Virus record (IMG/VR): IMGVR_UViG_3300033463_000087
Location: 11,366 to 75,365 of that record
From: a virus
Lineage: Duplodnaviria > Caudoviricetes
Reading direction: 5' to 3' (one strand)
Length of the DNA stretch: 64,000 nucleotides
This document shows, piece by piece, positions 1-64,000 of this stretch. Below the pieces are notes generated by a model. That model was given only the letters and a program-made list of their open reading frames with translations, made no database searches and had not been told where the DNA came from. The translations under genes were made by a program, and so were the position numbers. Numbering within the stretch: position 1 is the first letter of the stretch; each line of letters begins with the position of its first letter.

Positions 1-112
1 CATCTGCTGTTAATCTATTTTTTGTTTCTGTTCTCAAAGAATCTACAATTAATTGTAAATCTTCTGCAACAGGTTGCATATTTGAAAATTGTGGAAATGT
101 AATTTGACTCAC
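1..112 (-). CDS. 5' part of a virion structural gene running off the window edge (GTG start, MSQITFPQFSNMQPVAEDLQ...)
   Basis: Open frame from GTG at 112; GAGG RBS at 121-124; late-promoter motif at 132-149. Confidence 0.6.
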   Translation of the reverse strand, partial: MSQITFPQFSNMQPVAEDLQLIVDSLRTETKNRLTAD

Positions 113-131
113 TTTATTTACCTCATTCTAT

Positions 132-149
132 TATATAAATCTAAATGAA
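132..149 (-). promoter_or_regulatory. Putative late promoter TTCATTTAGATTTATATA
   Basis: Copy of the 18-bp motif, upstream of RBS. Confidence 0.75.
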
Positions 150-153
150 AACT

Positions 154-1401
154 CTAAAATGATATATATTCATCATCCGATGCAAACAATGCCACATTTG
201 CTTCTACTAATAAGGCATCTAATACATCTGCTACTTCCATTTGTTCTTCAATGTTTAATATATATTTTGTATATACAGATTTTAATATATTCAATATAGA
301 TCTTATTTTATTAGTATCTATATTTCTATTGAAAAAATTATCGGTTTTTACTACAAAAGTAAAAGTTTTAAAATTTTGTCTCAATAATAATATTTTATTA
401 TTATCATTAGGTTGTTCATAATTTGTTTTAAAAGTATAGTAACCGCTTTCAGGATTATAATAATTTCTATCAGAAAATTCCGTAGGATCTTTTTGGGCAT
501 AATTAATTGGATCTTCTAATTCTATATTATTAACCACATAATCAGAACCAAGTAATTGTTTTCTTGTTCTTAATACCCAAGGGTAAAAATTTTTAAATGT
601 TATTAAATCTGGCGTATAACCCACAAAATATTTCAATACTTCTTTAATATAATTCCAAGCACCACCATTTTGATAAGCAACAGATAAATTTTGAAGAATT
701 CTTCTATATTCTTCCATACTTATATTTTCTACATCTATAAATTTAAATAATGTACCAAAAGTTTTATTTAAAAAATTAGGTAAAGATTTATTTAAAAAAT
801 TAGCATTTTTTGTATCAATAACAAAACCAAATTCTTTATTTAAGGTATCGGCAAATGCTTGAAAAATATAATAAAAATTTGCACTACCAACTTCTTTATT
901 ATAAGCATTAAAATCCGCCACCGTAGCATACATTATATCAATAATATCTTTCGTATAATTTTTAGGTATATTAAATTGTAATATATTACTCCAAATATCA
1001 TCAATTTGAATAGTTTCATTAAAAAGCGTTGAACCTTTTAATACCTGACAATTTTTAGGATCACTAGATATTTTAATTCTTAAATAATAAGTTGTTTCTT
1101 CAAATTGATTTTTATTAAAATCAATAATACAAGAGAACACAATATTACCAATGTATTTATTTGTTTCATCAATGTTACTGAAATTAAATTGTTTTAAGTT
1201 AATTGTATCAAAAGTATCTTTGCTATCTATTTCTAACTGAAAATCAATGTTTTCGTGTAAATTTAATATTTTATTTATGTCTTCTTTTTCTAATAATTCT
1301 TTTAAAGTATTAGTATCTAAAGACCAAGAAATATCAATCATACCATCTTTTAATGGTATTACTTTTAAATCATAACAAAGTGCATTTTCTGGTGTTATCA
1401 T
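154..1401 (-). CDS. Baseplate wedge / tail protein
   Basis: 415 aa; follows baseplate J-like and gp25-like genes; C-terminal half resembles wedge subunits (LNKTFG...YRRIL...NGG). Confidence 0.55.
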   Translation of the reverse strand: MITPENALCYDLKVIPLKDGMIDISWSLDTNTLKELLEKEDINKILNLHENIDFQLEIDSKDTFDTINLKQFNFSNIDETNKYIGNIVFSCIIDFNKNQFEETTYYLRIKISSDPKNCQVLKGSTLFNETIQIDDIWSNILQFNIPKNYTKDIIDIMYATVADFNAYNKEVGSANFYYIFQAFADTLNKEFGFVIDTKNANFLNKSLPNFLNKTFGTLFKFIDVENISMEEYRRILQNLSVAYQNGGAWNYIKEVLKYFVGYTPDLITFKNFYPWVLRTRKQLLGSDYVVNNIELEDPINYAQKDPTEFSDRNYYNPESGYYTFKTNYEQPNDNNKILLLRQNFKTFTFVVKTDNFFNRNIDTNKIRSILNILKSVYTKYILNIEEQMEVADVLDALLVEANVALFASDDEYISF

Positions 1402-2114
1402 ATTGTTACACTCACATTAACATTTTTACCTGACAAACTATATATTTCAAAAGAAAATTTTAATTCTTTAGGGTTCGTAGAAGGCAAAACTTGAAAATTA
1501 TCTATTTTTAATAATTTTTCATCGTCAGATAAAATAGAATAATTTTGCATTTGTTCTTTTTGTATTTCTTGTATTGCATTTTGAATAGTATTTTGTGCTT
1601 TTAATAATACTAAAATAGTTTGTGGTTTACCAATTAAATTGGGTAATTCACTTCCATAATTAATATCAAATACATTAGATTCAATAGCAGTAATTATTCT
1701 TTTTTTAACTTTCTGAACTAACAAACTTAAACCTGTAGTTATCATTGGTTTACCTAAAACATCAAAATAAAAATCATTTGTTTTATTACTATTAAAAATA
1801 CATTTAGGACAATGTTTGCTGTCTGTATAATATGTAGCATAATAAGTATTTTTAGGATATAAATTTTCTCTTACATCAACTTCAATATCATTAATATTAA
1901 ATCTTATTGTTTTATAATTATTTCCTAATTCATATTTTATATATTTTTTATTTTCTATAAATAAATTATTTTGATCTACAATTTTTAAATCTAAATTATT
2001 GCCGATGGCAGGTCTTTTAAGCATAGCATAATAATTAGGGTATGTACCTTTAATATCCAATTTTTCATTTATTACTCTATGATTACAATTATTATTTAAC
2101 TTAAAATCCCACAT
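1398..2114 (-). CDS. Baseplate wedge protein with C-terminal gp25/GPW-like domain
   Basis: LVQKVKKRIIT...SNVFDINYGSELPNLIG resembles gp25-like domains; lies directly after baseplate J-like gene. Confidence 0.6.
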   Translation of the reverse strand: MWDFKLNNNCNHRVINEKLDIKGTYPNYYAMLKRPAIGNNLDLKIVDQNNLFIENKKYIKYELGNNYKTIRFNINDIEVDVRENLYPKNTYYATYYTDSKHCPKCIFNSNKTNDFYFDVLGKPMITTGLSLLVQKVKKRIITAIESNVFDINYGSELPNLIGKPQTILVLLKAQNTIQNAIQEIQKEQMQNYSILSDDEKLLKIDNFQVLPSTNPKELKFSFEIYSLSGKNVNVSVTI

Positions 2115-3532
2115 TATTCAAAAGTTATACTCAATGAATTTTCATCCAATGAAGCATATTCTCCATAGTTAAATTCAAGTGTAGTTAAATTTTCATTTTC
2201 ATCTCTTTTCTTAAATGTTTTGAAAGGATAAGATACACTCGTTATATATTCAGAAAAATTAGTAGTTATATAAGTAAATAATTCTTCTTGTGAAAATTCT
2301 TGCCCTAATTTTAAAGAATTAATAAAATTAGCAATACCCGTTAAAATAATATTTTTATAGGTTTCGTTATTATAACTATAATTTAATTTTATATTTGTAC
2401 CAACATCAATTATAATTCTTTGTGCTTGTGAAGCCAAAATAGTTCCTAAAATAAGATAATTACTTAATTGTTCCGTTAAAGTATTTTGGCAATCGCTTAT
2501 TAACTTATTATAGGTATAAGTAACTGTAATAGTAGATTCCGCAGGAATATTTTCCAAAGATTCAATAATTTCTAAATAATCACTAGCATAAATTGTATTT
2601 TTTGTATTTAATTTTGTATCTCTTACAAACCCAAAATTAACTTCATTTCCGTTTATATATACGGATGTTACTTCTATTACAGGATTATATTTCAATCTAT
2701 ATTGTAATTTACCATAAACATAAGAAAATTCTTCGGTTATTGTTTGTTGCTTTGTACCACGAATATAACTTATAGCATAACCAGTTTCTGTGGGTTCTTC
2801 TGAAGAATTTGGGTGCAGTGTTTTTACTTCTTGAACACCATCTACATTTGACATTAAATTGTTTATACCAGATTCTATATTTTTGGAAGCACCTAATATT
2901 GTATCTTGTATTCTTAAAGCATAAGAGGTATTTCCTTCTCTATCAGTGCCACCTATTGTAGGTAAATAATTATAACAACCCGTAATACCAGCAATAGCAG
3001 AAGGTAAAATTGTAATTGTTCCTACTCCAATATTATATGCTGTACCGATTGAAGTCGCTTGTATAGGAGCACTTATTTCATAATAACCATGAGTTTCATT
3101 ATAAGATACATCAGGCGTCATATAAACTGTTTCTGTTGTTACAAATTCATAAGTGTTACCATTTTCAGTTGTTAAAGTTTTAATAGTAATACCACCTGTA
3201 CCATCTTCATTACCTATTCTTATTGTCTCCACAGGTTTAGTATTTGTTCTAAAAGTAATTGTGCCTGTTGCTAAATCACCAAGTTTTCTTGAAACTCCAT
3301 AGTTAGCACCAAGTTCATCCATATCTTCTTCATCAATATTTTCCGCATTTGTAACAAAAGTATTTAAATTATTAACATTATCAATTTCTTCGGAAAGATT
3401 AGCAATTTGAATTGATTGGGGGTCTACAAATATATCTCTAATAACAGAACCTGTTTCTACTTCTGCTGTGGGAAAATTTGTTAATATTTGATTCACTAAA
3501 TTATTTTTAATCTCTTCTGCACTTAAAGCCAT
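2114..3532 (-). CDS. Baseplate J-like protein
   Basis: GSVIRDIF, YGVSR..G..ATGTITF, IQATSIGTAYNI, GGTDRE..SYALRI are typical Baseplate_J motifs. Confidence 0.85.
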   Translation of the reverse strand: MALSAEEIKNNLVNQILTNFPTAEVETGSVIRDIFVDPQSIQIANLSEEIDNVNNLNTFVTNAENIDEEDMDELGANYGVSRKLGDLATGTITFRTNTKPVETIRIGNEDGTGGITIKTLTTENGNTYEFVTTETVYMTPDVSYNETHGYYEISAPIQATSIGTAYNIGVGTITILPSAIAGITGCYNYLPTIGGTDREGNTSYALRIQDTILGASKNIESGINNLMSNVDGVQEVKTLHPNSSEEPTETGYAISYIRGTKQQTITEEFSYVYGKLQYRLKYNPVIEVTSVYINGNEVNFGFVRDTKLNTKNTIYASDYLEIIESLENIPAESTITVTYTYNKLISDCQNTLTEQLSNYLILGTILASQAQRIIIDVGTNIKLNYSYNNETYKNIILTGIANFINSLKLGQEFSQEELFTYITTNFSEYITSVSYPFKTFKKRDENENLTTLEFNYGEYASLDENSLSITFE

Positions 3533-3553
3533 ATTATTTTTACCTTATTTGTA

Positions 3554-3571
3554 TATAAAAATTTAAATGAA
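3554..3571 (-). promoter_or_regulatory. Putative late promoter (baseplate J)
   Basis: TTCATTTAAATTTTTATA. Confidence 0.7.
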
Positions 3572-3573
3572 AA

Positions 3574-4059
3574 TCATTGTTTTATAGGAATATTATTTAG
3601 TTTATCTAATTGATCAGGTAATCTAGTAAGTTTTAATGTAAGTTTTGGAATTTCTGTACTTACATATTCAATAGTCTTTGTAATATCTACTGCTCTTCCA
3701 ACTGTTTGTTCATATTGCATAGCATATAATTTAGCGGCAGAAGTTGCCCAAGAAACTATTGAATCAATATTAGGCGGACTACTTAATGTTTCTAAAATTG
3801 ATTTTATTGTTTCAATTTTTTCAGATAAACCAGATAATTTTGACGTTTGATTTTCACCTTCTTTCGTTACTAAATTTTTTAATGATTTTATTTGTTCTTC
3901 AAAAAATAATTTTAATTGTTCAACCTCTTTTTTAGTATATTCTCTACCTGATTTTAGAGCATCATTAACTTTTTTATCTATTTGTTTATTAAAATTATCA
4001 ATTTGTTTTTCTATTGTATCAAAACTTTGTTTTGTAGAATCATAAATGGGTGTTTCCAT
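3574..4059 (-). CDS. Hypothetical coiled-coil protein in baseplate operon
   Basis: 161-aa ORF coupled to the spike gene; helical heptad pattern. Confidence 0.55.
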   Translation of the reverse strand: METPIYDSTKQSFDTIEKQIDNFNKQIDKKVNDALKSGREYTKKEVEQLKLFFEEQIKSLKNLVTKEGENQTSKLSGLSEKIETIKSILETLSSPPNIDSIVSWATSAAKLYAMQYEQTVGRAVDITKTIEYVSTEIPKLTLKLTRLPDQLDKLNNIPIKQ

Positions 4060-4061
4060 AA

Positions 4062-5096
4062 TTATTTAACCTCCACTGTTTCAGAAAGAATATCTTGCAT
4101 TTTTACTATTATTTTTGGTGAATCCGTTGGAAATCCTAAATTACCTGTATGTGTATGAGAATTATAAGCATTTATAAGTTCAATAAGTAAATCTTGTAAC
4201 TTATTTCCCCATACTGCTTGTTGCATTGTGCCATTACCTAAAAAAATACCACTGCTTGTAATTTTTATTTGTTCACCATTTTTAATTGTTGCTGTAATTA
4301 CACCATCTCTATCAACTTGTATGTTACAATTATTTGTATTTATTTCTATATTACCAGCATTATCAAAATCTACTTTACAATCATTTTGATGTCCTAATAT
4401 TTGAAATTGAACATTATTACCAAAAGAACTTTGTTTTAAAGTATTAGTTCCTTCGTTATAAATATCTTTACCTACAGATATTTCCCATAATCTATCACCA
4501 CATTGTTCCCCTGTTTCATTGGTTAAGTTAGGAACACGAGCAATGAGTTTGGCAGTACCATATTTATCAAAATATAATTCATTATTAAGATTTAAAGATG
4601 TTAAAGATATTTCACCAGGAACAATATATCTTATAGGTGTTGGTCTTATTTCTTTTTTAATGGCTGTGTCAATAAGAGGATCACCATAATTATTTAATTC
4701 AGGTAATTGTGTTTCGTTGCTTAAAATACCATGTTCAAAAGCAGCACAACGAGAATATATATTTTGAATAATTGGATAGTTTTTAGAATCAAAAGAAGCA
4801 TATACTATATCACCTACCGATGGTAAATAATTTAAACCATAACCTTGCATTGAAACTATTTCTGGTATTCTTACATTACAAGAAATATGTGGTTTTGCTT
4901 CTATCCATCTAATATCTATAGATCTATAACCAAATTGCTGAAATTCAAATTGACCATCTTTTTTATTTTGCTCAAATAAATTATAATGAACTTTTATTAT
5001 TTCACCTCTTAATGTTCTATCGAAATAATTCTTATTTGCTAATCCACTAAATGGTGCATTATCACCCATTAAAACTTTATATATATTATCACTCAT
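4062..5096 (-). CDS. Baseplate central spike (gp5/gpV-like)
   Basis: OB-fold-like N-terminus (YLPSVGDIV), beta-repeat C-terminus, H-x-H apex motif (AYNSHTHTG). Confidence 0.75.
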   Translation of the reverse strand: MSDNIYKVLMGDNAPFSGLANKNYFDRTLRGEIIKVHYNLFEQNKKDGQFEFQQFGYRSIDIRWIEAKPHISCNVRIPEIVSMQGYGLNYLPSVGDIVYASFDSKNYPIIQNIYSRCAAFEHGILSNETQLPELNNYGDPLIDTAIKKEIRPTPIRYIVPGEISLTSLNLNNELYFDKYGTAKLIARVPNLTNETGEQCGDRLWEISVGKDIYNEGTNTLKQSSFGNNVQFQILGHQNDCKVDFDNAGNIEINTNNCNIQVDRDGVITATIKNGEQIKITSSGIFLGNGTMQQAVWGNKLQDLLIELINAYNSHTHTGNLGFPTDSPKIIVKMQDILSETVEVK

Positions 5097-7822
5097 TATT
5101 TAACCTCTACCCTTGGCAACAATATTGTTGAACTATCATTTGGCAATATATTTGGATTATTATTTGGTAACAATACTTTTGAAGTATCATTTTTAATTGA
5201 TTCCCAAATATCAGATTGTACTATTTCAATTCTTTGTGCTTGCATTGCAAATGGATTTGTATATATATCATTTTTAAATAAGTTTACCTCTTGATTTTTA
5301 ATTAATTGAACTTGTTTGGTTTTAAATAAATTTTTTATTTCATTTTTTGAAGTTATTACTTGACCATTTTTAAAACTATTTTTTATTTTTCTTTTATTAT
5401 TTAATTTAGACTTAATTGTTGAACCTTGAATTTTTTTCTTTCTTTTTTCTTCTTTTTGTATCTGTTTAGATGTAAAATATGGATTTACATCAAATGGTAT
5501 TTCCCAAAAAAATCCATCTAAATAACAATCTCTTATTACATCTTCACTATTATATAATCTACTTATTTCATTTTGAATTTCACTTGAATTAGCAGGATAA
5601 TTATGATTTTTTATATAAATATTATATATATAATTTTGTAAAGCAGATAAATTAAATTTAAAATTTAAGCTATTATTTACATTTTTAATTGTTTCTTCAT
5701 AAGTATTACATAAAGATAATTGCTTATTAAAATTTGTTAAAGAAGCAAGCATTAAATTATTATCTGTTTGTAATTCTGAAGTTATCGTTTTAAATGTACC
5801 ATCGCTATTTGTTCCATTAATTACTGGAATTTTTGATTCAACTGAACCACCTGGCATGCTGCTTAATGCTAATATATTTCTTAAATAAGTACCGTTTAAG
5901 CTTGTTGTAAAATTACCACCTACTTGATAAGAGTGTGAATAAGATTCTATATAAAATAATTTTTTTAAATCTTTTATATAAGCATATTTATCCATTTTAA
6001 TTCCAGGTTCACCTTGCATTTGTACTTTTATGTTTGCGAGTGCCTTTCTATTATATCTATTCATCATTTGCTTTGAGGCATATCTCATTGCTGTCGATTC
6101 AACTATTCCTGGCATTTCTAATATTTGCATCATCTTTTCGCCATATTTAGCAATAGAATCATAATCTTTAATACAATCATTAATCATACTTAAATTTAAA
6201 TCATATAAAAAACTAGCCTTTGTGCATTGTATATTTGCAATAGATTCAGTATTTTGTGTTTGTGAAAATGAATTAATTTGTGTCAAAACATTAGGGTCTG
6301 TACCAGTTTCTGAATCAATATTGTTTTTGTATAAATGTTGTAAAGTTATATCAACAACTGAAAAATGAATAGTGCCATAAGGGTCATCATAGAAATTGAA
6401 CATTAATTTATCAGCAATACCTTTTATAAATTGATATACTGTACTAAAATTTGCTTGAAACATTTCACTAAATGTTTCGAATTGATATTGATAAGCGGGT
6501 TGTTTTGTACCTTTTATAACAAATATTGGTTGTTGATTCCAACCGTCTTGTTCACTAATAAAAGAATTTTGTGTTATTTGTATCTCATTTTCTTCTTCTT
6601 TTACAAATTTATTAAAATTTTTACTAATTAAATCATTATATTTTTTTCTTAATTCCGCCAATTTAGAATTTAAACTTGTTTGACTTTTTTTATTTTGATC
6701 TTTAATGCTTGTTTTTAAATTCTCTTCTACCTTCTTTTTTTCTTCTGCACTAGCATGAATATTTATTTCAAAATATTTATCAAATTCATTTTTTACATTT
6801 CTTATTTCTGGTATATTATTTAAACCTGAATAAGTTCTAGTAATTGCATTTTTTATAATTTTTTCGTTTTCTAGTGTATATTTACCATCACTATCACTTG
6901 TAGTTGCACCAGTAGTATAAGCCGATAATGGTAATATTGCTGCACCTGAATCTTTTGAAGCAACTGCATTATTTTGTAATATTCTAGTCCAAGTTAATTT
7001 TTTAGAAGGACCAGTACAATGTATTTCTAAATTTTGAGTACCATTTTCATAAGAAAAACTTTCATTAACGTCATTAATATAACCCGTAAAAACGGTGGTA
7101 AATGGATCATTTTCTTCGGATTTATAAATATCTTGATAACTTGTTATAGAACTTTTCTTAAAAGAATTTAATAAAGAGGTAGGTGTTGTATTTTTCTTTT
7201 CCATTCTAACAATTATAATATCATTAGTATCAAAATAACATTTTAAATGTCTTAAATAATTTTCTCTATCATTAAAATATTTAAAATTAAATTTATAATC
7301 TTGATTATTTAAATTTATATCACAACTTGATTGACCATTAACCGAAAAAGAACAATTAAAGCTAGTTACATTTGGAATACCTGCTTTACTTTGACCATCT
7401 ATTTGAAATACATAAGCAAGTTTTGTAAAATCTATTAAAGGGCAATTTCTTAATTCTAATAAGTCAGTTAAAAACCAAATTCCATCAAAAGGTATAATTT
7501 CACCCGTATCTTTATCATATACATTAGATTCTTCATTTTTATTTATTTTTATTTCCGTATATTTTAACTCATTATAATTTTTGCTATTTATATTATTAAA
7601 CATTAGTGGTGTTAATTTAACTTTGTTATTATCTAAAACATTTACATTATCAACCCATTGACCTACTTTATTTAAAAAAGATTTATTACTATTAGATAGT
7701 AAATCAGCATAATAAGATTCAAAATCTTCTTGATTATAAGGATCTATTTGTTTAATAATATAAATTTTACAATTATTGTTAGCAGTATAAGACGTACTAT
7801 TATTTGCTGATAAAATGCCCAT
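5096..7822 (-). CDS. Baseplate hub protein (gp27/gp44-like, extended)
   Basis: 908 aa; VFTGYINDV, FYDDPYGTIHF and GEPGIKMDKYAYI..FYIESYSHS match hub architecture; upstream of spike. Confidence 0.6.
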   Translation of the reverse strand: MGILSANNSTSYTANNNCKIYIIKQIDPYNQEDFESYYADLLSNSNKSFLNKVGQWVDNVNVLDNNKVKLTPLMFNNINSKNYNELKYTEIKINKNEESNVYDKDTGEIIPFDGIWFLTDLLELRNCPLIDFTKLAYVFQIDGQSKAGIPNVTSFNCSFSVNGQSSCDINLNNQDYKFNFKYFNDRENYLRHLKCYFDTNDIIIVRMEKKNTTPTSLLNSFKKSSITSYQDIYKSEENDPFTTVFTGYINDVNESFSYENGTQNLEIHCTGPSKKLTWTRILQNNAVASKDSGAAILPLSAYTTGATTSDSDGKYTLENEKIIKNAITRTYSGLNNIPEIRNVKNEFDKYFEINIHASAEEKKKVEENLKTSIKDQNKKSQTSLNSKLAELRKKYNDLISKNFNKFVKEEENEIQITQNSFISEQDGWNQQPIFVIKGTKQPAYQYQFETFSEMFQANFSTVYQFIKGIADKLMFNFYDDPYGTIHFSVVDITLQHLYKNNIDSETGTDPNVLTQINSFSQTQNTESIANIQCTKASFLYDLNLSMINDCIKDYDSIAKYGEKMMQILEMPGIVESTAMRYASKQMMNRYNRKALANIKVQMQGEPGIKMDKYAYIKDLKKLFYIESYSHSYQVGGNFTTSLNGTYLRNILALSSMPGGSVESKIPVINGTNSDGTFKTITSELQTDNNLMLASLTNFNKQLSLCNTYEETIKNVNNSLNFKFNLSALQNYIYNIYIKNHNYPANSSEIQNEISRLYNSEDVIRDCYLDGFFWEIPFDVNPYFTSKQIQKEEKRKKKIQGSTIKSKLNNKRKIKNSFKNGQVITSKNEIKNLFKTKQVQLIKNQEVNLFKNDIYTNPFAMQAQRIEIVQSDIWESIKNDTSKVLLPNNNPNILPNDSSTILLPRVEVK

Positions 7823-7831
7823 ATTCCCTCA

Positions 7832-8647
7832 CTATAAAAAGACACCTTTTAATAATTTATCTCCACCTGTAATCATTGATGCTACATATTCTGCATTATC
7901 ACCTAATTGACTAAAGAAATTTAAAATTCTTGCTTCAGGGAAATTACTAATTAAACTTTGACTAATCCAATCAACTGAACTATTTACTACCTTAAATGTA
8001 AAATTATATTGATATTGTCTTGGTTTATCACTTGCTGATTCACTATAATCAAATGTTAAAAAATAACCCCAATAAAGTGTATAATCATAAATTATAAAAG
8101 ATTGTGCTCTTGCTGCTGTACCATTTCTTATGGCTTCTAATAAATCTGATCTACCTGTTTTTACTTCTGTATTTTTATTGTCTGCAAAAGCATTATATAA
8201 TTTTTGTGAACCTTTAAATAAAGTAGCATAACCTGCATTCATTAAATCACCTAAACTACCTACTCTTTCTTTATCTAATTTATAAATTTGTTCAAGTTTC
8301 ATCATAAATCTATCAATATCTGCCCATTGTTTAGGACCATGAGCAGAAGTACCAGAACTTGAAGTTAAAGAATTTACATAGGATTCAGTATTTGCAGTAA
8401 CATAATCAGATTGTTTATATTGATAAGGATTACCAATTTTAGATGCTGTAATACCACGTACTGTAATAATGTCTCTTTCATTACCCCAATGTATATCAAC
8501 GAAACCTGAATTTGTTAATACTTCACTATTTCTTTTTCTACTTGATTTTTGAAATGATTGTGGATTAGGTCTAAAAACTAAAAATAAACCCATATCTAAA
8601 TTTCCAACCATCATTCTTTTTAACATTGAACGTACATCTAAAGCCAT
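7832..8647 (-). CDS. Tail-tube initiator / baseplate-associated protein
   Basis: FRPNPQSF...WG...ITVRGIT and YWGYFLTFDYSE....YQYNFTF pattern; sits after tape measure. Confidence 0.55.
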   Translation of the reverse strand: MALDVRSMLKRMMVGNLDMGLFLVFRPNPQSFQKSSRKRNSEVLTNSGFVDIHWGNERDIITVRGITASKIGNPYQYKQSDYVTANTESYVNSLTSSSGTSAHGPKQWADIDRFMMKLEQIYKLDKERVGSLGDLMNAGYATLFKGSQKLYNAFADNKNTEVKTGRSDLLEAIRNGTAARAQSFIIYDYTLYWGYFLTFDYSESASDKPRQYQYNFTFKVVNSSVDWISQSLISNFPEARILNFFSQLGDNAEYVASMITGGDKLLKGVFL

Positions 8648-8660
8648 TGTAAATCTCCTA

Positions 8661-8678
8661 TATAAAAATCTAAATGAA
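8661..8678 (-). promoter_or_regulatory. Putative late promoter
   Basis: TTCATTTAGATTTTTATA. Confidence 0.7.
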
Positions 8679-8721
8679 ATATTATAAATATCTTAATTTT
8701 ATATATAATTAAAAATAATTA

Positions 8722-8750
8722 TTTACTTTTTATAAAAAATTTATTATAAT
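8722..8750 (+). promoter_or_regulatory. Sigma70-like promoter TTTACT-17-TATAAT
   Basis: Exact 17-bp spacer; upstream of 8773. Confidence 0.7.
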
Positions 8751-8772
8751 ATTAATATAGGAGGATAGTTAT

Positions 8773-9006
8773 ATGAGAAAAAGTATATATGATGGTGTAG
8801 AAAATAACTATATATGTGAACAAGACAAAATACATTTTAGTAAATTGTTTTGTTGTTTAATTTCACCTTTAATAATTTTTACACCTTACTTAATATTTGA
8901 TGATTTTAGAAATGGTTATAAAAAAGATGCCATAATGTTATTAATTTTAGATATAGTTTTATTATCTATTATAAGTGGTATAATAGGTATAATGCTTTAT
9001 TTATAA
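8773..9006 (+). CDS. Small two-TM membrane protein in opposite orientation (moron-like)
   Basis: GGAGG RBS, own sigma70-like promoter, two hydrophobic stretches. Confidence 0.7.
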   Translation: MRKSIYDGVENNYICEQDKIHFSKLFCCLISPLIIFTPYLIFDDFRNGYKKDAIMLLILDIVLLSIISGIIGIMLYL

Positions 9007-9007
9007 A

Positions 9008-10687
9008 TTATTCACCACTTAATTGACTTTGGTTTACTATCTTTACATTACCACCATAAGGGTTATTTGTAACAGTATTATTATTTATTGTAGTATAAGT
9101 ATTTGTAGATGAATTAGAGTTTCTTCCTTCATATAAAGAACTCAATGCTAGTGCTGCATATTTTGCTGCTTCACCTACGGCTTGAAAATTACCTTTTAAT
9201 TTAATTGATTCATCTATTAATTCTTTTTCTGCTAAATTTATTTGTTCTAATTCTTTTTCTGTTACAGGTTTCATTTTAGATGTAGTTCCAATAACCATTG
9301 AACCACCTGATGCTAATGTATTTTGTACAGATAATTTTTTCAAATCAGGTCCTAAACCACCCCAAGAAGTAGAAGATTGTAGTGCTAATAATTCTCTTAT
9401 ATCTGTAGTACCTAATGATTGTGCTAATTCTTGTGCATAACCTGTTTCTAATTTTTCTATGCCTCTTGATATTTGATTACCACCTCTTCTCATAATACCT
9501 GCAACTCGTATCATATCACCACTTCTATATGCTTCTTGTAATTCTTTTCCGCCAAGACCTTTTTCTGCCATTAAAGCACCAACACCTGCCAATGTAGAAG
9601 TATCAGATGACCTTCGTGAAGTTAAAGATCTTGTAAAATCACTTACAGATAGAGTTCCTCTACTTAAAGCATCTTGAAATTGTGCTAATGTTTTTGCATT
9701 TGCCATACCATTAATATTATTAGCAATTAATGTTCTATTTAATTCTTCATAAGCACTTAAAAATTTATCACTACCAAGTAGATTCATTGTTTTTGTAACT
9801 TCTTTTAATTCATAATTAAATCTTCTTATATCTGTAGATGACCTACCTAATTGTAGTTGTTGTAGAATTAAGGAATTTGCTTTATTGGGGTCTGCTCCTA
9901 TTTGCTCTAAACTTGCTCTTGTTGAAAAATAAGTATTTTTAAAAACTCCATCTTCAAATAATCTTTGTCTCATTCCCGTACCAATATCAGACATAGCAAA
10001 TTTAGTATAATCTTCTGAATTTTGATTATACATTATTGCTGATGCATATAAATCCGCTTGTTGTTTAAATTTTGTTTTTGAAACATCTAAACCACCTGAT
10101 AGCCTTTTTGCATTTACAGAAAAAGAAGACATTGCTTCAACGGCTTTATTGGTTGCACCTGCTACTGCTACCATTGCACCATATAGTGGTCCACCCATAA
10201 AGTTTGCAACTTGTGGTATAACTTTTAATAATTGAGTAGTACCAGATAATATTCTTCCTTCAAATAATGCACTTAAACCAGAACTTACTTGATATGAAGT
10301 ATATTGGGATGTTAATAAATCTTTATCTTTAGTCCAACCATGTCTTGCCCAAAAACCTGGTTTCTTTGCTTCTTGTATTCTTTTTTCTAATTCAGATACT
10401 TCTTCTTTTGCTTTATTTACTTTTTGTTTTTCTATTTTTGTTGCTTCATCTAATGCATTAGTTAAAACTCGTCTTCGTTCATCTTCTTTATCTAATGTTT
10501 TTCTAAGTCTCTTATATGCTTCTACGGCGTGTTTCTGCTCATCAATAGTGAGCATTGTAGTTTTATAATATTCCTCACCAATTTTTGATAATCTTTCTCG
10601 TGAATCAGAATATTTATTTTCTGCTTCTGTTAATCTTGATTGGGCGTCTTCTAATTGTTTATTTAATTCTTCCAAATTATCTGCCAT
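9008..10687 (-). CDS. Tape measure protein
   Basis: 559 aa, helical Ala/Gly/Leu/Lys-rich; follows tail chaperones and precedes baseplate genes. Confidence 0.7.
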   Translation of the reverse strand: MADNLEELNKQLEDAQSRLTEAENKYSDSRERLSKIGEEYYKTTMLTIDEQKHAVEAYKRLRKTLDKEDERRRVLTNALDEATKIEKQKVNKAKEEVSELEKRIQEAKKPGFWARHGWTKDKDLLTSQYTSYQVSSGLSALFEGRILSGTTQLLKVIPQVANFMGGPLYGAMVAVAGATNKAVEAMSSFSVNAKRLSGGLDVSKTKFKQQADLYASAIMYNQNSEDYTKFAMSDIGTGMRQRLFEDGVFKNTYFSTRASLEQIGADPNKANSLILQQLQLGRSSTDIRRFNYELKEVTKTMNLLGSDKFLSAYEELNRTLIANNINGMANAKTLAQFQDALSRGTLSVSDFTRSLTSRRSSDTSTLAGVGALMAEKGLGGKELQEAYRSGDMIRVAGIMRRGGNQISRGIEKLETGYAQELAQSLGTTDIRELLALQSSTSWGGLGPDLKKLSVQNTLASGGSMVIGTTSKMKPVTEKELEQINLAEKELIDESIKLKGNFQAVGEAAKYAALALSSLYEGRNSNSSTNTYTTINNNTVTNNPYGGNVKIVNQSQLSGE

Positions 10688-10689
10688 AT

Positions 10690-11334
10690 TTATTTATCCT
10701 CAATTATCATAGGAATATCATTTTCTTCTGCATCTATTAATTCAACATTTTCAAGTTTAATGCCTTTATCTGTCATAAGTTTATTTAAAATTAATTTCTC
10801 TTCATCTTTTTGTTGTTTTTCAATATCTTTTTGTTTTTTAAGAGCACTAAGAAGTTGTGGATTATACCAAACTTTTCTTTTTTCTAATGCTCTATCATCA
10901 AATTTATCTTTATCTATTTCATCTTGAGCAACATTCCAATATGCCCACGACCATTCTAAATCTCCCCAAGTATCAATTTCTTCTTTACCAAATATTTTTC
11001 TTATTTTCCAATAAACCCTTAAATCTTTTTCTTTTTCAAAATCTATTTGTTTATTATTTTGTATTAAATCTACAAACTTTTCAAATAATAAATCTGTTAA
11101 ATTTGTATCCCAACTACCAATTTCATCTTTTATTGCTTCTTTTAATTCTTTATTACTATTTTTTACTTCTTCAAAATCAATTAATTTTATATCATCTATT
11201 GCCTTTAATCCCTCTGCTAAAACATCTATTTTATTTATAGATTTAATTTTAATAAAGGGATTAAATGTAAATTTATTGTTATTTATCTTTATTGTTTTTA
11301 ATAAAGATTGTTTAAATTTTTCTAATGGATTCAT
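10690..11334 (-). CDS. Tail assembly chaperone, GT-like (G-paralog domain plus C-terminal extension)
   Basis: N-terminal half aligns by eye to 11334-11738; directly upstream of tape measure. Confidence 0.65.
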   Translation of the reverse strand: MNPLEKFKQSLLKTIKINNNKFTFNPFIKIKSINKIDVLAEGLKAIDDIKLIDFEEVKNSNKELKEAIKDEIGSWDTNLTDLLFEKFVDLIQNNKQIDFEKEKDLRVYWKIRKIFGKEEIDTWGDLEWSWAYWNVAQDEIDKDKFDDRALEKRKVWYNPQLLSALKKQKDIEKQQKDEEKLILNKLMTDKGIKLENVELIDAEENDIPMIIEDK

Positions 11335-11738
11335 TATTTACTAATACTATTTAAAAATTTAGCGTCTTTTTCGAAACGGCGATCTTTTTCTTTTACCATT
11401 TCTAAATAAAATAAAAATAATAAACTTGTAAAACTTTCATCCCAACTACTAATTTCTTCTTTGATTGCCTCTTTTTCAGCGACACCTTTACTAACCGCTA
11501 CTTGTACTTCTTCAAATTTACTAAGTGCTATGCCATCAACACTAATTAAACTAATAGCCAATGTTTCTACTTTTCTTGTATTAAATTTACTATCATCAGT
11601 TAAAGAAACAGTCTTTCTTGCTACTTCTTTTTCAATATCATCTGTTTCTTTTGTACTTAAACTACGAAATAAGAATTTTTTTCCCTGTATTTCGTACTCT
11701 TTTGTATAGTTTTTCTTAAACTCACTCATTGGATTCAT
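11334..11738 (-). CDS. Tail assembly chaperone, G-like
   Basis: KFLFRSLSTKE and LAISLISVDG pattern; position before tape measure; late promoter upstream. Confidence 0.7.
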   Translation of the reverse strand: MNPMSEFKKNYTKEYEIQGKKFLFRSLSTKETDDIEKEVARKTVSLTDDSKFNTRKVETLAISLISVDGIALSKFEEVQVAVSKGVAEKEAIKEEISSWDESFTSLLFLFYLEMVKEKDRRFEKDAKFLNSISK

Positions 11739-11775
11739 TTTATCTTATCTCCTTGGGTTTAATAACCCTCCTATC

Positions 11776-11793
11776 TATATAAATCTAAATGAA
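11776..11793 (-). promoter_or_regulatory. Putative late promoter (tail chaperone)
   Basis: TTCATTTAGATTTATATA. Confidence 0.75.
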
Positions 11794-11841
11794 TAATGCT
11801 AAAATTTAGTATAATATATATATATATATAATTTGTTATTA

Positions 11842-11873
11842 TGTAGTTTTGTAGTTTTGTAGTATTGTAGTTA
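11842..11873 (+). repeat. Four tandem 8-bp repeats TGTAGT(T/A)(T/A)
   Basis: tgtagttt tgtagttt tgtagtat tgtagtta. Confidence 0.8.
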
Positions 11874-11903
11874 TAAATCAGTAAATATTGAGAGGAAATA
11901 ACA

Positions 11904-12386
11904 ATGAGTAAAATATTAGTCGTAAAATTAGGTAGTGAACAAAATGGATGGTTACCATCAGAAAAACATTATAATGATATTAAATATAAATTAATACAAA
12001 GTGGTACTTTAAAAAAGTTTGATGGTTATATTATTACCCATTTTGGTACAAATTTTGAAATAATAGATTCAGATAATATGAAAATAGAAAGTCCTGAAAA
12101 TTATTTTGAAATAAAAACTAAAGAGGAACTTATAAAAGAAAATTATCTTCCAAAAGAAGGAGATTTTTTAAAAAATTCTGAAACTTTAATACATAAAGAA
12201 TTAGAAAAAAATGATATTAAAGAATATGTTATACCTGATATTTTGGAAGGCTTAAATATAAAAATTACTAAAAATGGACTTTTAAGTGCTATTGATTATC
12301 TTAAAAAGACACGACAAAACAAAGAATTAAGTGAAAAATTTTTGATAGAATCAATACTTAAATTAATCTATTGTTTTAGTAAATAA
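11904..12386 (+). CDS. Hypothetical protein on plus strand
   Basis: GAGG RBS, TTTAGTATAAT promoter at 11805-11815, hairpin at 12392-12419. Confidence 0.7.
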   Translation: MSKILVVKLGSEQNGWLPSEKHYNDIKYKLIQSGTLKKFDGYIITHFGTNFEIIDSDNMKIESPENYFEIKTKEELIKENYLPKEGDFLKNSETLIHKELEKNDIKEYVIPDILEGLNIKITKNGLLSAIDYLKKTRQNKELSEKFLIESILKLIYCFSK

Positions 12387-12391
12387 TAAAC

Positions 12392-12419
12392 CACCCCTTA
12401 CTATATAAAGTAAGGGGTG
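12392..12419. terminator. Hairpin between convergent genes
   Basis: CACCCCTTAC...GTAAGGGGTG. Confidence 0.65.
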
Positions 12420-12465
12420 AGTAGTATCATTGACCTTATTTGAGCTAGGAGGGAAGCTCAAATTG

Positions 12466-13050
12466 TTAATAACTTTCAATTAAGGTTTTAACCTCATTTA
12501 AGTTAGTAAAACTTACAGTATTTGAACTATTTGTAGCAACCTTTATTAATTTATTTTTATCTATTTCAGGTATAAAAAATGAATCAAAATATTTTTGAAT
12601 AAATGTTAAATCAAAAGTTACTATATATGTTGTTCCTACAAAACCAATAGCATGTGGATTATTACTATAATAATGTTCTTTAGTTGTAGTATGCTTAGAT
12701 TCCGTTATTACGGTTTCTAAAGTATATTGTTTTAATCTAACAATAGTTTTTTTATTATACTGTGTTGTAAGATAATCAAATATTGATTGTACTGCATCAA
12801 TTTTATCTTCTTTAATGCTAAATCTTATTAATCTTTGAAACTCTTCTAACCAAGGTTCCTGTAAATTTTGAAGTTGTAATTCTTTATCATTTTTAATTTG
12901 TTCTTTAATTACTTGTTCAACCTCGATATTGTTAGAAATTTGTTTTATTTCTTTAACAAGATCACTAACATTAAAATTTGCCCAACCAGCATTTTGTGCA
13001 TAACATAAAGTATTTAAACATAAAAAGATTATTACTAATAATTTTTTCAC
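12466..13050 (-). CDS. Exported or membrane-anchored hypothetical protein
   Basis: Signal-peptide-like N-terminus MKKLLVIIFLCLNTLCYA; GGAG RBS. Confidence 0.65.
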   Translation of the reverse strand: MKKLLVIIFLCLNTLCYAQNAGWANFNVSDLVKEIKQISNNIEVEQVIKEQIKNDKELQLQNLQEPWLEEFQRLIRFSIKEDKIDAVQSIFDYLTTQYNKKTIVRLKQYTLETVITESKHTTTKEHYYSNNPHAIGFVGTTYIVTFDLTFIQKYFDSFFIPEIDKNKLIKVATNSSNTVSFTNLNEVKTLIESY

Positions 13051-13061
13051 TTTAATTCTCC

Positions 13062-15560
13062 TTATATTATGTCTTCTGTAATTTCTTCAGGTTCATTAAA
13101 TATAGAATCTAAACCTTCTTCAGTAAAAGCAACTATATTATTGTCTTCATCCCTTACTGTACCTGTCCAATGCATTTTACCATCAGTAATTGAAAATACT
13201 ACAAGTAATTTTTTAATATCAGTATCATCTGCTTTATTATTAACACTTAAAATAACCTGTAATACTGCATCCGCATTTACTTCGTTATCAGGTATCATTT
13301 CATCTTGAGTAGGTGTATAAGGATCTAAAATTTTGGTTTTATATGATAACATCTTAATATCATATTTGTCAAAATCTTTAAATTTGTCAGAAAATTCAGT
13401 AATACATTTTGAAACTACATCATTAATAGTATCTACTTTATCGTCTTGTGTTTCTTTTTCAAAGAAATCAAGAGGTGTATTGTCTTCTAAAAGTTCATCA
13501 ATAGGAGTTTCGTTGATTTTTTCAACTTCCTTTTCTGATTCACTTTTATTATCTTCCTCTTCCATATCTTCTAAAGTAATATTTTCAGCAGTTACTTTTT
13601 TAGAAGCAGTATTTTTTTTAGCTGTTGGAACATTTAATGTAGCATTTTGAATATAAATAGCAGCACCGTCGCCAATATATTCAGCAATGTTTCCTTTATA
13701 AGTTATATTGATTTTATTTCCATTAGTGCTAAAAAACCCACTAAACTCACAATTTTGCGGCCAGTCAGCAAATAATTCTTTAGCCGTAGATCCATAACCG
13801 CCTTCATAGGAAACATATTCGCCAAAACATTTTCCACTTAATTGTACCCAGTCACCACCATGGTCGTTGGAAACAATATACTTATCTGGTTGTATTGCTA
13901 TTTCAAATCTATATGTTGCCGATTCACCTTTTTCTTTTTCTATACATTTACTTTTTAAGGTATTTACATCAAATTTTATATTTTCTATTTGAAACAAATC
14001 ACCGTCAAAATTTAATTCAGATTTTACCTTTTTAGAAGATTCTTTCTTATTTGAATAAGTCCAATTATATGATTCTGGATAGTAACCAAATTCATTAAAC
14101 AATTCTTTAGAAATGCTATCATCTATCATTTGTTTAATATCATCTTTAGTCATTTCAAAATCTTCTGCATCTTCATCTATTTCTATATTTAGATTGTTGT
14201 AAAAATCTGGTAACTTTTCTGTCGGTTTATCTTCTTCGTCTAACTCGTCAAAGTTCCAATCAATATCATATACATTTACTTGAATAATTTTTGATGATGT
14301 TACTTTTTTAGATGCTTTTATTTTTTCGCCATATCCATTTGCGATATAATCATCTAACAAAAATTTAATATTATTTTTTACATAAGTATTAAAATCTTCA
14401 TTATTTTCATGATAATCTTCATAATCTTTATATAATGCATCTTCTATTTCCCAATAACTGAAAGAATAACCTTCATATTGAATTTCAGGATCAGACCAAT
14501 TACCATGCCAAATAAATTTAACACCAGGAATGTTAGATAAATCCATATCTGATTTAATTTTTTTATTAGATTTGTTTATTGTTTTATTTAAAAAATTATA
14601 GCGACCTAAAATTTCTTCTTTACTAAAACCAAGCATTAATTGATATAATCTTTCAGCACATTGTAATAAATCACAATCTTTAAATAATGATTTGTTTTTC
14701 TTATATAATGCTTCTGCTTTATCTTTACCACCTAGGATATCTTCATCTTCGCTTGAAATTGCCTTAAATTCTTCATAAATTTTATCAAATGGAATATCTT
14801 CTTCTGCTTCTAAAGGTTTCCATTCTTCATTATTTTGTAAAACTTCATTTGCATAAGATTCATCTTCATTGATTACATCTTGTTCCCAATTTAATAAATC
14901 TTCTGCATCTTCTAATGAAATTTTTTCTTCAGCAACTAATCTTTTGGCTTCTCTTTCAAAACCATTAATATCAATTACTTTATTTTTAAAATTTTTCTTT
15001 AATTCAAAAACAGGATCTACTGCTGCATAAGGTTTTGCAATTTGATTAGGATCTGTTGCAATAGTAGCAACATCTTCTGTTTCTAATAATTTTGAGGTAA
15101 TAATTTTATCTAAAGTTTGAATTTTCTTTGCAACCTTTTTTAATTCGTCAATGGCTTCAGGTATAGTTGCTGTTTGAATTACTTCAGTGGGAACATCTGT
15201 TTCATTTTTTTCCATTACAGAATAACCATAAGAACCAGGAACAACATAAAATGCTACATTACGTTTTGATTTTGCCATACCCCAAGCAATAGTGCAAGCG
15301 GGTACATAAATTGGTGCATTATAATATTCATTATTGTTAATAATAAGTTTAGGACTTAAACCTGTGAGTTCTTCAAAAACTTCTTCAGCCATATTTCTTT
15401 GATAACCAACTGACTCACAATAATTTAAAATATAATCAACTGTATATTTATTTGATTTAATTAATTCTCTAACAACTCCAATTAATCCGTTTCTTTCGAG
15501 GGCTGTTCCCATACCTGCAAAAGGTATTCCTTGTAAAATTTTTTCAACTACTGGTTCCAT
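13062..15560 (-). CDS. Large acidic virion (probably head) protein with modular cargo domains
   Basis: 832 aa; late promoter at 15598; internal KKIKS/KKVTS/KKVKS/KKVTA motifs delimit modules. Confidence 0.6.
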   Translation of the reverse strand: MEPVVEKILQGIPFAGMGTALERNGLIGVVRELIKSNKYTVDYILNYCESVGYQRNMAEEVFEELTGLSPKLIINNNEYYNAPIYVPACTIAWGMAKSKRNVAFYVVPGSYGYSVMEKNETDVPTEVIQTATIPEAIDELKKVAKKIQTLDKIITSKLLETEDVATIATDPNQIAKPYAAVDPVFELKKNFKNKVIDINGFEREAKRLVAEEKISLEDAEDLLNWEQDVINEDESYANEVLQNNEEWKPLEAEEDIPFDKIYEEFKAISSEDEDILGGKDKAEALYKKNKSLFKDCDLLQCAERLYQLMLGFSKEEILGRYNFLNKTINKSNKKIKSDMDLSNIPGVKFIWHGNWSDPEIQYEGYSFSYWEIEDALYKDYEDYHENNEDFNTYVKNNIKFLLDDYIANGYGEKIKASKKVTSSKIIQVNVYDIDWNFDELDEEDKPTEKLPDFYNNLNIEIDEDAEDFEMTKDDIKQMIDDSISKELFNEFGYYPESYNWTYSNKKESSKKVKSELNFDGDLFQIENIKFDVNTLKSKCIEKEKGESATYRFEIAIQPDKYIVSNDHGGDWVQLSGKCFGEYVSYEGGYGSTAKELFADWPQNCEFSGFFSTNGNKINITYKGNIAEYIGDGAAIYIQNATLNVPTAKKNTASKKVTAENITLEDMEEEDNKSESEKEVEKINETPIDELLEDNTPLDFFEKETQDDKVDTINDVVSKCITEFSDKFKDFDKYDIKMLSYKTKILDPYTPTQDEMIPDNEVNADAVLQVILSVNNKADDTDIKKLLVVFSITDGKMHWTGTVRDEDNNIVAFTEEGLDSIFNEPEEITEDII

Positions 15561-15597
15561 AAATGTAATTACCTCATTGTAAAATATATTAAATGTC

Positions 15598-15615
15598 TAT
15601 ATAAATATAAATGAA
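15598..15615 (-). promoter_or_regulatory. Putative late promoter
   Basis: TTCATTTATATTTATATA. Confidence 0.75.
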
Positions 15616-15619
15616 ATAA

Positions 15620-15651
15620 TAATACCCTTCATTAAAAATAGAAGGGTATTA
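15620..15651 (-). terminator. Intrinsic terminator
   Basis: TAATACCCTTC...GAAGGGTATTA. Confidence 0.65.
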
Positions 15652-15676
15652 TAAATATTAATAAGTTTAGTAATAA

Positions 15677-15874
15677 TTATATTTCTTCAAAATCTTCTTC
15701 TAATCTAAACTTTGCTTCCTCGATAGCAGATAAAATATCTTCTTTAGACATACCTAATTTTTTATATTCTTCTACTAATTTTTCTAATGGCTTATAGAAA
15801 CGATGAACAGATTGTAATCTTAATTGCTCCATTGATTCATCAAAAACATTTTCTGCTTTAATTTTAAATTTCAT
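15677..15874 (-). CDS. Leader-bearing small protein (MKFKIKAE...); start corrected from ORF track
   Basis: GGAG RBS at 15884-15887 lies before the ATG at 15874. Confidence 0.7.
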   Translation of the reverse strand: MKFKIKAENVFDESMEQLRLQSVHRFYKPLEKLVEEYKKLGMSKEDILSAIEEAKFRLEEDFEEI

Positions 15875-15875
15875 T

Positions 15876-16100
15876 TTATAAATCTCCTTCACAATGTGGA
15901 CATTTTGAGTTTTTAAGACTAACTAAACGTTGATCTAAAATTTGATAAATTTGACCAACTTTTGTCCCAATTACTTTATTGCAATGAGGACAAATTACTT
16001 TTTCTTCTTTAGAAGCAGTTATTTTATTTTCTTCTAAAGGTTTAATTACTTCAATTTTGTTTTCTGCTTTTTTTGCTTTACCTTGTTTTTTAAATGCCAT
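15876..16100 (-). CDS. Small protein with CxxC...CxxC zinc ribbon
   Basis: CPHC...CPHC; GGAG RBS. Confidence 0.7.
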   Translation of the reverse strand: MAFKKQGKAKKAENKIEVIKPLEENKITASKEEKVICPHCNKVIGTKVGQIYQILDQRLVSLKNSKCPHCEGDL

Positions 16101-16117
16101 AATTAAATCTCCTTTTA

Positions 16118-16642
16118 TTAATTAAAATCAGCATAAAGTTTAAATAAATTATTTTTTATTTTTTTTAATGCTTCATCTTTATCTTTTATAATTTTATTTT
16201 GATTATTTTTTGTATCTAATATAACATATTTAGTTGATAATATTCTGTTAAAATTTACATTTTCTGTATCTATAATATTACATATATACATTGAATATTT
16301 ATCTAAAATATTTAAATTATTAATAATATACATATTACATTGTTGTAAAGTATCAAAATAATTTTCTATTAATAAATTAGATTTACTGCAATATAAATTT
16401 AATTTATTATAGTTTAAAATAAAATACATTTTAGGGTATTGTTTGGGTTTATAACCTTTAAAATCATAAATATTTTTAAATACTTTTAATAAATATTTTT
16501 TAACAACTTTTTGTTGTGTTACGATTTCATTTTTAATTGTATCTTCTTGTTTAATATTATTAGAATTATTTTCAAAAGATAATTCAAGTTGTTTTGGATT
16601 AATTATTATTTTCTTTTTACTTATAATTTTAATAAATTTCAT
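16118..16642 (-). CDS. Leader-bearing hypothetical protein (MKFIKIIS...)
   Basis: 174-aa ORF coupled to ferritin gene stop. Confidence 0.65.
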   Translation of the reverse strand: MKFIKIISKKKIIINPKQLELSFENNSNNIKQEDTIKNEIVTQQKVVKKYLLKVFKNIYDFKGYKPKQYPKMYFILNYNKLNLYCSKSNLLIENYFDTLQQCNMYIINNLNILDKYSMYICNIIDTENVNFNRILSTKYVILDTKNNQNKIIKDKDEALKKIKNNLFKLYADFN

Positions 16643-16644
16643 AA

Positions 16645-17142
16645 TTAAATAATTTCCATATCATTTAGGAAGTCTTCTAAATCTTGCTCATGATGTTGTT
16701 CGTCTTCCCATATTTTTCTTGCTATATGAAATGTAATTAGATCCCCACCATCTTTACAAGCCTTACAAATTGCATCATAAACATCTTCGGCACATCTTTC
16801 TGCTTCTAAATTTTGTGTAACTAAAACTTTAGTATTATAATCAGTAGGCTTAGTATAACCACAATTTGTATGTGTATACCACTCTTCAGGACTTTGTAAA
16901 GGAACACCACCAAGTTGAATAATTCTATCTTTTAACATTTGAGCATGTTTAAGTTCTTCTTCATAATGTTTTTGAAATTCTGCTTCAACTTCGGGTCTTA
17001 ATTTACCCACCGCCAAACCTATTGGTGCAAGATATTGAGTGGCTGCTAAATACTCATCGGCTAAAGCACGATTAAGCATACTTATTGTTGCTTGAACATC
17101 TATACCTTTTTCTTCTAATTTTTTAATTACATTTTGTGCCAT
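16645..17142 (-). CDS. Ferritin-like protein (DPSL / bacterioferritin type)
   Basis: LNRALADEY, EEELKHA...RIIQLGG, EAERCA...Y and EDEQHH give the di-iron ligand pattern. Confidence 0.85.
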   Translation of the reverse strand: MAQNVIKKLEEKGIDVQATISMLNRALADEYLAATQYLAPIGLAVGKLRPEVEAEFQKHYEEELKHAQMLKDRIIQLGGVPLQSPEEWYTHTNCGYTKPTDYNTKVLVTQNLEAERCAEDVYDAICKACKDGGDLITFHIARKIWEDEQHHEQDLEDFLNDMEII

Positions 17143-17144
17143 AA

Positions 17145-17702
17145 TTAATTATAATATCCTTTATATCTTATATTATATTTATGTCTTGCTTCATTTATTT
17201 CATAATCATTTTTAAATATTCCATCTCTAATTAAACTACTATTATCAATTTCATTTTGTAAAACTTTTTTTATTGCTTTTTCGTATAAAGGATGATTTTT
17301 AGTTATTATTTTTTCTTTTAATAATATACGAGCATTGGTAAGATCGCGTACTAAACTTGGTAATTTTTCATCTTTTGCTTTAATTGCTTCTTCGTAATAT
17401 GGAGAATTTTTAGTTATAATTTTATTCATTAATAGTTCTACAGCATAATTTTTAATTGCTTTTTTAATAAGTGGTTCAAAATATTTAGAATTTTTTGTTA
17501 TAAATTTTTCGCATAATAAACTTGAAGCAGCAGAACCATTACCATTATAATAGTCATATTCGGTTTTGCCTTGTAAAACTTGTTTTATTGCTTGATCAAA
17601 TATTTCTGTATTTTCTTTAATTTCTTTATCAAAAATAAGATTATATCCATCTTGACCATTTAATAAATCTTTTTTTGATTTAATTAATTTTATAAATTTC
17701 AT
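17145..17702 (-). CDS. Leader-bearing helical-repeat protein (MKFIKLIKS...)
   Basis: LLxxKIITKNxxYxxxI repeats, also seen in prohead protease C-terminus. Confidence 0.7.
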   Translation of the reverse strand: MKFIKLIKSKKDLLNGQDGYNLIFDKEIKENTEIFDQAIKQVLQGKTEYDYYNGNGSAASSLLCEKFITKNSKYFEPLIKKAIKNYAVELLMNKIITKNSPYYEEAIKAKDEKLPSLVRDLTNARILLKEKIITKNHPLYEKAIKKVLQNEIDNSSLIRDGIFKNDYEINEARHKYNIRYKGYYN

Positions 17703-17719
17703 AATATATTCCTCTCTTA

Positions 17720-17776
17720 TTAATTAATATATTCTCTAATAAATTTTTCTGCTTTAATTACTTTTATCATTTTCAT
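17720..17776 (-). CDS. 18-aa mini-ORF consisting mostly of the leader (MKMIKVIKAEKFIREYIN)
   Basis: Hand-translated; ATG 4 nt after upstream stop; leader near-identical to 57283-57723. Confidence 0.5.
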   Translation of the reverse strand: MKMIKVIKAEKFIREYIN

Positions 17777-17780
17777 AATA

Positions 17781-18152
17781 TTATTTTCTTTTAGTAAATC
17801 CTTTATTTCTTTCTTTGAAATCTTCAATATTATCTTTTACAGAATTAATAGGATTTATATCTATTTTAACTCCATCTAACTCTAAATTATATTTTGATAT
17901 AATATTAAATAAAGAATCATCACTAATATCTCCAGAATATTGTAACAGAACATCCAGATCACTTTCAGAGGTGTTTTCACCTCTTATATATGATCCAATT
18001 AATTCTATATTTTCAATTTCAATATCGAGGTTATTTTCTTTAATAATATTTTCTATATCTGTTTGTATAGAACTAATAATATCAGAAATATACCACATAT
18101 TTCCATTGAGTTCTATTTCTTTTTCAGATTTTATTAATTTAATAAATTTCAT
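17781..18152 (-). CDS. Minimal nucleotidyltransferase (Pol-beta superfamily) with leader MKFIKLIKS
   Basis: LIGSYIRGENTSESDLDVLL is the GS..RG....SDxD motif. Confidence 0.85.
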   Translation of the reverse strand: MKFIKLIKSEKEIELNGNMWYISDIISSIQTDIENIIKENNLDIEIENIELIGSYIRGENTSESDLDVLLQYSGDISDDSLFNIISKYNLELDGVKIDINPINSVKDNIEDFKERNKGFTKRK

Positions 18153-18178
18153 ATAAAAATATAAATTTATTTATTTTA

Positions 18179-18457
18179 CTAATTATTACGTCGATATTCG
18201 TCTTCTTCTTTAGCTGCTTTTGCTAAAATATCTTCTACTTTATTCCAACATTCATCCCAATATTTTTCGTCTATATTAAGATCAATTAAACAATCATTTG
18301 TAATTGCAGTGTTTTCTTTAATATCTACAGTATTTTCAATAAATTCAACCAATTCATACTCATCATCACAATTTCCCACCATATCGTTAAACCATTCTTG
18401 TACTTTCTCTTCCAAATCATCAATATTATTAGCTTTAATTAATTTTATAAACTTCAT
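18179..18457 (-). CDS. Leader-bearing acidic protein (MKFIKLIKANN...), internal start within the 204-aa ORF
   Basis: GGAG RBS and late promoter (18482-18499) just upstream of ATG 18457. Confidence 0.7.
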   Translation of the reverse strand: MKFIKLIKANNIDDLEEKVQEWFNDMVGNCDDEYELVEFIENTVDIKENTAITNDCLIDLNIDEKYWDECWNKVEDILAKAAKEEDEYRRNN

Positions 18458-18793
18458 AATTAATATTCTCCCATAATTTATTATAAAAATATAAATGAAA
18501 TGATAAATTGAATTTTTATTACGTTTCTTATAATAATTTGGATGTTTCTTCTCAAATTCTTTTCTATATTTCTTTAATTTTTCTTTATATTCTATATTTT
18601 CTTTATGTTTATGATAATATTTATTTTGATAATTATTTTGATATTTTCTATAAATATTATATCCTTTATTACCTTTAGAAACATACTTTTTTCTACAATC
18701 CTTACAAATAGTAGTATGTTTGTCTTTAGATTTATTATTGATATGAAATTTATTTAAAGGTAATTTTCTTTTACAATGGCCACATATTTTCAT
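18458..18793 (-). pseudogene. Zinc-finger N-terminus resembling HNH/EndoVII-type endonucleases, no nuclease domain, in frame with downstream gene
   Basis: CGHC...F......KD.....CKDC motif plus basic tail; the frame reads through the promoter. Confidence 0.45.
18482..18499 (-). promoter_or_regulatory. Putative late promoter inside the 204-aa ORF
   Basis: TTCATTTATATTTTTATA. Confidence 0.7.
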
Positions 18794-19170
18794 TTTAATT
18801 TTTCCCCTTCTTTTGTCCTTATTCTTAAACCAGGACCTTTTGGTATTCCAAAAATTTTACAACACTCATTAAATTGCTTTCCATGAGTGCTTTTACCGCC
18901 ATCTATATAATACATAATATGATGACAAAATTCATGAGTCAATATTTGTTTTATTTTTGCTTCACTATTTAAATCTAAAATATCATCATTTATGGAAATA
19001 ATATTATGTCCTGGATAATAACAAGCAATTTTAACTTCATCATCAATAGTAAGTATAGGTTCTTCAATGTTATATTGTTTATAAATAAGTTTTGCTTGTT
19101 CGGTAAGTAGTTTTATTGTTTTTAAGCAAAAATTTAATCTTGAAAGGATTTTGTTATCTAATATTAGCAT
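18790..19170 (-). CDS. SprT-like zinc metallopeptidase
   Basis: ILTHEFCHH (HExxH) followed by HGKQF. Confidence 0.8.
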   Translation of the reverse strand: MLILDNKILSRLNFCLKTIKLLTEQAKLIYKQYNIEEPILTIDDEVKIACYYPGHNIISINDDILDLNSEAKIKQILTHEFCHHIMYYIDGGKSTHGKQFNECCKIFGIPKGPGLRIRTKEGEKLK

Positions 19171-19445
19171 TGTTTATCTCCTTTCTTTTTAAACTCTTCA
19201 CATTTTTGTTTAAATTTATACCATTCTTCTAAAATTAATTTACTTAATTTTTCATTACATTCAGTACATAAATCTAATCGTGAAGAAAAATCGTCGTGTT
19301 CTTCTTCATATTTGTCATATTTTGTTAAATAATGTAAAGTTGCCCAAGGTCCAAAAAACTTTGTATCTTTTTTAGTTAATTTTTTACCACATATATCACA
19401 ATAATATATTTCTTTTGTTTGTGTAACTTTTTCTACTTTCATCAT
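19164..19445 (-). CDS. Small zinc-ribbon protein
   Basis: YCDICGK...DLCTEC; GGAGG RBS; TTTACT-17-TATAAT promoter. Confidence 0.7.
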   Translation of the reverse strand: MMKVEKVTQTKEIYYCDICGKKLTKKDTKFFGPWATLHYLTKYDKYEEEHDDFSSRLDLCTECNEKLSKLILEEWYKFKQKCEEFKKKGDKQC

Positions 19446-19491
19446 ATATAACTTCCTCCCAAATATATAAGAAATTGATTCTTATAAATAT

Positions 19492-19520
19492 ATTATATTA
19501 AATTTTTAAGAAAAAGTAAA
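19492..19520 (-). promoter_or_regulatory. Sigma70-like promoter TTTACT-17-TATAAT
   Basis: Exact 17-bp spacer; upstream of 19445. Confidence 0.7.
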
Positions 19521-19523
19521 TAG

Positions 19524-19700
19524 TTAAAAATCATGTACGTCAAAATGCATTTTTACTTCTTTTAATTCTAAATAATTGCATTTATAGTTTATATCAATAT
19601 AAATAGTTTTACCTTGTACTTTAACATTATTTCCCATATATTGTGCATATTTACAAGTATGACATTGACCATCATTTATACATTTACTACCTTTTTTCAT
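19524..19700 (-). CDS. 58-aa Cys-containing protein (MKKGSKCINDGQCHTCKY...), not in ORF track
   Basis: Hand-translated; AAGGAG RBS. Confidence 0.6.
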   Translation of the reverse strand: MKKGSKCINDGQCHTCKYAQYMGNNVKVQGKTIYIDINYKCNYLELKEVKMHFDVHDF

Positions 19701-19931
19701 ATTTTATCTCCTTAAAATTTTACCTTTCGTTTCGCCACCGAGAAAGGTTATCGGTCGGAGGTTATAAGAAAAGAAAATAACTTATAACTATGTTAGGCTA
19801 TCTTTTTAAAAGAGTACCATTTGCTCCTACAATTATAGGCATTGTAGTCAACCCAATTAAGTTTTGGCAAGTAAATACACTGATGTCCATATAAAATATT
19901 ATACTAAATTTTATTAAAATATTTAACCAAT

Positions 19932-19962
19932 AAAAAAGAGCCACTAGAAATAGTGGCTCTTT
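19932..19962 (-). terminator. Intrinsic terminator after MCP
   Basis: AAAGAGCCACTA-gaaa-TAGTGGCTCTTT with U-tract on minus strand. Confidence 0.85.
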
Positions 19963-19984
19963 AAATTTACCAATTAACTCAATG

Positions 19985-20920
19985 TTACGGTAATGTGATT
20001 GTTCTAACTGCTAACATATTATGTAAAACAACACCATAGTTTGCATAGCCAGTAACAATGTATTCAAGTTTCCAAGGCAAGTCTGTAATCTTGATTTGTT
20101 GATTTTGTCTCAACACATATTTACCAAGATATTCAGGTGCGGTCAAAACATAGGCTTTCTTAGCAGGGCAAAGTTTGCTAACTAAGAATTTCAAGCCCAT
20201 AATTTGGCTAACATAACCATTTTCAACGATTGTGTTTAAGGTTACTTGGTCAACAACTGCAGCAGATGTCAATGTGCTAATGAATTCATAGTAAGCAGCA
20301 GGATTCATAACGATTGCTGTTGCAACTAATTGATTAACCATCATATCTGCACGAGCAGTATTTAATGTCGCAAGTGAAAGATTCGGTGTAGCATTTAAGG
20401 TACCATAAGCACCAGATGCTTCAGCAGCGGCTAACACTTTGAACAATTCTTCATCCAAAGAAAGTGCTAAACCGACGGCAACTTTATTTTTGGCTTCGTC
20501 TAATGTATTATAGGCGGCTGTAAAGATTTGGTCATAAGAAACAACCCAGTTAATTGCTGTGGTATGCGTATTGTAGAAAATACGTTTCGGACCGCGTTCA
20601 ATACGAGCAGGAGCACCTTTAAACGGAACGATTGCAGCACCCAATTCAGGGAATTCAATATCAGCCCAAGCAACATTGTTTGAAATGTTGTCTTCTTTGA
20701 ATACCTTTGTGGTAATGGCTTCATACGGAATCCTTACTTTCAATGCTTGGCTGAAAGCAACTGCTGCTTTCTTTTGACCAAAAGCACCTTGGTTCATAAG
20801 ACCATTGTAATAAGTGTTAAGTTTTACTTGGTCTTGTGCTTCTTTTTCAGCAGAAGCCTGTTTTTTCATGCCTTCACCTTTTAAGAGGGAGGCTAATTGC
20901 ATTAATTCTTCTTTTGTCAT
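19985..20920 (-). CDS. Major capsid protein (HK97 fold)
   Basis: 311 aa with highly biased codons; VMNP..Y..F, GYVSQIMGLKFLVS and C-terminal pattern; follows scaffold and decoration genes; strong terminator. Confidence 0.85.
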   Translation of the reverse strand: MTKEELMQLASLLKGEGMKKQASAEKEAQDQVKLNTYYNGLMNQGAFGQKKAAVAFSQALKVRIPYEAITTKVFKEDNISNNVAWADIEFPELGAAIVPFKGAPARIERGPKRIFYNTHTTAINWVVSYDQIFTAAYNTLDEAKNKVAVGLALSLDEELFKVLAAAEASGAYGTLNATPNLSLATLNTARADMMVNQLVATAIVMNPAAYYEFISTLTSAAVVDQVTLNTIVENGYVSQIMGLKFLVSKLCPAKKAYVLTAPEYLGKYVLRQNQQIKITDLPWKLEYIVTGYANYGVVLHNMLAVRTITLP

Positions 20921-20943
20921 AATATTTATTATCTCCCTATTAA

Positions 20944-21387
20944 TTATTTGACATTAATATAAGCAACCAAAACACCAGCAGTTGCATCAAAAGAAACAAC
21001 TGTACCAACAGGTTCGGTTGTGGTATCTGAACCATCAATTAAGTCGAGCTGACCTTCAGCATTAACTTTAAGACCAGCACCAACTGTGAATTGGGCATCT
21101 TTATTGAACGGGAAAACTTTTACACCGTCAATTTCATCTGCTGCCAAGGTAACTTGTGCGATTTTCACTACACCAACTTTACCTGAATCAGCAAACCACT
21201 CACCACCAGTAACATCATTTTTACCAGTGTGATAATAGTTATAAGAAAGACCTGCAAATTTATCATCTGCACCACAGAGCTTATAACCGTTTTCACCATA
21301 AGTCAACGGAGAACCTGCAATAATATTTTTTGTTGTTAAATCACAAGCACCATTAACTGTCAAACATTCGAAATCTCTATTTAACAT
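20944..21387 (-). CDS. Capsid decoration / cement protein
   Basis: 147 aa, Gly-rich beta pattern, immediately upstream of MCP. Confidence 0.7.
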   Translation of the reverse strand: MLNRDFECLTVNGACDLTTKNIIAGSPLTYGENGYKLCGADDKFAGLSYNYYHTGKNDVTGGEWFADSGKVGVVKIAQVTLAADEIDGVKVFPFNKDAQFTVGAGLKVNAEGQLDLIDGSDTTTEPVGTVVSFDATAGVLVAYINVK

Positions 21388-21401
21388 TTTAATTTTTTCC
21401 T

Positions 21402-22943
21402 CTATTTAGAATTTCTAGATTGGAATTCCATTTCTTTTTCAAGAACAAGGGCTTCCATATCTTCGGTAGAAGATAAATCTTCTTCCTTTAAGTTAAAAGC
21501 AGGAACAAAACCTGCGAGTTCGCTAGCTTCTTTTTTCATTGCTTCGTTTATCATGCGTTCGTGCATATTTGTTGCTTCTTCCGCTGGGCAGCAAGTATAT
21601 GTTTCATATATTGCATTAAGTTGCTCATTGGAATATTTAGCAAATTTTTCTGTCATAGCCGCTTTTTCTTCAGCATCTGTAATATTTAAGGAAGCAATAA
21701 TTTGTTTAATCTTGCTTGCTTTAATTGCAGTTGCTTCTTTCTTGGCTACTTCTTCAAGTTGTGCTTTAAGAGCTTTAATTTCTGCTTCTTTGGAAGCAAT
21801 AACTTCTTTTTGTGCTCTTAATTCTTTTGTAGCATCCCTTAAAGATTTAATTTGAGAAGCCATAGTTTTATCTTTTTTATTTCTTTCTTTGTTGAAGTCT
21901 TTTAAAGCCCATTCAACTTCTGTACCTACACCAGATTTGCTAGGTAAACGATTATATAAAGATTTAACTTTTGAAGGAGCAGCTTTTACATCTGCATCTT
22001 CATCGGCTTTCTTAAATTCTTTAGAATCTAAAGCGATTTCAGATTCAAGATTATCTTTCTTCACTTCATCTTCTTTAATGCTGAATTCTTTAAGTTCTTC
22101 AGCTTCATCATTATCAGTACCCGGAACAGTATCTTCAATTTCAGCAGCAATTAATTGTTTTGCTGAAAGTTTTTTACCGTTTTCAAGGGTAATTACGCCT
22201 TTTTCATTTGCTGTAATTTTCATATCTTTACCATCAACTTCAACGGTATCACCAACTTTTGCTTCTACTTTAGTAGCAACTTTCTTTGAAAGTTTGCTTG
22301 CTAATTTGGCAAAAGCACCAAAGGTATAGCCAATTTTATGTGCAATTTTATTAAAAACTGTTTCAGCTTCAGGTAATTTTTTACCTTCATTATATGCTTT
22401 AATAATGCTTGCTTTTAATTCTTTATTAAGAATTTTACCAGCTTTTAATGCTTTAATTTTGCCACCTTTAAGTTTCAAAATATAATAAGAATTATTTAAT
22501 GAAGCATGTGCAGTATGACAAGCAGCAGGAACATAACCAACTTCGTCAATTTCTTCCATTGTTTCAGGAACATTGACTTCTTCTTCTAATTCTTCTGCAA
22601 CTTCATCTTGCGGTTTTTCCGCTTCAATGATTGCTTCATAAATTTCTTTCTTTTCCTCATCTTCGCCTTCTACTTTTTCAACGAAGATTTCAGTGCCATC
22701 AGCTTTAGTAATTTTTGCTAAATCATCTGCTTCTTCTTCAGTTAATTTAACATTTTCTTCAACTGTTGCACCGTCAGATAAAACGATAAGATCCTCAGCT
22801 TCAGCTTTAGGTTCAGTTTTGGTTTTATTTTCCTTAACTTCTTCCTTTACTTCTTCTTTGGTATCTAAATCTTTTTCATCTTCTTTGATTTCAAGGTCTT
22901 TTTCTTCCTTGATTTCTTCGGCTTTGAGTTTTCTTTTTGCCAT
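21402..22943 (-). CDS. Head scaffolding protein
   Basis: E/K/A-rich with C-terminal coiled coil; between protease and MCP; late promoter. Confidence 0.75.
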   Translation of the reverse strand: MAKRKLKAEEIKEEKDLEIKEDEKDLDTKEEVKEEVKENKTKTEPKAEAEDLIVLSDGATVEENVKLTEEEADDLAKITKADGTEIFVEKVEGEDEEKKEIYEAIIEAEKPQDEVAEELEEEVNVPETMEEIDEVGYVPAACHTAHASLNNSYYILKLKGGKIKALKAGKILNKELKASIIKAYNEGKKLPEAETVFNKIAHKIGYTFGAFAKLASKLSKKVATKVEAKVGDTVEVDGKDMKITANEKGVITLENGKKLSAKQLIAAEIEDTVPGTDNDEAEELKEFSIKEDEVKKDNLESEIALDSKEFKKADEDADVKAAPSKVKSLYNRLPSKSGVGTEVEWALKDFNKERNKKDKTMASQIKSLRDATKELRAQKEVIASKEAEIKALKAQLEEVAKKEATAIKASKIKQIIASLNITDAEEKAAMTEKFAKYSNEQLNAIYETYTCCPAEEATNMHERMINEAMKKEASELAGFVPAFNLKEEDLSSTEDMEALVLEKEMEFQSRNSK

Positions 22944-22993
22944 TGTTTTTTCTCCATTTTTATTAAAATGAAATTATTACAGGTATCAAAACC

Positions 22994-23011
22994 TATATAA
23001 ATATAAATGAA
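22994..23011 (-). promoter_or_regulatory. Putative late promoter (scaffold-decoration-MCP)
   Basis: TTCATTTATATTTATATA. Confidence 0.75.
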
Positions 23012-23021
23012 ATTTATTAAA

Positions 23022-24797
23022 TTAATAAGTTTCTTTAATAATTTCATTCAAATCTTTATTTATAGAAGCAGTAGAACTAAATGGTGTATAACTATAATTA
23101 TCACCATCTAAATAACTATCTATTTCTTTATCAAGATTTACTTGTTTGTTTTTAAATTTTTCCAATTCTTCTTCGGTAATAATATTATTTTCAAGCAAAT
23201 CGTCTATTTCATTATTTTCTATTGCCTTATTTAATACTTTATAAAAAAGTTTTCCATCGCGCTTTGTTACAATTTTATCTTGCAATAATTCAAAAACATC
23301 GCGCTTATTTAAAAAATCTTCAATTAAATCATTAAATATTTTTCCATCTTTTTTAGTAATAATCTTATGATAAAGTAAACTATATTTGCGACCTTTTTCA
23401 ATAAATTTATCTACCAATTCATTAAATAATTTTCCGTCTTCTTTTGTAATAATATGATTGTAGAGTAAATAATACCAATCATCTTTATCATTTTTATCAT
23501 TTATTATATCTTCAACAATTTTATTAAACAATTCTTTATCATTACGCGTTATAATTTCTTCATTAAGCAAATTAAATCTTTTGCCTTTTTTGGATAATTG
23601 TTTTACTTTTTCGATAAATTTATCATAATCAGTATTTTTTAATTTTTTAAGATAATTCATTTCATCTACATATTCATCATGATTTAAATAACTATTTATC
23701 TCCTTATCTAAATTAACTTCTTCTTGATGTTGTTCACCAAAGTTTTCTGCTTCATCTTCAATCATTATTAAAGGTTCTTGATTTATTGATTGTGCTACGG
23801 GTTGTTCTTTAACCTCTTCTTGGTTTGTTTGAGTTTCAAGTTTTTGTAAATCCATTATATTTAAACCAATTTGTAATTGCATAAGTTCACGAACAATACC
23901 TTGTAATGGATTTGTAATAATTTGTGTATTATCTACACCCATTATAGTAGTTAAAAGTGAATCTGCTAAAATTTTCATTTTATTTAACAAATCTACATTA
24001 CTTAATGCTTTAAACTGTTCTTCGCAAGCCATTTTAAATTCTTTCATTTTGCCCGCTTGTTTAATAGCCATATATTTGTTAAATTCTTCTTTAACATTAC
24101 TTTTCTTTTTTGATGCTTTAATATCAAAAACAAAGGCATCTTTATCTGCCGGAACTTCAACAGCACTTAAACCTGTAAAGCAAATATCTTTGTTTATTTC
24201 ATACACATAATCACCATTTTCATCTTGCTTACCTTTCATATAGGTAATCGGGTTATTAGGATTCATATGCTCACAAAGATTATCAAAAGAAGTAGCAACA
24301 TTACCACATTTTGAACAAATACAAGTGCTTGCTAAACAAGACATAGAAACTTGGTTATAAGTACCATCTAATATTTGTTGACAAAATTCAGGGTATTCAT
24401 TTTTATCAATAGCACAAAGGCAAACAACATATTCTTCTTCATCATTTGGCACAGCATCAAGAACAATACCTTTAGCATCGGCTTCACTATCTTCTTTATG
24501 TTCAATATAAAAACCTACACCTGGATATGTCGGTAATGCTTTTTTAATTTCTTCCCACGGAAAAGCATCAAAGTTACCATTATAACCATGTTTTTCCATA
24601 CCCGAAATTGCACGAGCAGTTAAAAATAAAAAGTTTTTTGTGTCATAGTTATATGCTTCTTGTGGTAGAAATTTAGTTCTATCATTTGAGGGATTTTCAT
24701 TTGCTTGTTTTACAAAATCTCTCCATTGAAATTTACCGTTTGCGTCTGTAGCATAAACGGATTTAATATCTAAAGTTGCTTTTCTAAGAAATGCCAT
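23022..24797 (-). CDS. Prohead maturation protease with C-terminal repeat extension
   Basis: YIEH, VSMSC, C-x-C-x-x-C and GLSAVEVPAD match assemblin-like phage proteases; upstream of scaffold. Confidence 0.75.
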   Translation of the reverse strand: MAFLRKATLDIKSVYATDANGKFQWRDFVKQANENPSNDRTKFLPQEAYNYDTKNFLFLTARAISGMEKHGYNGNFDAFPWEEIKKALPTYPGVGFYIEHKEDSEADAKGIVLDAVPNDEEEYVVCLCAIDKNEYPEFCQQILDGTYNQVSMSCLASTCICSKCGNVATSFDNLCEHMNPNNPITYMKGKQDENGDYVYEINKDICFTGLSAVEVPADKDAFVFDIKASKKKSNVKEEFNKYMAIKQAGKMKEFKMACEEQFKALSNVDLLNKMKILADSLLTTIMGVDNTQIITNPLQGIVRELMQLQIGLNIMDLQKLETQTNQEEVKEQPVAQSINQEPLIMIEDEAENFGEQHQEEVNLDKEINSYLNHDEYVDEMNYLKKLKNTDYDKFIEKVKQLSKKGKRFNLLNEEIITRNDKELFNKIVEDIINDKNDKDDWYYLLYNHIITKEDGKLFNELVDKFIEKGRKYSLLYHKIITKKDGKIFNDLIEDFLNKRDVFELLQDKIVTKRDGKLFYKVLNKAIENNEIDDLLENNIITEEELEKFKNKQVNLDKEIDSYLDGDNYSYTPFSSTASINKDLNEIIKETY

Positions 24798-24799
24798 AT

Positions 24800-25027
24800 T
24801 TAATCCTCATCAACAAAAAACGGTACATTAAGATCAAAAGCATTTATTGATTTTAATATTCTATCAAATGTATTTTTAAGAACTAATTTATTTATTTCTT
24901 GTTCCTTATTTTCTGCAATTTCATTATATTTACGAGCTAATTCAAGAGTAGCATGTTCTAATTCCGAATAAAAATTATCTTTTATTAATTCGTTATTTTC
25001 TGCTTTAATTAATTTTGTAAATTTCAT
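24800..25027 (-). CDS. Leader-bearing small protein (MKFTKLIKAE...)
   Basis: GAGG RBS; leader. Confidence 0.75.
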   Translation of the reverse strand: MKFTKLIKAENNELIKDNFYSELEHATLELARKYNEIAENKEQEINKLVLKNTFDRILKSINAFDLNVPFFVDED

Positions 25028-25040
25028 ATATACCTCTAAA

Positions 25041-25262
25041 CTAATCTTCTTTTCTATACTCTTCTATTGAAGATAATACTTGTTTTAATTTATATTCAAT
25101 GTTAACTAAAAGATCATTAATGCTAGTTTCGTCACCAGATTGTATAAAATCTGATAATTCACCTACTTCTCTTTCTGTTAAAACTTCAAGTTTATTTACA
25201 ACATTATCATTTAGTAAATCAAGTTTATTTTGTGAAAGTTCTGCTTTAATTTTAAATTTCAT
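25041..25262 (-). CDS. Leader-bearing small protein (MKFKIKAE...)
   Basis: GAGG RBS; leader. Confidence 0.75.
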   Translation of the reverse strand: MKFKIKAELSQNKLDLLNDNVVNKLEVLTEREVGELSDFIQSGDETSINDLLVNIEYKLKQVLSSIEEYRKED

Positions 25263-25272
25263 ATTTCCTCTT

Positions 25273-25461
25273 TTAAATTACTAAAACTAATTTGCCATAA
25301 AGTGTCCCAATTACATTATAATATGCACTACTAACATCAGTATTATCAAGTAAATCGTCTAATGGTATAAAATGTTCATATTCTTTTATATCATCAATAT
25401 GTTCTTTTGTAACATAAAAATATGTTTCATCAGATGTTAAGTAGCTTGGAATCACATTCAT
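25273..25461 (-). CDS. 62-aa hypothetical protein, possibly leaderless
   Basis: ATG forms the last 3 nt of a late-promoter motif; no RBS. Confidence 0.45.
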   Translation of the reverse strand: MNVIPSYLTSDETYFYVTKEHIDDIKEYEHFIPLDDLLDNTDVSSAYYNVIGTLYGKLVLVI

Positions 25462-25476
25462 ATAAATATAAATGAA
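25459..25476 (-). promoter_or_regulatory. Putative late promoter ending in ATG
   Basis: TTCATTTATATTTATATG. Confidence 0.7.
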
Positions 25477-25481
25477 ATAAT

Positions 25482-25511
25482 AAAAGGCAGTCTATTAGTA
25501 AGCCGCCTTTT
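25482..25511 (-). terminator. Intrinsic terminator
   Basis: AAAAGGC...GCCTTTT. Confidence 0.55.
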
Positions 25512-25531
25512 AGATTTATAAATTAAATAAA

Positions 25532-26077
25532 CTATTTTTTCATCAATAATTCTTTAATTTCTTCAAGTAATTTAATTACTCTACTATCTTGAACCATTAT
25601 TTTGTTAAAATCTTCATCTTTAATAATATGGGCTCTTTCCCATTTATTTGCTTTAGGATCATAACAAAATGATTGTGTAAACATTTGTTTATTATCTTTT
25701 AAGTTAGAAGATAAAATACCTCTAGGTTGCACAGTAATTAAATAATTTAATGTTTCAGGTAACTCTATACCAATAGACTCTATTTTACCACTAAATCTTT
25801 TTAATTTAGGTGTAAAAGAAATATTTACAGTATAAGTATCTGTGTCATTCAAATTATTCTCTTGATAAGGTATAAATAAACAAATATCTCCAGATGAATT
25901 ATCTTTTGCTTTTGCAACTTCTTCTATAAAATAAATTTTTTGTTTATTTATATAAATAGAAGTTTCATATTCAAATTTGCTAGGTAAATTAGATAATTCA
26001 GTTTTATTATAAATAAGAGACATATCCGTTTTTTCTCTACGGAATACTCTCAAATTAATATTTGGATTATTTGCCAT
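25532..26077 (-). CDS. Hypothetical protein
   Basis: 181-aa ORF overlapping upstream gene; terminator follows. Confidence 0.65.
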   Translation of the reverse strand: MANNPNINLRVFRREKTDMSLIYNKTELSNLPSKFEYETSIYINKQKIYFIEEVAKAKDNSSGDICLFIPYQENNLNDTDTYTVNISFTPKLKRFSGKIESIGIELPETLNYLITVQPRGILSSNLKDNKQMFTQSFCYDPKANKWERAHIIKDEDFNKIMVQDSRVIKLLEEIKELLMKK

Positions 26078-27068
26078 TTAATTTCTCCAATTTAGCCAAA
26101 GCACTTTTCTTTGATACTTCATCTGCACATTTAGCAATAGCAGTTAATTTAGCAATATCTTTACATCTTGCAATAGTCATTTTTTTAACTCTATTATCTT
26201 TTAACATAAAACCTTTAATATATTCTTGTAATTCAGGTTCTAATTCTACAAAGGCAGATTCATCAATAGAAGCACTTCTTCCATCTTCTTTAGGTGTTAC
26301 ACTTTCAGCAACTTTTTTAAGTTCTTGTACAACTACTTTTTGAGTATTATTTGTTAATTCTGAAGCACTAATTTCTTTTGCAAAAACATCTTTATCTGCT
26401 TTTACAATAAAAGTACTTTCATCTTCAACAGGTTTTTCTACTTTAGGTGATTTATAAACAACTTCTACTTGTTGATTAGCAATTTCTCTAGACCTTGCTT
26501 CTTGTGATTTAATAATATCATCAGCACTTATTGCACCTTTATCATTATTAGAAACTTCTGTTCTTACAATTTCAATTTCTGATTGTGCTTGTGTAGGTTG
26601 TTGAGGAATAGGTTGTTCATCTACTTCTTTTAAATTACCTAATTCATCAATATCAACATTTATTTTTTTATTTTGTTCTACAGGTTCGGTTAAACTAATA
26701 GCACTTTCTTGAATTTTTATTAAACCACCTGTTTTAACAATTTTGGCAGAATAAATACCATTATTAGGATTATAAGCATCAATAACTAATTCTAACTTTG
26801 AAGCATCATTTAAAAAGCATTTAGTACCAATTTTATATTTTTGTCCATAATTTTTATGTTCAGGTAATTTTATTTCTGTTCTTGCATCTTGTAAACTGAT
26901 CCATTTTGCCGCAAGAGCCTTACTAACTCCTATATAGCTATATAATGTTTCTTCATCAAAAGATGAAAGAGAACATTGATAAGGTTGTAAAGTAGTAATT
27001 ACACTACCTTTATTATCTGTAATTATAACACGACCATTTGTTAGATTTTGTATGAATTTTTTAGACAT
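26067..27068 (-). CDS. Hypothetical late protein
   Basis: 333 aa; RBS and late promoter at 27127. Confidence 0.7.
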   Translation of the reverse strand: MSKKFIQNLTNGRVIITDNKGSVITTLQPYQCSLSSFDEETLYSYIGVSKALAAKWISLQDARTEIKLPEHKNYGQKYKIGTKCFLNDASKLELVIDAYNPNNGIYSAKIVKTGGLIKIQESAISLTEPVEQNKKINVDIDELGNLKEVDEQPIPQQPTQAQSEIEIVRTEVSNNDKGAISADDIIKSQEARSREIANQQVEVVYKSPKVEKPVEDESTFIVKADKDVFAKEISASELTNNTQKVVVQELKKVAESVTPKEDGRSASIDESAFVELEPELQEYIKGFMLKDNRVKKMTIARCKDIAKLTAIAKCADEVSKKSALAKLEKLNGK

Positions 27069-27126
27069 AATTTAATTTCTCCTGTTTTCTTGTTTTCTTT
27101 AGTTTATGAGGATTTTAAGTAATCCT

Positions 27127-27144
27127 TATATAAATATAAATGAA
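27127..27144 (-). promoter_or_regulatory. Putative late promoter
   Basis: TTCATTTATATTTATATA. Confidence 0.75.
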
Positions 27145-27146
27145 AT

Positions 27147-27177
27147 AAAAAGAGTCATCTTATTTATAGATGACTCT
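27147..27177 (-). terminator. Intrinsic terminator
   Basis: AGAGTCATCT...AGATGACTCT plus U-tract. Confidence 0.75.
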
Positions 27178-27201
27178 AAATTAATAAAAATTAATATATT
27201 T

Positions 27202-27432
27202 TTATTTTTCTTTAATGTCTAAAAGTAATACACCTAAAATAAAGAATAAAGCAAATACATTTAATTTATCTGCAAAAGAAAGAGGCATTGTTTGCCAAAT
27301 AAAACAAGCAAGTAAAATAGCTGCCAATTTTTCTTTTGTGTTAAAGATTTTGAAAAAATTAACTGCAATAAATTTAAAACCTTTAAGAATTACTATAAAT
27401 ACTTCTTTGATTTTTTCCCAAATATTTTTCAT
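27202..27432 (-). CDS. Small two-TM membrane protein (holin-like candidate)
   Basis: Hydrophobic LAAILLACFIWQ and VFALFFILGVLLL segments. Confidence 0.55.
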   Translation of the reverse strand: MKNIWEKIKEVFIVILKGFKFIAVNFFKIFNTKEKLAAILLACFIWQTMPLSFADKLNVFALFFILGVLLLDIKEK

Positions 27433-27434
27433 TA

Positions 27435-27827
27435 TTAATTCCTCTCATTTAATTCATCACATTCATCCTGTGCCTCTTCGAAAGTATCAAAATAATAAAT
27501 ATCACCATCATCATCTTGATAAGGTATTCCTTCAAAATTATCGAAGATAAAAAATCTTCTATCTCTATTGCCTTCAAAAATATCAGATTTTCCCCAATCT
27601 TCTCTTTGAACCTCAAATCTTAAATTATTGGATGCTTTTTTATATTTATGTTCAGCTCTAAGATAATCTAATTCTGTTTGAGCCTCTTTTTCAGTATCAA
27701 AATGATATTCTCTGCCTTCTTCATCTTTATAAATACCTTCGGGTCCTTTTATAACATAATAAGATTTATCTTTTTCATCTACTTTTTCTAAATTCCAACT
27801 TGCTTTAATTAATTTTATAAATTTCAT
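27435..27827 (-). CDS. Leader-bearing protein with internal duplication (MKFIKLIKAS...)
   Basis: Two halves ending YHFDTEKEAQTE and YYFDTFEEAQDE. Confidence 0.75.
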   Translation of the reverse strand: MKFIKLIKASWNLEKVDEKDKSYYVIKGPEGIYKDEEGREYHFDTEKEAQTELDYLRAEHKYKKASNNLRFEVQREDWGKSDIFEGNRDRRFFIFDNFEGIPYQDDDGDIYYFDTFEEAQDECDELNERN

Positions 27828-27830
27828 AAT

Positions 27831-28385
27831 TTATTTCCTCTTATTTAAATATTCTAATGCTTCTTGGGTTCTTTGATCTGATACTTCTTCCCAAGTTTTA
27901 AATTTAGGTAAAGCTTGCTTAATAGCTTTATCTAATTGTTTTATTTGTTCTTTCATTTCATTTACTTTTATTTCTAAACGATTTTTTTCTGAATATAAAG
28001 TATCAATAAATTCATAATCAAAATTTAACTTTCCAATACCATCTTCAGTTAATCTTTTTAATTCATAATAATCATCGTGATATTTTTCAATATCATTTTC
28101 TAATTTATGTTTTTGTACATAAAAATCTCTATTTTCAGAAAATTGTTTAATAGTTAAACCGATTATTTTTTCAAAATCTTTTTCATCAAATTTTTCTTTT
28201 TGTTCATCTGTTAAATAATCAAATTCTATAGTATCCCTAAGACTATCCCAAACTTCAATATTGTCATCACTATTTGTAGGATCATAAATTTCTGAATCTG
28301 ACCAATTGTCTTTATCAAATTTAGCTTTTATTTGATTGATTTCTTCTTCTGTTAAACTTGCTTTAATTAATTTTGTAAATTTCAT
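27831..28385 (-). CDS. Leader-bearing acidic/coiled-coil protein (MKFTKLIKAS...)
   Basis: GAGG RBS; leader. Confidence 0.75.
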   Translation of the reverse strand: MKFTKLIKASLTEEEINQIKAKFDKDNWSDSEIYDPTNSDDNIEVWDSLRDTIEFDYLTDEQKEKFDEKDFEKIIGLTIKQFSENRDFYVQKHKLENDIEKYHDDYYELKRLTEDGIGKLNFDYEFIDTLYSEKNRLEIKVNEMKEQIKQLDKAIKQALPKFKTWEEVSDQRTQEALEYLNKRK

Positions 28386-28980
28386 AAACTACCTCACATT
28401 TTTGATAGCATAAATAATATTATTTAGACTAATACCATACTTGTCTGGTATACCCGATTTCATCTCTTTTGCTAATTGTTCTTCATCACCTGTAAAGGCA
28501 AAACCCCAAACAGAATCAACTACATCATCATTTTCATCCATAATTTGGAAACCATAATAAGTAGTAGTTTCTATTTCATTATAATCTTCTATAAAATATT
28601 TTAAAGCATCTTCTTGTTCGGGTGTAAATTTGCCTTTAACTGCAGCAAAACCTGCTAAACCACTATCCCATTGGTCGGAAAATTGACCACCACGACCTAA
28701 ACTTAAAACAATACCACCATGAATATAAGCATAAATTGGTCTTAAATCCCAACCTTCTTTTTTTAATTCCTTGGCATTACCTTTATAACTTTCTTCATGG
28801 TTAGATAAAGTATAACGACTTAAATTAGATAATATTTTAACACCTGCATAATATAAATTATCACAGGCATCTTCAAATGCACTACGTGATCCATCATCAT
28901 CATATCTAACTTCAATTCTATATTTTTTATTTAAATTTTCTTCTGCTTTAATTAATTTTGTAAATTTCATAAACTACCTC
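28359..28980 (-). repeat. Identical 37-bp direct repeat (RBS plus leader) at 28359-28395 and 28944-28980
   Basis: tgctttaattaattttgtaaatttcataaactacctc occurs twice; near-copies at 25001 and 27801. Confidence 0.9.
28389..28970 (-). CDS. Leader-bearing protein (MKFTKLIKAE...) with YAYIHGG...WDSG...DSVWGF motif
   Basis: GAGG RBS; leader; conserved-looking aromatic motifs. Confidence 0.75.
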   Translation of the reverse strand: MKFTKLIKAEENLNKKYRIEVRYDDDGSRSAFEDACDNLYYAGVKILSNLSRYTLSNHEESYKGNAKELKKEGWDLRPIYAYIHGGIVLSLGRGGQFSDQWDSGLAGFAAVKGKFTPEQEDALKYFIEDYNEIETTTYYGFQIMDENDDVVDSVWGFAFTGDEEQLAKEMKSGIPDKYGISLNNIIYAIKNVR

Positions 28981-29192
28981 TAAATAATATTATTACGAAT
29001 CTCATCAAACTTATCTGAAATAATATCTGCCAACTCTTTAATTTTTTCTCTTTGTTCAAGAGATAGAGTTACATTTGCATTTTTCATATCTTTAGCAAAT
29101 TTAGCAGTTTTTATTGCAGTTTCCACCAAAGAATCTAACAATGCTGTAGGAATTATGTGTTTATCTGATTTTATTATTTTTAAAAATTTCAT
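28980..29192 (-). CDS. Leader-bearing small protein (MKFLKIIKSD...)
   Basis: Coupled to upstream stop; leader. Confidence 0.7.
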   Translation of the reverse strand: MKFLKIIKSDKHIIPTALLDSLVETAIKTAKFAKDMKNANVTLSLEQREKIKELADIISDKFDEIRNNII

Positions 29193-29195
29193 AAT

Positions 29196-29492
29196 TTATT
29201 TTGTATGATTATTTAAAATATGGTTCTTAATAAGTTTAACATCTTCTAAAATAATATCTGTTTTAGTAGCACTTTTATCTATTTGTGATTGCAAAGCATT
29301 TATTTGATAAGTAAGTTCTTTTCTTGTAGAAGATAAATCTTGTTCTAATTTATCTACTCTTGGTGGTAAACTTTGCATTTTATAAATAAAAAATGTTGTT
29401 GCTCCTACAACTGCAACCACAGTAGTTGCAATCTTAACTATGTCTACAATACTAATTCTAGAATTTAATTTAATATTATTTGTTGCTTCCAT
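29196..29492 (-). CDS. Single-TM plus coiled-coil protein (holin-like candidate)
   Basis: IATTVVAVVGATTFFIY TM segment then heptads; late promoter directly upstream. Confidence 0.55.
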   Translation of the reverse strand: MEATNNIKLNSRISIVDIVKIATTVVAVVGATTFFIYKMQSLPPRVDKLEQDLSSTRKELTYQINALQSQIDKSATKTDIILEDVKLIKNHILNNHTK

Positions 29493-29516
29493 ATTTTAAA
29501 TATTCCTCTATTATAT

Positions 29517-29534
29517 TATATAAATATAAATGAA
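29517..29534 (-). promoter_or_regulatory. Putative late promoter
   Basis: TTCATTTATATTTATATA. Confidence 0.75.
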
Positions 29535-29544
29535 ATAAATGCTA

Positions 29545-30333
29545 TTATTCTACGGGTATTTCAAAGATAGGAATAATTTGTAAATCATAATTCCAAGAAG
29601 CATCATACGCGCGTTGACCTGTTAAACTCCATGTTTTATTTCCAGTTCCACCACTTCCGCTAGTTCCCAACATCCAAGCACCATATTGAGTACCTATTGT
29701 ACAAGTTCTAGCTGAATAATTGTAATAACCACTATATTTTGACCAAGTAGTAAGAGAATTATCTGGATAATCAATAACAGTAGGATCAAAAGGGTCTAAA
29801 GCAACTCTATTATCAAAAATTGTTGATAATTCATTTGCATTAGGTAATTGAGAACTATATATCTGTCCATTTATTGTAATTTTATAGTTTCTGGCAAAAT
29901 TAATTGCATAAAGATCTACACCTGTTGTACTTGCATTTTGTAGTAAAAAATCATTTGTCCAAGTAGCAGGATCTGTTGCTGCTTGTGCTTTGACTGCTGT
30001 ATCATATTGTGGTAATCCAGTAATACTTGGATCAGCATTACCAGACCAACTAGTATGACCCCTATATTTGGCATCAAGTACAAAAATAGCATAAGTTTGG
30101 TTTGTATTTGTATCTGGATTAATACCATTAAAATAACAAACAAAAGATGCACATCCGCCAATTCTATCACCTAAACTATATACACCATTAGGATCAGTTT
30201 CTGCAATCATATTTTTATCAATAGTAGTATCAGCAGTTACTAATTGACTACCATTAATTGTTTTATAACCATCTGCACTAATAGTATAATTAATTATTTT
30301 ACCATTAGTAACCTTAACTGTTTTACTTGACAT
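29545..30333 (-). CDS. Tail-fibre-associated protein with lectin-like C-terminus
   Basis: Ends ...GAWML...TW...IIPIFEI; last gene of fibre operon. Confidence 0.5.
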   Translation of the reverse strand: MSSKTVKVTNGKIINYTISADGYKTINGSQLVTADTTIDKNMIAETDPNGVYSLGDRIGGCASFVCYFNGINPDTNTNQTYAIFVLDAKYRGHTSWSGNADPSITGLPQYDTAVKAQAATDPATWTNDFLLQNASTTGVDLYAINFARNYKITINGQIYSSQLPNANELSTIFDNRVALDPFDPTVIDYPDNSLTTWSKYSGYYNYSARTCTIGTQYGAWMLGTSGSGGTGNKTWSLTGQRAYDASWNYDLQIIPIFEIPVE

Positions 30334-30335
30334 AA

Positions 30336-31337
30336 TTATTTAACCTCTTGATTAGATTCTTCTTCTAATTTATTTAAAAATTCTTTAATACCTATTCTCG
30401 GTATTATTCCAAATAATTTATTTCCCATATAACAATTTCTCATAACATCATTATATACTTGTGAAAATATATTATCGGGAATTTTATGGTGTATTTCTTT
30501 ATATACTTCTTTATAATATTTTAGGCAACTATTCCAATTCTGCTCTATAAATCTTTTATCTCTTTCTTCTGTTTCAATATAATATTCATAGAGATTACAA
30601 AGAACTGCTACTTTCTGTTGCATAATATTACCATTGAAAGGTACTCTTTTTTCTGCTTCTTTGATAGCATAAATCATATTTTCAGTATAACCCGGAAAAC
30701 TCCCACCATAAGAATATTCTGCATTATTTATACGTGTAATACTATCTTCTTTATAATGCCAATAATAAGTTATATCTTGAATGTATTTAATCTGTTCATT
30801 TTGATTGGCACAAAGTTTACAAAGCATATTAAAACCATTATCTTCATTTGCTCTGCTTCCTTGTAAGAAATGAATATTGTATCTATTAATAAACTCTCTT
30901 TTATATATTTTACCAAACATCCATACACTATCGTTTGGGTGTTGTATATAAGTATTTGGTTGTTGTTCTAAAAAATTGCTAAAACAACAGGCATTATATG
31001 GTTCTGCAAGAAGTTGGTCTCTCAATATTTTAATAGCAAATGCTCCTGAAAAAGTATCATCAGCATCAATAAACATAACAAGTGGATTTTTTGTATTATC
31101 TAAACCAAATTGTCTTGCATCACCGGGACCACCATTCTTTTCCATTACTATTTCTCTGACATTGAAAAACGGACTAAACATATCTACAAATTGTTTATAT
31201 CCAATTCCGTCGGCATCATTTACAATAGTTACATCAATATCATTTACTACTTCTTGTAAAGCAATACTAGATAAAGTTCTAAGTATTGTGTTTTGTGCTT
31301 TATATGCTGGTATTATCACATCTATTCTTTGATTCAT
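30336..31337 (-). CDS. GT2-family glycosyltransferase
   Basis: VIIPAYKA, IVNDAD, GPGDARQFG, FIDADD, NEDNGF. Confidence 0.9.
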   Translation of the reverse strand: MNQRIDVIIPAYKAQNTILRTLSSIALQEVVNDIDVTIVNDADGIGYKQFVDMFSPFFNVREIVMEKNGGPGDARQFGLDNTKNPLVMFIDADDTFSGAFAIKILRDQLLAEPYNACCFSNFLEQQPNTYIQHPNDSVWMFGKIYKREFINRYNIHFLQGSRANEDNGFNMLCKLCANQNEQIKYIQDITYYWHYKEDSITRINNAEYSYGGSFPGYTENMIYAIKEAEKRVPFNGNIMQQKVAVLCNLYEYYIETEERDKRFIEQNWNSCLKYYKEVYKEIHHKIPDNIFSQVYNDVMRNCYMGNKLFGIIPRIGIKEFLNKLEEESNQEVK

Positions 31338-31366
31338 TTTATCTTGTCCTCTATTTATATATTATA

Positions 31367-32839
31367 CTAAATATTATTAATATCCATCAAATAAACGCCG
31401 TTAACTGTTCCATCTGTTTTATAACCTGCTGATATGAAAGCATTGTATGTTTTTGTGTTTACACCATTGTTTTGGAATGGGATATATACATTTTTTATAC
31501 CACTACCATAAAAACAATATGACGCGGTAGTGATATTTTCTGAATGAATATATATGTTACCAGCCATAACATTACATTGAGAAAATGTACTAGACATATT
31601 AGTAAGATTTGGACTGGTAATATTTATATTTACAGTAGTTAAATTATTGCATTGTACAAATGTGGAAGCCATAGTTGTAAGATTAGGACAAGTAATATTA
31701 CCTTGCATTGTTATTAAACTTTTACTTCTACCAAAAGTATAAAATAGACTTGTAACATTCGTGGCATTACTAAAATCAGGTAAAGTATTGAAATTACAAT
31801 TATAAAAACAATAACCTAAATCTTTTACACCACTTGGAATTTCTTGTATATAATCTAAATTAACACAATTATAAAATGCTTGATACATATTAGTTACAGA
31901 TATAGGAATACTGGGAGTATTTCTTAAATTATAACATTCTCCAAAAGTGTAATACAACTCAGTTATACCATTTGGAATAGGAGATACATTTACTAGATTA
32001 TAGCAGTGTACAAAAGGTTGCTCTGATAAACTATTCACACCGCTGGGTATATTTATATCTGTAATATTATGACAATTTGCAAATGTACCAATTAAACCAC
32101 CTGTATAATTATCTGGTATATTTGTATTTTTTAGATTAAAACAACCCATAAATGTTCTTATTAATCCACCAGAAACTATACTGTTGGGTAATGTTATATT
32201 TTCTAAACTTGTACATCCAGTAAATGTTTCATATAAATTTAAGCTTCTATTAGGCAATGTAACATTTTTTAAATTAGTACAACCATAAAAAGTATGATAA
32301 AAATCACCAGTATTGATATTATCAGGTATAGTAGGTGCATTAACTAAATTTGTACATCGTAGAAAAGTATTATATAAACCAGTTCCTGATATACTACTAG
32401 GTATCGATGGTACATTAATTAAATTATAACAACCAGCAAAAGCACTAACGAGAGTAGTAACACTTGATGGTATAGTTGGTGCATTAACTAAATTAACACT
32501 ATCAGCAAAAGTACGATCCATATAAATAACACTATTAGGGATAGCTGGTGCATCAACTAAACTATTACAAATTCTAAATGCACTTGATAATGTTGTAACT
32601 GAATTTGGAATAATGGGTGCATTAACTAAACTTTTGCAATCATAAAAAGTAGAAGCCATATTAGTTACATTGTTATTTATATTATTGACACTTTTTAAAT
32701 TAGTACAATAATAGAAAGCATTATACATACTATTATTTTGCCAAGGAGTATAATTACAATCTACATTTACTATAGTTCTATTATTATAAAAAGTATTTGT
32801 TCCAATGTTTATTGTCGTTATTCTTCTTAAATCACTCAT
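31367..32839 (-). CDS. BspA/TpLRR-like leucine-rich-repeat protein
   Basis: Many ~22-aa repeats of type NAPxIPxSVTxMxxTFxxCxNL. Confidence 0.85.
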   Translation of the reverse strand: MSDLRRITTINIGTNTFYNNRTIVNVDCNYTPWQNNSMYNAFYYCTNLKSVNNINNNVTNMASTFYDCKSLVNAPIIPNSVTTLSSAFRICNSLVDAPAIPNSVIYMDRTFADSVNLVNAPTIPSSVTTLVSAFAGCYNLINVPSIPSSISGTGLYNTFLRCTNLVNAPTIPDNINTGDFYHTFYGCTNLKNVTLPNRSLNLYETFTGCTSLENITLPNSIVSGGLIRTFMGCFNLKNTNIPDNYTGGLIGTFANCHNITDINIPSGVNSLSEQPFVHCYNLVNVSPIPNGITELYYTFGECYNLRNTPSIPISVTNMYQAFYNCVNLDYIQEIPSGVKDLGYCFYNCNFNTLPDFSNATNVTSLFYTFGRSKSLITMQGNITCPNLTTMASTFVQCNNLTTVNINITSPNLTNMSSTFSQCNVMAGNIYIHSENITTASYCFYGSGIKNVYIPFQNNGVNTKTYNAFISAGYKTDGTVNGVYLMDINNI

Positions 32840-32853
32840 TTTTAATTATCTCC

Positions 32854-35800
32854 TTATATATTAGGTACAGTCACATCTGTACTATTTCCTATATATTTTG
32901 TTAATACCATATTACCTGTGTTATTTAATGTGTATTCATAATCAGTTACATCTACTGTACCATTACTTGCTACTAATTCTGCTTCAACAGTTGTTGTTTT
33001 TCCATCGGCAGAAGTATATGTTGCTGTTCCTGAACCTTCATAATCACAATAGCCTTCTTTAGATATTTTGTATTTATATGTGTCACCACTATATAAATAA
33101 TATGGTGAATCAGTATTTACATTATTAATATCTACCAAGATTGTTGGATCGGAAACATTTGTACTAAATTGTAACTCTTGGTAGTGTAAATCATAGTCTC
33201 TGTTAATTACCCAATGATTTCTATATTGCGGAGTATTACCATTTTTAAATAATAAGCCTACACCTGTATTATTTTTAAGTAATAAAGGCATATTTAATGG
33301 GGTAAATTCAATACCACCACTTTGTATATAAGTAGCCATATTTTGTGGCATAGTTATATTAAATATATGCCAATCTGTACCTGATACAACATTATCATTA
33401 TTTGAAGTTGTTATATTAGCAGAGGTTGTAATAATTGCGGGATTTGTTGTTATTGTTTGAGATGAATCTATTTCAGAATTACGTTCATAAGTATTATCAC
33501 TAATAATAATATTTCCATTTTGTACTGTAAATGTAGGTTGTGGATCTAAGGCACTTGGTGTAAATTCAGTTGTTCCTGTGTTTTCATATAAAGTAGAAAT
33601 TGACTGCTGTTTTTTATAAGTATATATAATATTATCAATCGTTAGTTTAGTTTCGTTCATATCTACTGAGCCATTCCAAGGATTATAATTATCTGTATTT
33701 GCACCAATAGTTTGACTATTATTTACCCAATATGGTGCTAGTTTGCCACCATCAGAATAATTTTTTGTTTCCCAATCAATTCCATTATCAGATTGATAAA
33801 ATCTATATACCCCATCAGTATCGTTCCAAGTTATACGAACATATACATCTGTGTTAGCACTCATTGTTATACCTGTAACAAAATTATTTAACACTTCCCA
33901 TCCATAAGATGTTCTTCTTGATATATAACAATTTACCGAACTCGTAGTGCAATTTAAAACTATACCTTGCACATCTGGTTGAGTTTGTATTAATCTTCCA
34001 AACGAAGTTCCACTACCTGGTTTACATTTAATAATAAAATCAAATGAATGAACTGGTCTTGGATTTATTAATTGTATATAGTTACCTCGTGAAAAGTTAC
34101 TAAAAACGCCATTATCATTATTAATTGTTCCAATTATTTTAGCATTTTGTAAATTAAATGTTGTAGAACTAATAGGTTCACTGTCAGTTATATAAATATT
34201 TTCATCTGAAGTATTTGTATAACCATAATAATAAATGTCTTTTTGACCAACCGTAGGGCAATTTATTGTAACAGATTGTATTTCTGTATTATCTATTGTT
34301 GATATATTAGCAACAAGATCTTTTAGTATATTTTGATTCTCATCATAAATAACTTCTTGACCATTAATATATGTGCCACTTTTTGCATTTATTTGTATCT
34401 TACCAATACCTACATAACTATAATCATTACTTGTCACAGATAATTTATAATATTTATAAGCATCTGATGAGTTAACTTCTAGTGTCCAAGTTTGATTTTG
34501 CCCCAATGTTGAATTTGTAAAAGTAGTTAATTCTGTATAGGTTACACCGTCATTACTGCCATAAACTGTTCCACCATTAATAGAACGAGGTGCACCTTCA
34601 TTTCTATTTGTTATTTCAAAAGATATAATTTTAATAGGATCTGGGTTATACATTATATAATCACCACTGTTTCCTGATTTTGCCCAAGTGTATGCTTGAT
34701 CCGTATTAGCATTAGAAGCAAACGGATACCAAGGATAATATGCACCTAAATATTGAGCAGATACAGCAAAACTATCACCACCCATTGTGCCGCTATCAGT
34801 TAAAACAGGTTGAGTAAAAGATTGTGATTCTAGTGTAGGTTGAGGGTTTAGTGGTTCAAAATTTTCATCATATATTATTGTTTTATATAATGTAATAGTT
34901 TCTCCTAAATTTATTACATTACCATTAATAGTTATGGATGTTTTTGTTAAATCAATATAACCTGGAAATGAAGCATTTGAAGAAGCATTATCACCAATAA
35001 ATAAAGATGATTGGGTATGATTAATCATTGATGTATTTGAAGTAGTTGCTTCAGGGTCATGCCAATCAGATTCATCTTGAGTTAAATATAAAGCATAACC
35101 TGTTGAACTATCATAAGTAACTTTTACAAAATACCAAGTATTTAATTGTAAAGTTGTTGTACCTATTAATGTTGCAAAATATTCATACGAACCTATTGTA
35201 TTACTTAATCTACATTGAAGTTTCATTGAACTATTAATTTCAAATCTAAATGCAGAAGTAGAATTTTCTTGAGATGTATCAATAATAGAACAGTTGCTTG
35301 ACGAAGTTCCTGTTAAGTATATTTTTGATTTAACTTCAAAACTATCTTTAGTATTATTTAAGAAATTTTCACAAGTTAAATAATTAGAATCAGAAAATCC
35401 ACTATAAACGCCATTATTATTATTTAATGTACCTTTTATTGAAGCATTTTTTAATGTAATAATATCAGAGTCTCTTATACTATCGGTATCAGTATAGTAA
35501 GTATTTGTTGAATCTGTCCAAGCATAGTACATTTGACCTGTTTTTATTTGAACTTCTTTATTATCTTGTTCAGGTTCTGCTGTAACATAAACAACCTCAT
35601 CATTTATTTCTTTTATTTGTTCTATTGTTCCTGTAGCAGTAAATTGACCATATTCATTATCTTGACAAGCACTCCAATCATAATTTGAAGAAGCAATACC
35701 ATCATTTAACTTTATGGTATCATTTAATTGTTTGGGATATAAATAAGGAACTAATTTTGTATCATCATATTGAAAATAACAATCCTCTAATAATATAGTA

Positions 35801-36369
35801 CCATTACCCCAACTATAATTATTATTAGAATCTGCAATACCAGCACCGAGACCTATACCATTTGTAAAATTAATTTTAGCAGATAAAGTACCTGTATTAG
35901 CAGCAGTCCAAGTTTCACCATCAGTAGAATAAAAGAAAGAAATAGAAGTTCCATTTACAGTTATTTTTATCCATCTTTCTTGATTTACGTCTATTGGTAC
36001 TCCTGTATTAAAACTATTAAGAGCATTCCAATGACTAGAATTTCCTGCCCAAGCATAAAATATTGTACTATTTTGCCTAAGCATTAAACCACCTGTTGTA
36101 GTATTAGGCATAATTAAAGCCGCGTTACTAATTGAATCTGGTTGTGTTATATAGTGTATAACAAATTCTAATGAGTTTTCATAAGAATATAATGGAACTT
36201 TAATATAATTATTTGGACTAAAATTAGTAAATTTTTTTCCTAATATTGTTATATTACCTACAATATCAAAAATTAAAGTATCTTGCAAACAACCTTTCGT
36301 TGCAAATGCTAAAAACTCCTTGATTGCGTTTACTGTTGCTATTAATAATGCTCTAAATATTCTTGCCAT
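32854..36369 (-). CDS. Tail fibre / receptor-binding protein with three ConA/LamG-like modules and one discoidin (F5/8-C)-like domain
   Basis: Repeated NNGVYSGFSDSNY...IDL.KT.I.ING modules; GSNDG..YTEL....N...W...AYKYYKL. Confidence 0.7.
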   Translation of the reverse strand: MARIFRALLIATVNAIKEFLAFATKGCLQDTLIFDIVGNITILGKKFTNFSPNNYIKVPLYSYENSLEFVIHYITQPDSISNAALIMPNTTTGGLMLRQNSTIFYAWAGNSSHWNALNSFNTGVPIDVNQERWIKITVNGTSISFFYSTDGETWTAANTGTLSAKINFTNGIGLGAGIADSNNNYSWGNGTILLEDCYFQYDDTKLVPYLYPKQLNDTIKLNDGIASSNYDWSACQDNEYGQFTATGTIEQIKEINDEVVYVTAEPEQDNKEVQIKTGQMYYAWTDSTNTYYTDTDSIRDSDIITLKNASIKGTLNNNNGVYSGFSDSNYLTCENFLNNTKDSFEVKSKIYLTGTSSSNCSIIDTSQENSTSAFRFEINSSMKLQCRLSNTIGSYEYFATLIGTTTLQLNTWYFVKVTYDSSTGYALYLTQDESDWHDPEATTSNTSMINHTQSSLFIGDNASSNASFPGYIDLTKTSITINGNVINLGETITLYKTIIYDENFEPLNPQPTLESQSFTQPVLTDSGTMGGDSFAVSAQYLGAYYPWYPFASNANTDQAYTWAKSGNSGDYIMYNPDPIKIISFEITNRNEGAPRSINGGTVYGSNDGVTYTELTTFTNSTLGQNQTWTLEVNSSDAYKYYKLSVTSNDYSYVGIGKIQINAKSGTYINGQEVIYDENQNILKDLVANISTIDNTEIQSVTINCPTVGQKDIYYYGYTNTSDENIYITDSEPISSTTFNLQNAKIIGTINNDNGVFSNFSRGNYIQLINPRPVHSFDFIIKCKPGSGTSFGRLIQTQPDVQGIVLNCTTSSVNCYISRRTSYGWEVLNNFVTGITMSANTDVYVRITWNDTDGVYRFYQSDNGIDWETKNYSDGGKLAPYWVNNSQTIGANTDNYNPWNGSVDMNETKLTIDNIIYTYKKQQSISTLYENTGTTEFTPSALDPQPTFTVQNGNIIISDNTYERNSEIDSSQTITTNPAIITTSANITTSNNDNVVSGTDWHIFNITMPQNMATYIQSGGIEFTPLNMPLLLKNNTGVGLLFKNGNTPQYRNHWVINRDYDLHYQELQFSTNVSDPTILVDINNVNTDSPYYLYSGDTYKYKISKEGYCDYEGSGTATYTSADGKTTTVEAELVASNGTVDVTDYEYTLNNTGNMVLTKYIGNSTDVTVPNI

Positions 36370-36371
36370 TT

Positions 36372-36941
36372 TTAAAACTCTCCTGAAATAACTGCACCAT
36401 TACAAATTGAAATTATATAATTTTTACTACTCTCTATTGTAGGAGCAGTACCACTTATCCAACTTAAACCTGTTGGTAAAGAAATCGTTGTACCAGAAAC
36501 ACCAGATGTAAAATAAATTATACTTTCTTGGTATTTCTTTTCATTAGAAGTATAATCACTAGGTAAAGCAGATATAGTTAAAGAATCAATAGTTCCATAT
36601 TGATATATCGTATTATAAGCAAGTTCACTTATTGTAATACTTGAACTTGAAGTATCAGTAGTTATAGTAGGGCTATTTTGTTTATTACCTATAGCGGTAT
36701 CTATTGTGGTAGAGGTATTTGAATCTATATTTATATCTTCACCAGTTAAAACTACATCGCCTGTTTTTGTATTAACTGAAGTAACAGGAGTAATAACATT
36801 ACTTAATAATTGTGAAACAGTAACTTTTTTAGCATTTGATTCAGGAATATTACTATTTACAATTACTATTGGCAATACACTATCATTAGTTAAATTTGTT
36901 ACTTCATTTAATTCATTTATTTTCTTTCCCGTTATTGCCAT
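36372..36941 (-). CDS. Tail-fibre adaptor protein
   Basis: GKKINELNE N-terminus, VTSVNTKTGDVVL motif, shared C-terminal module. Confidence 0.65.
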   Translation of the reverse strand: MAITGKKINELNEVTNLTNDSVLPIVIVNSNIPESNAKKVTVSQLLSNVITPVTSVNTKTGDVVLTGEDINIDSNTSTTIDTAIGNKQNSPTITTDTSSSSITISELAYNTIYQYGTIDSLTISALPSDYTSNEKKYQESIIYFTSGVSGTTISLPTGLSWISGTAPTIESSKNYIISICNGAVISGEF

Positions 36942-36947
36942 ATATTA

Positions 36948-38456
36948 TTACTCCATTGTTTTAATTTCTGCTGCTACAACTATACCTTTTTGTATACTAA
37001 TTAAATATGTTTTACCAGCTTCCCAAGTCGGAATTGTACCTGTATAAAATGTATTTGTAGGAAATGTTACACCTGAAAAACCAGTATCAGTTGTAAATAA
37101 TATATCAATACTAGAAGTGTTTATAGCAGGAATACTTGATATTGTTAAAGAAGTTAAAGTATTTGTAAATGTATAATATGTATTATCAACTAATGCTAGT
37201 GATGGTGTGGTTGAATCACTATTTATTGTTTTCTGTTCAGGTTGAAAACTAATCCAACCGCTTACATTACTACCATTATTCCAATAAGTATATTCCCAAC
37301 GATAAGGTGCATTAGTTCCACTTGTAATAACTACATAAATTGTTTTATTTCCATTAGGACCATTTTGAATTTCTACCGTTGCTTCCACATTACCTTGCAT
37401 AGGTAAACCTGAACAACTTAATTCACCTAAGTAAGCCATACCTGCTGTCGCTGCAGTATCTGAATTAACAGCACTTAAAAAAGCAGCAAAAGTAGTATTT
37501 GTAGGCCAACTATTATTAAATTCTTGATATGTTTTTATTGCTAGATTACCTGAACCTAAAATTGTATTACCATTAATAGATTTTATATTTACACCACTTA
37601 CTAATTTTCTTTGATATTCTTCAAGTTCAAATAATTCTAATGAGTTACCATCCCAAACATAAGCTTGGTCGCTATATAAATAAATTGCGTTAAAAGAAGG
37701 ATCTTCTACAGTTGCATTTGTCCAAGAGTTTGCTACTGTTGCAGTATATATTTTCTTCTCTGTTGAATTATAATATTTACTACCTATTACAAAGGTACCA
37801 GAAGGAGCAGTTGTAATTGATAATAAAGCAACTTCTTCAGCACTACTAGGTTGAACATTAATTCTTTCCCAATGTATATCACCAATAGTAGTTACCCAAT
37901 TAAGAGTATATTCTATAGGTTCATTCGCATGATAATCAGCAGCAGGATTAGTAAACTGAAAACCGTATGCTTCTAAATCACTAGCATTAATTTTATAATT
38001 TGCTAAAACTTCTTGACCATTTTTATTAGTACAATTTACAAACCACATTTCAAGATGTTGGTTAGGATCAACTATTGTATTTTCATCAACTACTAAGCTT
38101 CCACCAACTATATCATAAGGATTGTCAATTTTTAATACAGAAGTAATAAAATCACTCATTGCCTCTGCATCAGAAGTAAACGTTTTATAAGGATGGGTAG
38201 CGGCTTCATAATCAAAAGCCATCTTTCCAGGATTAAAATCTGTGGTGATTGATTGTGCTTCTTCTGCTCCCTTACATTCATAAATATAACCATGAGTATA
38301 AGTAGCATTAGTTTCACCAGAATAACAATAAATTTTACCTAATTGTTCTTCAGTTGCTTCAGGTATAACAGAATCTTTAATAATAATTCTATTTTCATCA
38401 ATTTTACCACCTGAACCACCCATTGCTACAATGGAAGGAATTACTAATCTATTCAT
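36948..38456 (-). CDS. Tail fibre protein
   Basis: YQRKLVSGVNIKSINGNTILGSGNL fibre motif; shared C-terminal module. Confidence 0.7.
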   Translation of the reverse strand: MNRLVIPSIVAMGGSGGKIDENRIIIKDSVIPEATEEQLGKIYCYSGETNATYTHGYIYECKGAEEAQSITTDFNPGKMAFDYEAATHPYKTFTSDAEAMSDFITSVLKIDNPYDIVGGSLVVDENTIVDPNQHLEMWFVNCTNKNGQEVLANYKINASDLEAYGFQFTNPAADYHANEPIEYTLNWVTTIGDIHWERINVQPSSAEEVALLSITTAPSGTFVIGSKYYNSTEKKIYTATVANSWTNATVEDPSFNAIYLYSDQAYVWDGNSLELFELEEYQRKLVSGVNIKSINGNTILGSGNLAIKTYQEFNNSWPTNTTFAAFLSAVNSDTAATAGMAYLGELSCSGLPMQGNVEATVEIQNGPNGNKTIYVVITSGTNAPYRWEYTYWNNGSNVSGWISFQPEQKTINSDSTTPSLALVDNTYYTFTNTLTSLTISSIPAINTSSIDILFTTDTGFSGVTFPTNTFYTGTIPTWEAGKTYLISIQKGIVVAAEIKTME

Positions 38457-38459
38457 AAA

Positions 38460-38735
38460 TTAATTACTCCTTAATGGATTTTCAACTAACCCCATTTCAT
38501 TTGCACTAGAGCCATCAGAATAAACAACAGCAATCCATCTTGTCATACCAATTACTGAATTTATTTTATCATTTTCAAATTCTTCACAAAGTAACATATC
38601 TGAAATAGATGTTGGTTTCGTACCACTATTACTTACATAAACCTGTACATTACCTTTTAATTCTAATGTGGGCAAAATAGTTGTTTCGGCAGGATAATAT
38701 TTTCTTAAATAAATTTTACCGGATTCTAAAATCAT
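38460..38735 (-). CDS. Small late protein heading the fibre operon
   Basis: GGAG RBS; late promoter at 38764. Confidence 0.65.
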   Translation of the reverse strand: MILESGKIYLRKYYPAETTILPTLELKGNVQVYVSNSGTKPTSISDMLLCEEFENDKINSVIGMTRWIAVVYSDGSSANEMGLVENPLRSN

Positions 38736-38763
38736 TTTATATTTAACTCCTTCATTGTAGTAA

Positions 38764-38781
38764 TATATAAATATAAATGAA
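38764..38781 (-). promoter_or_regulatory. Putative late promoter
   Basis: TTCATTTATATTTATATA. Confidence 0.75.
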
Positions 38782-38879
38782 ATTATACATTAAAAACTCA
38801 CTCTTATTTTAATTTTTAATAAGCAAATATAATTTATATAAAGGCTTTTAAAAGTGTTTGTAAGAGTGAATTTGATATA

Positions 38880-39326
38880 TTATTCTTTAATTTCTTCAAT
38901 AATTGGTTCTTCGGTATTATCAATAACTTCTTGATCTACTTCTTCAACTTCAGACTGTTCTTCAATATCTTCTTGTTCTTCTTCAACATAAGGAGTTAAA
39001 CCATAAGCTTCCACTGCCTGTTCTAAAGAATCGAAACTATCCCAGCCTTTATTAATAACTACTTGCATTTCATATACAGGCACTTCAATTTCGTTTCCTT
39101 GTTCATCTGTCTCTGTTCTTGTGCCTACTTGAACCTGTTCTTTACTTTCTGTAATCTTGCAAGTCTGAATTTCGAAGCGATTACCCTCTTTATCTTGGTA
39201 ATGGCCTTCTTCATTTGCCACTTTTTTATATACGTCTGGCATATCCTGTGGCCTTATGATTACTGGTTCTTCAAATATTTCTACTTCTTCATTTACTTCG
39301 TTTAATTGTTCATTTATTTCTTCCAT
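38880..39326 (-). CDS. Acidic tail-fibre assembly-type protein
   Basis: 148 aa, Glu-rich termini, follows the 1152-aa fibre. Confidence 0.55.
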   Translation of the reverse strand: MEEINEQLNEVNEEVEIFEEPVIIRPQDMPDVYKKVANEEGHYQDKEGNRFEIQTCKITESKEQVQVGTRTETDEQGNEIEVPVYEMQVVINKGWDSFDSLEQAVEAYGLTPYVEEEQEDIEEQSEVEEVDQEVIDNTEEPIIEEIKE

Positions 39327-39340
39327 AAAATTCTCCTTTA

Positions 39341-42300
39341 TTATGCTGTTAATGTTAAAGCCCAGCCTTTATCTTCTGCTATTGACTTATCCTCTGGTAA
39401 TAGATATTGCTCTCTACCAAACCATAGTTCGTTGTTTACTTTTATGTAGGTGGAGTTGAGGTCGATTGAACCAGTAAAAGGTCTGTTGATATTGTTAACC
39501 GCATTCCCAAGAGAAATTAAATGCGTTTGCTCTCCAGAACTTCTATCTAATGTCAAAGTAGTTATAAAGTCTCCACCATTTTTTGAATAGCTAAAAGAAA
39601 ATACGCCATTCGTGCTAATTACTTTTACCTTATAATCAGTATTAACTGCAAAATCGCTTGCTGGAATTACATTCTTATAACTACTAGAACCCCAGTCATA
39701 CGTGGCTAAAGCGTGCACACCGCCACCAGGAACAGTTCCTTCTTCTAAACTAAAATAATTCCTTAGTAAAAAGATAGTTTCATAACTACTTGCAAATGAA
39801 GAAGGAGTTCTGAAAGTTATCTGCATTTCTAAGTTTGAAACACTAGGTAAATAAGGCAAAGTTAGATAATCGCTGCTACTAAACCCACTAACTACCCCAC
39901 TACTTATCGCAGGGGAGCCAACAATGGTCAAGTTATTCTGATTACCACTGGCACCTACGCAAGATAATATTTTAGTCATAGCAGGTTGACCTCTAAATAC
40001 ATATACATCCTTTACTTTGATATATGTTTCTGATAAATCAACTTCTCCTGTCCACACTTGCTGCGCTGCTCTGGCTGACCTTCCGATAGCATAATCAATG
40101 CTAAAGAAACCTACTGTCCTGTTCTCAGAATATTCTTCAGTCCAAGTTTCTTTATCTGTTGACCTATCTATAATTAATTTTGTTCCTGTAAATCGTGTGC
40201 GAATATAATAGATAGTGTTTTCTAATAGTCCTGTTTTGCCGTCATGTTGTGTTCTTGATGTTCCATCTTCATTAGGAACATAATATGAAAAACATCTATT
40301 AGCACCTGTTTTTTGAAAAGTATATCTAATAGTGCTATTTGCACCTAAAATAACGTCATACGCTGTACCCCAAGAAACAGGTGTTTTTATTTTAAACATT
40401 ATTTCAAATGGGTGAGATAAATCTATCGTAGGCAAAGTAAGATAATCAGACGTGGAAAAATTGCTTACCACTCCACCACTGCTTATAGTGGGTGTTCCAA
40501 CAGTCGTATATCCTACATTATAAGGCAAATCATTAAATAATTGCACTAAAGCACTTCTATCCATACCTGTATAAGATACGTTAATTTGTGGGCTTGTACC
40601 TGTAAAAGGTGCAGAACTTGATACACGCAAACCTTTGAAACCACTCATAAAATATTGTGAAGTGCTAAAACACCCAATTTTAGTAAGGCCTGTTGCAGCA
40701 GAAACATCTAATACAGTGTCCTCAAGTGAATTATTCCTATATAGATAACTGGTCATATTAGTAGCATTAGAATAATCAATAGTTTCTGGTACTTTCTTTA
40801 ATTTAAAACAATCATTAAAAGCAGCAGTTAAATTACTAGGACTAATCGTACAATTTTTTAAAATTACATTTTCTAATTCAGAACAAGAACAAAAAGAATA
40901 GTCAAATCTTCTATTATCACAAACATAATTTTTTACAGTTATTTTTTTACAACCGCCAGCAGTTCCTGCAATCCATAAATCATTAGATAAATTGGATTCA
41001 AATATCGGAACATATTCAAGGCTTAAATTTTCTCCTACAAATTGATTGAAATAAGTTATTTTTAATAAATTATTCTTTGCAGTTACTGCTTTAATCATAT
41101 TATTATGATATCTTGTATTGTAAAATGCTCCACCTGAAAAAGTTTGATGACCTGCTACGATTCTATTGCTTAAATTAAAGTGAGACCAAAGAACTCCTTG
41201 CAATTCTTTTCCGCTTGATGCCACTCTAGCGCATTTAAAGGCAGTAATTTCTGCGCCTTCAGTCGCAGGTGTAATCCATATCTTGTGTGCTTTAAGTGTG
41301 CTAGGTGTTGTAATATCGTCGCCTGTCGTAATACCGCTTGTAGACCAAGTAATAGAGCATTGTGTGCCACTTGCGTAAGTGCTACCATACTGCACGCCGT
41401 CAATAAATACTTTATAACCGCCTGTACAAGTGGCAGTAAAACCTAAGTTGTCATAATCATTTGAAATACTATCTTTACCAAAAGTAAAATCACCTGTGCC
41501 TTCATTCCCATAGAATTGCTGATTAACAATATCAAACATACCGTTACTTGGGCAAGTGAAATTTCCTATAACCAAATTTTCAGGAACAGGAACAAAATGT
41601 CTTACTAAACTTCCGTTCCCATCATATATTTTGCAAAAATATATTTTACCTGACCAATAATCCAAAATAGTACCGTTGTTATCGCCCGCATATAACTTAA
41701 TGGTAGTAGGAGTTGTAAAAGTTTTAATTTCTATAGAACCACTATTAATCGCTCCATTTGTCAAAGAAATCGCTTTTACAATATATTGTCCTTCGGAAAT
41801 AGAAGTTTCAAATAAAGCGTCTGAAAATGAAGAAACTAAACGGTATTTACCATTGTAATCAAAGCGGTTGCTATCTGAATGGAGTAACATTAATCTGTCA
41901 TTTGAGTTGCTTGAAGTTCTTGACCCTAAAATTACTCCAGAATTTCCTACGGAAGTATATTTTATGTTAAAGGTCGTGCTACCTGAGCCGTAAACATCAG
42001 CATCTATATATTGTGTTCCGCTACTTTGCAAATATAAATTAGGGTTAGCCCAAGTAAGTTTACCATCTTTAATAATATAATTAGAACCTAATTCACCTAC
42101 ATATAAAGCAATCGAATTATTTGGACAATCATTTCTTATATCTGACCAATCAGTGGGTTTATTAAACGGATTTTTAATCCAAACAATGTTATTATTTAAT
42201 GCTAAATAATCAACATCTATAGATGCTTGCTCTTTTCCATTAAACCAAGTTATTCCATTAATTTTTATATAAGTTTCATTAAGGTCTATTGAACCAGTAA

Positions 42301-42799
42301 AAGGAGCACCACTTAATATACCAAATCTAATATCATTTTTGTAAGAATTGTCAATATTAGAAATATCTTTTGTTTGTTTTAAAGAATAAGTTGTTCCATC
42401 TTCAGAAAAATATACATTAAGTGTATTAGATGTATTTGAAAATTTAATCCAATATTGCTTTGAAACATCTAATGTGCTTTGTATATTATAATCAGGCCAA
42501 GTAGAATTAGTACCTTTATAACCAAATCTTAATGATCCATTTGCTATAAAATAGAAAAATAAATTAGAAGTAAAAAGATATTGGTTTGAACCTTTATCCC
42601 AAGCAGAAGGTGTTGTAAATTTAATTATGCACTCATTATTATTAGTAAAATCAAGTTTATTTGATATGCTGACATAATCACTATCACTAAACCCACTTAT
42701 AATACCGTTATTTATAGTAGGTGAACCAACAATAGTATAACCAACATTATTATTATAAGATATTTTATTTATAACATTATTATTTAAAAGTAAAGACAT
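39341..42799 (-). CDS. Tail fibre / receptor-binding protein with LRR-like scaffold and inserted lectin-like modules
   Basis: Three TIVGSPTI..G.VSGFS.SDY...GSIDL..TYIKV modules; YLQSSGTQYID...RHFVPV domain. Confidence 0.7.
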   Translation of the reverse strand: MSLLLNNNVINKISYNNNVGYTIVGSPTINNGIISGFSDSDYVSISNKLDFTNNNECIIKFTTPSAWDKGSNQYLFTSNLFFYFIANGSLRFGYKGTNSTWPDYNIQSTLDVSKQYWIKFSNTSNTLNVYFSEDGTTYSLKQTKDISNIDNSYKNDIRFGILSGAPFTGSIDLNETYIKINGITWFNGKEQASIDVDYLALNNNIVWIKNPFNKPTDWSDIRNDCPNNSIALYVGELGSNYIIKDGKLTWANPNLYLQSSGTQYIDADVYGSGSTTFNIKYTSVGNSGVILGSRTSSNSNDRLMLLHSDSNRFDYNGKYRLVSSFSDALFETSISEGQYIVKAISLTNGAINSGSIEIKTFTTPTTIKLYAGDNNGTILDYWSGKIYFCKIYDGNGSLVRHFVPVPENLVIGNFTCPSNGMFDIVNQQFYGNEGTGDFTFGKDSISNDYDNLGFTATCTGGYKVFIDGVQYGSTYASGTQCSITWSTSGITTGDDITTPSTLKAHKIWITPATEGAEITAFKCARVASSGKELQGVLWSHFNLSNRIVAGHQTFSGGAFYNTRYHNNMIKAVTAKNNLLKITYFNQFVGENLSLEYVPIFESNLSNDLWIAGTAGGCKKITVKNYVCDNRRFDYSFCSCSELENVILKNCTISPSNLTAAFNDCFKLKKVPETIDYSNATNMTSYLYRNNSLEDTVLDVSAATGLTKIGCFSTSQYFMSGFKGLRVSSSAPFTGTSPQINVSYTGMDRSALVQLFNDLPYNVGYTTVGTPTISSGGVVSNFSTSDYLTLPTIDLSHPFEIMFKIKTPVSWGTAYDVILGANSTIRYTFQKTGANRCFSYYVPNEDGTSRTQHDGKTGLLENTIYYIRTRFTGTKLIIDRSTDKETWTEEYSENRTVGFFSIDYAIGRSARAAQQVWTGEVDLSETYIKVKDVYVFRGQPAMTKILSCVGASGNQNNLTIVGSPAISSGVVSGFSSSDYLTLPYLPSVSNLEMQITFRTPSSFASSYETIFLLRNYFSLEEGTVPGGGVHALATYDWGSSSYKNVIPASDFAVNTDYKVKVISTNGVFSFSYSKNGGDFITTLTLDRSSGEQTHLISLGNAVNNINRPFTGSIDLNSTYIKVNNELWFGREQYLLPEDKSIAEDKGWALTLTA

Positions 42800-42805
42800 T
42801 TACTT

Positions 42806-43237
42806 CTACTCCGTTATTATATTTAAGGTACCTGTTGTACTATCAAATTCTACTTTTATACCACCTTTTGTTGTATCAGTAGCATAAGGTATTCTATCAG
42901 ATACTAATGTACCATTACTATCTAAAACTTGTTTATCTTTCACTTGAAAAGTATTTGCTGTATTATTTGTACCATCACCAATTTGTATTGCACCACTAGC
43001 ACTAGCAACAGCATTATAACCAATAGCGGTTGCACTTGTTGTTGCTGAAGAACTTTTACCAATATTTGTTGCTTGATTATCTGTAGCAGCAGTGCCTTCT
43101 ACAGTTACGGAATTTGTACCCGTAGCAGTATTTTTTAATTTAGTATCAGCATAAGATTTTATTGCTTTTTGTGATGATGCTAAAGTATTACTATTATCAC
43201 TTAATGTTGTATCTGTATTTAAATTTAATCTTTTCAT
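42806..43237 (-). CDS. Tail-fibre protein with YadA-like head repeats
   Basis: ATNIGKSSSA / ATAIGYNAVA / AIQIGDG repeats; YATDTTKGGIKV. Confidence 0.65.
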   Translation of the reverse strand: MKRLNLNTDTTLSDNSNTLASSQKAIKSYADTKLKNTATGTNSVTVEGTAATDNQATNIGKSSSATTSATAIGYNAVASASGAIQIGDGTNNTANTFQVKDKQVLDSNGTLVSDRIPYATDTTKGGIKVEFDSTTGTLNIITE

Positions 43238-43243
43238 ATTTAA

Positions 43244-44182
43244 TTACCCTATTATTACCGCTTTATAAGTATCAGCACTAACATTTGATTCTGAATAAAA
43301 TGTTAATGTAATTGTACCTGCTGTTATTGTACTATCCATTTCTACTGTTTCACCTGTAGTTATTTCAAATACTCTTAAAACAACTTCACTTGTGCCTAAT
43401 GTATTTGTAATTGTCCAAGTAGCAATATTATTAGTAGGTGTTATAGAAGGATTTGTAGCAACTAATTTATTTATTGGATATTTTCTTGCACCAATATAAT
43501 TAATGTGTGCTCTTCCACCTATAATAATTATTTCATAAGTTGTATTGGCATAAAATGTAGGTGGATTATCATAATAAAAATATTGTGTTAAATTAGTAGC
43601 ACTAAAAGTAAAAGAAGAACTTGTAGTAAATACTAATCTTGTATAATAAATACTGTTAGGAATAGTTGTTAAAGTTAAACTCGTTAAAGCATTACTAAAA
43701 ATATAATCTGTATTTTCATTAAGAGCAATAGAAGGGGTTGTTTCTGTACTATTTATTATATTTCTTGAAGGACTATAAATAGTATTATCAACACTAATTA
43801 CACCACTACTTACATTTAAACCTGTACCTATTTGTACGACACCTTTACTCGTTGTAGTTGCATCTCTTAATTCTGTATTTGAAAAATAAACCCATTCTGT
43901 TCCATTAAATAACCATAATTCAGCAACATCTTCAATAGCAACCTCATCACCATTTCTTGGTTCACGTTCTACTGTATCAACTACAAATTGTGTCAAAATT
44001 AATTGTGTATTTGGTTCAGGTGCGGTTGCAACTGTACCAATAAATTCTGTTTGTTGTTTTAATGCAGCAATTACAGGATCGTTATCTAACCAAGCAGATA
44101 TATTACCTGACTCACTAGAATAAACTATTGAATTTGGTTGTGGTGTACTTGAAACTTTTTGTAACTCGTTATGATTAGCCAT
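43244..44182 (-). CDS. Tail-fibre protein
   Basis: DATTTSKGVVQIGTGLNVSSGVIS motif; shared module. Confidence 0.7.
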   Translation of the reverse strand: MANHNELQKVSSTPQPNSIVYSSESGNISAWLDNDPVIAALKQQTEFIGTVATAPEPNTQLILTQFVVDTVEREPRNGDEVAIEDVAELWLFNGTEWVYFSNTELRDATTTSKGVVQIGTGLNVSSGVISVDNTIYSPSRNIINSTETTPSIALNENTDYIFSNALTSLTLTTIPNSIYYTRLVFTTSSSFTFSATNLTQYFYYDNPPTFYANTTYEIIIIGGRAHINYIGARKYPINKLVATNPSITPTNNIATWTITNTLGTSEVVLRVFEITTGETVEMDSTITAGTITLTFYSESNVSADTYKAVIIG

Positions 44183-44507
44183 TGTTTTTTCTCCTTATAA
44201 TTTCTGCTAATTCTTCTAATTCTCTTGCTCTACCTACAATAAAAGCACTATACATATTAGGATTAGCCAAGATTATTTCTCTTAATACTCTTGGCATTTG
44301 ATATTTTTCTTCTAATTCAATCAATTTTTCTTCTACTGTAGGTTCTGGTTTAATAGGGGCATAACCTTTAAGATACCAAGCACCATTATATGCTTGCTCT
44401 ACTTCTTGTTTTTCCATTCCAAGAGATTTATAAAATTCTGTATTTGTACCTAAACCAACTTCACATTGTTTAGTTTCTTCATTAATTATTTTTGCAAATT
44501 TAATCAT
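44175..44507 (-). CDS. Tail-fibre assembly chaperone-like protein
   Basis: EVEQAYNGAWYLKGYAP motif; directly follows a fibre gene. Confidence 0.6.
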   Translation of the reverse strand: MIKFAKIINEETKQCEVGLGTNTEFYKSLGMEKQEVEQAYNGAWYLKGYAPIKPEPTVEEKLIELEEKYQMPRVLREIILANPNMYSAFIVGRARELEELAEIIRRKNNG

Positions 44508-44508
44508 A

Positions 44509-46350
44509 TTAATTTACTCCTTTACAAGGACAAAATATGTATGTAATAATATTATAACCCCAACCAACATTATCTATATGTAATTTATATGTATCACCTG
44601 GAGAAACTGGTACACAAGAAGTACTACTTTGAGCATCACTTCCATCACCACCACCACAGGCTGTTATTGTAAATCTTATATTTGTATTTATATATAACGA
44701 GGCAACATTACTATATATACCTTGAACACCTGCTATAACATAACCATAAGTATCTGCTGTATATTCAGTTTCTACTGTTCTACTTACAGCACTATCATAA
44801 TCAGGCATTGTCCAACTTATAGAATTTTCTTTAAAAGCACTATCAATATCTGAGACATTATTTAAACTTCTATTCGCTTTATCTACACTAGCAGCAATTA
44901 AAGCATCATAATCTGCTTGTGAAGTCCATTGTATTCTATTAAATACAGACATTATATAAGGATATTGTATATTTATAGGTGTTACTGTTTTTGAATTACC
45001 ATAAATTGAATTAGAGCGTGAGGCATCAAAATATACATCTTGATCTGCATGACCTCCTGGACCACCAGGACTTGATACACCATCGACATAAAAAGCACCC
45101 GAGCAAGTCTGACCTTCTTCTTGACCGCCACCTATCTTACCCGTAATATTAGGTAAACCAGCACCTGTTATTTTTGCTAATTGAGATACGATTTGTGTTT
45201 GTTTACCTAAACCTTTAACAAAGCAATCAATAGTAGGAAATCTTAAACTTGTACCATACCAAGCAAATTTACCACAACTACCATATTGAGTTAGCATATT
45301 TTGATATTGCTGACTAGTAACAATTAATTTATAACCAGTAGTTTCTTCTGGTATCATTCTATTATTTGCTTTATTTAAAAATTCAACAAATTGAGGTGCT
45401 ACACTTGCAGCATTATCTAACATACTACCATCAAGTCTAATATAACCTACAGGAACATCATCAAAAGCATAATTAATAATAGTACCTATTGGAATTTGTG
45501 TACTTACAATAGAATTTTTTAATATAGAAGGGTCTATCAATTTTACTCTTTCAACAACGATTTGTAAATTACCATCAGTTAAAGCACTTAAATCACTTCC
45601 TTGAAATTTAGCAATTAATTGTGTATCAGAACTCGTTGATAAAATTCTTTCAAAAACATCTTTAGTAAAATTAGTATTACTAACAGCACCAGTAATATCC
45701 ATTTGTGTATAAAATAAATTAGGGTTAGTTTGTGTACCAATACTAACGGTTAAAGTAAAATCATTTTCCGAACTTGTAAATTGTGTTGTAGGTTTAAAAT
45801 AAATACTTTTTACTGCCGTAGAAAGAGGTATGTTAGAAAGATTATAAGAAAAAGAACTTTCTTCTGTTTGTATTTGTCCAAAAGCAATATCAAAAGTATC
45901 ATAAACTACTGTGGTATATTTATCTACATTTTCACCAGAAACAGTTTCAGAAGTTCTTAAAGTAGTCCAAGTACCTTGTTGAGAAGTATTATCAAGTAGT
46001 ATCAAAGTAACCATATTACCTGCAGTTACTTCTCTTGCTAATGTTAATGTACTCGGATCATCTGAATTACTATCATAATAAAAAATAGAAACATCAAATG
46101 TACTATTATTTATAATTGTTGTTTTCCAATTATTCCATAATTCAGTAGCATTAGGTAAAACTATATAATAACCATTTTGAAAATTGCTATTTGTTAAATA
46201 TTGTGTTTGTTCTGATTCTGGAGTTAATAATAATTTATTTGAATTAAAATTAGGAGTTGCAAAACCTTCAATTACTCTTTCTTCTAATACTGCTCTTTCA
46301 CCACGATAACCATCAGTGGTTGCTCCGATTTTCTTATATTTTTGGGACAT
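44509..46350 (-). CDS. Tail fibre protein with collar-like domain
   Basis: IPIGTII...GY.RLDG...LRFP; AGLPNITG...FDASRSNSIYGNSKTVTP. Confidence 0.8.
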   Translation of the reverse strand: MSQKYKKIGATTDGYRGERAVLEERVIEGFATPNFNSNKLLLTPESEQTQYLTNSNFQNGYYIVLPNATELWNNWKTTIINNSTFDVSIFYYDSNSDDPSTLTLAREVTAGNMVTLILLDNTSQQGTWTTLRTSETVSGENVDKYTTVVYDTFDIAFGQIQTEESSFSYNLSNIPLSTAVKSIYFKPTTQFTSSENDFTLTVSIGTQTNPNLFYTQMDITGAVSNTNFTKDVFERILSTSSDTQLIAKFQGSDLSALTDGNLQIVVERVKLIDPSILKNSIVSTQIPIGTIINYAFDDVPVGYIRLDGSMLDNAASVAPQFVEFLNKANNRMIPEETTGYKLIVTSQQYQNMLTQYGSCGKFAWYGTSLRFPTIDCFVKGLGKQTQIVSQLAKITGAGLPNITGKIGGGQEEGQTCSGAFYVDGVSSPGGPGGHADQDVYFDASRSNSIYGNSKTVTPINIQYPYIMSVFNRIQWTSQADYDALIAASVDKANRSLNNVSDIDSAFKENSISWTMPDYDSAVSRTVETEYTADTYGYVIAGVQGIYSNVASLYINTNIRFTITACGGGDGSDAQSSTSCVPVSPGDTYKLHIDNVGWGYNIITYIFCPCKGVN

Positions 46351-46371
46351 TTACGATACCTCTAAAATGTA

Positions 46372-46389
46372 TATATAAATATAAATGAA
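46372..46389 (-). promoter_or_regulatory. Putative late promoter
   Basis: TTCATTTATATTTATATA. Confidence 0.75.
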
Positions 46390-46400
46390 AATAGCAAAAT

Positions 46401-46434
46401 AAAAATACCCTCTCTATTAAAAGAAAGGGTATTT
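46401..46434 (-). terminator. Intrinsic terminator after tail tube
   Basis: AAATACCCT...AGGGTATTT. Confidence 0.7.
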
Positions 46435-46455
46435 AAAATAATGTTTAAGATGAAT

Positions 46456-46971
46456 TTATTTACCAGGTGTTACAATTTTCCTGCACTGAACAGTTGCGGT
46501 CTCGGTAATTCTTATATCTCCAGTGCTGTTTAATGTATCGGAATAGTTTGAAATAGTGCAATCTTTATAAACTCTTAAAATCTTTTCTGTAGCATTTCTT
46601 ACATCAGGATCTACAGTACCATCATTATTTATAGCGGGGATAGTTACCACGTCTTCTACGTCAAAATATAAACTTGTATCAAAAAGACTTTCGATACCAG
46701 TTTGACCAGTAAATTGATCTAATAATGTAGAAGTTTGTAAGCGTAATCTATTGAAAGTTAAGTTAATATCAGTAACAAGGCCTTGTGTTACTTCAACACA
46801 TTCAGGATTACCAAGTTCAAAAGTTCTATAAGTATCTTTTGTTTGGTTATGTGAAATACTTTGTACTGTACCAATTTGAGTTCTTACACCTTCACTATTT
46901 ACAGCAAAAATTTTATGCTGTACTGAAAGTTGTAATCTGCTTGCGCAAGGTTTTAAAAATTGATCTGCCAT
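46456..46971 (-). CDS. Tail tube protein
   Basis: IGTVQSISHNQ....YRTFELG and VYKDCTISNYS...ETATV; own late promoter and terminator. Confidence 0.75.
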   Translation of the reverse strand: MADQFLKPCASRLQLSVQHKIFAVNSEGVRTQIGTVQSISHNQTKDTYRTFELGNPECVEVTQGLVTDINLTFNRLRLQTSTLLDQFTGQTGIESLFDTSLYFDVEDVVTIPAINNDGTVDPDVRNATEKILRVYKDCTISNYSDTLNSTGDIRITETATVQCRKIVTPGK

Positions 46972-47003
46972 TTAATTATACCTCATTAAAATTATAATAT
47001 GCA

Positions 47004-47021
47004 TATATAAATATAAATGAA
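47004..47021 (-). promoter_or_regulatory. Putative late promoter (tail tube)
   Basis: TTCATTTATATTTATATA. Confidence 0.75.
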
Positions 47022-47039
47022 ATTATTTGTTTAATGAGA

Positions 47040-48197
47040 TTAAATAGTTTCAAACCAATCTAAAAATTCATCTAAATTGTAAAATATTTTATAATTAAGA
47101 TTATTTTGTTTAAAAGTTTGTAATTTTCTTGGATCTAAATCAGTCCAAGTATAAATCATAAAATCATATTGATTCTTTATATTTTTATTTTTTCTTAATT
47201 TTAAAGATTTTAATTGTAAACATAATAACTTTATTAAATCTTGTTTATTATTTTTATCAAAAGGTTTTCCTTGATGAAATTGGCTAAAATGACATTCAAT
47301 ATATAAATTTAATGATTTAACATAAAAATCACATTTAAAAGGATATTTATCATTCATATATGATCTTTCTATGTCGTCTTTTAAAAATTTTGTTAAAAGC
47401 AAATTATAGCAATTATCTTCTGGTTTTGAAGGATTACAATGAGTTTTATTTCTTCTCATCGTTTCATATCGTTTTTGTTTTGTACTTTGTAATTGTAATT
47501 TGTCTCTATATTTCTTTAATTGAAAAATACATTTTACTCCTGTCTTTATTATATTAGTATTTATTATTTTATTTGTTATTATTTGTCTGTAATTTTTACC
47601 AAAATGTTTTTCTAAAGTTAATTTACTTTTACTATAATTTATATAGGGTTTACCGTCTTTTGTTCTTGTTTTATAACATTTACTTCTTACATCCTTATCT
47701 TGTAATGCATATTGTACACCTCTTAATGTTATATTTGTATTTTTTGATTTTTCTCTAAATTCTTTCGTGTGCATATAAGATATATTATTATATTTTAATT
47801 TGCAAGTTTCTTGCGCTTTTTTAAAATTATTATATTTACCATCACCATATCTTATTTCTTTGGTTTTATAAGAATTAATACTTCTTTTCTTGCTTACATT
47901 CTTATCTTTTAATACACAAATTTTACTACAATGATAACCATAACCACTTTGTAAATTCCTAAATATATTTTTCTTTCCACAAATTGGACAAAATATATGT
48001 AAATTTTTTAAGTTATCTTTATTCTTTAACAAATAAATTAATTCAGGAACTGAAAACTTACAATTATATTTAGAAATTAAAAAATTTTTTATATTTTTAT
48101 TTATTTTATTTTTAATTATCTGTTGAAAAGTACCAAATATTATAAGTTTATCTTTTAAATGATTATTAATTAAGTATATAATATCTTTTATTGTCAT
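47040..48197 (-). mobile_element. Free-standing homing-endonuclease-like gene (Zn-finger/basic repeats plus PD-(D/E)xK-like C-terminus)
   Basis: CPICGK...HCSKIC; KYPFKCDFYV..LNLYIEC; Lys/Asn-rich; inserted between neck and tube genes. Confidence 0.7.
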
Positions 48198-48348
48198 AAA
48201 AATAAAAACCGTAGAATTTTAAGTTTTGAGAACTTTGGACAGATTCTACGGTTTTGATAATACTATTTCTAGTATTATATATTTATTAACAAATTTTAAA
48301 CTGTCCTAGGTGTTCTCAATACCTATATTTATATTATACTAAATTTTA

Positions 48349-49122
48349 TCAATTTGTGGTTAATGACCTAAATAGGGAAATTATATCAAGAGGGTATGTC
48401 CCCAGACGGCCGTTTAAACCAACTGAAAATTGAGCACTACCAAGCCAAGATGCTGAACCTGTTGAAAACTCCATTTTAGTTTTTTGCATTAATGGATTAA
48501 TAAAACCAAGTATTTGAGTTAATGCATTTTGTATAGCAGGTGTAAATTGCTGATTTAAAGATAATCCATTATCTGAATATGTAAAGTCTCTGATTTCTAA
48601 ACCCAACATTTTTGAAAGTATTGTAAAATATTGTGCAAACATAAGAAGAATAGATTCATATTGTTTAGGAAAATTTGCTATTGTATGTTCAGTAGTCGGG
48701 GGATAACTATTCCAAAAACCTAAAGCCATATTTATACCCATCATTAAATCTGTATCTTCCATAGGTCTCATTGTACCATCTTGTAAAATATCAGAAGTAA
48801 TAATAGGATCTAACATTTTTCTTAAAGAATTTACCAATCTTAATTGTTTAGGGTTTAAATCAAATGTAGTTAAAAGAATTTTAGAAAGTGTACCATTATC
48901 TTTTTTATACCTTACATAATAATATTCAGTTTCTTTACCATTATCGTCTGTATAAGTATCTACTTCCTGTGTAGGATCATTATTAACCCATCTATCAATG
49001 TTGGTTAATAAAATATATGAAGAATCATCACTTTCATTTGTTCCACGATAGATATTAATGCTTGTATAAGAAGCATCCTGTAATATTGTATAAGGTATTG
49101 TCCAAGATATTTGTACTGACAT
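48349..49122 (-). CDS. Head-tail adaptor / neck protein
   Basis: IRDFTYSDNGLSL motif; position between sheath and tube genes; late promoter. Confidence 0.6.
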   Translation of the reverse strand: MSVQISWTIPYTILQDASYTSINIYRGTNESDDSSYILLTNIDRWVNNDPTQEVDTYTDDNGKETEYYYVRYKKDNGTLSKILLTTFDLNPKQLRLVNSLRKMLDPIITSDILQDGTMRPMEDTDLMMGINMALGFWNSYPPTTEHTIANFPKQYESILLMFAQYFTILSKMLGLEIRDFTYSDNGLSLNQQFTPAIQNALTQILGFINPLMQKTKMEFSTGSASWLGSAQFSVGLNGRLGTYPLDIISLFRSLTTN

Positions 49123-49144
49123 TTAAATTAAATCCTTTAAGTAT

Positions 49145-49162
49145 TATATAAATATAAATGAA
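49145..49162 (-). promoter_or_regulatory. Putative late promoter
   Basis: TTCATTTATATTTATATA. Confidence 0.75.
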
Positions 49163-49194
49163 AAAAGGGCTTCCCTTTTATAAGAAGCCCTTTT
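49161..49194 (-). terminator. Intrinsic terminator after sheath
   Basis: AAAAGGGCTTC...GAAGCCCTTTT. Confidence 0.8.
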
Positions 49195-49212
49195 ATTTAA
49201 TTATTTAAGTAG

Positions 49213-50928
49213 TTAATCAATATTTATAGATATACTCACATTTACCCAACGAATCTCAAACAAGGGTAAATATTGGAATGAAATATCTAATTGTTTAGGA
49301 TTATTAGCAGCATAATTTGCTGTAACATTTCTAAAGTCTTTAATTTCTTCCACACTTACATAATTTGTAAGAATTGATTCCGTTTTAACTTGAGCAGAAC
49401 TTGCAGTTGCAGGTGTATTCTTTTTACCAATATAAATTGCAAGTTGTTTTCTTAAATCAGTTCTAATCAAATCTGTAACTCTTCTAACTTGTCTTGTTTC
49501 AGTAATAACTGATGAACTATTAGTTGTAAATATATCAAATACTTGGGTTAGATTTGTATTTTCATTGAAGTCAAGCATACTCAAGAAATTGCTGCAAAGA
49601 TAATTTCTTTCAGAAGGATCAAATCTTTGGTCACCAACTAATGTAATTCTTGCAGGTAAGGTTTTCCTTAGCATAGGTTCACTATAACCATATTCAGGAT
49701 TACCTTCAATACCAGAAAGAGCACAAAGAGCATAAATAGCACTTAATTCAACATCTGTTTCTTCTTGTGTTTCAGCATCTGCCAAAGTAATTGTTACTTT
49801 ATTGTTAGCAAAATATGTAACCCTATCATTCATTAAACCTTCTCTTTGAGCAACAATGGTATCTGTACTTAAAGTATCACTATTAGGAATAATAAATGTT
49901 GTTCTTTCTTTACCATATAAAGCAGAAGAACAAGTTTCTAAATTTTGTATTAAATAATTTCTTAAAGCAATAGAATCTTGTTTTAAGATAATCACTGTTT
50001 GTACATTAAAATCCATTAAATCATCAATGGCTTTCTTATAAGAAGCATCTGTATTATCAGGTACTTGAACACAATAAACACCACCACCAAGTAATGTTTG
50101 ACCTTCTAATACTAAGTCTGCTGCTAATGTAATAGGTTGAATTACACCATTAAGATATTCAGGACCATAAACTTCTGCAATTGCCGTTTGATTAAATAAT
50201 AATGTCGGTTTAAAATCACCTCTGGATGCACTCTTATTTAATTTATATGTAATATAAAAAGTTGAACCAGCAACAGGTTTATTTGTTGAAATCCAAGTAA
50301 TAGTTGTATTATCAGTATTAATAGTATAATCAATACCTAATGTATAATTATAAAAACCAGAAATATTACCAAGACCTACAACTTCTAAAATATCACCAGC
50401 AACAGCATTTGTACCATTAGGTAATTTAATTGTATCTGTATCTGTCGGCGCAGCAATAATTTGTAAAGCACCTTCTGTTGCTTCTGTTGAAGTTGCAAAA
50501 CCATTACCTTGAATAGTTGCAATTACTTGTAAAGCATTAGCATCACCTTCTAATGCTAATTTATAACCATAAGAATCTTCTGTATCTTCTAAAATAACGA
50601 AGTCACCAACGGAAACTGTACCATCACTAATCCAATGTGCTTTTACTAAACCAATTTGAACTTTACCAGCAGCGGGTGCTGTTGTATCTGTCCATAAAAC
50701 ATAATTACCAACTGCAGGTGTATATTCACCTACAATAGGTGTAACATCACTTAAAATAATATTTGCTTTAGGTGTAACAACTTTTGATTTTGTCAATTCT
50801 AAATTTTTAATTGTAGTATATAATTGACCTTGTCCAATAACTGCTGTCCTATTATAACCAGAAGCAGTTGAACCTAAACTTTGTGTGGTCTCTGAAAAAT
50901 AGACCCCAGGAACACGATATAATGCCAT
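49213..50928 (-). CDS. Tail sheath protein
   Basis: YRVPGVYFSE N-terminus; C-terminal ETRQVRRVTDLIR...FQYLPLFEIRWVNVSI. Confidence 0.9.
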   Translation of the reverse strand: MALYRVPGVYFSETTQSLGSTASGYNRTAVIGQGQLYTTIKNLELTKSKVVTPKANIILSDVTPIVGEYTPAVGNYVLWTDTTAPAAGKVQIGLVKAHWISDGTVSVGDFVILEDTEDSYGYKLALEGDANALQVIATIQGNGFATSTEATEGALQIIAAPTDTDTIKLPNGTNAVAGDILEVVGLGNISGFYNYTLGIDYTINTDNTTITWISTNKPVAGSTFYITYKLNKSASRGDFKPTLLFNQTAIAEVYGPEYLNGVIQPITLAADLVLEGQTLLGGGVYCVQVPDNTDASYKKAIDDLMDFNVQTVIILKQDSIALRNYLIQNLETCSSALYGKERTTFIIPNSDTLSTDTIVAQREGLMNDRVTYFANNKVTITLADAETQEETDVELSAIYALCALSGIEGNPEYGYSEPMLRKTLPARITLVGDQRFDPSERNYLCSNFLSMLDFNENTNLTQVFDIFTTNSSSVITETRQVRRVTDLIRTDLRKQLAIYIGKKNTPATASSAQVKTESILTNYVSVEEIKDFRNVTANYAANNPKQLDISFQYLPLFEIRWVNVSISINID

Positions 50929-50969
50929 TTATTTTATACCTCTCAATAGAAATTTATTGTTTATAAACA

Positions 50970-50987
50970 TATATAAATATAAATGAA
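50970..50987 (-). promoter_or_regulatory. Putative late promoter (tail sheath)
   Basis: TTCATTTATATTTATATA. Confidence 0.75.
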
Positions 50988-50992
50988 TTCTA

Positions 50993-51832
50993 CTAAAAAG
51001 ATTTAATTTTTATTTCATTTAATTTTCTTTCGTAAAGATTTATGCTAATATGTTTTAATAATTTTTCTCTATTATCTATAAAGATATTTACAAATTCTTT
51101 ATTAAATTTTTTACAATTAAAAGGGTCTAGCATTTTACATAATTCTATTGGGAAATTTATATCTAACTCTTTTAAATTTCTTTGAACTATTAAACAATGT
51201 TCTCTTCTTATATTATTACTTCTTTCAACACTTGAATTTAAATATGATTTTCTATAATTTAATAATATTTTATTTATTATTTTATGAGGTATTTTTCTTG
51301 TTCTACTCCAAAATTCATAATCATAAATAAAATAATCTGGATTGTATTTATAATTATTACAAAATTCTTTTCGTTTCATAAATGTAGGTTGCTTTATTGG
51401 TTGCCAAAATATTAACTCTTCTTGTACTTGATTTGATTCCATTTCTTCGCCATCATCATAATTACTATTACCAAATATATGTACTCTTGAACTCACTGAT
51501 TGTAATTCTTTATTATTATCTAATTCTTGTTTTTCTATTAATAATCTATCAAGCAAAGAAATATCATCGTGGTCTTGTATTGCTACATAATCACCTTTTG
51601 CTATATGTGCTAATTTATCATAAGATAGTGCAGGATGAATTATTGGATCGTTCTTAATATATTTTATACGGTTATCATTAAAATTATCTATAAAGTGTTT
51701 TAAATCAAAATCTTCACCATTATCAGCAATTAAAAATTCAAAATTAGTATAACTTTGATTTAATATTGATTCAATAGATTGTTTTAAACATTCTTTATTA
51801 GATTTATAACAACTCATTATAACAGAAATCAT
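50993..51832 (-). CDS. GT2-family glycosyltransferase
   Basis: ISVIMSCY, SILNQSYTNFEFLIADNG, AIQDHDD. Confidence 0.9.
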   Translation of the reverse strand: MISVIMSCYKSNKECLKQSIESILNQSYTNFEFLIADNGEDFDLKHFIDNFNDNRIKYIKNDPIIHPALSYDKLAHIAKGDYVAIQDHDDISLLDRLLIEKQELDNNKELQSVSSRVHIFGNSNYDDGEEMESNQVQEELIFWQPIKQPTFMKRKEFCNNYKYNPDYFIYDYEFWSRTRKIPHKIINKILLNYRKSYLNSSVERSNNIRREHCLIVQRNLKELDINFPIELCKMLDPFNCKKFNKEFVNIFIDNREKLLKHISINLYERKLNEIKIKSF

Positions 51833-53046
51833 TTTACATTTACCAATCCATATTTTTCATATTCTAATATTTTATCTAATTCTTTATTACCGTTATGAGT
51901 AGTTTTATAATTAGGTTTATTATAGTAAGTTACATTTTTAAATCCATCAAAACCATACAAATCTATTGATTTACACTCTGAAGATAAACAAAATTGTAAA
52001 GCAATAAAACCTGTACTTGCTTGTGATACTTTTTCTTTTATTCTTTTACTTTCTTCATTAGGTTCTTGTATAAATTGTATCTTATCATTAGTAGTTAAAT
52101 CAAAATTGCATTTATTACCACAATATTTAGATCTTCTTACGGTATATTTGGTATTAAAAATTTTTAATTCTTGAGGTGTTAAAGTGCATGCCAAAAATAA
52201 AATATCAGTTTTTGTACCTTGACTATCTTTTCTTATAGGATAACCTTTATTAAATCTTATAATTATATCGTGATTATCTATACTTTTGCCCTGCTTCTTA
52301 CTAAATATTGATTGTGAATTTCCAACAATAGCAACACTTTTATCTTTTATAAATTCTTTTAATTTATTTAATTCTTCAAAATTTGTTCGTTTTAATATTT
52401 GACTTTTATCACTACCAACAAAATGTAATAAATAAGCATCACTTTCATATATAGGATTATCATAAGGTCTATTTTTACAATAATTATATTTTACATCTAT
52501 ATTTTTTATTCTATTATTAAATTCTAAATTAATTATTGTTTCATCATGTTGTGTTACATTTTGAGTATTTTTTAATCTTTCTAAACATCTTTCGGTAAAA
52601 CTTTGTTTTCGTAATTCTTCTAAATTCATTAACATCATACCCGTTAAATAATAATTAGGAAGTTTTAATTCTTTTGCTTGCTTTTTACCAATATTATAAC
52701 TTTCAGTAGCACAAATAAAAGGGCAATCTATATTCCAAAGTTCGTTTAATGGTCTTTGACAGATTACATCACAATCTATATAAAGAATTTTGTCGTAGGG
52801 AAGTAAAGGTAAAAATAATTTATGATAAACACCATTTTTCATTCTATCATTTTTATTAAATTTAAACAAAGAAGAATCCATTTCATAATAAAATGTTTTA
52901 GCACCAGGAACTTCTAAATCTTTATCCCCTGTTAGTACAACTATATCCACATTTTTATTATATCTTTTAACAGATTCTATTGATTTTTGTAAATAAGGTA
53001 AGTAATGTTTATCACAAACATAAGCGATTCTAATTGGTCCCTCCAT
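51829..53046 (-). CDS. Bifunctional glycosyltransferase: GT8 N-terminal domain plus GT29 (sialyltransferase-like) C-terminal domain
   Basis: ILYIDCD, TGMMLMNL, HDETIIN, HFVG; then VAIVGNS...IDNHDIIIRFN and STG..ALQ...LYGFD...H. Confidence 0.8.
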   Translation of the reverse strand: MEGPIRIAYVCDKHYLPYLQKSIESVKRYNKNVDIVVLTGDKDLEVPGAKTFYYEMDSSLFKFNKNDRMKNGVYHKLFLPLLPYDKILYIDCDVICQRPLNELWNIDCPFICATESYNIGKKQAKELKLPNYYLTGMMLMNLEELRKQSFTERCLERLKNTQNVTQHDETIINLEFNNRIKNIDVKYNYCKNRPYDNPIYESDAYLLHFVGSDKSQILKRTNFEELNKLKEFIKDKSVAIVGNSQSIFSKKQGKSIDNHDIIIRFNKGYPIRKDSQGTKTDILFLACTLTPQELKIFNTKYTVRRSKYCGNKCNFDLTTNDKIQFIQEPNEESKRIKEKVSQASTGFIALQFCLSSECKSIDLYGFDGFKNVTYYNKPNYKTTHNGNKELDKILEYEKYGLVNVK

Positions 53047-53056
53047 AATTCCTCTT

Positions 53057-53836
53057 TTATCTTATGTTGCCCTCATAATTTACATAAACATCGGGTAATT
53101 CACCATTTTTATCCCAAACTTTCATTTCACTTTGTGCATTTACGTGGCTGTGAAAAAATATAGGTGCCTCATATTCAGTAGTATCAATTAAATTTTTTAA
53201 TGTCCAAGTTTTACCATTTATACTTTTACAAAATTTACAAGCATTTGGATGCGCTATAAATGTGGCCATATTATAGCCTTGCTCTAATAAATCTTCAAAA
53301 ACAGGTAAACTTACATCTTGCAAAGGATATATGCTTTTTGGTTTTATCTTATAACGCTTGGAAACCGATTTATTTTGTGTTTTATAAGGTTTTTTAGTGG
53401 GTTTAATAGTCTTATTAGGTTTCTTCTTTAAAACCTTATTGGGTTTAATTTTAAAGCGTTTTGATGTATTTATTGTCTTTTTAGTTGTTTTAGTAGGTTT
53501 TTTAACTATTTTCTTAACTTTTGGACTTGTTTTCTTTGTTTTAGCAGAAATAATTCTAATCCAATTAGATTTTTTATCAAAATTAATATCTAAATTATTA
53601 TCGTACCAATCTTTTATAATATTAAACCAATCATCTATACTATAATTTAAAAAAGATTTTATTGCGCCACTTTCACCTAATATTATTTGTTTTTCTGCTC
53701 TAGCGAGTTTATCAGCTGTTTCGTCATCATCAGAATATATATAAACTAAGCCATTATCAAAATTTAAAATAATATCTTTTAAACCTAATTCTTTTTCACA
53801 CAATTGTTGTAATTTTTTATTTCTAATATTTTTCAT
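53057..53836 (-). CDS. Head morphogenesis (MuF-like) protein with Lys/Pro-rich linker
   Basis: C-terminal AHPNACKFC...HSHVN; repeated KP(T/N)K..KK. Confidence 0.45.
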   Translation of the reverse strand: MKNIRNKKLQQLCEKELGLKDIILNFDNGLVYIYSDDDETADKLARAEKQIILGESGAIKSFLNYSIDDWFNIIKDWYDNNLDINFDKKSNWIRIISAKTKKTSPKVKKIVKKPTKTTKKTINTSKRFKIKPNKVLKKKPNKTIKPTKKPYKTQNKSVSKRYKIKPKSIYPLQDVSLPVFEDLLEQGYNMATFIAHPNACKFCKSINGKTWTLKNLIDTTEYEAPIFFHSHVNAQSEMKVWDKNGELPDVYVNYEGNIR

Positions 53837-53839
53837 AAT

Positions 53840-54325
53840 TTATTTATTTTTATGTTTAAAATATTCAACTTGTTTTAATCTTTTTTCTGCTTCTTCTTTA
53901 GTATCATAAGTTCCCAAGTTCTTTCCTTTCTCGGATTGAACCTGGTACTTATTATCTTTCTTAACTATTTTAGAAAGTAATTTAATCCAAGAAGATTCTT
54001 TTATAAATTTTTTATTAAATAAAATCTCTGCAACTTCAGGAATAGATAATTTTTTTGATGCTAATTCTTCAAAAATATTTACAAAATTTATATTTGCTGG
54101 ACTTATACCATTCTTCTTACATAGAAATATAAATACTACAAATGCAGTTCTTTTATTACCATCAATAAAATAATGTCCTTTTATTAAACTATATACGATT
54201 GATGCTATCTGTTCTTCAATTGTATTATAATATAAATAAGATGATAAACAACCAGAACAATTTCTATTTGTTTTTGTATTTTGTACTATTTCATTAATTT
54301 TAGAAATTGTTTCAGGATTAATCAT
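53840..54325 (-). CDS. doc: Doc-type Fic-family toxin fused to a small C-terminal phage domain
   Basis: HYFIDGNKRTAF (Doc motif with Lys); C-terminus KNLGTYDTKEEAEKRLKQVEYFKH. Confidence 0.75.
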   Translation of the reverse strand: MINPETISKINEIVQNTKTNRNCSGCLSSYLYYNTIEEQIASIVYSLIKGHYFIDGNKRTAFVVFIFLCKKNGISPANINFVNIFEELASKKLSIPEVAEILFNKKFIKESSWIKLLSKIVKKDNKYQVQSEKGKNLGTYDTKEEAEKRLKQVEYFKHKNK

Positions 54326-54435
54326 TTATCTTTTAAACCTTCTATAACATCTTTATATTCTTTTATTATTTCTTTTACGGTTTCAACATCGTTATTAGTT
54401 ATTTCTTCTTTTTTTGCTAATTTAATCCATTTCAT
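54322..54435 (-). CDS. 37-aa putative antitoxin with leader (MKWIKLAKKEEITNNDVETVKEIIKEYKDVIEGLKDK), not in ORF track
   Basis: Hand-translated; GGTG RBS; ATGA overlap with doc; late-promoter variant at 54445. Confidence 0.65.
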   Translation of the reverse strand: MKWIKLAKKEEITNNDVETVKEIIKEYKDVIEGLKDK

Positions 54436-54444
54436 AAATTCACC

Positions 54445-54462
54445 TATACAAATTTAAATGAT
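54445..54462 (-). promoter_or_regulatory. Late promoter variant upstream of antitoxin-doc
   Basis: ATCATTTAAATTTGTATA. Confidence 0.55.
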
Positions 54463-54502
54463 TATATTAATATTATAATATATTTTAAAGAAAATTTAAT
54501 AC

Positions 54503-55135
54503 TTACTCCTCTGTTGGTATTATAACTGCATTTTCTTCATTTTGAACTCTTATTTGTCCATCTTGTTCATAAAGTATACCAATAGTAGGTACAGTAACTT
54601 TTTCAATTATATTATTTTCAATAGGAATAAATTTCTGCCACTCTGCATAAAGATTAAGAGTAATATTTACAGTATAAATATTATTTTTACCATATTCTTC
54701 TGTTTGAGGAGCAGTTCCACTTGCATTTAATATTTCAATACCTGCATCAGCAAATTTGTCATGAGCATAATATTGAATAAAACTACAAATATAATCTGAA
54801 ATTATTTCACAATCATATTTTGTTAATGCAGAAATAGAAACTTGAATAACAGGTTTAATTGTCATACCATGAATAGAACCTTTAATAGTTCCATCTTGAT
54901 TATAAACATCTTCTTGAAAATTTCTATCAAAAGAAGTTTCAAAGAAATCATTATCTGTTACATCATTACAAATAATACAAGGGAATTTTCTTTCACCTCT
55001 TGGATAACTTTCGTCAATATATATTTTAGTATTTAAAAACTCTTTTACCCAAGGAAATTGTGGATGATTTTTAAAAAGCTGTCTAAATACTGAAACGAAG
55101 CAAGTGTTTATATACCTTCTACCACGATATAACAT
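54503..55135 (-). CDS. Tail completion / terminator-type neck protein
   Basis: IYIDESYP...FPCII and E.G...IYTVNITL pattern; structural context. Confidence 0.55.
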   Translation of the reverse strand: MLYRGRRYINTCFVSVFRQLFKNHPQFPWVKEFLNTKIYIDESYPRGERKFPCIICNDVTDNDFFETSFDRNFQEDVYNQDGTIKGSIHGMTIKPVIQVSISALTKYDCEIISDYICSFIQYYAHDKFADAGIEILNASGTAPQTEEYGKNNIYTVNITLNLYAEWQKFIPIENNIIEKVTVPTIGILYEQDGQIRVQNEENAVIIPTEE

Positions 55136-55531
55136 TTATACAATCTCCAATTCTATTTTTTCTTTCATTTCAAACATAGGTTTTATTCTATTCATTAAAC
55201 GAGTAAATGTAACTCTACTATCTAATACTTTACCTTTTTCTTTATTAAAACCTACTAAAATACATCCTTCTGTATCATCCTTTGTGTTGCCACTATGAAT
55301 CCTAACACCTTCAAAATTAGGTACATTTAATAATAAAGGCAAATTCTTTTTAAATCTTGGCGAATAAGATATTGTTACTTCATATTTACCAAAGGGTATA
55401 GCAGTTTCGGCATAAATCTTCTTCTCTCTTATTGCATCTTCTAAAGTATCACAAAAATATTCTTTATTGATATATAATTTACCAATAGTATATTCTGATC
55501 CTTTATAAGTTCTTTTTAATGTTAAAAGCAT
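55136..55531 (-). CDS. DUF5675-family protein (putative cell-wall peptidase / endolysin)
   Basis: TIGKLY...CDTLED, TAIP.G.Y, GVRIHSGNT..DTEGCILVG. Confidence 0.85.
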   Translation of the reverse strand: MLLTLKRTYKGSEYTIGKLYINKEYFCDTLEDAIREKKIYAETAIPFGKYEVTISYSPRFKKNLPLLLNVPNFEGVRIHSGNTKDDTEGCILVGFNKEKGKVLDSRVTFTRLMNRIKPMFEMKEKIELEIV

Positions 55532-57171
55532 TAGTCCCCTAAAAATATATTTAATGTATAAATTCCTTTGCCTTCATCTGCAGGTAAAGTTTCGTTATTA
55601 CAAAAAATACCTAAATCTCTTACTTTACTTTCTATTGTATTTATAGTTTTAGCATCACCTCTAACAGAAATATTACCTTTATTTTCATCTTCAATAGAAA
55701 CACCTACTGAACCATTTTTTATATAAGGATCTAAAATACCACCTAAAGATAATAATTGAGGTGTTAATTTTGCTGATTGAACATTTACCCAACCTTTTGT
55801 ATCTACTTTAATATCTGTACTAGGACTTACTGATTGATTAGGAAAATCTAAACCTTGTATTGTTGTTTCACCATAAGCAGAATCAATTTCTTTCACTTCA
55901 ATACTTTGACTGCCTTCATATTCAGGATGTTCCATAATAAATTTAACTTTAGCATCTGTAGAATTTTTTGCTTCAATTTGTGCTAACTCACTGCCATCTT
56001 TTTCAAAAATACTAAATTTAGGCATTTGACTTTCTAAAAGAACACTTTGTCCTTTTTTAGTATTTTCAATAATCATATCTTTAAATAATTGTGTAGTATA
56101 TAAATAAGTATCTATATTTGAATTTTTATCATTTTCTGAATCAAATAGTGCTTTTAAAACACTTTTTAATTGTATTGCTATTGGATCTTCATCAGAATAA
56201 TTTTCTTCAGTAATTGTGTAATTATTCAAATCTTCTATAAATAACGGATAATATTTATTCCAAGATTTTTCTAACCGTTCATTAGTAGATTCTTCAGATT
56301 TAATAGTTTTAGCAGTAGTATCTACAGTAGAAATATCTTTTGTATACCAATCAATTAAATAAGACTTCTTTTCTTTATTATATTCTTGTTGTGCTGCTTG
56401 TTTAAGTAAGTTTAACCCTTTATAAGTAATAGAATATTTAGGACCACGAATAGGATTGATGCCCGCAAGTTTAATAAGACCACCACTAATTAAACCTTTT
56501 TCAATTTTAATTTCTTTTGAATATTTATCACCGTCTAAAAATTGATTTAAAGAATCAATTAAAGTAGATTTAATAGGTGTATACATTTGAGTAGTAGTTG
56601 TACTATTTAAATTATTTACATTATTAGGATTATATGTAGGAGGTGTAACTACGGGATTATCTTTCATTACCGCAATCCATTGATTTGCTTTCGGATCCCA
56701 TGCATACTCCATATTATCTGGTAAAGTTGTTGTTGGTTTTGGGGTTGTAGGTTGTTCTGAAGAATTTTTATAAAATTGTTTCTCTTTTTCATCATTTACA
56801 CCGTCCCAATAACCACGCTCATATTCTTCTGAATGTTTTTCATGTATATCATCTGGATCTTCTGGGTAATGATGCTTAAACATATATTTTCCATCTTTAT
56901 AACCTTGTTTATAACCGCCATCATCTTTTCTCACATCTTCTGTGGAATTATATGTTTCTATAATGTTAAATGAATCTTTACTTTTTTGCTCATACAACTC
57001 AACATCATTTTTATTTTTGTATTTCTTTTTTAATAAATCAAAATATTTTTTAGCTTCTTGTTTATTTTGGAAATCTTTTTCATGCACAAGAGAACCACCA
57101 TATTCATAAACTGATACATTATAGTATGGATATTCTAATTTTATTTTTGATGTCACTTTAATAAATTTCAT
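55531..57171 (-). CDS. Leader-bearing multi-module late protein (MKFIKVTS...)
   Basis: 546 aa; late promoter at 57194; low-complexity linkers. Confidence 0.7.
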   Translation of the reverse strand: MKFIKVTSKIKLEYPYYNVSVYEYGGSLVHEKDFQNKQEAKKYFDLLKKKYKNKNDVELYEQKSKDSFNIIETYNSTEDVRKDDGGYKQGYKDGKYMFKHHYPEDPDDIHEKHSEEYERGYWDGVNDEKEKQFYKNSSEQPTTPKPTTTLPDNMEYAWDPKANQWIAVMKDNPVVTPPTYNPNNVNNLNSTTTTQMYTPIKSTLIDSLNQFLDGDKYSKEIKIEKGLISGGLIKLAGINPIRGPKYSITYKGLNLLKQAAQQEYNKEKKSYLIDWYTKDISTVDTTAKTIKSEESTNERLEKSWNKYYPLFIEDLNNYTITEENYSDEDPIAIQLKSVLKALFDSENDKNSNIDTYLYTTQLFKDMIIENTKKGQSVLLESQMPKFSIFEKDGSELAQIEAKNSTDAKVKFIMEHPEYEGSQSIEVKEIDSAYGETTIQGLDFPNQSVSPSTDIKVDTKGWVNVQSAKLTPQLLSLGGILDPYIKNGSVGVSIEDENKGNISVRGDAKTINTIESKVRDLGIFCNNETLPADEGKGIYTLNIFLGD

Positions 57172-57193
57172 ATAAAATCCTCAATAATTATAA

Positions 57194-57211
57194 TATATAA
57201 ATATAAATGAA
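57194..57211 (-). promoter_or_regulatory. Putative late promoter
   Basis: TTCATTTATATTTATATA. Confidence 0.75.
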
Positions 57212-57220
57212 AAGTAAAAT

Positions 57221-57256
57221 AAAACACCTACCAAAAAAATAATCTTGATAGGTGTT
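57221..57256 (-). terminator. Intrinsic terminator
   Basis: AACACCTA...TAGGTGTT plus U-tract. Confidence 0.6.
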
Positions 57257-57282
57257 CGCCACTGCAGGTAAGGACTTAAATT

Positions 57283-57723
57283 TTAATCACCTTCATAACT
57301 ATCTTCCCAGTAATTAAGATTTTCATCTTCATATATTATATGTTCTAAATTTTTAGCAAATTTACTATCAGGAGATATATTATAGTCTACTGTTTTGCCA
57401 TCTAATTTAGTTATTTTTAATGATTTTATTTTAATATATTCATAATAACCACTTGTCATGCGATAATAGATGTTAGAACTATGATTATCATAAGTTTCTT
57501 CAGGGCTATCCATATCTAATTCATAATCTAAAGTTAATTCTGATACAAATGAATCATTGTCACCATAAACAACTATATCACAAGTGTCTTGATATATCTT
57601 ACCATTAAATTCCCAATCAAATTCTTCATTTTCAAGTTTTTTAATAAAATCTTCAACACTCATAACATCCAATACACTTGGGTAAAATTCGTCCTTAGCT
57701 TTAATAACTTTAATCATTTTCAT
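57283..57723 (-). CDS. Leader-bearing acidic protein (MKMIKVIKA...)
   Basis: GAGG RBS; degenerate late promoter; terminator follows. Confidence 0.75.
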   Translation of the reverse strand: MKMIKVIKAKDEFYPSVLDVMSVEDFIKKLENEEFDWEFNGKIYQDTCDIVVYGDNDSFVSELTLDYELDMDSPEETYDNHSSNIYYRMTSGYYEYIKIKSLKITKLDGKTVDYNISPDSKFAKNLEHIIYEDENLNYWEDSYEGD

Positions 57724-57734
57724 ATAAAAATTAC

Positions 57735-57752
57735 CTCAAAAATTTAAATGAA
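57735..57752 (-). promoter_or_regulatory. Degenerate late promoter overlapping RBS
   Basis: TTCATTTAAATTTTTGAG. Confidence 0.45.
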
Positions 57753-57754
57753 AA

Positions 57755-58045
57755 CTAATTTATTTCAACTTCTTTTTCTATTATACTTATATCAATAGAA
57801 CCAAATTTGCCACAAAGGTCTTTTGCTTCTTGACATTCATATAGAGTACCTTTTTCTAAACAATCTGCTAATTTTCTTAAAGCATCAGGTTTGGACGCAT
57901 ATCTATAAAAATGTAGAATATCTTGATCACTCATATCTTTTGTATCAAGTTCTAATGGTACTTCTGTATATTGGTCGGCTAGTGGATGTACCTGAATAAT
58001 TTCATTATTTTTTCTAACAACTAAAAATTGCACATTTATTTTCAT
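57755..58045 (-). CDS. Hypothetical protein
   Basis: GGAG RBS; TTTAGTATAAT promoter. Confidence 0.7.
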   Translation of the reverse strand: MKINVQFLVVRKNNEIIQVHPLADQYTEVPLELDTKDMSDQDILHFYRYASKPDALRKLADCLEKGTLYECQEAKDLCGKFGSIDISIIEKEVEIN

Positions 58046-58079
58046 ATTTATTTCTCCTATAATATATTATACTAAAAAA

Positions 58080-58721
58080 TTAATATTTAATCTCCATAAT
58101 AGGGTTTATTAGTTCATAAGTATAATGATGTTCGGCATCACTATCACTACAAACACTTACATTATAATGTTTTGTATTTATGTTTTCGTGATAACCATAA
58201 CCTTCGTGAGCATGTCCAAAGATATGTATTTTAGGTTTCTTATCTATTACTGCTTTTCTTAATTCTTCACTACCATAACCGTTAGGGTCACATATACCTT
58301 TCGGCGGTGTATGAGTAACAAGAACATCTACTCTTTCAGGAATTAATTTAAATATATCTTTAAGGGTTTTTTCATCTTTCATATAAGCCCAGTTATTAAA
58401 TTCGGGGCACCAAGGCGTACCATATATCTTTATACCCTCGACTACTGCTAATTCGTCAATAAGTAAAGTAGCACCCCTTGTCTCAAATAATTCCTTACAA
58501 TATGCTTGGTTATTTTCGCAAAAAATATCGTGGTTGCCAGGAATTGCTATTTTATTTTTATACGGCAGTTTCTCAAACCAATTAACAAACTGCAGTGTTT
58601 CGTATAAAGATTCACCACTACCACACCAATCACCTGCAAATATACATATATCTGCTTTTGGGTATGGTTTCTTAATTTGTTTGTACAGCCAATGACAATC
58701 TGAAAATGCTACTATTTTCAT
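58080..58721 (-). CDS. Calcineurin-like metallophosphoesterase
   Basis: FSDCH, AGD, PGNHD, THTPP, FGHAHE. Confidence 0.9.
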   Translation of the reverse strand: MKIVAFSDCHWLYKQIKKPYPKADICIFAGDWCGSGESLYETLQFVNWFEKLPYKNKIAIPGNHDIFCENNQAYCKELFETRGATLLIDELAVVEGIKIYGTPWCPEFNNWAYMKDEKTLKDIFKLIPERVDVLVTHTPPKGICDPNGYGSEELRKAVIDKKPKIHIFGHAHEGYGYHENINTKHYNVSVCSDSDAEHHYTYELINPIMEIKY

Positions 58722-58948
58722 TTACCCTCCTTCACTCTAGGAAATCTAAAGGTTATTATACGTTTGTTACCTTCTACTGATGTTACTGAGCCTTTATATA
58801 ATTCTTCAATTAAAGTTTCACGAACATCCAAATGATTTATCTTTAAATCATCACAAAGTAAGTTGATAAATCGTTGGCAAGAGTCTTTTAAAATAGCCTC
58901 ATTTATGCGTTCATGTGTATATTTTACTATATTAAAATTACTTTTCAT
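58718..58948 (-). CDS. Hypothetical protein
   Basis: ORF with RBS, coupled to neighbours. Confidence 0.6.
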   Translation of the reverse strand: MKSNFNIVKYTHERINEAILKDSCQRFINLLCDDLKINHLDVRETLIEELYKGSVTSVEGNKRIITFRFPRVKEGK

Positions 58949-59181
58949 TTTAATACCTCCGAAGCACTTGATATGCTTTTTCTTACTTCCATTTTTCCAT
59001 AATAATTAGTAATTTTAAATATACCTATAAATAAAATAACCGTTAATATAATTAAAGTTAAACAAGCACATAATTGTCCTAAGTCTTCTTTATCCCACTT
59101 AAACAATATCTTAAATAAGGTAGAAAAAGATTCAAAAACACTAATAAAGTATTCTTTATAGCCTTTTATAAAATCTCTCAT
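58945..59181 (-). CDS. Small membrane protein
   Basis: One TM segment; GGAG RBS. Confidence 0.6.
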   Translation of the reverse strand: MRDFIKGYKEYFISVFESFSTLFKILFKWDKEDLGQLCACLTLIILTVILFIGIFKITNYYGKMEVRKSISSASEVLK

Positions 59182-59201
59182 AGTATCTCCTTTTTAAATG
59201 T

Positions 59202-59486
59202 TTATTTATATTTTATTTCAAGTTCTTTTTCATCAGTCATATTTTCTGAATAACCAATAGTAACTTTTTCACCATTGTTATATGTGTATAGTTCGTATAC
59301 TGTACTATCTTTCTTTTTTTCTTCTGAATTAGCGAAGAACTCATATTGCTTTGGCTCTAATAACTCTTTATAATGAATATAATACTTTACGATAATATGA
59401 CAAGCAGTATCTTTTTGTTGCTTACTGTATTTACACTTATTCACTATTAAATTATTATATATTTTCTTTGCTTGTCTTACTTTCAT
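59202..59486 (-). CDS. Hypothetical protein
   Basis: MKVRQAKKI start; RBS. Confidence 0.6.
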   Translation of the reverse strand: MKVRQAKKIYNNLIVNKCKYSKQQKDTACHIIVKYYIHYKELLEPKQYEFFANSEEKKKDSTVYELYTYNNGEKVTIGYSENMTDEKELEIKYK

Positions 59487-59586
59487 CTTTAATATCCTTT
59501 ATTGCGGAATATAAAATAAATAATGTAAGAACTCCTATTGCTATACAATCAATAATAAATATTGTAAAAATTATAAGCCAAGAAAA

Positions 59587-59844
59587 TCAATCATTTTGTA
59601 TTCCTTTATTTATTATTTCTTTTTGCTGTTGTACTAATATATTTAGTTTCTTATTAATATCCATAAGAGTAACATTTGTAGTGTCTAAATTATCAACTCG
59701 TACATTACTTGAACAACTACCTATCATAATAAAAAATAGCCAAAGTAATACCCATTCCAAACGTTTATATATTTGTTCCAAAAATTCACTGTTCTTATGA
59801 CATTTATAATAACATTTACAATTAGAGCAATCTTCTTTATTCAT
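59587..59844 (-). CDS. Small Cys-rich / TM protein
   Basis: CSNCKCYYKC followed by a hydrophobic stretch. Confidence 0.55.
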   Translation of the reverse strand: MNKEDCSNCKCYYKCHKNSEFLEQIYKRLEWVLLWLFFIMIGSCSSNVRVDNLDTTNVTLMDINKKLNILVQQQKEIINKGIQND

Positions 59845-60007
59845 TTTCTACCTCCACCAAAGGACAATGTTTAGGTCTTTTATCCAATTCAAAACATCCT
59901 AATACCTTTTTATTTGCACTGCAATAATCTCCCCATCCTTCTTCAAAAATACGGAAATTACATTTCTTGCATCCGCTTGGCATATCCATATCTTTTATTG
60001 CTATCAT
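59837..60007 (-). CDS. 56-aa Cys4 protein (MIAIKDMDMPSGCKKC...RPKHCPL), not in ORF track
   Basis: Hand-translated; AGGAG RBS; paralogous to 62077 and 63715. Confidence 0.65.
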   Translation of the reverse strand: MIAIKDMDMPSGCKKCNFRIFEEGWGDYCSANKKVLGCFELDKRPKHCPLVEVENE

Positions 60008-60030
60008 ATTTATATCTCCTTTTCATAACA

Positions 60031-60315
60031 TCAAGACCTTATTTCCATTTTATTTATCATATCTTTTATTTCAAATATTTTAGTATTGAATTTATCTATA
60101 CATTTCTGTATAAATTCTTGAAACATATCCTTTGTAATCAATTTATCTAAATAATTAAAGTAAATTGTATGTTCATCCCTAAAACTATCTGTAGAAATAT
60201 AAATATCAAAATCTTGTCTTTCTTTTAATTTTTGTAAACTTTTTTCTAAATGTTTTACCGCTTTTTCATATTCATCTAAATTAGTAATTAATTTTGTTAC
60301 TTCTTCTACTGTCAT
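60031..60315 (-). CDS. Hypothetical protein
   Basis: AGGAG RBS; TTAGTATAAT promoter. Confidence 0.65.
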   Translation of the reverse strand: MTVEEVTKLITNLDEYEKAVKHLEKSLQKLKERQDFDIYISTDSFRDEHTIYFNYLDKLITKDMFQEFIQKCIDKFNTKIFEIKDMINKMEIRS

Positions 60316-60353
60316 ATTTGTACTCCTTTATATAATATTATACTAATTATATC

Positions 60354-60572
60354 TTAATTTTTTCCTATTATTTTACTTTCATAAGCACCTTTAAAAGCAA
60401 AAAGGCTTAGTGCATTAGTATATTCTATATAATACCATTCCCATTTTGTTTTATCAAACTTCCTGGTAACAATGGAAAGTGAATCTCTAGTACCATCGGC
60501 ATTAATATATTCTACTTTATCACCAACTTTATATTTTGGTTTACTTCGTTTAATTGGTTTATTTGTTTTCAT
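60354..60572 (-). CDS. Small KOW/SH3-like protein
   Basis: PKYKVGDKVEY. Confidence 0.55.
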   Translation of the reverse strand: MKTNKPIKRSKPKYKVGDKVEYINADGTRDSLSIVTRKFDKTKWEWYYIEYTNALSLFAFKGAYESKIIGKN

Positions 60573-60727
60573 AATTTTTCTAGTTCTTGTACATACTTTG
60601 CTATTGATAAAGCAACAATATAAACTAATTCCTTGTCTTTATCTTTATAATTCTTTTTTGCTAATTCTTCTTTTACTTCTAATACTATTTTAGCAATAGT
60701 TGCTTTAATATCCATCCTTCTGCTCAT
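60569..60727 (-). CDS. 52-aa helical protein (MSRRMDIKATIAK...), not in ORF track
   Basis: Hand-translated; ATGA overlap with next gene. Confidence 0.5.
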   Translation of the reverse strand: MSRRMDIKATIAKIVLEVKEELAKKNYKDKDKELVYIVALSIAKYVQELEKL

Positions 60728-60979
60728 TTAATTATCCCCTTCCTTATCTTTACATTTATTAAATCCAGGGCAATCTTCGGGACACCCATTTACTTCTCCA
60801 TAATGTGTATCAATATATTCTTGAGCCTTATTAAACATATAAGAAGCGTCTGCCACATCATTATACCCAAACTTTACTTTGCCTGTGTAAGTGGAAATTG
60901 AATAACAATAATTAGGATTACCACAACCTGTTTCTAAGGTAATACATTTGTTTTTATATTTGTAACAATATCCTGCCAT
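60728..60979 (-). CDS. Small Cys-rich protein
   Basis: GGAG RBS; seven Cys. Confidence 0.6.
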   Translation of the reverse strand: MAGYCYKYKNKCITLETGCGNPNYCYSISTYTGKVKFGYNDVADASYMFNKAQEYIDTHYGEVNGCPEDCPGFNKCKDKEGDN

Positions 60980-60981
60980 AG

Positions 60982-62073
60982 TTATTTCTCCGTTCCATAG
61001 TTTTTAAAATAGTTTTTTACATAAACAATAGGAGTTCCTTTATCACCACTACCACTTGTTAAATCCATTAAGGAACCAAGTAAATCTGTAATTCTTCGTG
61101 GTGTAGTTCCTTGTGATAACATATTACCTTTTAAATCTTTTTTCTTATTTTTAATTTCTTCTTTAATAGCATTATTTAATTCTTCACCGTTTAAATCTTT
61201 AAACTTTTCATCGGCTAAATTCTTTATTTTTACTTCATTTGGTGTACCCTCAAGACCATCAGTATAAGCAGGACTTACAACAGGGTCTGCAAATTCCCAT
61301 ATACCACCGATAGGATCTTTGAAACATCCGTCGCCATAAACCATAACTTCTACTTTTTTACCTGTTTTCAATGCTATATATTGTTGTATTAGCTGTACCG
61401 TCATTTCAGAAGACACTTTATCAGGAAATAATTTAAGTTTTTCTTCACTTACCTTATTAGAACCCAATAAACCCCATTCACATTTATCTTTACAAAAATC
61501 AGTTAAGTTATGATATATCTTATCATATTTATATAGGATATTATGACAATTAACTTTATATTCATCAGGAAATCGTATTGGTCCAGTATTACTGCTATCC
61601 GGCCAAATATTAATAAAGTCAGACCTATCATTACTAATAAAACATTTTTTACCTTCTGATTCAACTATTTCTTTATAGTATTTCCTGTAATTCAAACCAG
61701 TAAAAGGGTGATTTTCTGCTACGTTTCCTACATAATCTACATCAGGCATCCATATATAAACATTTTCTTTTACTGCTCTGGCAAATGCTTTCAATATAAG
61801 AGCAAACCTATTACGAGAATAAATAGGTCCTTCTAAATATACATATTTGGGATTATGTAATACTCTTTTAATATCTTCTGCAACTTCATCTATTGTAACA
61901 TAATTACCCAATGATCTTGCTACAACACTTTCAGTAATACCAATAATATCCTTATCTTCTATTTGTATTCCTGAATTTAATACAGTATCGCTTACTATTT
62001 TTACAATACTATCGCCTTCTCTTATTATAGGTGCTATTAAACCTATTGATTGAACTCCGTATTTTTTAGTCAT
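60982..62073 (-). CDS. F420-0:gamma-glutamyl ligase (CofE)-like protein, Firmicutes-type homolog
   Basis: PIIREGD, DKDIIGITESVVAR, VMVYGDGCFKDP..GIWE.ADP, QGTTPRRITDLLGSLMDLTSGSGDKGTP. Confidence 0.8.
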   Translation of the reverse strand: MTKKYGVQSIGLIAPIIREGDSIVKIVSDTVLNSGIQIEDKDIIGITESVVARSLGNYVTIDEVAEDIKRVLHNPKYVYLEGPIYSRNRFALILKAFARAVKENVYIWMPDVDYVGNVAENHPFTGLNYRKYYKEIVESEGKKCFISNDRSDFINIWPDSSNTGPIRFPDEYKVNCHNILYKYDKIYHNLTDFCKDKCEWGLLGSNKVSEEKLKLFPDKVSSEMTVQLIQQYIALKTGKKVEVMVYGDGCFKDPIGGIWEFADPVVSPAYTDGLEGTPNEVKIKNLADEKFKDLNGEELNNAIKEEIKNKKKDLKGNMLSQGTTPRRITDLLGSLMDLTSGSGDKGTPIVYVKNYFKNYGTEK

Positions 62074-62076
62074 TTT

Positions 62077-62301
62077 CTAAATCTCCTTTAATGGACAATG
62101 TTTATTACGTTTTTTTGCCATAAAATCTTCTTTAGTTTTAAATACCTTTTGATAACATATAACTTTACCGTCTAAATCTCTTATAGGTAATATTCTACAA
62201 GTACTTTCTAATACTCCATTCATTTCATTACCTTCACCATGTATAAATAATGGACAAGATAAACAACTTTTTGGCATTTCTATATCTATTTTTATTGACA
62301 T
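62077..62301 (-). CDS. Cys4 small protein (MSIKIDIEMPKSCLSC...RNKHCPL); start corrected
   Basis: GAGG RBS at 62307-62310. Confidence 0.65.
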   Translation of the reverse strand: MSIKIDIEMPKSCLSCPLFIHGEGNEMNGVLESTCRILPIRDLDGKVICYQKVFKTKEDFMAKKRNKHCPLKEI

Positions 62302-62341
62302 TTTTACCTCATTATTACTATTTTTACTATTATTCTTTTTA

Positions 62342-62605
62342 TTATTTATATTCTTTGGAAAATGTATATTTCCATTTAGAAACACAACCATAATTAGTTT
62401 TATCTATTAAATTATTATATATTATTTTACATTTTTCACTATTTGTGGTTGCTATATCTTCATATTTTATTCCGTAAGGTGTTTGTAATTTATAATATAA
62501 TATTACTTTACTATGGCAATCACTATAAACTATAATAAATATTATTCCCACTATTATTAGTATTGTAATTGCTGCTTGTATAATACTATCTATAAAATCG
62601 TTCAT
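62342..62605 (-). CDS. Small membrane-anchored protein
   Basis: N-terminal TM segment. Confidence 0.55.
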   Translation of the reverse strand: MNDFIDSIIQAAITILIIVGIIFIIVYSDCHSKVILYYKLQTPYGIKYEDIATTNSEKCKIIYNNLIDKTNYGCVSKWKYTFSKEYK

Positions 62606-62610
62606 AATTA

Positions 62611-63018
62611 TTAATCCCCCTTGTAATAAAATTTATCTTTTTCAAATATAATTTCGGGGTTTATATTATATTTATCATTTTCTTCACAATGAGCATATAT
62701 TACGCCTGCTCTCATACAATATTTTATACTATCATAATCTTCTTGTTGTATTTCTTTACCTTGACCAAGTAAATCAATAAATTCTTCTAAACTTTGAATA
62801 TATATTTTATCTTCAGGTATATAAGCATATTTTTCATATTTAGTTGAATATAAAGCACCAGCAATATAATCTATGGCAGATAATACCAAAGGATTCATTT
62901 CTATATTTCCAAGAAGTTGCAAAGTTATTAAATCTTTATCATAACCATCTACTATTCTATAGCCTTTTAATATTGCTTTATTTATATCAAATTTTGTTTT
63001 TAATAATTTTCTTTTCAT
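62611..63018 (-). CDS. Hypothetical protein
   Basis: GGAG RBS; coupled ORF. Confidence 0.6.
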   Translation of the reverse strand: MKRKLLKTKFDINKAILKGYRIVDGYDKDLITLQLLGNIEMNPLVLSAIDYIAGALYSTKYEKYAYIPEDKIYIQSLEEFIDLLGQGKEIQQEDYDSIKYCMRAGVIYAHCEENDKYNINPEIIFEKDKFYYKGD

Positions 63019-63370
63019 ATTTCTTTACTCCTTTAAGTATATTATCTAATATTATTTTTGATAAATCTTCTATTTCTTTCCATTTTTGACAATTAGCACA
63101 ATTTACTTTATCGTCAGGACACTCTATACTGCTACAAGCAATTACTTTTTCATTATATATTGTTTGTGTTATTAGTTCTACTATGTCATCATAAGTAATG
63201 CCTTCTTTATATTCTTTATTTTTACAACCCTTTGATTTACATTTTTCTAATGTAATATCACATCTTGAATCTTCATCAATATAACCATCGTGATATTCAG
63301 TAATTGAAAATTGTAAATGTTTACATACAGGTTTATATATACTAATTGAAATTCTTTCGTTCTTTTTCAT
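62987..63370 (-). CDS. Cys-rich hypothetical protein
   Basis: GGAG RBS; several Cys clusters. Confidence 0.6.
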   Translation of the reverse strand: MKKNERISISIYKPVCKHLQFSITEYHDGYIDEDSRCDITLEKCKSKGCKNKEYKEGITYDDIVELITQTIYNEKVIACSSIECPDDKVNCANCQKWKEIEDLSKIILDNILKGVKKYEKKIIKNKI

Positions 63371-63734
63371 TATTTAACTCCTTTAACATATTTAATAATT
63401 TTTCTATATCTTTTTGCCAATGATATTTTGTTATAATACATTTATTATCTTTTTTATTTAATGTTTCTACTTCTATAATGGGTGATTCACCAATAGAAAC
63501 ACTCACAGAATAATCTTTTGTATTCCATTCAAAATAAAATGTACCTAGTGGACTAGGAATTATATCATAATATAATATACCCCTATTATCTAAACAAATC
63601 TTAAATATACAAGCATTTGTTGCCACTTTAGTAGTTATAGGGATTTCTTTGTCTAAATCCGTTATTTTTGAGTTATATTTGTTCATTATTTCTTTTACTG
63701 TTTTTATATTCACTTTAATCGTTTTCCACCTCAT
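63342..63734 (-). CDS. Hypothetical protein
   Basis: GAGG RBS; coupled ORF. Confidence 0.6.
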   Translation of the reverse strand: MRWKTIKVNIKTVKEIMNKYNSKITDLDKEIPITTKVATNACIFKICLDNRGILYYDIIPSPLGTFYFEWNTKDYSVSVSIGESPIIEVETLNKKDNKCIITKYHWQKDIEKLLNMLKELNNEKERKNFN

Positions 63735-63912
63735 TTATTTCTATTAAAGGACAATTTTGTGATCTTGTTTTTAAATGTCCAAATATTTCTTCTTTTGTAA
63801 TAAAACAACTATCTATTATATGAAATTCACCTAATGAATTTGTAGTTACTTTATGCCTAAATAAACATTCAAAACAATTTTTAGGCATCTTCGATTTATT
63901 TATTGCTATCAT
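63715..63912 (-). CDS. Cys4 small protein (MIAINKSKMPKNCFEC...RSQNCPL)
   Basis: Paralog of 59837 and 62077. Confidence 0.65.
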   Translation of the reverse strand: MIAINKSKMPKNCFECLFRHKVTTNSLGEFHIIDSCFITKEEIFGHLKTRSQNCPLIEINEVEND

Positions 63913-64000
63913 AGTTATTCAACCTTTACTAATTTTATTTTATTTAAAGTCCATTTAATTGTGTTTATATATGCTCTCTTTAACAACTCTGGGTCAAATG

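Follow-up and report, generated by a model that had tools for sequence, protein, structure and literature searches.

We find that about fourteen late genes of this uncultured, AT-rich phage, whose small products are otherwise unrelated, share a nine-residue N-terminal leader, M-K-(F/W/Y)-(I/T/V)-(K/R)-(L/V/I)-(I/L/V)-K-(A/S), which in our judgement is probably a portable, cleavable capsid-targeting propeptide for varied cargo. The end of the leader matches the apparent cut motif of the head protease, and it is therefore most likely a capsid-loading tag that is clipped off. The window, the whole 64,000-nucleotide stretch analysed here, comes from a 75-kb contig that is ~56% complete; the 11 kb of contig outside it was also checked for the leader, and seven related metagenomic phages (among them L001 and L003-L007; major capsid protein, MCP, 49-73% identical) served as the comparison set.

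All 15 starts listed in the first-pass annotation are real ATG codons on the minus strand, with the N-termini given there, although that total counts a stub, a 37-aa ORF and three leaders of deviant form. The pattern MK(F/M)xK(L/I/V)IK(A/S) is found at 10 of the 15 and the shortened form MKFKIKAE at two (15874 and 25262), which makes 12 whose leader, in its long or short form, finishes in K-(A/S); those at 16642 (..IIS), 54435 (..LAK) and 57171 (..VTS) lack that end. The genes are as follows.

15677..15874 (-), leader gene, 65 aa, short form MKFKIKAE
16118..16642 (-), leader-like gene, 174 aa, deviant end ..IIS, basic body
17145..17702 (-), leader gene, 185 aa, helical LL..KIITK repeats
17720..17776 (-), 18-codon stub, leader MKMIKVIKA
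17781..18152 (-), leader gene, 123 aa, minimal nucleotidyltransferase (PF01909/PF18765)
18179..18457 (-), leader gene, 92 aa, very acidic
24800..25027 (-), leader gene, 75 aa, immediately upstream of the protease gene
25041..25262 (-), leader gene, 73 aa, short form MKFKIKAE
27435..27827 (-), leader gene, 130 aa, W-x-V-x-K..DG body family
27831..28385 (-), leader gene, 184 aa, acidic ORFan
28389..28970 (-), leader gene, 193 aa, phrog_6186
28980..29192 (-), leader gene, 70 aa
54322..54435 (-), 37-aa ORF, leader variant MKWIKLAK, upstream of the Doc gene
55531..57171 (-), 546-aa protein, partial leader ..KVTS; doubtful as a member of the family
57283..57723 (-), leader gene, 146 aa, net charge -23

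The stub at 17720..17776, which shares its MKMIKVIKA variant with the gene starting at 57723, is probably a remnant. The start at 18457 lies in frame within an endonuclease VII-like ORF (18179-18793) and has its own promoter-like motif, at 18498, and an RBS.

Counting carriers of at least 50 aa among the 92 genes of the contig, we observe 13 leader N-termini where amino-acid composition predicts 0.001. All 13 fall among the 62 late-region genes and none among the 30 elsewhere (Fisher p=0.008), and no leader was found beyond 57.75 kb or in the 11 kb of contig outside the window. The earlier claims that the leader is absent past 57.75 kb and clusters around the head genes hold: it is restricted to late/head-region genes, and the motif is not equally common outside the late region. 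A promoter-like motif, TTTCATTTATATTT, occurs in ~15 coding-strand copies from 3570 to 57751, with none found past 57751 of the window; each leader gene has a copy upstream of it, as had been proposed, and the motif may serve as a late promoter. When a position matrix built from the leaders was run over the window and the seven related loci, ~35 of the top 40 matches were N-termini.

Codons vary among the leader copies (ATT/ATA, GCA/GCT, TCA/TCT/AGT), and the DNA upstream differs from copy to copy. Six of the seven related phages carry the leader, on mostly different bodies and with replacements of F by W/Y/L, K by R/H and I by V/L; in L006 no tagged gene lies within 10 kb of the MCP gene. The 44 tagged proteins of the window and six related loci form 36 BLAST clusters, so that a constant leader goes with variable bodies, and within the window no pair of bodies matches at E<1e-3 in BLASTP, in agreement with the first-pass description of the bodies as unrelated. 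The leader is modular, as 28389..28970 illustrates: 13 orthologues keep it, three distant homologues (P0073-75) lack it and start directly with the body, and the AlphaFold2 (AF2) model gives residues 1-7 a pLDDT <50 and begins its fold near residue 18. Conservative replacements, synonymous variation, changing bodies and absence from distant homologues of one body together support the reading that the leader is selected as a peptide.

The head genes supply the candidate enzyme and its putative sites.

23022..24797 (-), prohead protease, 591 aa, phrog_18299
24111..24134 (-), putative release site FVFDIKAS, leader-like, directly past the protease domain
19985..20920 (-), MCP, 311 aa, PF25209
20852..20866 (-), K-K-x-A-S, MCP residues 19-23, putative propeptide cut
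21402..22943 (-), scaffold-like protein, E/K/A-rich, 513 aa
21522..21539 (-), MKKEAS site, ~40 residues from the scaffold C-terminus

The protease consists of an assemblin/gp21-fold domain (residues ~40-228) followed by a C-terminal extension. The top ~45 PDB matches to its AF2 model (pLDDT 87) are herpesvirus assemblins and T4 gp21, and the model superposes on T4 gp21 (5jbl) with TM 0.61 by target and an rmsd of 3.2 over 173 columns; the protease clusters with those of phage G, cluster C mycobacteriophages and Rhodococcus E3. Among 150 diverse homologue representatives, H100 is present in 145/145 aligned sequences, S151 in 146/146 and H177 in 137/144. Behind the domain, after an invariant PADKDA, all seven close homologues have F-(V/I)-(F/T)-(D/E)-I-(K/R)-A-(S/A), in which Ala228 is kept in 7/7 and is followed by Ser in six and Ala in one. 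Across the 150 representatives this position holds Ala in 104/133 (78%) and a small residue in 119/133; Ser follows it in 65/125 (52%), and P3 is V/I/L in 111/139 (80%). The MCP site K-K-x-A-S is invariant in eight homologues within an otherwise variable N-terminus, and in the scaffold site (M-x-K-E-A-S) four of six residues are invariant across seven homologues. With its (I/L/V)-K-(A/S) end the leader resembles the x-A-S sites of MCP, scaffold and protease, a putative cut motif, although MCP and scaffold read K-K-x-A-S where the leader has I-K-A-x, and the residue following the leader varies (E, S, N, K, D) where the conserved head-protein sites have Ser. Single matches are weak because the motif is short and the proteome rich in K and A, and the case for these predicted cut sites is one of positional invariance rather than of single matches.

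Leader-like segments also occur inside proteins. The L004 protease and P0081 contain internal ..QAS-KQFFKIKKAS-W.. units ahead of a cargo domain which other phages encode as a separate leader protein. The W-x-V-x-K..DG body family of 27435..27827 is leader-bearing in L001, L005 and L007, whereas in L004 it forms part of the protease. The LL..KIITK repeats of 17145..17702 show weak similarity to an insert in the protease tail. Three further genes of the window have basic linkers or internal leader-like segments.

13062..15560 (-), 832-aa acidic protein with basic linkers (..KIKAS-KKVTS-S.., ..ES-SKKVKS-E.., ..TAS-KKVTA-E..); a candidate protease-jointed polyprotein
53840..54325 (-), Fic/Doc-domain protein, internal leader-like SWIKLLS ahead of a small C-terminal domain
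53057..53836 (-), 259-aa protein, internal leader-like NWIRIISA at residue 92 (matrix score 13.4)

The bodies behind the leader had been called mostly acidic, and 11 of 14 indeed have a pI of 5.0 or less, but they are only marginally more acidic than the remaining proteome (median pI 4.7 vs 5.9, p=0.07). The (hydrophobic/K)-x-A-S site is enriched ~6-fold in the scaffold, with six in 513 aa, and occurs only once in 1913 aa of cargo bodies; this near absence suggests that the cargo survives the protease. Orthologues of the nucleotidyltransferase and of 57283..57723 are likewise tagged in L001 and L007, respectively. Nucleotidyltransferases, in the window and L001, and an ART-PolyVal ADP-ribosyltransferase, in L003, are the tagged enzymes, and both are of kinds known among injected phage proteins. 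Nearly all bodies are ORFans that could be assigned to no fold or family, and an anti-defence effector repertoire, while conceivable, stays conjecture for that reason.

We propose that late in infection the tagged proteins would be recruited into the assembling prohead core, with the scaffold or the inner MCP surface as candidate receptors, and that the assemblin-fold serine protease would then cut behind the last Ala/Ser of the leader (P3 hydrophobic, P2 Lys, P1 Ala/Ser). Cleavage at a like site would remove ~22 residues from the MCP, release the protease from its own C-terminal extension and trim or fragment the scaffold, while the freed cargo would remain in the head and probably exit with the DNA at infection. 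The packaging-tag reading of the first-pass annotation is in part supported, by conservation at the peptide level, late/head restriction, a leader end matching conserved head-protein sites, a gp21-fold protease and the kinds of enzyme that are tagged; targeting and cleavage, including the exact cut position, we infer, as we do virion retention and delivery of the tagged proteins.

The tagged proteins might instead be accessories of the prohead core or scaffold, targeted and clipped, then degraded or expelled or kept as structural filling rather than delivered. Tag-like ends on the scaffold N-terminus (..KLKAEE) and on a small Zn-ribbon protein at 15876-16100 (..KAKKAEN), tag-like K-rich segments within the scaffold core, and the many tiny (65-75 aa) acidic ORFan bodies with no enzymatic signature are consistent with such a role. 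We consider it unlikely, in view of the scarcity of further x-A-S sites in the cargo compared with the scaffold, a turnover between close phages that is atypical of structural parts, and the presence of a nucleotidyltransferase and an ART-PolyVal protein, enzymes that require a target in a cell. The leader could also be recognised outside the prohead, by a modifying enzyme (RiPP-like/radical-SAM), a chaperone, a degradation adaptor or, as a cationic amphipathic helix, a membrane, and its helical hydrophobic moment is strong (0.7-1.0 at 100-120 degrees). But the 75-kb contig, ~56% complete, has no Radical_SAM (PF04055) match, the leader end reproduces sites invariant in MCP, scaffold and protease, leader copies lie inside a protease polyprotein, and the tagged genes are grouped around the head genes, all of which makes recognition by such a partner quite improbable.

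Least of all do we favour a nucleic-acid origin of the shared start, as a recombination cassette (RBS plus first codons) or an A/U-rich initiation or operator element encoding a functionless peptide. An identical 37-bp RBS-plus-leader repeat at 28359-28395 and 28944-28980, leader codons that are the commonest AT-rich ones, and the leader-only stub at 17776, which resembles a recombination scar, would fit this account. Apart from that repeat, however, upstream sequences differ; across phages the bases change (AAA to AGA, TTT to TGG/TAT) while the amino acids change conservatively; the most highly expressed late genes (MCP, sheath) have no tag; and the leader copies within the protease are internal and in frame. 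Recombination inside the tag is, moreover, compatible with a tag for targeting and indeed to be expected of one, the T-even ip loci being an example, and a purely nucleic-acid feature is highly improbable.

Several known systems bear comparison with the proposed capsid-targeting propeptide. Encapsulin cargo-loading peptides also bring diverse cargo into an HK97-fold shell by means of a short conserved peptide, but they are usually C-terminal and uncleaved, and involve neither a protease nor DNA delivery. In staphylococcal phage 80alpha, the capsid/scaffold leader is L27-like, ends in ..F-A and is cut there by host Prp; we rejected a leader of this host Prp/ribosomal L27 type, as the one found here lacks the Phe-Ala end and the phage encodes its own protease. 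A cultured counterpart is Bacillus phage G, with a related protease (35% identity, its domain followed by ..EKVAS..) and gp27, the sole match to the MCP among cultured phages (27%); at least 11 phage G genes begin with an analogous leader, M-K-R-L-(I/V/M)-K-(K)-(A/S/G).

The catalytic residues of herpesvirus assemblins are Ser-His-His, and their cut sites have the motif (V/L/I)-x-A|S; the R-site past the protease domain and the M-site near the scaffold C-terminus are of the YLQA-T and VQA-S type (PMC4498786). The phage protease shares the fold and the invariant His/Ser/His with assemblin (pUL26), and the layout is matched by hydrophobic-x-A-S past the protease domain and ~40 residues from the scaffold C-terminus (PMC4498786). 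In the phage, protease and scaffold are separate genes, unlike in herpesvirus, and cleavage is predicted; nor is the herpesvirus site known to serve many unrelated cargo proteins as an N-terminal tag that can be moved between them. Many head-internal/ejected proteins of phiKZ and SPN3US have N-terminal propeptides that are removed by the prohead protease and have been proposed to be CTS-like (PMC5694885, PMC9026906), but these are cut at (S/A)-x-E, are mostly >100 residues long, end in Glu and have no single shared short peptide.

The T4 capsid-targeting sequence (CTS) of IPI/II/III and Alt, removed by gp21, is likewise an N-terminal peptide of ~10 residues on unrelated, fast-evolving proteins (PMC3012670, PMC9026906, PMC5694885). 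Both phages have a head protease of assemblin/gp21 fold, and here too the N-terminal part of the peptide is a plausible targeting determinant while its C-terminal end agrees with the putative protease site. Alt, an ADP-ribosyltransferase packaged by T4, has a propeptide of CTS type (PMC5694885), and the tagged set here includes the ART-PolyVal protein of relative L003. The phage lineage, however, is unrelated to that of T4, with ~12-15 tagged genes per half genome vs a handful in T4, and bodies that are mostly acidic where the T4 internal proteins are basic and DNA-bound. The two peptides have no sequence similarity, and the predicted cut lies behind Ala/Ser vs Glu in T4; Glu follows only some leaders and the conserved position is Ala/Ser, so the leaders depart from the T4 (L/I)-x-E pattern. 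The different sequence and the conserved Ala/Ser suggest a leader that is CTS-like in its working but not a CTS homologue, most likely a T4-CTS-like capsid-targeting tag with its own sequence and cut-site chemistry.

All 15 starts that the first-pass annotation listed as sharing an N-terminal leader are real, with the N-termini it gave, and the leader, M-K-(F/W/Y)-(I/T/V)-(K/R)-(L/V/I)-(I/L/V)-K-(A/S), ends in K-(A/S) in full or shortened form in 12 of them, the other three (16642, 54435 and 57171) having a deviant end. The start at 17776 heads an 18-codon stub only, and that at 18457 shares its reading frame with an endonuclease VII-like ORF lying upstream, yet has its own promoter-like motif and ribosome binding site (RBS). 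We find 13 leader N-termini (genes of at least 50 aa) against 0.001 expected from composition in 92 genes, and a position matrix of the leader, scanned over all ORFs of the window and seven related loci, matches almost exclusively at protein residues 2-4. The proposed confinement to the late region holds, with 13 of 62 late-region genes tagged compared to 0 of 30 others (Fisher p = 0.008), as does the claim that the bodies behind the tag are unrelated, BLASTP similarity among them being absent; these bodies are indeed mostly acidic, but their excess over the rest of the proteome is marginal only (p = 0.07). The promoter-like motif TTTCATTTATATTT(A/T)TATA is present in about 15 copies on the coding (minus) strand from 3570 to 57751, ahead of structural operons, and none lies beyond 57751. 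A copy is found upstream of every leader gene, as annotated, though we only infer that this motif, a candidate late promoter, has that identity.

The endonuclease VII-like ORF (phrog_2340; 18179-18793, minus strand) lacks a stop codon: its frame stays open across the promoter-like motif and RBS and continues as the leader gene at 18457, and transcripts that begin upstream could therefore yield a fusion of the two; it is adjoined by a SprT-like metalloprotease gene (PF10263; 18790-19170, minus strand).

The contig is linear, 75.4 kb long and 26% GC, with an estimated completeness of about 56% (CheckV); the window is its bases 11366-75365, and the minus strand holds nearly all of the window's genes. 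The genes identified include the following.

2114-3532, baseplate wedge protein (PHROGs, Pfam and tblastn)
19985-20920, major capsid protein, MCP (PHROGs, Pfam and tblastn)
21402-22943, scaffold-like E/K/A-rich protein of 513 aa, with a 147-aa protein and the MCP downstream of it
23022-24797, prohead protease (PHROGs, Pfam and tblastn)
49213-50928, tail sheath (PHROGs, Pfam and tblastn)

Megablast of 20 kb against cultured phages gives no DNA-level match, and the sole cultured-phage match of the MCP is gp27 of Bacillus phage G, at 27% identity. The MCP has 58 homologues in metagenomes, several of them on 130-170 kb contigs, and an identical MCP is present on a 136-kb metagenomic contig. Scans of viral_contigs with the back-translated MCP and with the exact leader DNA pattern both return zero matches; relatives were found via protein homologues and the contigs carrying them, and seven related loci (L001-L007) were taken around MCP homologues of 49-73% identity. 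A ferritin/Dps-like gene without leader (PF00210, E = 2e-24; 16645-17142, minus strand) sits amid the leader-gene cluster, its location conserved in L001 and L007, and is also present in L006. A homing-endonuclease-like gene (phrog_3339; 47040-48197, minus strand) lies between tail genes, and L002 encodes a reverse transcriptase (RVT_1) and a fused AAA_33/Metallophos/T4 RNA-ligase protein near its head genes (L002 1-345 and 1854-4052).

That the shared start is purely a nucleic-acid feature is a reading to which we give very little credence. An identical 37-bp repeat spanning the RBS and first nine codons is found at two adjacent leader genes (28359-28395 and 28944-28980), which makes recombination within the tag plausible, and is likely a substrate for cassette shuffling; apart from this repeat, the sequences upstream of leader genes are dissimilar, and the leader codons show synonymous variation. 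The expectation that the leader would stay constant in relatives while bodies vary is borne out, as the tag occurs in six of the seven related loci, and BLAST clustering sorts the 44 tagged proteins into 36 groups, and thus a constant tag is carried by bodies that turn over. Changes in the tag among relatives are conservative in amino acid and altered in base (MKFIRVLKA, MKWIRILKA, MKYIHLIKA, MWTRLLKA and MSKFFKIKKA). The protein at 28389-28970 is the only body with wider homologues; 13 orthologues keep the tag, and three distant homologues lack it and begin with the body. An AlphaFold2 (AF2) model of this protein (pLDDT 80) has pLDDT below 50 at residues 1-7 and a fold from about residue 18. 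The variation among relatives, the tagless distant homologues and the low pLDDT at the N-terminus show the tag to be a portable add-on, and the evidence for selection on the peptide is stronger than that for a DNA-level feature. The hydrophobic moment of the tag is maximal at helical periodicity. A Prp/L27-type leader was ruled out by its motif, and a Sec or lipoprotein signal by the lack of a hydrophobic core after the tag, as judged by eye.

Recognizable domains are found in only three bodies, a minimal nucleotidyltransferase (NTase; 17781-18152), its L001 orthologue and an ART-PolyVal ADP-ribosyltransferase in L003, and the remaining bodies are ORFans. Pfam and PHROGs searches of the cargo bodies return almost nothing except the NTase, ART-PolyVal and one unnamed PHROG. 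The AF2 model of 28389-28970 gives zero Foldseek PDB matches at E ≤ 0.001 and a best VIA Z of 5.2, under that tool's noise guide, and no fold is assigned, while for the cargo at 57283-57723, which is very acidic, the ESM Atlas yields unnamed clusters only (<0.85). In T4, Alt is a packaged ADP-ribosyltransferase processed at its capsid targeting sequence, CTS (PMC5694885).

The head protease and its putative substrates carry recurring motifs that end in Ala-Ser. Alignment of the window with its relatives reveals an invariant K-K-x-A-S at MCP residues 19-23, amid an otherwise variable N-terminus, and an invariant M-x-K-E-A-S about 40 residues from the scaffold C-terminus. In 7 of 7 proteases the catalytic domain ends in an invariant PADKDA followed by F-(V/I)-(F/T)-(D/E)-I-(K/R)-A-(S/A)-K; the window's own version, FVFDIKAS, shares five of its eight aligned residues with the tag F-I-K-L-I-K-A-S. 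A search of the protease domain against 1.8 billion protein representatives finds 2,089 relatives, many of them 700-2,400 aa long. Among the best 150 of these, the position aligned to A228 is Ala in 104/133, the residue that follows is Ser in 65/125, P3 is V/I/L in 111/139, and H100, S151 and H177 almost never change. Searching PDB sequences with a protease profile gives no match, so a fold search was required; herpesvirus assemblins and T4 gp21 make up the top ≈45 PDB matches of an AF2 model made for the domain (53 sequences, pLDDT 87). The herpesvirus enzymes have a Ser-His-His triad and cut at YLQA-T and VQA-S type sites, the release (R-) site lying directly after the protease domain and the maturation (M-) site some dozens of residues ahead of the scaffold's C-terminal end (PMC4498786). 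Sites of the (hydrophobic/K)-x-A-S type number six in the 513 aa of the scaffold, a count due in part to its A/K-rich composition, compared to 0.18 per 100 aa in tail proteins and one in 1,913 aa of cargo bodies; these counts would fit fragmentation of the scaffold and survival of the cargo.

Fusion forms place the tag motif inside longer proteins. The L004 protease (739 aa; L004 1766-3985, plus strand) and the representative P0081 have a long C-terminal extension with a W-x-V-x-K..DG domain after ..QAS-KQFFKIKKAS-W.., and the window (27435-27827) and three other phages encode this domain separately, as a tagged protein of its own; the L004 linker consists of an MCP-type site and then that phage's own tag. 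The extensions contain two or three internal copies of their own leader around the cargo domain, each preceded by an MCP-type ..QAS site. In the window's protease, the tail carries an insert (23109-23720, minus strand; residues ≈360-565) of helical LL..KI(I/V)TK repeats between duplicated VNLDKEI(N/D)SYL peptides, which five of six homologues lack and which shows weak similarity to tagged protein 17145-17702 (E = 3e-4). A very acidic 832-aa protein (13062-15560, minus strand) has four basic linkers with leader-like ends, e.g., ..KIKAS-KKVTS-S.., and is a candidate polyprotein. A Doc protein (53840-54325, PF02661) and its neighbor (53057-53836) have internal tag-like W-I-(K/R)-(L/I)-(L/I)-S motifs. 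We argue from these fusion and linker forms that the motif may serve as a cut joint as well as an N-terminal tag. The three-gene group at 53057-54435 (minus strand) may encode a packaged toxin of Doc type whose joints the protease cuts; its members are a 37-aa ORF with a tag variant, the Fic/Doc protein, whose small C-terminal domain, rich in K/E, follows SWIKLLS, and a protein of 259 aa that contains NWIRIISA internally.

A similar arrangement is found in cultured phage G, whose protease, gp19, has 35% identity with that of the window; the gp19 domain is followed by ..EKVAS.. and there is a second site, ..LKIAS... In the first 41 kb of the genome (JN638751.1, 1-41000), gp13, gp17, gp38, gp53 and gp57 start M-K-(K)-R-L-(I/V/L)-(K/S)-K-..(A/S), with looser versions at the starts of gp5, gp9, gp10, gp12, gp20 and gp56. 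Genome-wide, a K-R-L-(I/V/M)-K DNA pattern has 20 forward matches versus seven for a control, and 11 of the 20 directly follow a start codon. The form M-K-R-L-(I/V)-K-K-(A/S) heads gp13, gp17, gp38 and gp53 as well as proteins encoded near 73.3, 147.7, 207.4, 244.5, 254.7, 259.0, 388.1 and 446.7 kb. The phage G leader seems to be a dialect of the same system; a literature search found no report of it.

The most economical reading, and in our judgment a probable one, is a tag resembling the T4 CTS, from which we infer targeting, cleavage, retention and delivery alike. It is unlikely that the tagged proteins are instead a core component, processed but not delivered, and somewhat more unlikely that the tag serves another partner, be it a modifying enzyme, a chaperone or the membrane; the contig, which is incomplete, yielded no radical-SAM gene. 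If the CTS-like tag works as proposed, the sequence rule of tag plus Ala/Ser cut would reveal the packaged, and probably injected, proteome of a large, mostly uncultured phage clade; since injected proteins act before phage gene expression, they would be prime candidates for counter-defense and host takeover, and because nearly all are ORFans, the tag is useful for prioritizing them. More tentatively, a herpesvirus-like Ala|Ser head protease and a 7-9-residue cationic amphipathic tag might form a general loading system across the whole clade (gut and environmental phages of ≈135-170 kb, plus the 497-kb megaphage G), whereby acquisition of the tag, or fusion behind an internal copy in the protease polyprotein, leads to capsid packing and injection. 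Such a system would imply a large, fast-exchanged set of effectors that strike first (NTase, ADP-ribosyltransferase, Doc kinase and many ORFans), and for phages of Gram-positive hosts it would supply a protein-delivery tag ready for use. Phage G can be grown and has an analogous tag, which makes the idea directly testable.

The T4 CTS, an N-terminal peptide of 10 residues common to diverse internal proteins, targets with its front part and is processed at its end, and foreign proteins can be loaded by means of it (PMC9026906, PMC3012670); the window's tag could likewise load foreign proteins into such capsids. It would function as the CTS does without being homologous, and differs in sequence, lineage and scale, with a predicted cut after Ala/Ser, as in herpesviruses, while T4 cuts after Glu. 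The likeness to herpesvirus assemblin extends beyond the fold: judged from predicted sites, the phage protease family has release and maturation sites of the same layout and the same chemistry, and this offers a concrete point on the common ancestry of tailed-phage and herpesvirus capsid maturation.
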